From Candidatus Dormiibacterota bacterium (lineage in GTDB: Bacteria; Chloroflexota; Dormibacteria; Dormibacterales; Dormibacteraceae), in assembly GCA_036393875.1 (NCBI GenBank), contig DASWGF010000091.1, positions 1 through 44,586 of the forward strand: a stretch of 44,586 nucleotides of DNA, read 5' to 3'. How positions within the stretch are numbered: the first letter of the stretch is position 1; the number at the start of each line of letters is the position of its first letter. Shown here in pieces: positions 1 through 44,586 of this stretch. The position numbers were made by a program, and so were the translations under genes. The notes beneath the pieces are model-generated. The model had not been told where the DNA came from, did not search any database, and saw only the letters and a program-made list of their open reading frames with translations.

Positions 1-3000
1 GTCGTCGCCGCCGCTGCCGTAGATGATCTTGTCGGAGAAGTTGTCGACTTCCTTGCTCTGGATCTTGCGGACGCGCAGCGTCGTCTGGATCTCCTGAGGC
101 AGGGTCGGAATCGGCTTGGTCGTGTCGCGCGGTCCGGCGACGTCCTGGTCGATCTCGCCATGGTTGCCGATGACGATGCTGTCGAAGTTGCCGTACCAGG
201 CGACCGAGATCACGTGCAGCTTCGTCACGTCCACGGCCGCGAAGGCCGCAGGCACGAGATTCGTCAGCGTCAGCGTCGTCGCGGTGACGCTGCTGACGTC
301 GCCGACGAACACGCCGTCGATGGTGACCTGCGGCTGGCCCGCGGCAAAGCCCTGGGCAAGCCACGAGCCGCTGTCGCCGCGCGTGATCGTGCCCAGGCCC
401 GCCGGCTGCGCGAGCGCGATCGCGAGCTGCGACTGGAACGGATCGTTGCGCGTCGCTCCCGGCATGTCGCCGTAGAGGAGGTTGTGCCCGGCCTGCATCG
501 CGTCGCGGTTCGGGAACGAGCTCTTGTTGGTGGTCACGATGCTGAGCTGCCGCGTGATCACGTCCACGTTGATGCCCGAGGTGCCGAAGATCTGGTTCCG
601 GCCGCGGCCGCCCATGATGGTTTCGTCTCCGCCGCCGCCCGCCAGGATGTCGGGGGCCTGGGAGCCGATGATCGTGTTGTTGCCCGGGCCGCCGTAACCG
701 GTGATCCCGATCGACGGCATGCACGTGACCGTCGCATCGGCCACGCTCGCGCAATCCGGAGCCCACGGTGGAACTGCCGAGAAGGCGAGGTGGGCGTCGA
801 TCACGTTGTTGCCGGCGTAGACGAACGGATCGCCGAGCTGGAAGACGAAGAACGGAGCGCCGTTCCCGACCCGGTTGCCGACCGCGACGTTGTGCACCTT
901 GTTCGAGCCGACCAGGTCGAAGTTCGAGGTGAGGAAGGTCAGGGTCAGGGTGGACGGCGACGTGACGTCCTTGATCGTTCCGATCTGCGCCGGGGCGATC
1001 AGATGGTTCGTCGCGATCGTCGCGTTGACGAAGGTGTTGAAGTCGGCCGTGAGTGAGCCCAGCGTGATCGTGCTCGCGCTCACGGCCGTGATCAGGCCGA
1101 CGGTCGTGCCGTCGATCGTGATCAGCTGCCCGATCGCGTAGCCCGCCGCGGTCCAGTCGCCGCCGCTGCGTCCGATCGAGCCGGTCGGGCCCGAGATCGT
1201 GATCATCGCCATCAGCTGCTGAGGCTTGGCATCGATGGTCAGCTGCATGCCGACGGCGAATCCGTCCGTGATCCACGAACCGGTGTCGGTGCGCGTCAGC
1301 GTCCCGGCCGTCGACGTCGTGTGCGCGCCGCTGATCGAGAGGCCCTCGTCGTGCGGCAGAGGCTTCGAGCCGAAGTTGTGCAGGCTGATGCCGGCCGGGT
1401 TGCCTCCGTACCACAGGCCGTCCTGGGACGTGCTGCCGTAGATGACCAGCGGCGACGGCGTGCACTTCGTGAAGTCGAGCGTGCAGAGATTGGAGCCCGG
1501 ACCGCCCGCGGCGGTCGTGCTCGCGCCGCCGGTGACGTCGATGTGGTTGCCGCCGATGCGTACTGCCGCAACGACTCCCACGACACCGCTCGCGACGGGC
1601 ATCGCGCCGCCGGTCAGGGTCAGCGTGAGTCCATCGAGCGAGATCGCGCTGATCGTCCGGATGCCGCTGACGCCGGTGATCGCCACCGGCACGCCGGCGG
1701 CGAGGCCGGAGCTGGCCGCGCTGCCGGCCGTGAACGTCACCGTGGTGGCGGTGCGGTTGAAGGTGCCGCCCGCCCGGAAGCGGCTGGTCACGGCCACGGT
1801 CGAGGCGAAGTTCGTCGCCGCCAGCGCCGGCCCGCTGACGAGCAGCGTGCTGCCGTCGCCATACGTGGAGTTGTCGAAGCCGGTGATCGTCCACAGGCCG
1901 CTCAGGCCATCGATGGAGACCTGCTGGCTGTAGTCGAAGCCGAGGCTCCACCAGGGCAGGCCGTCGCGGCGGGTGATCCGGCCGGTCGTCATGTCGAACG
2001 AACCCGTCACCTGGAGGTAGTCGGATACGGAGACGGTCGCCGGGACGTTCGTGCCCGCGAGCCCCGATGCGTTCGTCAGCAGCAGCGTGCTGCCAGGACC
2101 GTAGGTGGAGTCGGCGAAGCCGGCGACCGTGTAGGACCCGTCGAGCCCGCTGCCCATGACCGTTATCTGCTGCCCGACCGCGAAGCCGGCCCCGGCAAAG
2201 CTCACCCCGTCGCGGCGGGTCAGCCGGCCCGCGGCGGCGTCAAAGGTGCCTGTCAGCGTCAGCAACGAGGCGCCGCCGCCGTTCACTGTCGTGAGCCCGC
2301 CATGGGCCGCGGCCCTGCCGGGAGTGCCGTCGGGCCGGTAGTCGGGTCCGGGCACGAGCGTGCTCACGATCGTCAGGTGGTCGTTGCCCTGGCCGAGCAG
2401 GATGTTGAGCACCTCGATCGTCGACACGTTGTTGTCGGTGGAGAAGTGGCCGCTCGCGTCGAGCTTGATCGTCCCGTAGCTGATGCCTCCCGGGTAGACG
2501 CCCGGCTCGCCAAACGGGAACGCGGCGCCAGGTGCGAGCAGGTAGCTGAAGTCGACCCCCGGTCCCATGCTCAGGCCGGTGAGGGCGGTCGAGGTCAGCG
2601 TGCCGGTCTGGTCCTGGTGGCTGCCGTCGCCGTAGATGTTCAGCGTGTCGATCTGCTGCCACTCGGGCGGCTGTGGCGCGACGCCGAACACGGGGCCGTT
2701 GCCTTCGCCGGGCAGCAGGACCGCCGCGTGCAGGGAGCGGTCGGCGTTGGTCGTGCCGCCTTCGACGGACAGCGGGCCGCGGATGCCGCTCAATGTGTGC
2801 GGCTGCTTCGAGAAGACCTTGAGGTTCTCGCGTCCGGGCGCCAGCTGGTAGTTCACGTCCGCGAGCAGCGGCACGTCGACCTGCTGGAACCAGTTCACGG
2901 TGCTGAACGTCACGGCCGCGGCCCACTGCGTGATCGTCGCCGTCGAGGAAACGCCGGCCGGCTTGGCGGTGCTGGTCAGCTTAAGGACGTTCAGGTTGCC

Positions 3001-6000
3001 GCCGCCGGCGGACTTGAACGACTGGATCTTGTAGATCGTGGGATCGGCGTCGATCTTGATGAGCTGGCCCTCGATGAAACCGCTGTCGAGCCAGCTCGTG
3101 CCGTCCGTGCGTGTGATCTCACCCGTGGCGAAGTTGTAGGAGAGCAGATGGCCGGCTGTGCCGGCGTACACGCCCTGCTCGGTGAGCTTGCTGATCGCGA
3201 CGCCGGTGAACGTGGCTGAGACGGGCGCCGGCGTCGTCAGCGTCAGGGACTTGCCGTCGAGAGCGACCGAGAGCACGTAGTAGTTGGCGTCATCCGCGCC
3301 ACCGGTGCCCGCGATGCTGATCCGCTGGCCGCCCACGAAGCCGTCGTCCAGGAAGCTCGCGAGCTCTGAGCCGGACGCCAGGGTGACGCTCGTGCCGGAG
3401 ATCGTGACGTTGCCGCTGAAGAGCTGGGTCGCGCGCAGGCCGCCGATCGAGGTGAGGCTGATCCGGCCTCCCGTGGTGACATCGGTCTGGCCGTCGGTGA
3501 GCAGCGCGACCTGGACGTCCGAGGTCGGCGCGCTGGTGAGCCGCAGCGTGTAGTCGGCGCCCGGGCCCGGGACCGTGCACGCCGCGTTGCCGCAGAGCGT
3601 CACGACGGTCACGCCATTGGTCTGGTGGACGAACACGCCGGGCGATTCGTCATCGATCACGAGGACGTCCAGCCGCTCCTGGATCCGGGGGCCGGAGCCG
3701 CCCGGAACGGACGCGTGGTACATCGGATCGGTGGTCGCCGGGTCGATCGTGTGTAGGAACGCGGTGTCGTGCGGGTCGGCGGCGGCGAAGTCGTTGCGGG
3801 CGAAGACCTGGACCATGATCGGCCGGAACCAGTTCGTGCTGTCGAACGTGGCGTAGTAGGTGGTCGGCGCGAGCGTGCAGGTCGTCGGGTCGCCCGGGAC
3901 CACGAAGCCGGCCGACGCGGTCAAACGCGCATCGGTGCTGGTCAAGCATGCCTGGCTGTCGCTTTCCGTGATGTCGACCTTGACGGTCTTGCCGACGGCA
4001 ACCGGCGCCGCGAGCTGCAGCGCGTAGAGGTCCGACACCCCTGTCCCGCCGATACCGAACGTGCCCTCGAGCACGGTGGTCTGGTTGTCGGGCTGCATCG
4101 TGGTCGGGTCGAGCTGCGTGACGAGCACGCTCGGGGAGTCCTTGTCGTAGTCGGTGACCTCGACGTTGCGCACGGCCGCTCCGTCGAAGCAGTGGAGGAG
4201 ATGCGTGTCCAGCGGGTCGCAGACGGGCTGGATCACCGAGTGGCTGACCACGATCGTGCGCGTGCCCTGGGCGCGGCTGTCGTTGACGGCCCAGACGTAG
4301 ACGGTCTGCGGGTTGTTCCAGTTGAGCCCGTTGAAGGTGAGGACCAGGGCGCGATCCGAGACGTACCGCGTGACGCCGTTGAGCGTGACGTGGCGGTAGA
4401 AGTCGCAGTTGGTCACGTCTGTACAGGCGCTCGGGCTCGACGCGGTGGTGGAGAGCAGGATCGTGTCGCCGTCGCACGTCGCTGAGGTGCACCCGGTCTT
4501 GTTCGGTGCGCCGTCCGGGTACGGGTTGGTGAGCGAGAGGTGCTCCTCGCTCGGCGGGTAGGCGGCCGATACCGTGATGTAGACGTTGCAGTTCACAGGC
4601 AGCACGCCCGCGCCACAGGTCGGCTGCGTCGCCAGGGCAGCGGTGTACGAGTCGAGCGACGGCACCGCCGGCGCGCCGAGCGGGTTCGGACACGGGTCGT
4701 TGAAGCCGAGCAGGAAGCAGCCGCCTTCGTAGACCGACGTGAACCCGCCGCTTTCGTTGATCACTACTTGGCCCTGGCCTGGCCGCGCGACACTCAGGTC
4801 GACGCCCTGAACGATGAGGCCGTTGTACCTGGGGTCGGCCGAGCTGACGAGGTGGTTGACCAGCCCGCTTGACCCGGTGATGTCCCGCGCGAAGACGTCG
4901 CCCACGACGTCGCCGCCGACGTTGATCGTGTCGCTGCCCAGGCCGCCGATGACGCGCGTCTCCATTCCCGGCGGTGTCGACAGGACGTCGATCGTGTCGT
5001 CGCCCTCGAGGGTGTCGATCTCGAGCACCTGGATGTGCACGTACGTGACCCACAGGCCGACGCCATAGACCGCCTTGGCGGTGACGACGATGTGGTCCGC
5101 GTACTCGGTGCCCAGGATGATCAGCTTGTTGAAGCCGGTGCCGCCGTCCACCGACACGGGCGCGTTCAGGTTGTACATGACCTGGTTCTGCCCGGACCCG
5201 GTGCGGATGTCGGACTCGGCGGCGGTCGAGAAGCCGCTCGTCAGCTTCGGCATGGCGATCATCGTCTGGGCGTTGAGCCAGACGATCTCGCATGTCGGTC
5301 CGTCCTTGTTGGGATCGCAAGGCGTGCCGCCCGGCGCACCGCCAAGCGTCGTCTGGGCGAGCGCGAAGCCGCGGACGATGAACAGGTTGTTGCCCGCGAT
5401 GCCCTCGAGCCGGAGCGGCGCCTGGTTCGAGTAGACCACGAATGTGTCGTCGCCGGTGCCGCCCTCGGCGAGGACGGGCTGGCTGTTGCCGCGGCTCAGC
5501 CAGCCGCGCGTCGTCGCGACGGTGGCGAACACGTCCTGCGGCGCGAGCGAACCGCCGTGGGTGTTGCGCAGGTTCAGGTCGGAGTTGACCGGGCAGGTGG
5601 ACGACGGCGTGCCGCCGCAAATCTCAGAGGAGTCGCGGAACAGGCCGTAGATCTGGCCGATCTGGAACGTGTTGTTGCCGTTGCCGCCGTCCAGCGTGGT
5701 GGTCGCGCTGTTGTCGTCCATGGCGAAGTAGTCGTTGCCGCCGAGCCCGTTGACGTTGAGGCGGCCGTTGATGCCTGTGTCGTAGTTGATGCGCTCGACC
5801 GCCTGGGTCCGCACCGACGAGCTGCCGCTCGGGTCGGAGGTCGTGACGTCGTTAGTGAGCACGCCGATCGTGATGCCGATCACCGCCACGGGCCCGGTGG
5901 GCACCTCTTCGGTGGTGAGCGACACACCGGACGGGATCGTCTCGGCGAGGGTCAGGACCGACCCGTCCAGGCTGATGCCCTGGATCGTGTAGTCGCCGGA

Positions 6001-9000
6001 GTAGATGCCGGCGCCGGTGACCCGGATGCGGCGTCCGATCACGAACGGCAGGGCGCTGAAGCTGCCCGCCGCCGCGGTGAAGGTGTGCATCTGGACGTTG
6101 ATCGACGCGCTGCCGGTGAAGGCCGAGATGGGCTCGCCGAGCTTGCCGTGCAGGAGGGCCACGAAGGCCGGGTCGTCAGCGATCGCGTTCGGCGTGTTGG
6201 GCGCGGTCGGCGAGGCGATGAACGAAGTCTTCCGCAGCAGGAAGATGTCGTCCGTCCGGCCGGAGGCGGCGTTGTAGGCGGAATTGGTGTTGTCGTAGCC
6301 GTTGACGATCAGCACGTTGACGCCGTCGCTCGGCGCGTGCGTGTCGAGCACGTTGATCACGTAGTTGTGGCAGGTCCCGCCGCTCGGGTCGCCGCCCTGG
6401 CCGAGCGCGGCGTCGAGGCACGGCTGGCTACCGCTGGTGTTGATGACATAGGTGTTGGTGCCGGACTGGCCGTCCAGCGTCAACGTGTGGCCGGCCGCGA
6501 CGGTCATCGTCGGCAGCTGGTTGACGAAGAAGAAGTCCTCGCCATCGCCGAGCGGCGCGTACATGCCGGCGCACGCCAGCGCGGTGTGGGCGGTGCAGGT
6601 CGGGGTGTTCGAGCCGTAGACGAACGTCCGGCCGCCCAGGTGCGTCTGGTCGAAGTTGAAGGTGTCGCCGTCCTCGTTGCCGAAGATGCGGGTGATGTTG
6701 CAGTCGAGGCCCGGGTTGATCTCAGACGCGCACGACCCGCTGAGCGTGCCGGGGGTGATCACGCCCGCGAGGTGCATGATCGAGCCGTAGCCCGGGTCGC
6801 TGGAGTCGGTGATGAACCCTCCGCTCGAGGCCTCGTTCACGCGGGCGTAGTCGCCGTAGATGTCGATGTTGTTGCCGGCCACGATCTGTGCGTTCGGGTC
6901 GGTGTTCACGTTGTCGCCGACGCGGAGCTCGATCGAGCCGTTCGGCGTGTTGATGAAGCCGTTCGGGACCGCTTCCGGGCCCGTCTCGGCGAACAACACC
7001 GAGCCCGAGGCCAGCAGGTTCAGGTCCTCGCCCGAGGTGGCGGAGCTATGGCGCACAGTGAAGCGCACCGTGTACGGCTGGTGGCCGTGGTTGCCGAACG
7101 CCTGGATCAGGACGACGCGCGCGTCACCCGAGGTCTCGGTGGCGTAGATGCTGTCGTCGGCGCGCAGGCCGATCGTCCCGCCGCTCACATAGTGCTGCGA
7201 GTCGAACTCGAGGTCGTTGTTGCCAGACGGGTCGCCGATGCTGCCGTGCCGAGCCCACAGGTTGATCGTGTTCGCGAAGATCTTGGTCTGGTCCGTGCCC
7301 AGAGAACCGGTGCGGGCGTCGACGATGTCGCCGCTCTCAGTCCGAGCCGAGACGTCACCCTTCGTGTCGATCGTGTGGATCTGCAGGTCGTCCGCGGTTT
7401 GGTCGATGAACACGCCGGGCGTGAATGCGGCGAACGTGTCGTAGATCCGCACCACGCCGAGGCCGCCCGCGCCCTCGCTCCCCAGCAAGTCGACGTGGAT
7501 CTCCAGGAAGTCGGTCGGCAGCCCCACGCCGCCCAATGCCTTGCTGTCCGCAAAGCACTGCGGGTTGGACGCCGTCCCGGTCGCCAGGTCGGTGAGGAGG
7601 CCGCTGCCCGGGCACATCGTGATGTCGGTGCCGGCGCTGACGTTGGTGTGGCTCCCGTCCTCGGCCAGCGCGTCGAGGATCCGCGCCGGCCCATATAGAA
7701 GGACGTAGTTGGCGTCGGAGGTGATCGTCCCGACTCGCAGGTCATCGGTCTTCTCGTAGATCGTGATGAAGCCGTCCGTGTGGACGTCGAGGTGGTGCGA
7801 GTCGGATGAGCCGGCTGTAAACCCGGTGCCCAGGTTGTCCGTGATCCCGAGCACGTTGACCTGGTTCGGGTGGCTCGATGCCTCGGTGATGATGATGTTG
7901 TTGCCCGCCGTGACGCCCGGCAGCACCCGGTTGCCGGCCGCATCCAGCCCGCGGAAGTCGTAGGTGCTCGTGACGCCTGAGCTCGTGTCGGCGAACACGC
8001 CGCGGTCCAGGCCGGGGGCCGAGGCGCTGTCGGGCGTGTTGAAGAAGGTGTAGTGCGTCTCACCGCCGGGTTGGGCCGGGTACTTGACCAGGACACCGCT
8101 TGTCGTACCGGAAGCCGTCTGGCTGAGGCTGCTCTGGAGGATGAAGTCGGCGTAGTGGCCGGCATTGACGTAGTCGATGGTCACGTGGTAGTCGCCGCTC
8201 GCTTCGCGCAGCAGGCCGCGGACGTCCATCCAGATGTTGTTCGGCGCGTTCACGGCAAAGCGGCGGACCGGGGTCAAGGTGTGGCCGTCGGTGAGCGAGC
8301 CGCCCGGGGTCAGGTGGATGGCCACTCCGGACGTGGGGCTCGTCGAGAGCTGCAGGCTGAGCCCATCGGACGACCCGATCACGTAGTAGTAGGTGCCGCT
8401 CACAAGACCGCCGATCGCGGTCGCGGCGGCGTCGTACCGGATCTGCTCGCCAGTGAAGAACTGGTTCGGCCCGAGGTAGATGGCGTCCGTGACCGTCGAG
8501 ACGCGGGCAGTCGCGAAGTTGGTGCCCACCGGCGCGTCTGTGCTCTCGACCTGGTCCACGTTGATGCGCGCGCCGCTCGCGCCGACGTCGTTGGACGACA
8601 CGATGTTGAGGATGTTCGTGATGATCAGCGACCCGCTGCCGCGGACGCCACTCGAGAAGACGTTGCCCGCGGGGTTGACGATGGAGGTCGTGCCGATCGG
8701 GTTGTCGATCTTGCCGTTGACGGTGACGTCCGGGTCCGTGTTCTGAACATCGACGAGCGTCGGGGCGACCGTGCGGTGGATGTGGAACTGGAGCGTCACC
8801 GTATTGGCGGCCAGGTCGGCGATCGGCTGGGTCGTGGCGTTGTAGACCTGGATGCCGTTGAGCTGCAGGCCCTTGCTCGACAGGTTGACGATGCGGACCT
8901 GCTCGAGGGTGTCGCGGAAAGTCCAGTTCGAGATTCCGCCCGAGATCGTGTCCGAGCGGAACAGGACCGTGCCCGGGCCCGGGTTGACGATGTTGTTGAC

Positions 9001-12000
9001 GTTGATGGTGCTGTCGTGGATCAGGCCGGACATCCGGGTCGCATTGAGGCCGGAGACGTCATTGACGCTTGCCTCGACCGCCTTGGTGATCGTGCCTGTG
9101 TGGTCGATGAAGAGCTGGGGCATGCGGCCCGAGAGGATCAGCACATCGGCGTTGAAGGGCACGGTCCGGCTCTGCTGGTCGTTGTTGCCGTGCTCCCTTC
9201 CGCCGCCGGCCGCGAGCGAGCGGCGGCTGACGTGCCCATTGGCCCCGGCGCAGCCGGAGCACGCGATCTCGGTGTCGACCAAGAACGCCAGGTGACCGTA
9301 GCCGGTCGTCTGGTCGAGATACGGGTTGGCGGGATCGCGCGGACCGGCTGTGATCAGCGCGCCTGACGCGCCGTCGACCTTGACGTTCAGGTTCGTATTG
9401 TTGGTCGCGTCCGCGGAGACGTAACCGAAGAGGCCGGTAGAGCGGGCGAAGGAGTCGGCGAAGGTGCTGACCCCGTCGTCCTTGGCGCGGAAGTCGACGC
9501 CCTCGAGACCCTTCACCTCGGCGCTCGAACCGATCACGACGTCGGTATCGGTCGTGCTCTCGGCTTTGGCCTCGTCGATGCCTTCGCTGTAGAAGCCCGC
9601 GCCGTACGACTCGCTGTGCGCGTTCACGCGGAGTCCAGGCACCGTGTACGTGCCCGGTCCTCCATTTCCGACCTGGATGTCACCGATGTCGGCAGTGGCA
9701 GCCACGGCGTTGGCGATCACGCCTGCGCTGGAGGCGATCTCAGCCTTGGTGGTCGCGCCGTTGCCGTTGTTGCCGACCTGCGAGCTGGCCCTGCCGTGTC
9801 CGTCCGCGCCGAAGCCAAGCCCGCTCGCATATGCGTTGGAATCGGCGTTGGTCGCGGTCTTGGCGGCGAGGTCGACCGTGCCGTGGGCAAGGATGTTCGC
9901 CCCGCTCTTGATGGTGGCCGTCGTCGTGTAGTCGACGTTCACCGTCGCAGAGCGCCCGATCGCCACGCCGATCGCGCCACCCGCGGTGGAGCGGACCGAG
10001 CCAAAGTCGTTGTTCGCGCTGGTCGCACCCACGACGACGTTGCCGACCGCGATCAGCTGTGTGCTCGAGTCGACGTACGCGACGCTCTGGTTGTACGAGT
10101 TGATCGTCGAGCTCGCCAGGCCGACGCCGACGATTCCGCCTGTGCCGTTCTTGGCGTTGGTCGTCACGTTCGTGTTCGACGCGGTGTTGACGGTGATGTT
10201 CGCGCCGGCGGTCATGAGGCTCGAGGCGATGTAGGCCTTGACGGTCGGGTTGGCGTCGGCGTCGGCCGTGTTGCCGTTGACGCCCAGCAGGATGCCTCCG
10301 CCGGAACCGAGCGAGGTCACCGAGCTGACACCGTCACCGGAGGGCGGCGAAACGCTCGTGAGCGGCACCCCGCCCGGGCCGAGCAGGGTGTTGGTCGGCG
10401 GGACGCCCGGGCCGCCGGTGAGGTGGATCGCGAGCTCCTGCAGGCCCGTTGCCGGCGTGAGGTGGACCACCTCGCTCAGGCCGTGGAGCGCGCTCCCGAG
10501 CCCGGTGGTGTCGAAGCTCAGGATCGGGCCGCCCGACGACTCCGACAGCTGGAACGTGTCGCCCGACACGCCCTCGACGAAGTACGACTTGCCGTCGACG
10601 AGCCGCGACGTCGAGCCGTTCGCCGTGATCTTGAAGGGCAGGTCGGTCAGCGCCGTCAGCGTGTGGTTGGTGCTGGCGGGGTTCGGGTTGGGCGGCGTGA
10701 ACGTATCCGAGTGGGTCGTGTTGGCCACCTTGGTGGTCGACAGCGCGAGCACCGGAGAGTCGAATGTCGCGGTGACGCCGCCCGTCCGCGCCAGTGTGGC
10801 GGTGGCGGTTCCGGCGCCGAGGAGCACCGAGTGGCCGAGCGTGATCGTGTTGCCCGACACGCTGAAGGACGTCAGCGTGAGGTCCCCACCAGGTGCCCCG
10901 CTGGTGCTGATCGAGCTGCCGAAATCGATGCCGCTGAAGTCGCCGCTGACCCGCTGGATGAAGTCGTGGTAGTCGGGGTCACCCGGGTTCGGGTCTAGGC
11001 CCTGGTGGAAGACGAAGCTGTCGGTGACCGAGGTGCCGGTGAGCGTGCCGCCCGACGCGATGGTCATCGTCAGGTCGGTCACGTTGCTGACCGTGTAAGA
11101 CGACCCGTTGTTCAGGGGCGAGCTCTTGATGATGAGCGTCTGCCCGACGCCGTAGCCGTCGGCGATCCAGCTCCCGCTCGAGCGGGTGACGGTGCCCGCG
11201 TCGCGGTCGAACTGAACCGAGCCTGTGAACAGCTTGCCTCGCTTGACCTGGATGATGCTGTGGTCCGACGACGGGTAGGAGATCCGGTACGAGAAGCCTG
11301 GCGTCAGGCCGCCGATGTCGACTGCCCCGGATCCAGGCGCCGTGGAGTAGTCGTTGTAGATCACGAGCTGGTTGTCCGCGAACGGCCAATCGGTAGGCTG
11401 CCCGGTCAGGGGGTTGAGCAACATGATGTTGTTGGCGCCGGGGTTGTCGGTGACGTCCGCGACGGTAACGCCGCCCACGATGTGCGTGCCGCCGTTGACG
11501 TTCACCTGGCCGTTCTGGAAGGTCGCCGGCGCAGGGGCGTGGTAGGTGACGGCCTCGCCGTTCGTGAACGGGTGGGCGGAGGCACCCAGTCCGGAGATCG
11601 TGAACGTCTGGTTGTCCCCACCGAGGCTGGCGGCCGAGAACCTCTTGACGAAGTCGCTGTCGGTCGGGTTCTGCGTCTGGACCAGCCTGATGGTGCGGTC
11701 GTTGACGACGATCACGTAATACACCGTGCTGCTGGTCAGCCCGCCGACCGTCGACACTGTGCCGAAGGCCGGATCGTAATTGACCTGATCGCCGGTCGTG
11801 AAGTTGTGCCCGGACGCGAACAGGATCGTGTCGGGCGACGAGTCGATGCAAGAGTTCACGCCGCCGCACGCCTGGCCGTTGAACTGTGAGCCGAACTTGA
11901 TGAAGTTGGGATCGACGACCCCGCCGCTGATCACGTCGAGCACGTTGTACTGGCGGCGGACGGTAATCGTGCCGCCGGTGAAGTTCGGGTCGTTGTCGAG

Positions 12001-15000
12001 GAACATGCCCGTCAGCCCGCTGATCACCGGCTGCCCGACTCCGTTGTTGTCGTACTCGACCGTGTCGCCCGTCGCGAGGCCGTGACTGTTGACCTGCAGC
12101 TTGTTGCCGTCGATCGACTGGATCACGTAGTCGGGCACCGCCGTCGATTGCGGCGTCCCAGTCGCCGAGACGGAGATCGTGCCGCCCGCGGTGATCTTCG
12201 ATCCGCTCCTGATGTCCGCGGTGACCGTCGGCGAGATGACCGCCTTGGAGAACGATCCGCTGAAGTGGGCGCCGCCGATGCCGGTGCCCTTGGTGGAGGC
12301 GTCGCCCTCGGGCCGCGCGGTCGCGTCGATGGTGATGTTGTTCGAAACGTTCACCGTCGCGTTGCCGGCGATGTAAGACTCGACGGTCGGCGTCACCGTC
12401 ACCTTGGCGTCGTTGACGCTGGCGTCGACGATGCCGCCGGTCACCCCCTGGGCGCGGGCCAGCCCGGCGTCAACCGAGGAGGACTCGATGTTCAGGTTCG
12501 CCGCGCCCTGGGTGGACGCATTGCCGATGTTGCTGTCGACATGGGCGGTGACGGTGCCGGTCAGCGACGAATAGGCCTGGCTTGCGCCCACGCCGATGAG
12601 GCCGCCGGCTGACCCGCGGTCGTCGGCGAGCGCAAATGAGTCACTGGTCGCCCGAACCAGGACGGTGCCTGTGGCGCTGACGGTGGTACCGGCCGCGATG
12701 GCCGCCTCGACGTTCTCGTGGACAGTCGCGTTGGCCTGGCCGCCGGCGCCGGCGATCAGGCCCGCGCTGCCGATCGTCACGCAATCGAATGCGCCGCCCG
12801 AGCCCGTGTCGCAGTTCGCGTTGGTACCGCCGGGGTTCAGCTGGGCGCGGAACCGGATGCTGCCGCCATTGATCGAGCCGCCGAACGCCTTGGCGATCGC
12901 AGTGGCGGTCGAGTTCGCGTGGGCGAAGGCGCCCGCGACCGAGAAGCCGAAGCTGCCGCTGAAGCCCTCGGCCTTGGCGCGCGCGGTCGAGTTGGTGGTG
13001 GCGTCGAAAAAGATGTTGCCAGAGCTGTTGGCGTCGATCTCGACGTCATTGCCGACGAAAGCTTTGGCGGTTGCATTGGACGTGGCGGTGGTGAAGTTGA
13101 TGTTGACGCTGGTAAACAGCCCGAGGCCCAGCATGTGGGCGACCGGTGCGACAGTCGAGTTCACCGTGGCGCTCGCCTGCACGCCGGAGACGCTGCTCGT
13201 CGTCACCGTCGTCTTCAGAGAGCTGGATTCCGGCCCGACGTAAGCCAGCACTGTGCTGTGGTCTTCAGCGTCGAGGGTCGAGCCGCTGGCGCCGCCCAGC
13301 AGCGCGAGGCTCGTGGTGTCGTAGACGATCACCGGCGTGCTGGTGCCGGTCGCGGTCAGCGAGAGACCCGTGCCGCTGAACGTGGTCCCCTCGCCGACGA
13401 ACGCGAAGGTCTGGGTGTGCGTCTGGGAGTTCAGGAAGTACAGGCCGACATGGAGGAGGCTGGCGGACACGCCCAGGGCGGTTGTCGTTGCCGTCGTGGT
13501 CGCGTTGGCGGTGAGCGAGGCTCCGCCGGTCAGCGTGACCTTCGACTTGTTGCCGATGAAGGCAGACGTGTCGTGGTGGGCATCCGCGCCCGCCTTGACG
13601 ATCGTGGCGTCGAAGACGGCGATGGCAGTCGTCTTGGACTGCGCCGCGGCGTTCGACGTCGAGGTCGCGGTCCCCGCCAGTGAGTCGCCACCCAGCTCCG
13701 TCTCAGGTCCGACGTAAACGCGCGTGTGGCCCTTGACGTCAGACGTCGGGAACATGACCCCGATCGTCGCCAGGCCGCCCGAGCCGCCATCCGTGTGTGC
13801 GCTGGCGGTGTTGTCGGAGGTGGCGTTCAGCGTGATCGGACCCTTGACACCGATCTTGACCTTGACCATGTTCAGGCTCGCGTCGGCGTTCTTGCCGACG
13901 TAGGCGTCCGTCGCGCTGCCGACGTTGGCGGTTGGGATGGAGCCCTGCCCGCCGAGCGCGCCGACGGTCAGCGATACGTTCGATGCCTCGCCTTTCACCT
14001 TTCCGTCGGCGGTGATGTTCAGCGCGCCGGCGTCGACATTGGTGCCGTCGCCCGCGTAGGCGAGCGTCTTTCCGTTGGCCTCCGCGTCCGGGATCATCAC
14101 GGTGACCGCGATGCCGCCACCGGCGGTGCCGTCGGCGACCGCGTGCGAGTACATGTCCGACGCGGCCTGGACATCGATCGTGCCTGTGGTCTTGATCTTC
14201 GCGGTGGAGTCGCCACCTCGCGTGACGCCGTTGGGAGCACCCAGGAAGGACTGCACGGTGCCCGTGACCGTCGCCACCGCGCTGGTGCCGGCGCCGCCTC
14301 CGATCGAGATCTCCAGGACGGTCGACAGGGCCTCGGCCGTGTAGGCGACGCGGCCGCTCGTCGTCCCGGCGTGCACGTTGAGGGAGCCGGCGTTGATCTT
14401 GACGCCCTCGCGCACGTAAGCGCTCGTGGTCCCGTCGACCTCAGCTGTGGGCAGCATGATGTGCACGTCGACCGCGCCGCCGCCCGTGCCGTCGGCCACC
14501 GCCTTCGCGTGCATGAAGCCGCCTGCCGTGACGTTGATCGTCCCGCCGGTCCCCACATCGACCGAGGTCGTCACGTTGTTCTCTGAGTTGGCCGCCTGGG
14601 CGCCGATATATGCCTCAGAGATTCCCGTCACCTTGGCATCCGACTTGAGACCGGCGATGCTCGCGAGGCCACCGATGCTCACGGCGCTCGTCTGCGAGTC
14701 CGCGAACATCGTCGGAGCGGTCGCATTGAGTGAGACGGTGCCGGCCTTGACATCGGCGCCCTCGCCGACGTAGGCGCGCGTGACGCCGCTGACCGTCGCG
14801 GTCGGCAGCATGAACGAGATCGTCAGGCCGACCGACGCGCCCATTCCGTTGGCCCTGGCGGTCGCAGTCATAGACGAGTTGGCGCCGATCGTGATCGAGC
14901 TCGAGCCGACGTCGACCCTGGCCAGCGTCCCGGACGGGGTGGTCCCGGCCGCCGCGCCGATGTGGGCGTCGACGATGCCGGTCACCTCGGCGTTGGCGTT

Positions 15001-18000
15001 GGCGCCCGTGCCTGAAGCCAGCCCGGAGATTCCGACCGCGACGGTGGTGGCCGACGCTGCGTAGAGACCGTCCGCGTTCAATGTGAGCCCGCTCGGATCG
15101 ATGTTCGCGCCCTGGCCGATGTAGGCCCGCGTCGTGCCGCCCGTGTTCGCATGCGGGACCATCACGGTCACCGAGATGCCCGCGGCCGCGTCCGTGCCGT
15201 CAGCGGTGGCGATCGTCGTCATCTTCGAGGCAGCGTCGACCTCGACCGCGCCGCTGATCGTGAGCTTCGCAGTCGAGTCTCCGCCAGGCGTCGCGCCCGC
15301 GGGCGCTCCCACATAGGACTCGACGACGCCGTCGATCGTCGCCACGGAATTGGCGCCGGCGCCGCTGCCGACGATTCCGATCTCGACCACGTGGGTGGTC
15401 GCCTCGGCCTTGTACTCGACCCGACCGCTCGTGGTCCCGGCCTGCACGGTCAGGCTGGCGGCGGTGACGTTGATGCCCTCGCGGACGTACGCCGCGGTGG
15501 TGCCCGAGACGTGGGCGGTCGGCAGCATGATCGCGATCGCAAGGGCGCCCGCGCCCAGACCGTCGGACTTCGCGAAGGCGTGCATGAAGCCGCCGGCGGT
15601 CACCGTGACGGCGTAGACGCCGACGTTGATGGTGCCTGCGGGGGTGTTCACCGAGTTCGCCGCCTGGGCCCCGATGAAGGCCTCGATCGTCCCCGTCACC
15701 TCGGCGTCCGACCTGATGCCTTCGACAGAGCCAAACAAGCCGATGCCGACGGCCTTGGACGTCGCGGTCGCCTCCATGGTCGGCGCCTGGGCGTTGACGA
15801 TGAGGCCACCGGACGTGAGGTTCGTGCCTTCGCCAGCGTAGGCACGAGTGGTACCGCTCACGTTCGCGGTCGGGAGCATGATCGCCACGTTCGCCCCGCC
15901 GCCGCCGCCACCGTTGGCTGTCGCTATGGCCTTCATCACCGAGTGCGCCTCGACGTCGGCAACACCTGACAGCGAGATGGTGCCTGGAGTCGTGCTCGGC
16001 GTGGCGCCGGCCGCCGCGCCGATGTGCGCGTCGACGGTGCCGCTGACGTTCGCGTGCGCGTCCACGCCTTCGCCGCCGAAGCCGCCGACCGAGATGGCCA
16101 CAGTCGTCGCTTCCGCCTTCATCTCGATGGCATTGGCGGTCACGGTCAGCGTCGTGCCGTCGGTGATGTTGGCGCCCTCACCGGCAAATGCGCGTGTGAT
16201 GCCACCCACCGTCGAGGTCGGAATCATCACATTGGCGGCGATCGCGCCGGCGCTCGTGCCGTCCGCGGTCGCGGTGGTGTGCATCTGCGACAGGGCGGTC
16301 ACTGTGGTGGCGCCGCCGCTGACGTGCAGCGCCTGCCCGGGCGCGCCGCCGGCGGCCATGCCTGCAGGCGCCCCCGCGAACGCCTCCACCGTCCCGGAGA
16401 TGGTCGCGTCCGCCTTGACCCCGGCGCCGCTGAGGGCGCCGATGCCGAGGACGTGGGACGTAGAGGTCGCCGTGTAGACGACGGGGCCCGTATCGGTTTG
16501 ATCGGTCGCCAGGATGGTCAGCGAGCCGGCGTGCATGTTGACGCCGTCACGGACATAGGCACGCGTCTTGCCGTCGACCTTGGCGGTCGGAAGGATGATC
16601 GACGCGCTCACAATCCCGCCTGCATTGACCGAGTCGCCGACCGCAGTCGCCGTCATCGTCGAGCCGGCCCTCACCTTCACGAGCCCACTGCCGACGTTGA
16701 CCGACGGCACGTGAAGCGTGGCGGCGTTTTCCGCTCGCTCGCCGATCAGCGCCTCGACGACGCCTGTGATCTCGGCGTCGGACTTGACGCCGACAACGCT
16801 TCCGAAGAGCCCGATGCTGATCGGTTTGGAGGTCGCGGTCGCCAGATACGGCGCATGCGCTTCGACCGTCAGGCTGGACGTCGCGACGGTGCCGTTCACC
16901 TGTGCGCGCGTGCCGCCAACGATCTTGGCCGTCGGCATCGACACCGTGATGGAGACCAGGCCCCCGCCACCGACGTCGGAGTCAGCGGTCGCCGTATCGC
17001 TGTTCTCAGCCTTGACGTCGACCGCGCAGGAGCATGTGAGCGAACCCGTCGTGCCGACGTTCGCCTCGGTGTTGCCGTCGATCTCCGCCAGGGTGCCGGA
17101 GCCTGATGCGTTGAAGGAGCCGATCGAGAAGATCGAGGTGTGCGCCTTCGACGTGAAGTTGCCGGTACCGAAGATGTCGATCTCGGAAGCCGACGTGATC
17201 GAGCCGTCGACCTCGGCGCGAACGTTCCCGGTGAGGTTCGCGATCGCGCCCATGATCGAAAGTGAGGCAATCCCACCGAACGAGCCCGCGGTGGCTTCGG
17301 CATCGGCGTTGTTCTGCTTGCCCTTCAGCTTCGCCTCGACCTTGACGACGCCCGACGATGCGACCGAACCGGAGGAGCCGATGAACGCCTCGACGTCCTG
17401 GTTCATCTCGGCGTCCGCGACCGCGCCGGTCAGCCCGACCACGGACACGCCAATCACCATCACGGTGGCCGTGGCGACGTTTTCGCCGATCGACTGGATC
17501 GTGACCCCGGTCGAGCTCGAGATCGTACCGTCGACCTCGGCGCGCGTGTGCCCCGCGACGATCGCGATCGGGATGAGGATGGCGATGGTGACCCCGCCCG
17601 CCGAACCGCCGGGAGCCGTCGCCTCAGCGGTATGCGTACCGGTCGCCCTGACCAGGACCGAGCCCGTCGTATCGATGTTGGAGCTCGAGCTCAGGGTGGC
17701 CTCCGCGCTGCGTGCGTTCTTCGCGTGCGCGACCGTCACGCCCACCGCCAGGGCGCCCGTGGCGACGTTGATGGTGTTGGCTTGCGCGTCGGCGGTGCCG
17801 ACGGCAGTCACCGACACCCCGCCGCCTCCCACCCTTCCGTGCGCGCCCGACGAGGCGGCCGCCGTTCCGCCGAGATCCGCAAAGGCGATCGCGCCCGCGA
17901 GCCCGGCGCCGATGCCACCCTGGACCGAGATCGCCAGCGTCGCCGCCGTCAGGTGATCATCGAGCGCCACGTTCAGGTAGCCGATCGGGTTGACATCGCC

Positions 18001-21000
18001 GACCAGGACATTGAGCACGGCGGCGGAAGCGTTGCCGGTGACGCTGTTCGTCCCGACGGCCGCGCCGATCGCGCCCGCCCCGGTCCCAACGCCGATCGCG
18101 AAGTTGTTGATGTTGCGCTGCGAGTGGGTGGTCACGTCGACGCCGCCGCCGGCCTGGTGAATGGCCGCGCCGTCGTCGATGTGGGCGTTCTGGGTGCCCT
18201 GGTCATTCAGCACGGCGACCTGCGCGCCGACGGAGACGAAGCCGCCGGTGCCGGTGAAGGCGATCGCGTTGACCGTCTCGTCCATCCCGGCGTGCACCGT
18301 CACGTTGTCGCCGCCGCCATTGCCGGCGGTGATCTGCGTGCCGGCGCCGACCTTCGCCTCGGTCGCGCTCTTGACGTTGAGGATCTCGATGGCGGCGCCG
18401 ATGCCCACCAGCCCGCCTGCGACCGCACCCGCGAGGGCGGTGACCGAGAGGTTGTCCCCGGCGATGACGCTGACGCTGTGACCGGCGTGGATCGTGCCGT
18501 TGAGCTGCGCGGAGGTGCCCGCCGGGACCGTCGTGTGCAGAGCGCTGCTCGCGACGGTAGTGCCCGGAGCGTGAGAGCCGATCGCCGACTTGCTCCCGGC
18601 GGTGTCGTCGGAGATCCGCCCGTTGGTCGAGTACTCGCCGTCGTCGAAGAACCACTCGGAGGTGTTCGTCGCCGGGTCGATCGTGGTGCTGACGATCGTG
18701 TGCTTGGCCTTGTAGTGATGGCCGTTGAACAGGACCTTGTCGCCTGACACATAGGCGTGGCCGGAGACCCAGGCGTTCGGCGCCGGGGCGCTGGTTCCGC
18801 TGAGCACGTTCTTGTAGCCCGGTGCGCCGCCGGAGTCGTCGTTGCCAGACGCGACCTCGTCCGCGCTGCCCTGCGCGCTGCCGCCGGTGCTCACGGTCTC
18901 CCACTCGGCTGAGTTGTCACGAGGGTGCGTAGAGGTGTTGGGGTTGTTGACCTTCGCCCGGTAGTGCTGGAGGTTGGCCGGATCGGCCGGCGCATCCTTG
19001 TCCTCGACGACGTCTCCCTGCGCGTACGCGTGGCTGGCCTGCCACAGGCCCCGGTCCGGGCCCGGTGATGGCGCACCCTGTAGCGAGTTGGTGTCGCCTT
19101 CCCAGTTCCCGGAGTCGGAACTCGGTGAGGTCAGGTCATTCGGGAGGTCGCTCTTCGCCGCGTACCGCTTGTGGTCGTTGGGGTCGGTAACGACGTCTCC
19201 CTTGTTGTACTTGCCGTGGAGCGCCCAATCGCCCTTGTCGGGGCCGCCCGCGGCGTCGTTGTAGGTCGTCACCGGCTGCATGCCGACGGTCCAGACCGAA
19301 ACCGAGCCTGCGACGCCGACGAAGCCGCCACCGATGCTGACCGCGTACGAGGAGATGTCCTTGCGCGACAGCGCGTTCACGCCTACGTTGGCGGCCGCAT
19401 TCACCGTCGAGCCCACTCCGACCACGGCGGCGACGCTCGAGTTCGCGGTGCCGATGTCGACGCCGCCGGCGACACCGACGAAGCCACCGCCGATTCCGCC
19501 CGCCACGGTGAGCGACTTGAAGTGGTCGACCGCGGAGACGTTGACCGAGGCATCCGAGTCGAGCGTCGAGCCACCCACGACGTAGGCCTGGGTCAGGACG
19601 TGCATCAGGGTTACGCCGACGCCGCCCGCCACCCCGACGAATCCACCGCCGGCGCTGGCCGACAGGCCGAAGACGTCCTCGCTCGACGCCGCCTCGACCG
19701 CCACACCGTGGAACGTGAACGTCTCGAAATCGCCGGAGCCGGTGAAGTTGCCGTCGTAGATGCCGGTGAGCGCTGTGCTGCCCGCGTGCGCGGTCAGGTG
19801 GCTGCCCGAGCCGACGACGGCCTCCGTGTCCTTGTCCAGCGTCGCCACACCTACCGCGACGCCGACTCCTACGAAGCCGCCGGCCAGGCTCGCGGTGATC
19901 AGCAGGAGCTTCGTGTCGTCCTTCGCGGTCAGCAGGACGTTGTTGCCCGCCGAGGCCACGACGCCGGTGCCGGTGCTCGCGAAGGTGTGCTCGTGCAGGA
20001 TGGTCACTCCCGCGGTGCCGGCGACGCCGACCTCACCGCCGCTCACGCCGGCGACGATCGAGATGATCGAGGCCTTGCCGCTGGCGACCACGGCGATGTC
20101 GCCCCTGGCATTCACCTGCGCGCTGTTGTCGATGAAGGCATCGGTGTTCAGCGTGATCAGGTGCACCCCGACGCCGACACCGACGCCGGCGGTGCCGCCG
20201 ATAGCCAGTGTGGCGGCGATGCCGATCTCGTGGAACTCGTTGCCCGCCGACACGCGCACCGAGTTCGCGCCGGCGCCTGGGTTGGTGGTGCAGTCCAGGC
20301 CGCAGTTGACCATCGCGTTCTTGCCGATGTATGCCGAGGTGTTCGCGGTCACGACCGCGACGGCGCCGGAGAGGTTAACTGCAGCCGTGCCCGAGAATCC
20401 GGCGCTCACGCCGACCGCGGCAATGTCGTCACTGTTCGTCGCCGTCACCGCAACACCGCTGAAGGGCGTCGGGTCGTCCTGGGGCTGGATCGTGCGTGGC
20501 CCCATCTCGCCGGCGTCGCCAGAGGGGGCTGTACCGTTCGCGACGACGCTGTGCGACCTGCCTGAGCCGTTGCTCGTCAGCGTGACAGGTGTCTGGTTGA
20601 TGTGGGTGACACCGTCCGCCTCGACGCAGCTGTGGTCGGAAGCCCAGCCGACCGCGTGACAGCGGCTGTCGGCGAGCTGGATGTCGTTCGGCGTCCCGGA
20701 CTGGATCACGTAGTACGTCTGGCCGTCGACCAGGCCGCCGATCGGGGCGCCGCCACCGGCGCTGTATACGACCTTGTCCCCTGTGACCAGCGACGTCGCA
20801 TCGTAAGGCAGAAGCAGGTCGCTGCCCGAGCGATCACTCGTCGGGTTGAAGCGCGGCGAGCTGTCCTTGCGCACGCCGGCCTGGTTGGTGGGCACGAGCC
20901 GCTGGTTCTCGCCGTATTGAACCGGCGGCGCCGCCAGCGGCGTCAGGTCGAGCACCTGCTGGTTGATGTGCGTGTGGTCGTCCGCGGTGTTCAGGTCACC

Positions 21001-24000
21001 GGGGGTCGGGTCGAAGGTGCACTTGCTGTCGCCGGCGAATCCGACCGCGTGGCAGTAGCTGTCCGCGAGCTTGACCGTCGACGAGTCGACGACGATCACG
21101 TAGTAGGTGTTGCCGTCGACCAGGCCCGGGGTCACGGTCCCGCCGCCGGCGTCGTAGACGACCTCCTGGCCGGTCTTGAAGTTGTGCGTGTAGCCAAGGT
21201 TGATCTCGTCCGTGGTGGGGTCAACTGCCGCGCGCGGGTCGAAGCGGGTATCGACGGTCGTGACGCCGAAGTTGCCGCTCTTGACGGTGATGGTGTCGCC
21301 GCCGTGCCCGTTCACATGGGCGCCATCGCCGATGTAGGCGTGGGTCTCTTTGGTCACGACCTCGACCGCTGCCGCGGCGCCGACTGCCGCCGAGCCGGCC
21401 GCCGAGATATTGCCGCCGATGGCATCCAGCTTCAGCGACTCCTCCGCCGCAACCTTCACGCTGCCGCCTGCGTCCAGATACGCCCCGCCGGCGACGAAGG
21501 CCAGGGTTGTCACCGAGAAGACGGGGACGGAGACGTTCACGCTCACCGCCGCGGTGCCGCCGAAGCTGCCGCCGACCGCGATCGAGACCAGCGTCTCGTT
21601 CGAGGTCGACGTCACGGCGGCGTCGGCGAGCGAGCTGAGCTTTGCGTTCCCGGCGAACGAGGCCTCGGTGTCCTTGTTCACGACCTCGACGTCGATGCCC
21701 GCGCCCACTCCGGCGGTCCCACCGACGGACAGCGCCCCGGCGATGGCGAGGATCGAGGTCGTATCGGTGGCGCTGATCGTGAGACCGGCGCTCGGGGCGT
21801 CGCCGACGATGACACCAGAGTCGACATGCGCCTTGGTGACGTCGGTGAACACGTCGACCGTGACCGAGCCGGCCACGCCCGCGGTCTCGCCGCCGGAACC
21901 GCCCACCGCAAGCAGCGTGACGTTGCCGGACTGGTTCGCCTTGACCGTGAGGCCGGTGCCGCCGTCAGCATCGACGTGCGCGCCGCTGTGTACCGCCGCG
22001 TCGACGGTGCTGTTACGGACGAGTATCGTGGCCGCCGCGCCGACGCCGGCGGTCTCGCCGATCGAGACCTGGCCCGCGTACATCTCGATCTTCTTGGTGC
22101 CGTCCGGGTTGTCGGCGGCCTCGACGTCCACGCCCATCAGCGAGTGGACGAACGCGCCGCCGTCGATGTATGCGCGTGTCGAGTGCGGGCCGCCCTGGTT
22201 GAGGACGACCACGATCACAGAACCCGCGACGCCCGCCGACTCCGAAGCGCCTGCGTCGATCGCGAGCTCGAAGAGGGCCATGCTCGAGCTCGCCTTGACG
22301 GAGATGTTGCCGCCCGCGTAGACGTTCGCCGAGGCGCCGATGTAGGCGACGACGTCCTTGCTGATCACATCGACGATCAACCCGATCGCGACGCCCGCAT
22401 CGCCCTCGCTCAGTGCGAGCGCGCCGGCGACGTTGACCAGGTGCGTGTCGTCCTGCGCGGTGACGGAGATCGTCTGGTCGCCACCGCCGTGGGTGATCTG
22501 GTTGATCTGCGCCCCGCCGGCGATGAACGCCTGCGTCGTGATCGAGAAGACGTCGACGATGACCGACCCGGTGACCGCGGCATCGCCGCCGCCGGCGCTG
22601 CCGCCAACCGCGACGTTCGAGACGGCCGGGAAGGTGATCTTCGTGATCTTGGGATCGGGCACGATCGGCTTCAGCGACGAGGTCGCGCTGATAGTCATCG
22701 CTTTGGCCGCGTCGACGTGGGTGACCGCGACGCCCGAGTCGATGAAGGCCTGCGTCAAGAGGTCGTTGAGGATGTTGACGATGATCGCGCCGCCAACCGC
22801 GGTGCCTTCGGTCGACAGACCTCCGGCGACGGCGATGTTCTGCAGACCCATCGGCGCGGTGGCCTTGAGGTCCAGCGTATCGGTCGAGCTCACGGTCGAG
22901 CCCTGGCCGATGGACGCCGTGGTGTGGAAGCTCAGGACCTGGATTCCGGCTGAGGCCGCGACGCTCGCGTCCGCCTTGCCACCGGCTCCCGCCAGGCCCC
23001 AGACCACGAAGTCGTTCTCCTTGGTGTCGGGCGTCACCGCTTCGACCGTGATGCCGGCGCCGGTGACCGTCGAGCCGGCCCCGATCGAAGCCGAGTTGGT
23101 GATGCTCTCGACATTCAGCCCGACCGCGGCCGCGATGGCGACGTCCGACTCGAGGTTCGTGCTCAGGCCGAGCGCCTTCGCGTTGGCACCGATCTTGTTC
23201 TCGCTGCTGACCTTGACGGCGCCGGTCACCGTCACGATCGGGGTGTTCGTGCCGTTCCCGATCGTGGCTGCCGTGGTGTGCTGTGCCCAGTTGAGGCCGA
23301 CCGCCGCGGCGATGTTCACGCCGCCGCTGTCATTCCCCGAGTCGCTGCTCGACGTGTCGTTACCCGTCTTGGTCGAATCCGTCGCCTGGGGCGTCGAGTT
23401 GCCCTTGGTGTCCGTGTCTGTCTTGCCCTTCGTGTTCGGGTTGCCATCGACCTGGCTGTTCGTCTGCTTGCCGGAGCTGTCGCCCGAGTCGCTCTCGCCC
23501 TTCGAGCTGGCTTCTGCCTTGGCCTCGCTCGAAGCGTCGGTCGACGCGCTCACAGCCAGCGACGCGGCGGTGAGGCTGCGCTCGAGATCGGCGGTCGACG
23601 TGGTCTTGATGACGTTGATCGAGACCGCGGCGCCGATCGCGACGTTCTTGCCTCCGGCTGCCCCGTTCGACTCGGCGCTCGAGCTGGTCTCGTCCTGCGC
23701 CTGGATGGTGGCGTCGCCGGTGACGGTCAGCAGAGCGCCGGTGCCGATGTAGGCGGAGACCGTGTCGGTGACGATCGCGAGGGAGAGGGACGGGCTGAGC
23801 CCGAGCGTCCCGCCCTCCGACCCGGCCTTGTCCTCCGTGCCGATGTCGTGGTGGAAGGCGGCCGAGAGCGTTAGCTTGTTGCCGCCGACGAAGACGGCGC
23901 CGTTCTCGATCGCCGCGCGGACGACGTTGTCGGTGAGCACCTGGATCGCGGCCGAGGCGCCGATGCCGACCTTGCCGCTCTTCGCGTCAGAGTCGGCCTT

Positions 24001-27000
24001 CGCGCTGTCCTCCTCGTTGCCTTGCGCACTCAACGTGACGTCGCCGCCCGTGGCCGTCACGTTCGCGCCGGAGGAAACGATCGCCTCGGTGTGGTCCGAG
24101 ACGATGTTCAACGCGAGCGCGCCGGCGATGCTGACCGTGCTCTTGTCACCACCCGCGCCCGATGTGGCTTCGGCGCTGATGTCGTGCTCGGCGAGGCGGT
24201 AGTAATTGCCTTCAGCTGGGCTCGGCGGGAAGGTCACGCCGTCGCCTTGCGAGACCCAGCTGCTGCCGTTCCACTTGTAGATGCCCGCGGCGAACTCCGG
24301 CGTGGTGGCGGCCGACGTGATGGTGGCCTTGTCGTCGGCCGTGCCGACGCACCCGCCGACGAAGGTGAACGTCGTCGGCGTCGTGCCGCCGTACGTGCAG
24401 GTGACGCCCAGACCGTCGACCTTGAACGTGCCGCCGCCCGCGTTGAAGCCGGCGGTCGAGTTGACCAGGAGCGTCCCGACGGTGAGGTCTTGCGCCCCAA
24501 CTACCGCGGTCGTCGCGTTCGACGCCTTCAGCAGCTGGAAATAGTCGCCGGTCGCGGGGCTGACGGGCAGCGTCGACCCGGTCGCGATGCCGGCGATCTG
24601 GAAGTCCCAGTTCGACGTCGAGTCGTTCCACTTGTAGACGCCTGGCAGCTTGGTGACCCGCGTGACGGCTGCGCCATCCTTCGGCGTGCCGGTGCAGCCG
24701 CTGACGCCGAAGTGGGTCCCGTCGGCGACGACGTAGGTGCAGGTGCCGGTGCCGCCGGCGGCGGTCAGCGACCCGCTCGGCTCGAAGCCCGACGTGGAGG
24801 TGACGGTCAGGGTCCCACCGGCGAGGTCCTGGCCGGCCCCGCCTACGAACGTCCCGGTCGTCATCGTGACGGTCGCCTTGTCGTCGGGCTTCACGGTCGA
24901 GGTCGTGCAGTCGCCCGCGATCGCGAAGTGGGTCGAGTCGGTGACGGTGTAGTTGCACTCCTTGTCGATGCCGTCGATCTTGAGCGTGCCGGTCGTGGCG
25001 GCCGCGCCGAAGCCGGCAGTCGACTTGACCTTGAGCGTGAGGCCGCCCAGGTTCTGCGTCGCGCCATCGACCGTCGTCGTTGCGGGCGTGGCTTTGGTGA
25101 GCTGGAAGAGGTCGTCCTTCGATGGCGACTCGGGGAACGTCTCCCCGGTGTCGATCGTCTTCCAGTCGGTCCCGTCGAAGCGCTGGATGCGGTCCTGGCC
25201 GTTGACCAGCATTCCAACTTCGATGTCGAGGCCCTTGGCGCTGACGACTGCGTTGCCTGTCGTCGCCATGTTGGTGATGTCGACCTTGTTCACCGACACG
25301 CCGACGCCGATCCCGACGGATCCAGCCTCGGCGGCCTTGCCGCTTCCATTGGCGCTGGCGTCGGTGTTCGCCCGCGTCTTGAGGGTGAGCGCCCCGCCCG
25401 CCGCCGTGACGTTGGAGCCGTCCGCAAGCGATGCCTGGGTGATGGAGGTCACGATGTTGATCGCGGCGGCGCCCGCCACGGTGACCGTGTTCGAATCCTT
25501 GCTCGAGTCGGTATTGCCGTTGCTGTCCGCGGTGTCGGCCTTGGCCTTGCTCGTGTCGGTGGTGCTCGAGGTCTTGCCCGTGCCGTCCTTGCTTTCGGTG
25601 TTTGCGTTCTTGACCTGGTCGTCGGCCTTGCCGTTGACATCCTTGCCGGAGCTGTCGTGCGCGCTGTCGGTGGTTGAGGTGGTGTCCTTGCCCTTGGCGC
25701 CGGTGGCGCTGGCGTCGGCCTCCGTCACGGTGGTGGATGAGCCGGTGGCCGAGAAGCTGACCGACTTCGTGCTGTTGAGCGTTCGGGAGTCCGTCGCGGT
25801 CACCTCGTCGTCCGGAATCGCGAGCGCGAGCGCCAGCCCGATCACCACGGTGCCGCTGACCGCGTCTGCTTTCGCGGTGGTGGTGGCCTTGGCGGTCTGA
25901 GTCGCGCTCAGGCTGATCGCGTCGCTCGTCGTGAGCGACTGCGACGCGCCACCGGCGATCCTCGCGGTCGTGATCACGGTCGGGAGGGCGATCGCCGCAT
26001 CGGCTGTCAGGCTGAGCGTCGAGCCATCCGCGCCGGCGGTGCCCGCCTCGGCGTAGGTCGTCATCGAGTCGGTGCCGGTCGCGGCCAGCGTGACCTTCTT
26101 GGCGCTTCTGACGTCCGCACCGTCGTCGATCGACGCGCTCGTCGCGTCGCGCACGATGTTGATGGCGGCGCCGGCGCCGATGCCGACGGTGCTGGCGTCC
26201 TTGTCGCTGGCCATCGCCTTCGCGGTGCTGTCCACCGATGAGGTGCCGGACTGCGAGACATCGCCCGCGACCGTGTCGTGGGCGGTGCCCGTGGCGCGGA
26301 TCGAGGCGCTCGTCTCGAAATCGGCGATGGTCAGTGCCAGCGAGCCCGCGATGCCGACCTTGCCGGCTCCGCCGCCGGCGGTCGCCTCGGTGTCAAGGGT
26401 GCTCTTGCCGTCGGGTTCGCTGCTGACCGCCTTCCAGTTCGCGGCGTCGGAGTGCGGCGCCACCATGTCGGTCGCGACGTCGTTCAGCGCCGCGTACTTG
26501 TTGCCGTCGAATGTGTCGATGACGGCGTCGCCCTGGCTGTAGCTGGTGCCGGACAGCCAGTTGTTGACGAGCGTCCAGTTCGCCAGGTCGTGGTGCGGAG
26601 CCAACACGTCGTTGGCGACGGCGTTCTTCGCGACGTAAACGTGCCCGTCGAGCTTGTCGGTCACCACGTCGCCCTTGCTGTAGCTCGTGCCGGATGTCCA
26701 GCTGCCCTTGCTCTGAGCCGACTTGTTCAAGGCGGCGGTCAGGGTCAGGCCGGTGGAGTTGACCACCGTGTTGGCGTTGCTCCATTTCGTGGGGTCGGAA
26801 TGCGGCGCCAGCGCGTCGGCCACAAGGTTGCTCTTGGCGGCGTACCTGTTTCCGTCGACCGAGTCGGTGACGACGTCGCCCTGGCTGTAGTTGCCGGGTG
26901 TGGACGACCAGATGCCCTGGTCGGGCCCGGTGCCGGTGGTCGCCTGGTTGGTGACCTTCACGAGGTTGATGGCCGCCGCGACCCCGATGTTGGCCGTCTT

Positions 27001-30000
27001 GGCCTTGGTCGCGCTGCCCTTGGCGATGACCTTAGAGTCGACGTCCTCTGAGGTGGTGAGGCTGAGGGTGCCGGCCGTCGTGACCGAGATTCCGTCGGCG
27101 AGCGTGGCGAGCGCCTTCGCCGTGACGATGGCGATGGCGGCGGCGGCGGCGACCGTCACGGTCGTGCCGCCGTTTTCACCGCTCTTCGCCTTGGGCGTGC
27201 TCGACGAGCCCGAATCCTTGTTATCCGCGGATTTCGACGTGTCGTTGCCGAGCTTCAGGTTGTCGTCGGCTTTGCCGTTGACGTCCTTGTTGGAGCTGTC
27301 GGTCGAGGTGTCGCCAGAGTCTTTCTTTCCAGGCGCGCCGGCGGAGCTCGCGTTCGACTCCGTGTCATTGACTGACGCCCCGTCGGCGGCGAAGCTGACG
27401 GCGCCGCCGGCGCCGGCCAGGTTGCGGTTGAGCTGCGAGCTGACGATGTGATTCGCCACCAGCAGACCGAGCGACAAGCCGATCCCGGCAGTCCCTCCCT
27501 TCGTCGAGCCGCTCGCGGTCGTCGTGGTCGTCGCGTTTTGCTTCGCGTGAGCGGTCAGCGTCCCGCCGAGCGTCAGGTCGGGGCCGGTCCCGATCGAGGC
27601 GCTCGTCGTGACGTTCGAGATGGCGATCGCGACCTGCGCCGAGAGCGCGAGGCTGCCGCTACCGGCGGAGGCGCCGCCGTCTGCTTTGGTCGTCATCGAG
27701 TCCGCCGCCGTCGCGTTGACGGCCAGGTTGTGAGCGCCGGTGAGCTGCGACAGATCGGCCAGGCCCGACTTCGTCGTGTCGTTGACGACGTTGACGGCCA
27801 CCGAGGCGCCGATGCCGCTTGCGCTCCCGTCGCTCGCCTGCTTGGCGTCGGCCGTCGCGTTGCTCGCCTGGTTTGAGGTCGTCGTCAGGGTCAGATCGCC
27901 GCCGGTGTAAGTGACCGGCGTGGGCGTCTCGACGTCGGCGGTTGTGTGCGTCGTGATGACGTTGACCGCGATCGAGCCCGCGACGCCGACGCTGCTGCCA
28001 CCTGCGCCGGAGGTCGAATGCGTGGTGAAGCTGGAGGCACCGGGGCCCAGGGCTTCCAAGGTCACACCGCCTGGCGCGGTCAGGGTCGTGTTGCCGCCGA
28101 GGTAGGCGTGGGTGTCGACGACCGCGACGTTGACGGCGACCGCGATGGCGAAGCCCGACTTCGCATCGGTGCTCGGTAGGTCACCCGTGGTCGGATCCGT
28201 CATGACCGTGTTGTCGTGGTAGATCGTTCCGCCGAGGACCGCGTCCAGCAGGAACTCCTTCCCCGCGGCGGTGCTGCGGTAGATCCGGTACCCGATCGCG
28301 TTGACGACCGCGGTCCAGTTGACCGTGATCTGGTTGATGGCCGCGGTGCCGGGCACCTTGTAGGAACCCTCGGGGCCGGGCAGGCTCTCGTTCGCGCTGG
28401 TGACCGCGGCGCCGCCCGTCGGAACGCCGGCGCATCCGGTGACGTGGAACGCGGTCAGCGACGTGATCGTGTAGGAGCATGTGGCGCTGAGGACGCCGAC
28501 GGTCAATACGCCGCTCGGGTCGAAACCGCCCGTCGACACGACGTTGAGGGTTCCGCCCGAGAGGTTTGGCACAGCGCCGCTGACGGTGGTGCTGTTGTCG
28601 CCGGTCGTCAGCGCCGTGATCCGGTAGTAGTAGGTCGTACCGCCTGTCAGGAATCCGCCGGTCACGGCGGGGGCGGTGAACGTCGGGACGTCGGGCGTGA
28701 ACTGCACGTTCCCGGCGTCCGCGATCGCGGACGTGTTGTTGGTGGCCCCGGCGTGGATCTTCTGCGATCCAGTCGCGTTGATGGCGACCGATCCGCTGGC
28801 CGGCGCGATGTAGGCCTTGGTCGTCTCGACCACCACCGTCACGGCCAGCGCGCCGGCGAGACCCTGGCTCCCTTCGCCTGTCTTGGACTTGCCGTCCGCC
28901 TGGCTCGCGGAAGTGTCCTTGAAGCCTGGCTGGCTGGAGTCGAGCCGAGAGCTGTTGCTGTTCGCGTCCTGGCCCGAGTCGTTCCCGGTCGCGGCGCCCG
29001 GGCTTTCCTTGGCGGTGGTGGGTGCGGTGTTGCTGGTGTCGGCCGAGATGGTCAGGTTGGCCGATGTGATTGGGGTCGCCGCGGCGCTGTCGACGAATGC
29101 CTCGGAGTCCGTCGTGAGCACCGCCACTGCGATGCCTGCGCCCGAACCGGCGCCGGTGGAGTCGGCCTTGGAGGAGATGTTGGTCTTGACGTTGGAGGTG
29201 ATCGAGACGTTGCCGGTCGCGGTGATGGCGCTCGTGCCAGAGAGCTGGCTCACCGCGTTGGCCAGCACCTGGGCAACCGTCACGGAGGAGTCACTGGCCT
29301 TGGCGTCTTTCCAGTTCGTGGTGTCGGACGCCGGGTTGGTCGTGCTCGTCACGTTGTTCAGGGCGGCGTAGCGCTTGTTGTTGAAGGTGACGATGTCGCC
29401 CTTCGTGTAGGGGAAGCCCGACGACCAAGCACCCAGGTCGGCGCCACCGGCCGCGTTGGCGGAGGCGAGGACGTTCGCGACGCTCGCGATCTTCACGTCG
29501 CCACCCGTCGCGGTGATCGTCGAGGCGCCGTGGACGTTGATCGTGCCCTGGTAGATGAGCTGCAGCCCGGCATGGTTGATGCCGGTTCCGCTTCCGGTCT
29601 CGGCGATGCCAGTCGTGACGGCGGCGCCGTTGGCCGGCGTGCCGGTGCAGACGGTGATCGAGGTGAACGACGTGTCGGTCTTGCTGCTGTAGCTGCACGG
29701 GCCCGAGCCCCCGTCGACGCTGAACGTGCCGGTGTCGTCGAAACCAAACGTCGACGCGACGTGGAGCGTGCCCAAAGCCAGGCTGTCGCCGCCCGGGGTC
29801 ACGGTGGTGCTCAACGTTCCAGCGAATGCCTCGAGGTCGATCGACGAGCCGCTGAGGGTGGCTCCGTCCAGCTCGATGCCAGCGTTGACCCCCAGCAAGG
29901 TGGTCGTGATGCCCAGGAGGCTGTGCCCGTTGCTCTGGTAGGTCGCGTTGAGGTTGATGGTGCTGGTGGTGGTGAGCTTGGCGGCAGAGTCGAGCTTGAT

Positions 30001-33000
30001 CGATGAGCCGTCCACCTCTACTGGGGCCGCCAAGGAGTCGAGCGTCCCGCTGATCTCCACATTCGACTTGCCGGCGTTGATGATCAGCGAGGTCATGGCC
30101 GACCGCGCTGTCGCGATCGACCCGGAAGCGATGGTGCCAATCAGCGGGAGCGTGTAGAAGAATGCCAGTCCCGTGCCGCCGCCGTCGCTCACATGCAGCG
30201 TCGCGACGCCCGTTGGCTCTTTGAGGCTGATGACTGCGGCCGCCGCATTGGTCCAGCACAGATAGTTCAAGACCCCGTCGCACGTCGCGCCGAGAGTGAA
30301 GAAGCTGAAGTGGTTGACCGTCGCGATCAGCTGCCGGTTCGGCCAGTCCAGCGTGGTCGGCTCGCGGACCCAGGTCTGGCTCGCCGCGTCCCAATGGAAT
30401 ACCGACATCGCCTGCGCCTGCGCCTGGGTCGTTCCGGCCGGGAGTGCAAAAGCGAGGGTCGCGGGCTGGTCGAGCCGGTGCACCGGCGCGCCGCTGGCGA
30501 GGCTGGTGGCGTTCACGTCGTAGACCGGCCCGAATGCGGTCATGCCAGTTCCCATGGCGGGCGGCGCTGTTTCGGGGGTGACGCCGACGGCGAGCCTCTC
30601 GCTGGTCGCGGCCTGGACGCCGACCGCCAGGTTGCCGTCGGATGAGGTCGCCTTGCCGCTCGAGTTGAAGGAGGAGACCGCGGTCGCGTTCTGGATCGCG
30701 GTGAAGGCGATCGACGGGCTCAGCCGCACCACCTGGTACTGGTAGCTGCTCCCGGGCAGCACGGCGGTGTCGACGTAATTAGTGGCGCTGGTCGTGCCCA
30801 ACGAAGAGAAGATCGAGCCGGAGCCATATGCCCGGCGAACCTGGAATAGGTCTCCGGCCGCCCCTGTCCAGGTCAGCTGAACGCCGGTAGAGGTCGCTGT
30901 GGAATTGAGATTGAAGCCGGGAGTTGGCGGCCCGCGAGCGCCGACCGCGCCAACCGCGAACGAGTCGAACTGTTGCGCGGTGCGACCTGAGTTATCGGTC
31001 GCGGTGACTCTCCAGACGTACTTGCCGGCGGCGAGGCCGGCGGTGCTGAACGAGGTCGACCATGCGATCAAGCCGGCCACCCCGACCACTGGCCCGCCAG
31101 GAGCCGACGGGGTCGCGGGCTTGGTCGGCAGCACATTGGGGATTGCGGTCCAATCGCTGCTTCCGATCGGCGCGAACGAAAAGTCGACCGAGGCGATGCC
31201 AAGGTGAGACGAGACCTGGGCGACCAGGTCCACGATCGCCTGGTCGGGCCGATCGGCGGCATTCGGAGTCAGAATCGTGAGGTCAGGCGGCATCAGGTTC
31301 CAGACCGCCGGCGTGGTGATCCATTGCGTCTCGCTGAACGCACTCTCGTTGCCGTAGACGTCGATCTGCGTCACCACATAGGCGATCGACTGCGCGCCGG
31401 CGAGCGACGCGTCCAGGAACGAGCTGGCAGAGAGGCTGGTGGCGGCAAGCGAGTAACCGCTGCCGATGGAGCGGTAGACGTTATACGTTCCTCCCGCGAC
31501 TGCGGTCCAGCTCACGCGGACACTGTCACCCGAGATCGACGAGCTGAGCCCGGTCACCGTGGGTGCGGTGTGGACGACGTTCAAGACCGAAATGGCGGTC
31601 TGCGTCACGACGGCGCCGCCCGACGTCACCCCAACCGCTCGGACCTGGTGAGAACCTTCGGAGAGTCCGCCGGTCGCGACACTGCCGCTCGCCGTCCAGG
31701 TCTGGCCATTGACGATGGCCGAAAGCTGACCGACGACGACCCAGGCGCCCTGCTGCAGGGCCTGCAGCTCGACTGATGAAAAGCTGACCGAGCCTTGACC
31801 CGATGCGGAGACGTCCACCGTCGATCCCGCAGATCCAGTGGTCTGGCTGCTGCCGAGCGTCAGCGTGCCGGGACTCTGGGGCGCAGCCGCAAGCCCTCCG
31901 GATGACAGCACAAATGCTGTCGACGAGGCGGACTGTGGCACGGGCACGAGCGCTGCGCTGACGACCTGCGATGCGGCGCCGTCGTTGTTGCCGCTGAAGG
32001 CGCGGACTCGGTAGTAGGCCACCGCGCCGACGGTCGCGGAGTCGCGGTAGACCATCTCGCCAGTGGTGCCGAGCACCCTGAACGGTCCGTCTGCCTGCCA
32101 CGCGCGCTCGACGGTGTAACCGGCGGCCTGCGGGACCGCGGCCCAGAGCAGGGTCACCGAACCACCACCGGCGACTGCATGAACACCGATGGGCGCAGCC
32201 AGCGAGTCCGTCTCGTTTCCCGTCGACGGCCGCACCACGTCCGGCACCGTGATGGCGGTCGTCGCCGACGCCTGACCCGCCGCGCCGTCGGAGTTGTATG
32301 CCTGCACGCGGTATTGGTTCTTGCCCGGCTGCGCGCTGCGATCGACGTACTGAGTTCCGATCACCCGGTCGAGGACGACCCAGCTGTTCCCGTCGAGCCG
32401 GCTCACGGCGTAAGACGCCGGCATCTCACCCTGCGACGGGCTCCAGTGAAGCGAGACACCGAAGGGCGTGATCGTGGCCGTCGGTGCGGAAGGCGCCGGC
32501 AGGCCACCATCGCCTCGCAGCGTGAATCCCTTCGCCTGCCCTACTCCAGCGGGCACCTCCGCCCTCACCGAGTAGTGGCCCCTCGGCAGAGAAGCCACGT
32601 TCCAGTCGACGGTGCATGTCGGCGCACACGACATCGTGCCGTGCACCGTCTGCCACGCTCCCCCGTCGCCGGCATACTGGAAAGCCACACCGCTGCCTGC
32701 GGACGCGTCGCTCACCAACATCAGCCGGTCGTCGACCGCACCGTCCGGCGCGACCTTGTCTCCACTCGGAAGCGTCAGCGTCAGCGTGGGTGGTGTGAGC
32801 GGCCTGGTTCCCGAGGTGGCCGAGACGGTGACCGACGCGGCCGGACTGGTGTTTCCGAACTTGTCCTCGAGGACCACCTTGTACGTGTGCGAGCCCGGCG
32901 CCGGGGTCTCGTCCGTCCACGAAAGCGCGCCGGTCGCGACTGTGCCCACCGGTTCGACATCGGTGTCTTTCTGGACGAGGTACGCGGCGCCGTTGACAGT

Positions 33001-34734: not shown

Positions 34735-34749
34735 CTTGAGGAGCGCTTT

Positions 34750-34763
34750 CAGGGCGTCCCTCC
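34750..34763 (-). promoter_or_regulatory. Shine-Dalgarno GGAGGG with an in-frame CTG 5 nt downstream (candidate alternative start of the giant gene)
   Basis: The minus strand reads GGAGGG (34763-34758), then ACGCC, then CTG (34752-34750), then AAA GCG CTC CTC AAG ATG (34734). The SD is 5 nt from the CTG but 23 nt from the ATG. There is no ATG, GTG or TTG between the upstream TAA and ATG 34734. Confidence 0.4.
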
Positions 34764-34777
34764 GCCGTCGACGGCGG
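34762..34777. promoter_or_regulatory. Perfect 16-nt palindrome CCGCCGTCGACGGCGG overlapping the SD of the giant gene (potential 5'-UTR hairpin)
   Basis: The palindrome was read directly from the sequence. Its 3' arm on the mRNA strand shares two G residues with the GGAGGG SD. Confidence 0.7.
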
Positions 34778-34903
34778 CTACTGTCACGCTGCTTTTACAC
34801 AAAAAAGAGCGCAAATCAGCGCGTGCTGAAATGCACCAAATAGACGACCCAAAACCCTCCCTTCCTCCTGACGCTGACGACCGGATCCCGATGTAGTTGG
34901 CGA

Positions 34904-34932
34904 AGCATATCACCGGCCAGAGACTTTGTTAA
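34904..34932 (-). promoter_or_regulatory. Candidate sigma70-like promoter for the giant gene (TTAACA, 17-nt spacer, TATGCT)
   Basis: The minus strand has TTAACA (34932-34927), a 17-nt spacer and TATGCT (34909-34904), inside the only clearly AT-richer stretch of the window. This is a pattern match only. Confidence 0.25.
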
Positions 34933-35083
34933 GAAATTTTGGGGGAGATATGAATTAAGTCTTGTAATTGTTTGCAGACGCTGCCCGCGGCCGGTCAGCG
35001 CCGCGATGTCGGTGGGGTTTCACGCCCCGTCCTTCTTATATGTAGAGAGCGTGAAGTCGCTCACAGCCGCGCGCCGGTAGGCT

Positions 35084-35653
35084 TTGATGCTCATGGAGAC
35101 CAGGTTCTTCGAAACCCCGGCTGAGTTTCGAGCCTGGCTGTCGGCGAACCACGAGACTGCCACCGAGATCGGCGTCGTGTTTCACAAGAAAGCCTCCGGC
35201 CGGCCGAGCATGACCTGGTCGGATGCTGTCGACCAGGCGCTGTGCTTCGGCTGGATCGACAGCCTCGCGCGCAGGATCGACGAGACCAGCCGAGTCCAGC
35301 GGTTCACGCCACGAAAACCGCGGAGCAACTGGAGCGCGGTCAACACCAAGAAGGTGGAGGATCTGACGGCGCGGGGGCTCATGGCGCCCGCCGGACTGGC
35401 GGCATTCGGGCGCCGTGAGGACGCACGCTCGAGCGTGTACTCGTACGAGAACCGCCATCTGGCGGCGCTCGACGCCGAACGCGAGTCGAAGTTCCGGGCC
35501 CAAAAAAAGGCGTGGGAATTCTTCGGCAAGCAGCCGCCGTCCTACCGGCAAACCGCGATCTACTGGGTCATGAACGCCAAACGCGATGAAACCCGATCGA
35601 AGCGGCTGGCCCGTCTGATCGAGGTCTCTGCCGACGGCCGGCGTCTCCTATGA
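35084..35653 (+). CDS. YdeI/OmpD-associated (bacteriocin-protection) family protein
   Basis: This is a track ORF of 189 aa. METRFFETPAEFRAWLSANHETATEIGVVFHKK....MTWSDAVDQALCFGWIDS...RFTPRKPRSNWSAVN is the characteristic YdeI-family N-terminal pattern. The true start may be ATG 35093 (METRFF). Confidence 0.8.
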   Translation: MMLMETRFFETPAEFRAWLSANHETATEIGVVFHKKASGRPSMTWSDAVDQALCFGWIDSLARRIDETSRVQRFTPRKPRSNWSAVNTKKVEDLTARGLMAPAGLAAFGRREDARSSVYSYENRHLAALDAERESKFRAQKKAWEFFGKQPPSYRQTAIYWVMNAKRDETRSKRLARLIEVSADGRRLL

Positions 35654-35654
35654 G

Positions 35655-36272
35655 CTAGCGGGCTTGCTCAGGCAGGTATGACTCGATGACGTCGGCGGCG
35701 CGAAGGTCGCCGGGCTGGCCGCGTTCGCGCAGCTTGGCCGCCACGCGCCGCTTCGTCTCCGGCGTGCCCGCCGGGCCGGTCTTGAACTTGATGTGGCGGC
35801 GGACGATCCGCAGCCTCATGGTGGCCAGCCGCTGCAGGCGCGGTCCGTAGAACTCGCCCATCTTCATGGGCTCATACGAGGCCCCCGGCTCGTACCTGGC
35901 CAGCAGCCGGCTCAGGGCGCCGGCCACGTCATTCGGATCAGTCGAAACTCGTTCCACGTCGCACTCGAAGGCAACCGCGCGGAAGTGGAGTGTGGCGCGG
36001 CCGGCGTCCTGATCGCTGACCCAGCTATGGGGTGACCAGGCGAGAAAGTCGGAGACGAAAAAGGTCACGCGTGGGTTGGCCCGGACCGCGTCGAAAGTCG
36101 GATCGGCCTGGACGCAGTGGAGCTCGATGAGGTCGTCTGTCTTCACGAACGGGAGGATGCTGACCTGCGGATAGCCTTCGGCGGTGCACGCGATCAGCGT
36201 CCCATGCCGCATCTCGGCGACAAACCGTTCGGCGGCCGCCTGGTCGGGCGGATAGTTGGAGCTCGCAAACAC
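35655..36272 (-). CDS. PaiB-like FMN-binding negative transcriptional regulator family protein (PNPOx-like split barrel)
   Basis: This is a track ORF of 205 aa. Its length and pattern (RHGTLIACTAEGYPQVSILPF......ELHCVQADPTFDAVRANPRVTFFVSD...LHFRAVAFECDVERV...LSRLLARYEP) are typical of the PaiB/FMN_bind_2 family. Confidence 0.65.
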   Translation of the reverse strand: MFASSNYPPDQAAAERFVAEMRHGTLIACTAEGYPQVSILPFVKTDDLIELHCVQADPTFDAVRANPRVTFFVSDFLAWSPHSWVSDQDAGRATLHFRAVAFECDVERVSTDPNDVAGALSRLLARYEPGASYEPMKMGEFYGPRLQRLATMRLRIVRRHIKFKTGPAGTPETKRRVAAKLRERGQPGDLRAADVIESYLPEQAR

Positions 36273-36601
36273 GCAGCTAAGTCTGGCGCGCCTTGCGCGT
36301 CAGGTGTTCACAGGCGGGCTCGGGTGCGGCGGGACGCAGTCGCGATCGGTCGCCGCCTGCATGATCTGGCCCTGCGGCCCGATCGGACAGACCGGCGGCG
36401 TCGACCAGTAGAAGTGCCCGATCAGCAAACCGAGCACGGCCACCACCAAGAAGGCGAGAACCGGGAAACGGCGCGCCCACGCCGCGACCCATCGGCCAAT
36501 GGGCTGCTGGTAGGTCGTGCACGCGAAATGTCGTCCGCCTGGCCGCCAATGTCAAACGGCGCGCAGCTACCACTTGACAACGCCAACGCGCGGCGGCTGG
36601 G

Positions 36602-37042
36602 TTGATACAGAATGAGATCGGAATGGAAGACAGAAGCGAAGAGCAGATCATCAGCCGCCTGTTCGACCTGGAGAACGACGGCCAGGCGGCGCAACGAGCC
36701 GAGCTGACCGGCGAACGCTTCATCTCGCTGATCCAGGATCCAGTCAACGGACTCGGATACGTCTTCCAGCACGGTCTCGACGAGACCGAGGGCGCGGAGG
36801 TGCCAGTCGGAACGGAGTTCTGGGAGTACCCGACGTGGGACGAGGCCGAGCGGGCCTATGCGCAGCTGGTCGCTGAAGACAGGCAGGCCGGTGAGCTGGT
36901 GGAGACCGATTCGGAGGAAGGCTTGGGCGACTCGGATGCCGACGGAGCCGAGGTCCGCGATCGTTACTCCGCCAGCGACGAGGATCCTCTCATCGGAGAC
37001 GGAGATGACCAGGTGGGTGAGGAAACCGACCAGGTCTCCTGA
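36602..37042 (+). CDS. Acidic hypothetical protein (Asp/Glu-rich C-terminal tail)
   Basis: This is a track ORF of 146 aa with GC3-biased codons and a plausible globular N-terminal half (EQIISRLFDLENDGQAAQRAELTGERFISLIQDPVNGLGYVFQHG). No family was recognised. An alternative start is ATG 36623 (MEDRSEEQ). Confidence 0.5.
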   Translation: MIQNEIGMEDRSEEQIISRLFDLENDGQAAQRAELTGERFISLIQDPVNGLGYVFQHGLDETEGAEVPVGTEFWEYPTWDEAERAYAQLVAEDRQAGELVETDSEEGLGDSDADGAEVRDRYSASDEDPLIGDGDDQVGEETDQVS

Positions 37043-37173
37043 GGTGAGTGTGCGACCGCCCTCCGAGGATGACGCCTAGGACTTCATCCCTTACGAATGA
37101 CCAGGGGGCAGTCGCGATTCGATTCTACCGGCCACCTGCTCACCGTGCCGACGGGCCGTTGCCGGTTGCCAGG

Positions 37174-37556
37174 CTACTGGCGATCGGCTGGAATCACGAA
37201 TGCCCGGACCTGGTCGCCGAAGGTCCTGGTGTCGATCGGCTTGGAGATGTATCCGCTGCAACCGGCGGCGAGCGCCAGCTCCCGGTCGCCGGCCATCGCA
37301 TGGGCCGTCAGCGCCACGATGGGGATGGTGACTGTTGCGGGATCCGCTTTGAGCTGGCGAGTGAGAGAGAGGCCATCCTGTCCCGGCATCTGCACGTCCA
37401 TCAGGATCAGGTCCGGCCGGCGGGCGCGCAAGCGCTCCAGAACCTCGGTGGATGAGCTCGCGGAATCGACTTGAAATCCGTCGAGCTGTAGCACCGCGCA
37501 GGTGAGCAGCAGGCCCGCGTCGTTGTCGTCGACGACAAGGATGAGTGACGACTTGC

Positions 37557-37560
<4 letters not shown>
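37174..37560 (-). CDS. Single-domain CheY-like response regulator receiver
   Basis: This is a track ORF of 128 aa. It shows LILVVDDND, the phospho-acceptor context LILMDVQMPGQDG, ALTAHAM and the conserved Lys in YISKP. Its ATG overlaps the stop of the upstream kinase (ATGA at 37560-37557). Confidence 0.9.
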
Positions 37561-40172
<2,612 letters not shown>

Positions 40173-40340
40173 GGTCGCCGGCCCAGCTGGCTGCCGTAGG
40201 TTGGCATCGACGTCATGTCAGGAACCTCAATCCTTCCGCCTTGGGGCCGGGAAATCGCCAGCAGCGCGAATGGCCCGGTAGCCCTCAACGCGCATGGGTT
40301 GTGTCCCCCGGGATCTGCATGCTGACCCTGGCCGCCATGA

Positions 40341-41252
40341 ATGCCCGAGGGGCCGGCCTTCGAAGCCTCCGTGGGCCATCATGCAAAGGTGCGCGTTGCG
40401 ACCTGGAACGTGAACTCGGTCAAGCAGCGGATACCCCGACTGCTGCCCTGGCTCGACGAACGGCGACCGGACGTGGTCTGCCTTCAGGAGACCAAGCTCA
40501 CCGACCAGGCGTTCGTGGATGCGCTGGGCGCCGCCCTGGGCGGACGCGGGTACGAGATCGCCCACCACGGCGAGGCCCAATGGAATGGGGTGGCGATCCT
40601 GTCCACGACGGGCCTCGATGACGTCGAAGTCGGGATTCCCGGTGGACCGGGCTTCCCTCACCAAGAGGCCCGCGCGATCGCGGCCACCTGCGGTGGGGTC
40701 CGGGTGCACTCGGTTTACGTGCCCAACGGCCGCGTCCCCGACTCCGACCACTATCAGTACAAGCTGGCCTGGCTGCGGGCCCTCGACCGGCTGCTTCAGG
40801 CCGACCCCGCTGCGCGGATGATCTGCGGGGACATGAATATCGCGCCCACCGACGCCGACGTCTTCGATCCCGCCGCCTACAGCGGCCAGACCCATGTCAC
40901 GCCTGCCGAACGGACGGCGCTGGCCGATTTGGCCGGGCACGGCCTCCACGACGTTGTCCGCGAGCACTGGCCGGCTTCGCGTGTCTTCACCTATTGGGAC
41001 TACCGTGCGGGGATGTTCCATCAGGACCTCGGCATGAGGATCGACCTGGTCCTGGCCAGCGACGTCGTGGCGGCGCGGGTGCGGGCGGCCTGGGTCGACC
41101 GCCAGGCGCGCAAGGGCAGCGGGCCCAGCGACCACGCGCCGGTGATCGTCGACCTCGATGAGGCGCCCGATGGCGACATCGGCCCGGTTGTGCCGCCCCC
41201 CTCTGCCCCGGCGGTCCGCCGGGGCGAGGTCAAGCTGCCTCAGGCGCCCTGA
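40341..41252 (+). CDS. xthA: Exodeoxyribonuclease III (AP endonuclease, Xth family) with a Pro-rich C-terminal tail
   Basis: This is a track ORF of 303 aa. It shows VATWNVNSV...PDVVCLQETK...WNGVAILS...VYVPNG...YKL.W......ICGDMNIAP.D.DV...FTYWDYR......G.RID..LAS......D...R...GPSDHAPV. The likely true start is GTG 40389 (VRVATWNVNS). Confidence 0.9.
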   Translation: MPEGPAFEASVGHHAKVRVATWNVNSVKQRIPRLLPWLDERRPDVVCLQETKLTDQAFVDALGAALGGRGYEIAHHGEAQWNGVAILSTTGLDDVEVGIPGGPGFPHQEARAIAATCGGVRVHSVYVPNGRVPDSDHYQYKLAWLRALDRLLQADPAARMICGDMNIAPTDADVFDPAAYSGQTHVTPAERTALADLAGHGLHDVVREHWPASRVFTYWDYRAGMFHQDLGMRIDLVLASDVVAARVRAAWVDRQARKGSGPSDHAPVIVDLDEAPDGDIGPVVPPPSAPAVRRGEVKLPQAP

Positions 41253-41268
41253 TCACTGGAGGTCGCCG

Positions 41269-42573
41269 GTGCGGATAGCGGGCCGCGAGGTCCAGATCAG
41301 CAACCCGGACAAGGTCTTCTTCCCGCTTGCCGGGTACACCAAGGGCGACCTGCTGGACTACTACCTGGCCGTCGCCGAGGGCGCCCTGCGGGGCGTCTCC
41401 AAGCGCCCGATGGCGCTCAAGCGCTTTGTCCACGGGGCCGAGGGGGAGGCCTTCTTCCAGAAGCGAGCGCCCGCGAACCGACCGCCTTGGATCGAGACGG
41501 CGGTGCTCAGCTTTCCTTCGGGCCGAACCGCCGAGGAGATTGTCGTCCGCGATGCCGCCCAGCTGGCCTGGGTGGTCAACCTGGGCTGCATCGACCTCAA
41601 CCCGCACCCCGTGCGCAGCGACGACCTCGACCATCCTGACGAGCTCCGGATCGACCTCGACCCGATGCCGGGAGTGCCGTGGTCGCAAGTCCGGGAGGTG
41701 GCGCTCGCGGCGAAGGGCGTGCTTGATGACATGGGGCTGACCGGCTGGCCCAAGACCTCGGGCTCGCGGGGCATGCACATCTACTGCCGCATCGAGCGCA
41801 ACTGGACTCATCCCGAGGTGCGCCGGGCGGCGGTGGCGTTCGCGCGTGAGGTCGAGCGGCGGGTACCCACGCTCGCGACGTCCAGGTGGTGGAAGGAGGA
41901 GCGCCACGGCGTCTTCCTCGACTACAACCAGAACGCCAAGGACCGCACCATAGCCTCCGCCTATTCGGTCCGGCCGACGCCCGACGCCCGCGTCTCGACG
42001 CCACTCCGCTGGGACGAGGTGCCCGACTGCCAGCCCGAAGCTTTCACGCTGGCGACGGTGCCGGCCCGGTTCGCCGCGATCGGCGATCCCGGTGCCGCGA
42101 TCGATGCCGAGGTGGGGTCGCTCGAAGCCCTGTTGGAGCTTGCCGAGCGGCAAGAGGCGGCCGGGTTGCCGGACGCGCCCTGGCCTCCGAACTACCCGCG
42201 GCAGCCGGGGGAGGCGCCGCGGGTCCAACCGTCACGCGCCCGCGGCCGCTCGAGTGCCGTTCGTCCCGCGGCTCCCGGAAACGAGGCGGGCCCGACCGGC
42301 CGTCGCCGGAGCACAATGCCCGTGGTCGAGATCGCCCGCGCCCGGACGCAGAAAGAGGCGCGGGAAGGGCTCGAACGCTGGAAGTCGCGCCACCCGGAGG
42401 TGGTCCGCCACCTCGAACCCGCCGACATCCTGGTCGACGCGATGCGCGGCCGCAGCTCGGCATGGTATCGAATCCGGGTCAACCTGATTCACGTCCCGGC
42501 TGAGCAGCGCCCGCCTCCGGATCCGCTCGAGGTGGAGTACGACCCCTGGGCCGCCTACCGCGGCCGGCGCTGA
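41269..42573 (+). CDS. Stand-alone LigD-type NHEJ polymerase/primase (AEP) domain protein with a C-terminal extension of about 140 aa
   Basis: An in-frame GTG at 41269 is preceded by GGAGG (41258-41262). The protein shows SNPDKVFFP..GYTKGDLLDYY, ELRIDLDP, WPKTSGSRGMHIY and VFLDYNQNAKDRTIASAYSVRP, the LigD PolDom/AEP motifs. The track start at 41158 would overlap xthA and adds an Arg-rich non-homologous leader. Confidence 0.88.
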   Translation: MRIAGREVQISNPDKVFFPLAGYTKGDLLDYYLAVAEGALRGVSKRPMALKRFVHGAEGEAFFQKRAPANRPPWIETAVLSFPSGRTAEEIVVRDAAQLAWVVNLGCIDLNPHPVRSDDLDHPDELRIDLDPMPGVPWSQVREVALAAKGVLDDMGLTGWPKTSGSRGMHIYCRIERNWTHPEVRRAAVAFAREVERRVPTLATSRWWKEERHGVFLDYNQNAKDRTIASAYSVRPTPDARVSTPLRWDEVPDCQPEAFTLATVPARFAAIGDPGAAIDAEVGSLEALLELAERQEAAGLPDAPWPPNYPRQPGEAPRVQPSRARGRSSAVRPAAPGNEAGPTGRRRSTMPVVEIARARTQKEAREGLERWKSRHPEVVRHLEPADILVDAMRGRSSAWYRIRVNLIHVPAEQRPPPDPLEVEYDPWAAYRGRR

Positions 42574-42601
42574 CCGGGCATCAATCTTGAGTCGGTCAAT
42601 A

Positions 42602-42678
42602 TGGTGGACCGGAGGGGAATCGAACCCCTGACCTTCAGACTGCCAGTCTGACGCGCTCCCGGACTGCGCCACCGGCCC
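42602..42678 (-). tRNA. tRNA-Ala (anticodon GGC) with genome-encoded CCA
   Basis: The reverse complement is GGGCCGGTGGCGCAGTCCGGGAGCGCGTCAGACTGGCAGTCTGAAGGTCAGGGGTTCGATTCCCCTCCGGTCCACCA. The acceptor stem is 7 bp with a G3:U70 wobble, the D stem is GCGC/GCGC, the anticodon stem is TCAGA/TCTGA with loop CTGGCAG, and the T arm is AGGGG-TTCGATT-CCCCT. Confidence 0.93.
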
Positions 42679-42759
42679 ACGCCGCGCAGGAAGGATGATA
42701 CCCCGCGCTTCCGACCTGACTTTTTCGCCTCGTTACCATCTCCCCGAGCCGCCACATAC

Positions 42760-43440
42760 ATGAAAACGCGCGAGATCGATCGAGCCGACCTCAAGGGCGG
42801 CGGTTACGCCGCCCAACCCGATGGCGATGGCCCGCACCCGGGCGTGGTCGTGATCCACGAGGCATATGGCCTCAACGAGAACATCAAGGAAATCACCCGC
42901 CGCTTCGCCGAGAACGGCTACGCGGCGCTCGCTGTCGACCTGTTCGCCGACCGGAATCGCGCGCTCTGCATGGCCCGCTACATGACCGGGATGCTGATCG
43001 GGTCGGTTGACCGCCCGGGCATCGGCGACCTCAAGTCAGCCCTGACCTACCTGGCCGCCATGCCTGACGTCGATCCGCATCGCGTCGGCGCCATCGGCTT
43101 CTGCATGGGGGGCGGCTTTGCGGTCGCGTGGGCATGCACCGATGACCGGCTCAAGGCGATCGCGCCCTTCTACGCCTCCAACCCAAGGCGGATCGAGGTC
43201 GTCAAGCGAATGTGTCCCGTCGTGGGCTCGTACCCCGAGAAGGACTTCACAGCCGGCGCCGGCCGTGCCCTCGGCCAGGCCCTCGACCAGTACAAGATCG
43301 ATCACGACATCAAGATCTATCCCGGCGCCGGCCATTCTTTCTTCAACCCTCAGGGCCGCGCGTACAACAAGGCAGCGGCGCAGGATTCCTGGGACCGAGT
43401 CATGGCCTTCTTCGGCAAGCACCTGACGACCAGCGCTTAG
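42760..43440 (+). CDS. Dienelactone hydrolase family protein (carboxymethylenebutenolidase-like alpha/beta hydrolase)
   Basis: This is a track ORF of 226 aa. It shows PGVVVIHEAYGLNENIKEITRRFAENGYAALAVDLF, the nucleophile elbow GAIGFCMGG, and a C-terminal YPGAGHSF. Confidence 0.88.
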   Translation: MKTREIDRADLKGGGYAAQPDGDGPHPGVVVIHEAYGLNENIKEITRRFAENGYAALAVDLFADRNRALCMARYMTGMLIGSVDRPGIGDLKSALTYLAAMPDVDPHRVGAIGFCMGGGFAVAWACTDDRLKAIAPFYASNPRRIEVVKRMCPVVGSYPEKDFTAGAGRALGQALDQYKIDHDIKIYPGAGHSFFNPQGRAYNKAAAQDSWDRVMAFFGKHLTTSA

Positions 43441-43445
43441 CCGTC

Positions 43446-44228
43446 ATGCATGTGCTCGTCACCGGAGGAACGGGCGCGTTGGGCCGCCAGGTCGTGAAGC
43501 GCCTTCTCGACACAGGTCATCGCGCGCGAATCCTCAGCCGCCGACAAGCTGAAGGCACAGCTGGCGATTGGGTCCAGGGCGACCTCGTCACCGGGGCGGG
43601 GCTCGAGCTGGCCGTGAAGAACGTCGACGCGATCGTCCACGCGGCCTCCGACGCATCGGCGCCGCGCAAGTACCAGGCCACCGACGTGCTGGGCACGCGG
43701 CGCCTGCTTGCGATGGCGCGAGAGGCCGGTGTCCGCCACGTCGTGTACATCTCGATCGTCGGTATGGAGGGCGTCGCCTATCCGTACTACCGAAGCAAGC
43801 TGGCGGCGGAGGAGGTGATGCGCGAGAATATCGTCCCCTGGTCGATCCTGCGCGCCACGCAGTTCCACACTCTCATGGACATTTTTCTTGACGGCATGAG
43901 CAAGCTTCCCCGCCTCGCGACGGTGCCGTTCAAGTGGCAGTTTCAGCCAGTCGACACAACCGACGTCGCGGCGCGATTGGTGGAGGTCGTCACCGGCGAA
44001 CCGGCAGGGATGCTGCCCGACTTCGGCGGGCCGGAGGTGAGGGATTTCAAAAGCCTGGCCACCTCATGGCTCAAGATCCGCAAGCCGGACAAGCGCCTTG
44101 TCAATCTGTGGCTGCCGTTCAGGTTCAGCCGCCAGTTCGCCGCGGGCCGGCTCCTGTGTCCCGACCATCGCGACGGCACCGTGAAATTCGAGCAGTATTT
44201 GGCCCGGAGATATCCCCCACAGACATGA
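43446..44228 (+). CDS. NAD(P)-binding NmrA/SDR-like (atypical short-chain dehydrogenase) protein
   Basis: The in-frame ATG at 43446 gives MHVLVTGGTGALGRQVVKRLL (Rossmann GxxGxxG), VHAAS and the Y...K context YYRSK. The track ORF start at 43212 lies inside the hydrolase gene in another frame. Confidence 0.82.
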   Translation: MHVLVTGGTGALGRQVVKRLLDTGHRARILSRRQAEGTAGDWVQGDLVTGAGLELAVKNVDAIVHAASDASAPRKYQATDVLGTRRLLAMAREAGVRHVVYISIVGMEGVAYPYYRSKLAAEEVMRENIVPWSILRATQFHTLMDIFLDGMSKLPRLATVPFKWQFQPVDTTDVAARLVEVVTGEPAGMLPDFGGPEVRDFKSLATSWLKIRKPDKRLVNLWLPFRFSRQFAAGRLLCPDHRDGTVKFEQYLARRYPPQT

Positions 44229-44586
44229 AGAACCTCGTCGACCGCTTCGGCCGCACCGGATTTGCCGCCATCACCAGCTTGATCTGGCTCGTGCCCATGG
44301 CAGCCTGGGCCGGATCCGCCGACCTCTCGCCGATCGACAAGACATCTACTCCCGCCATCGCCCTCACGATCGGCGTCTTGATGCTGGTCGTCTGGCTCGT
44401 GCTGGTCGCAAGCCTCGGCCGTTTTCCAGTCTCGAAGCGTCAGCGCCGCTTCGACCTGGCCCAGATGTCGCCATCGGAAAAGCGTTGGACCCTCGCCTGC
44501 ATAGCTTTCGCGCTGGGGCTGATCGCATGGCTCAACGGAGCTGCAACTGTGGATTGGGGCCCACTGGGCTCCGCCATCGGAGCGGG
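44225..44586 (+). CDS. Hypothetical integral membrane protein, 3'-truncated by the window edge
   Basis: ATG 44225 overlaps the preceding stop (ATGA). The frame is open to the end of the window. The translation is MKNLVDRFGRTGFAAITSLIWLVPMAAWAGSADLSPIDKTSTPAIALTIGVLMLVVWLVLVASLGRFPVSKRQRRFDLAQMSPSEKRWTLACIAFALGLIAWLNG, with three hydrophobic helices. It is absent from the track because it has no stop in the window. Confidence 0.6.
   Translation, partial: MKNLVDRFGRTGFAAITSLIWLVPMAAWAGSADLSPIDKTSTPAIALTIGVLMLVVWLVLVASLGRFPVSKRQRRFDLAQMSPSEKRWTLACIAFALGLIAWLNGAATVDWGPLGSAIGA

Follow-up and report, generated by a model that had tools for sequence, protein, structure and literature searches.

A 3'-truncated gene of more than 34.7 kb in a Candidatus Dormiibacterota contig, with a predicted modular extracellular product

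RESULTS

The window, by which we mean the whole stretch of DNA analyzed (44,586 nucleotides), is a complete contig assigned to Candidatus Dormiibacterota bacterium. A six-frame scan that kept edge-truncated ORFs showed that the minus strand can be read from 34794 to 1 without a stop, a run of 11,598 codons; the second-longest stop-free run in all six frames has 941 codons. The earliest canonical start in this run is ATG 34734 (a further ATG lies at 34713), from which the giant ORF (positions 1 to 34734, minus strand) extends over 11,578 codons until the contig stops at position 1. It is a single uninterrupted ORF of 34,734 bp, beyond the 30,000-bp mark, and its 3' end is missing because the contig, which the window covers in full, stops there. 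The same scan bears out the initial annotation, which had translated this frame from ATG 34734 to nucleotide 1 without a stop and had placed the listed minus-strand ORFs of the interval outside it, as all long ones there are in another frame. The giant ORF is absent from the supplied ORF track because ORFs continuing past the edge of the source are discarded by the lister; its alleged invisibility is real in that track but specific to it. Gene callers had likewise been said to miss or fragment such a gene, and on other contigs public callers did produce partial products (2,404 and 3,781 aa).

The giant ORF is a real gene under purifying selection. With a stop probability of 0.0216 per codon, taken from the base composition of the window, 11,598 stop-free codons have a chance probability of ~1e-110. 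Every 3-kb block of the frame shows a GC3 of 0.83 to 0.95, with GC1 and GC2 at 0.48 to 0.64, and pN/pS in this frame is 0.07 to 0.14 in five strain-variant contigs; contigs from the same population cover window positions 4808 to 9313 and 25629 to 44586 only. The long plus-strand ORFs within the interval, with a GC1 of 0.91 to 0.95 and a V/A/R/G/D-rich composition, are antisense shadows, as had been proposed, although His, then listed among their characteristic residues, is not one of the top ones. The frame is kept over the first 1,000 to 2,400 codons in four independent assemblies (L001, L002, L005, and L006), including one 15-nt insertion that is itself in frame. Repeat collapse is unlikely because the longest exact DNA repeat in the window has 20 bp and the best pair in a self-BLAST is 78% identical; with TRF finding three tiny arrays, repeat collapse and chimeric assembly of the window were both rejected.

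Frame breaks, which the initial annotation had named as evidence against the gene, do exist, and they are what would speak for the continuous frame being an assembly artifact or the gene being a decaying, functionless pseudogene. Indels break the frame in two contigs of the same population, L004 (-26 bp) and L015 (-62/+17, -136, and -1), and the homologs L008, L009, and that on a Rhodococcus plasmid are frameshifted; some of these alleles may be decaying. For both same-population contigs, however, other explanations are preferred. The pN/pS of 0.07 to 0.14 holds on either side of the L004 deletion, for which a recent variant or an assembly artifact is the better explanation. Identity of L015 drops from 100% to 90% exactly at its 136-bp gap, a switch typical of a contig mixing strains, and L015 is better explained as a chimeric or strain-mixed assembly. 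The frame changes of L008 and L009 sit inside conserved motifs, in source assemblies with "contig_N" names, and look like indel errors. Neither error nor decay can produce 11,598 stop-free codons with a GC3 near 0.9, and the frame preserved in four assemblies and the absence of long DNA repeats also argue for an intact gene, so that an artifact or pseudogene is scarcely credible. The positions at which the frame changes in the three frameshifted homologs had also hinted at a conserved two-gene split near aa 9,500 to 9,650, which we rejected because they lie in different conserved motifs and most of 80 metagenome loci are continuous there; a dip in homolog coverage at this place coincides with a ~100-aa stretch missing from the Rhodococcus homolog. 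The evidence, to which collinear giant homologs elsewhere (see below) add, supports one real gene of more than 34.7 kb that lacks its 3' end and is predicted to encode a modular extracellular product.

Upstream of the first ATG lies an in-frame stop-free leader, KQRDSSRRRRRRDALKALLK (34735 to 34794, minus strand), which has no canonical start codon and is bounded by a stop codon (34797-34795) kept as TAA or TAG in seven assemblies. CTG 34755, 5 nt past a Shine-Dalgarno-like GGAGGG, is a possible alternative start of the giant gene. A Tat or LEPR-XLL reading of this arginine-rich leader was rejected, given the lack of a preceding canonical start and the conserved stop. From ATG 34734, the N terminus reads like a signal peptide (aa 1 to 22, MLLGTGAMAASVAVVLVVQSVA, then SY; 34669 to 34734, minus strand) without a positively charged n-region. 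These 22 residues are the sole strongly hydrophobic window at the N terminus and might alternatively stay uncleaved and anchor the protein in the membrane.

The intergenic region between the giant gene and a divergent DUF8412/OmdA gene (34735 to 35092) includes an AT-rich stretch. Proteins encoded in the flank share 90% identity or more with those of two Dormibacteraeota MAGs, and the probable host is assigned from the names that these MAGs bear. Homology to related contigs without the giant gene stops at ~35062: three Dormibacteria-like contigs (L010, L012, and L013) are syntenic up to this position, and ABC-transporter genes occupy the site in them. Because these three relatives lack it at this site, the giant gene appears to be accessory and, with family members on plasmids of cultured bacteria (see below), was possibly acquired horizontally.

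Within the protein (all features below are on the minus strand), a divergent Ig-like array (aa ~300 to 1400; 30535 to 33837) has internal repeats of 150 to 190 aa and gave sub-threshold matches only, to He_PIG, Big_13, PKD-like, GH85_C, and Fn3-like domains. Of the modules that had been recognized by eye, FN3 fared no better than these Ig-like/Fn3-like matches: Pfam fn3 does not match the giant protein, and PDB sequence searches (all three thirds of the protein; A2 and A4 profiles) yielded one marginal match only (3mpc "Fn3-like," E = 4.8e-4, 19.7 bits). RTX and CBM5/12 modules are present, the latter at two sites above the PF02839 cutoff of 26.2 bits when the protein was scanned in pieces, namely, module 1 (aa 1769 to 1808; 29311 to 29430; 27.2 bits) and module 3, in a shaft island (aa 5321 to 5346; 18697 to 18774; 37.9 bits). 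A CBM5/12-like module 2 (aa ~2679 to 2702; 26629 to 26700) stays under this cutoff with 23.5 bits.

The shaft (aa 1837 to 8447, ~6,600 aa; 9394 to 29226) is built of ~110 tandem beta repeats of 53 to 59 aa each, which also group at higher orders into a double unit (~118 aa) and a super-repeat (356 aa), and contains six nonrepeat islands (aa 2010 to 2183, 2588 to 2776, 3171 to 3515, 4485 to 4760, 5150 to 5415, and 7533 to 8138). It matches NF012206 (LktA_tand_53) with 74.9 bits against a cutoff of 50, in 15 stretches within aa 1 to 4999; the 59-aa version of the repeat in aa 6001 to 6474 has no match to this model. AlphaFold2 models the latter segment (15313 to 16734) as all-beta, with strands of 20 to 31 residues and 2-residue turns between them (pLDDT 92.5, pTM 0.91). 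A fold search of this model against the PDB returned nothing at E ≤ 0.001 (best E = 0.07, TM ≤ 0.12), and BFVD gave no meaningful match (one uncharacterized protein, E = 8e-4, TM ≤ 0.24). Judging from the model, the shaft may form a solenoid or a long hairpin, and the length of the filament would depend on which.

Weak resemblances of the shaft model to ice-binding proteins, RsaA, and curli raise the question of whether the protein belongs to the structure of the cell envelope, for example as an S-layer-like coat, a sheath, or a surface that interacts with ice or minerals, and is not an adhesin. The visible product (1,154 kDa, pI 4.63) is acidic and rich in A/G/T/S/V, with Ca-binding repeats, and sapC genes, which neighbor distant family members (see below), were originally linked to S-layer export, both of which would suit such a role. 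However, the fold matches are nonsignificant (E ≥ 0.07, TM ≤ 0.12), the gene is missing from close relatives, as would hardly be expected of an essential envelope layer, and a single 13,000-aa chain is an improbable lattice unit. We regard an envelope component as very improbable.

A nonrepetitive region without a family match (aa 8448 to 9240; 7015 to 9393) separates the shaft from a conserved core. Core part 1 (aa 9241 to 10020; 4675 to 7014), with degenerate GGxGxDxF motifs ~50 aa apart, is the most conserved stretch of the protein (75 to 81% identity to L008/L009 at aa 9750 to 10000) and has no Pfam, NCBIfam, or PDB match; its model shows short strands spaced ~10 residues apart, like a beta-roll or beta-helix. 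Core part 2 (aa ~10020 to 10420; 3475 to 4674) is predicted by model and Foldseek to consist of tandem Calx-beta/Ig-like domains, matching PrgB Ig domains, CfaB, integrin alpha legs, and NCX1 CBD12 over ~400 aligned columns (E = 1.7e-5 to 1e-3). The core model (pLDDT 80.4) combines a beta-roll-like pattern with tandem Ig/Calx-beta domains, and the G/D/F columns of the core are near-invariant over 56 homologs. Further beta domains follow (aa 10421 to 11346; 697 to 3474; 52 to 73% identity with L007 to L009), with internal repeats (aa 10427 to 10593, 10814 to 10973, and 11011 to 11171 resemble one another), and then the first RTX nonapeptide block (aa 11347 to 11382; 589 to 696; PF00353, 30.8 to 32.5 bits against a cutoff of 23). 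A catalytic domain was considered and rejected, since the visible protein has no HExxH or similar catalytic motif and aa 8,400 to 11,000 have no family match.

In homologs, another ~700 aa of RTX region lie beyond the position that corresponds to the end of this contig, and Big_13/Big_6 Ig domains and a helical tail come after them; the L007 ORF goes on for another 1,339 aa and has 7 RTX stretches, Big_13, and Big_6. The closest metagenome loci stop 2,337 to 3,002 codons past the core, of which 1,158 are visible here, and by homology ~1,200 to 1,850 codons would be missing, for a predicted full length of roughly 12,800 to 13,400 aa. The search for the 3' end beyond the contig that the initial annotation had suggested brought no extension from the same population: the sole find in genome contigs with the last 400 aa is a 61%-identical homolog labeled Gaiellaceae, and a scan of JGI metagenomes with the last 500 aa gave no match. 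LPxTG is absent from the visible 11,578 aa and from the L007 C terminus, where no other anchor was found either.

Metagenome loci of the family number at least 215; of the 80 that were kept, most can be read through the full 10-kb upstream flank without a stop. The 14,542 matches (E ≤ 0.001) counted in a representative library are inflated by many-repeat Calx-beta-like proteins and do not give the family size. Two seemingly complete smaller members, L036 and L080, were left out, as their ends resemble adaptor sequence; we take their C-terminal LSLIHI, followed by a stop, to be derived from a library adaptor. The RefSeq protein WP_114295156.1 ("LEPR-XLL domain-containing protein," 12,918 aa), encoded on plasmid pDSM107133_a of Pseudosulfitobacter sp. 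DSM 107133, is collinear by tblastn with aa 4,500 to 11,400, up to before the RTX block, with identities of 37 to 41% at aa 6000 to 6900 and 39 to 45% in the core. Rhodococcus antarcticus strain 75 carries a homolog on plasmid unnamed3 (NZ_CP110618.1; RHODO2019_RS19090 and RS19095) that is collinear with aa ~2,100 to 11,400 at 30 to 56% identity. It resembles the window gene in its monoderm host (Actinomycetota; soil or ice) and in the signal-like N terminus of its extended ORF, but it is ~10,000 aa long, has one frameshift in a conserved motif, is annotated as two hypothetical proteins, and bears in its N-terminal extension a metzincin motif (HExxHxxGxxH) that the window protein lacks. The family is also plasmid-borne in roseobacters and rhizobia.

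Diderm members of the family start with the LEPR-XLL motif and adjoin HlyD/site-2-protease/SapC genes. The gene for WP_114295156.1 is followed by HlyD, site-2 protease, SapC, and prepilin peptidase, and SapC and HlyD (a GAF-HlyD adaptor) lie downstream in 13 distant loci. LEPR-XLL-class giants of Chlorochromatium, described as Ca-binding beta-helical filaments of 240 to 400 nm at cell-cell contacts, are flanked by sapC and tolC-like genes (bioRxiv 10.64898/2026.03.19.712371). Together with the RTX block on the C-terminal side, such neighborhoods could mean that the window protein is exported C terminus first by a Sap/type I-like system, with the N-terminal hydrophobic segment as a retention anchor and the export genes past the contig end. 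Against this route, the 9.8-kb upstream flank holds no ABC, MFP, outer-membrane factor, SapC, or HlyD gene, and the nearest loci (L007, L008, and L009) have other genes downstream, with no SapC/HlyD/ABC-type domains. Moreover, the L007 C terminus consists of Ig domains and a helical tail and does not come directly after the RTX region, the LEPR-XLL domain is absent (NCBIfam scan of aa 1 to 1840), and the monoderm Rhodococcus homolog has a signal-peptide-like N terminus. Sap/type I-like export of the window protein thus seems unlikely, and Sec export is preferred.

DISCUSSION

Our main reading, to which we give a probability of about 60%, is that one intact, translated gene contributes its 5' 34.7 kb to the contig and that its predicted product of ~13,000 residues is an acidic filament that is secreted, binds calcium, and tethers the cell to polymers or other cells. 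Its most likely function would be that of a Ca2+-stiffened adhesive filament. In a Terrabacteria-type host, probably Candidatus Dormibacteria, the N-terminal signal would direct Sec export and might be retained as a membrane anchor. Outside the cell, Ca2+ bound at the RTX, Calx-beta, and GGxGxD sites would let the protein fold and stiffen into a filament reaching ~100 nm or more from the cell, and the CBM5/12 and Ig-like modules could fasten the cell to polymers of the chitin or cellulose type or to cells and particles around it in the soil.

The filament might instead act on neighboring cells as a contact-dependent effector or transfer device, in competition or symbiosis, and not as a passive adhesin. 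Chlorochromatium giants of the same class have been reported to pass from the epibiont to the partner cell (bioRxiv 10.64898/2026.03.19.712371), and the shaft repeats match a model named for the FhaB-like leukotoxin LktA. However, no toxin, nuclease, protease, or pore-forming domain was found in either the 11,578 visible aa or the C-terminal extension of L007, no immunity-like small gene was seen, and the CBM5/12 modules indicate polysaccharide binding. The likeness to FhaB/LktA TPS exoproteins is confined to the NF012206 match in part of the shaft and to a beta-rich filament; the window protein has no TPS domain (PF05860, E ≤ 1, aa 1 to 900), its flank has no TpsB partner gene (POTRA/ShlB), and the modeled shaft does not superpose on the beta-helices of EtpA, Hbp, and Ag43 (TM ≤ 0.12). 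An effector role is therefore quite improbable, and an adhesive filament remains our preferred reading.

Giant RTX adhesins such as LapA, SiiE, and Marinomonas MpIBP share with the window protein a megadalton size, a long repetitive extender, carbohydrate-binding modules, and RTX repeats on the C-terminal side, and their rigidity, e.g., that of SiiE, depends on Ca2+. They differ in having extenders of ~100-aa BIg domains, not 53- to 59-aa beta repeats, an N-terminal retention module in place of a Sec-signal-like N terminus, and T1SS genes, none of which lie in the 9.8-kb upstream flank here; in addition, the window homolog L007 runs on past the RTX region with Ig domains and a helical tail. 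LEPR-XLL giants, with which the window gene is grouped by collinearity in the case of WP_114295156.1 and by class in that of Cag_663/Cag_665 of Chlorobium chlorochromatii, are similar in size and are all-beta Ca-binding filaments, as predicted here, and no solved structure resembles either the window shaft or theirs (bioRxiv 10.64898/2026.03.19.712371). In contrast to them, the window protein has a Sec-like signal in place of the LEPR-XLL N terminus (MLLGTGAMAAS..., compared to ...MEALEPRFLLSA in the Pseudosulfitobacter homolog), CBM5/12 inserts, a Terrabacteria host, and a visible flank without SapC/HlyD.

Proteins of at least 10,000 aa have been reported in several phyla, with a maximum of 85,804 aa; the survey of West-Roberts et al. 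(2023) calls those of ≥10,000 aa "large" and those of ≥30,000 aa "giant," ties them to adhesion, and lists Actinobacteriota among the carrier phyla (bioRxiv 10.1101/2023.11.21.568195). The window gene belongs to the "large" class, far below this maximum, and its collinear RefSeq homolog alone has 12,918 aa, so the suggestion in the initial annotation that it would rank among the largest bacterial genes was overstated; it is of a rare but already catalogued kind and not a record-breaker. Omnitrophota giants have multiple transmembrane regions and a SecA-DEAD domain, and the window protein has neither.

Taken jointly, the data raise the possibility, which we advance tentatively and with some doubt, of an undescribed, widespread family of filaments of ~10,000 to 13,000 residues. 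First, the shaft repeat would have a confidently modeled beta architecture without a solved counterpart. Second, a ~1,200-residue core, predicted to bind calcium, has no Pfam, NCBIfam, or PDB annotation. Third, the family may move horizontally, on plasmids and, in one Dormibacteria lineage, by insertion beside DUF8412. Fourth, LEPR-XLL/Sap export may have been swapped for a Sec signal on entering monoderm lineages. The shaft repeat and the conserved core both mark large blind spots of present domain and structure libraries, and giant genes are systematically hidden or fragmented by ORF tracks that drop edge-running frames and by the annotation of frameshifted long-read assemblies.

Through this homology, a soil lineage that is uncultured becomes connected to a family whose carriers include cultured strains (Rhodococcus antarcticus strain 75 and Pseudosulfitobacter sp. 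DSM 107133) and to the giants of the Chlorochromatium symbiosis, for which experiments are showing a cell-cell role. At ~39 kb, the gene would fill some 1.4% of a Dormibacteria genome of typical size (2.9 Mb), in a class reported to have few giant genes (PMC10608941), and would therefore represent a heavy investment in one surface molecule.

A giant open reading frame cut by the contig end

With edge-truncated ORFs retained, a six-frame scan recovered a minus-strand run of 11,598 codons without a stop, from 34794 to 1, confirming the giant ORF proposed in the initial annotation; the second-longest stop-free run in all six frames of the window has 941 codons. At the window G+C of 67.5%, one stop is expected per ~46 codons, and the chance of an 11,598-codon stop-free run under the window composition is ~1e-110. 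ATG 34734 is the earliest canonical start and opens 11,578 codons (a further ATG lies at 34713), giving a visible product of 1,154 kDa with a pI of 4.63. Along the whole length of the frame, GC3 is 0.83 to 0.95, versus 0.48 to 0.64 at codon positions 1 and 2, the composition of a real high-GC gene from end to end. The long plus-strand ORFs within this interval are antisense shadows, as had been suggested, because their GC1 is 0.91 to 0.95 and they are rich in V, A, R, G, and D. The giant ORF was invisible in the supplied ORF track only because the program behind that track leaves out ORFs running off their source. The initial finding is real, and its essentials were read correctly. The protein database has no entry for the 11,578-aa product, and no family member among those listed from a representative library exceeds ~8,000 aa, which suggests that this library underrepresents very long or edge-truncated products.

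The window is a complete contig, and therefore the gene is cut by the contig end. A homologue on L007, a contig labeled Gaiellaceae, is 61% identical to the last 400 aa of the window product, and its ORF extends 1,339 aa beyond, with seven RTX stretches, Big_13 and Big_6 Ig domains, a helical tail, and no LPXTG motif in this C-terminal extension. Among the 14 closest metagenome loci, 2,337 to 3,002 codons separate a conserved core (aa 9241 to 10,420, counted from ATG 34734) from the stop, and the window shows 1,158 codons past the core. From this extension and these stop distances, we estimate a full-length protein of about 12,800 to 13,400 aa. A rank among the largest bacterial genes, as initially claimed, does not hold: proteins of at least 10,000 aa occur in several phyla, with a maximum of 85,804 aa, and a collinear homologue of nearly equal size (12,918 aa) is already in RefSeq.

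Assembly soundness and selection

TRF found three tiny arrays in the window DNA. DNA repeats of the giant gene are at most 78% identical by self-BLAST, exact direct repeats do not exceed 20 bp, and the protein repeats are mutually just 25 to 57% identical. The repeat misassembly raised as a concern, whether collapse or chimerism, is unlikely because the DNA is barely repetitive and the protein repeats are so divergent. Six independent metagenome contigs from other samples (L001 to L006) span window positions 25629 to 44586 at 96.7 to 99.4% identity. Their differences from the window are mainly synonymous, and the pN/pS of 0.07 to 0.14 in the claimed frame is direct evidence that the frame is translated and under purifying selection.

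On the continuity of the frame, the contigs are divided: L001, L002 (with a 15-nt in-frame insertion), L005, and L006 preserve it, but L004 and another contig from the same population, L015, carry frame-breaking indels. L004 has a 26-bp deletion at ~4218 (window ~32597), despite which its pN/pS is still 0.076. L015, spanning window positions 4808 to 9313, has four indels (-62, +17, -136, and -1, at window positions 8258, 7841, 6618, and 5005); the -62/+17 pair is net -45 and restores the frame, and the -136 and -1 indels come after it. Identity in L015 falls from 100% to ~90% exactly at the 136-bp gap, and this contig looks like a strain-mixture chimera. These indels are contrary evidence to an intact frame, as an artefact or a pseudogene would have it; against the low pN/pS, the frame-keeping contigs, and the scarcity of DNA repeats, that is the least probable of the readings considered here, and we take the indels as minority alleles or assembly artefacts.

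Domain architecture and predicted structures

The product begins with a signal-like hydrophobic N terminus (aa 1 to 22, ending SVA|SY). Upstream of the first ATG, an arginine-rich in-frame leader, SSRRRRRRDALKALLK (window 34735 to 34797), looks similar to a signal n-region or a twin-arginine-like motif and contains no ATG, GTG, or TTG; the codon before it is TAA or TAG, polymorphic but always a stop in seven assemblies. CTG 34755 lies 5 nt 3' of GGAGGG, and translation from it would yield a textbook n-region. Four consecutive ~60-residue segments with a similar alpha/beta-looking pattern (e.g., FSQAQQAIEQAGGQVTSFDSGTGLAAATVP) occupy aa ~60 to 320 (window ~33780 to 34560), before the Ig-like array; no family match was found for them.

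Of the modules named initially, RTX and CBM5/12 pass the cutoff, but FN3 is reduced to a subthreshold Fn3-like match among divergent Ig-like domains at aa ~300 to 1400, where He_PIG, Big_13, and PKD-like matches are likewise subthreshold. A tract of tandem beta repeats, here called the shaft, follows at aa 1837 to 8447, with a 53- to 59-aa unit, higher-order periods of ~118 and 356 aa, and 55 matches to a double-unit HMM built from its own repeats; NCBIfam NF012206 ("tandem repeat-containing filamentous protein") matches part of it. The shaft is broken by six islands. CBM5/12 domains score above the Pfam cutoff just upstream of the shaft (aa 1769 to 1808) and within an island (aa 5321 to 5346), and a CBM5/12-like site in an island (aa ~2679 to 2702) falls below it; such inserts are new for a giant of this class. 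The region at aa 8448 to 11,346 is nonrepetitive overall and has no Pfam or NCBIfam match. Across about 100 database proteins, the core within it shows strong conservation: its G/D/F columns hardly vary and form GGxGxDxF-like motifs spaced ~50 aa, after which comes a Calx-beta-like pattern. RTX nonapeptides start at aa 11,347 to 11,382.

A shaft segment (aa 6001 to 6474) modeled from repeat blocks of the window aligned with 22 homologues reached a pLDDT of 92.5 and a pTM of 0.91. The model is all-beta, with strands of 20 to 31 residues linked by two-residue turns, and its high pTM favors a continuously stacked body over a long-hairpin ribbon. No meaningful match was obtained in the PDB (best E 0.07, TM at most 0.12) or in BFVD, where the sole result at E ≤ 0.001 is an uncharacterized protein with a TM of 0.20; the weak PDB matches are all beta-solenoids (SufBD, ice-binding proteins, tapirin, curli CsgA, FapC, and EtpA). 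The core model (aa 9241 to 10,420, 56 sequences; pLDDT 80.4, pTM 0.87) shows short strands at ~10-residue spacing, resembling a beta-roll or beta-helix, and then tandem Ig/Calx-beta domains that match PrgB Ig domains, CfaB, integrin alpha legs, and NCX1 CBD12 (E 1.7e-5 to 1e-3). That the shaft repeat and the conserved core both lie outside current domain and structure libraries is new.

We propose, with a probability of about 0.6, that the product is an adhesive filament that would be exported through Sec, stiffened by Ca2+, and used to tether the cell to other cells or to polymers of the chitin or cellulose type through its CBM5/12 and Ig-like modules. The analysis shows the gene to be real and under selection and gives its domain content, predicted folds, family, and context; export route, Ca2+ binding, rigidity, anchoring, and ligand are inferred. 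It is improbable that the product is a contact-dependent effector or transfer filament, and highly so that it is a structural layer of the envelope.

A family of giant proteins and its export

Scanning metagenome contigs with the core alignment gave at least 215 loci; most of the 80 loci kept are stop-free across the entire 10-kb upstream flank and ~2,300 to 3,200 codons downstream, and by these frames the members of this family are as a rule giant. Collinear members also occur in cultured bacteria. The 12,918-aa protein of Pseudosulfitobacter sp. DSM 107133 (WP_114295156.1, annotated as "LEPR-XLL domain-containing protein") is collinear with window aa 4,500 to 11,400, shaft repeats included, and its gene is followed by genes for HlyD, a site-2 protease, SapC, and a prepilin peptidase. 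Thirteen distant metagenome loci likewise encode SapC and a GAF-HlyD adaptor downstream. This recurrent SapC/HlyD/site-2-protease set may form a dedicated system for export or processing, and with it Sap or type I-like export, as in diderm relatives, might extend to the window protein; this is unlikely, since the window protein, unlike WP_114295156.1, lacks the LEPR-XLL domain and has a Sec-like N terminus instead, a combination new to this class. Sec export of the filament is the reading we retain. Downstream of the giant ORFs on L018, L045, L024, L070, and L095 lie SapC, a GAF-domain HlyD adaptor, and a site-2-protease/PqqD-like protein.

By description, the window protein also resembles the Chlorochromatium giants Cag_663 and Cag_665 (36,806 and 20,647 aa), although it is missing their N-terminal LEPRxLL domain; a 2026 preprint (bioRxiv 10.64898/2026.03.19.712371) reports that these have sapC and tolC-like neighbors, form Ca-binding, beta-helical filaments of 240 to 400 nm without a similar solved structure, and act where cells touch.

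In another cultured bacterium, Rhodococcus antarcticus strain 75, the gene for a collinear ~10,000-aa homologue occupies more than half of a 54.9-kb plasmid (NZ_CP110618.1, 6750 to 38452), split by one frameshift and annotated as two hypothetical proteins. The frameshift sits inside a conserved DDxFLLR...FVALLH motif, and the stop-free frame reaches 1.7 kb upstream of the RefSeq start, adding a signal-like segment, a P/T-rich linker, and a HELGHFLGLDH metzincin motif; this extension also contains an annotated minus-strand "hypothetical protein." RefSeq annotation appears to truncate and split this homologue. On L008 (783 to 21010) and L009 (1 to 21185), contigs with "contig_N" names, gene calling splits the homologues into series of same-strand genes of 250 to 5,900 aa, with frame changes inside conserved motifs; this probably stems from indel errors, by which giant genes are broken up in public protein sets. 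The ORFs of two smaller members, on L036 and L080, end in VSYTHLTLPTKRIV and LSLIHI directly before the stop, which looks like translated sequencing-library adaptor left in public contigs.

Genomic context and insertion site

Reading along the window, the 9.8-kb flank holds genes for DUF8412/OmdA, an FMN-binding protein, a response regulator, a hybrid histidine kinase, an Exo_endo_phos protein (exodeoxyribonuclease III in the source naming), LigD primase-polymerase, tRNA-Ala(GGC) (42602 to 42678, minus strand), dienelactone hydrolase, and an NAD-dependent epimerase. Three flank proteins share 90%-identity clusters with proteins of two "Candidatus Dormibacteraeota bacterium" MAGs, and the window G+C agrees with the Dormibacteria class median (66.9%; median genome, 2.87 Mb). 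The flank is syntenic with three related contigs, at nucleotide identities of 91 to 94% (L012), 88 to 91% (L013), and 85 to 86% (L010). Their homology to the window ends at ~35062, and ABC-transporter genes, with or without an acetyltransferase, adjoin DUF8412 where the window has the giant gene. The gene is accessory in its lineage because these three contigs do not have it at that site; new here is that a Dormibacteria-type genome carries such a giant, as an accessory insertion. Its best homologues carry labels such as Gaiellaceae and Actinomycetota, which fits horizontal acquisition, MAG labels being weak evidence.

At ~34925 to 34985, near the synteny break, the sequence is AT-rich in a way unusual for this genome. 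At tRNA-Ala(GGC), the gene block on the low-coordinate side is variable, and dienelactone hydrolase stands on the opposite side. L012 has sugar-metabolism genes in place of the ExoIII, LigD, and DLH genes, L010 additionally is without the histidine kinase and response regulator, and this neighborhood may be a second variable spot beside a tRNA.
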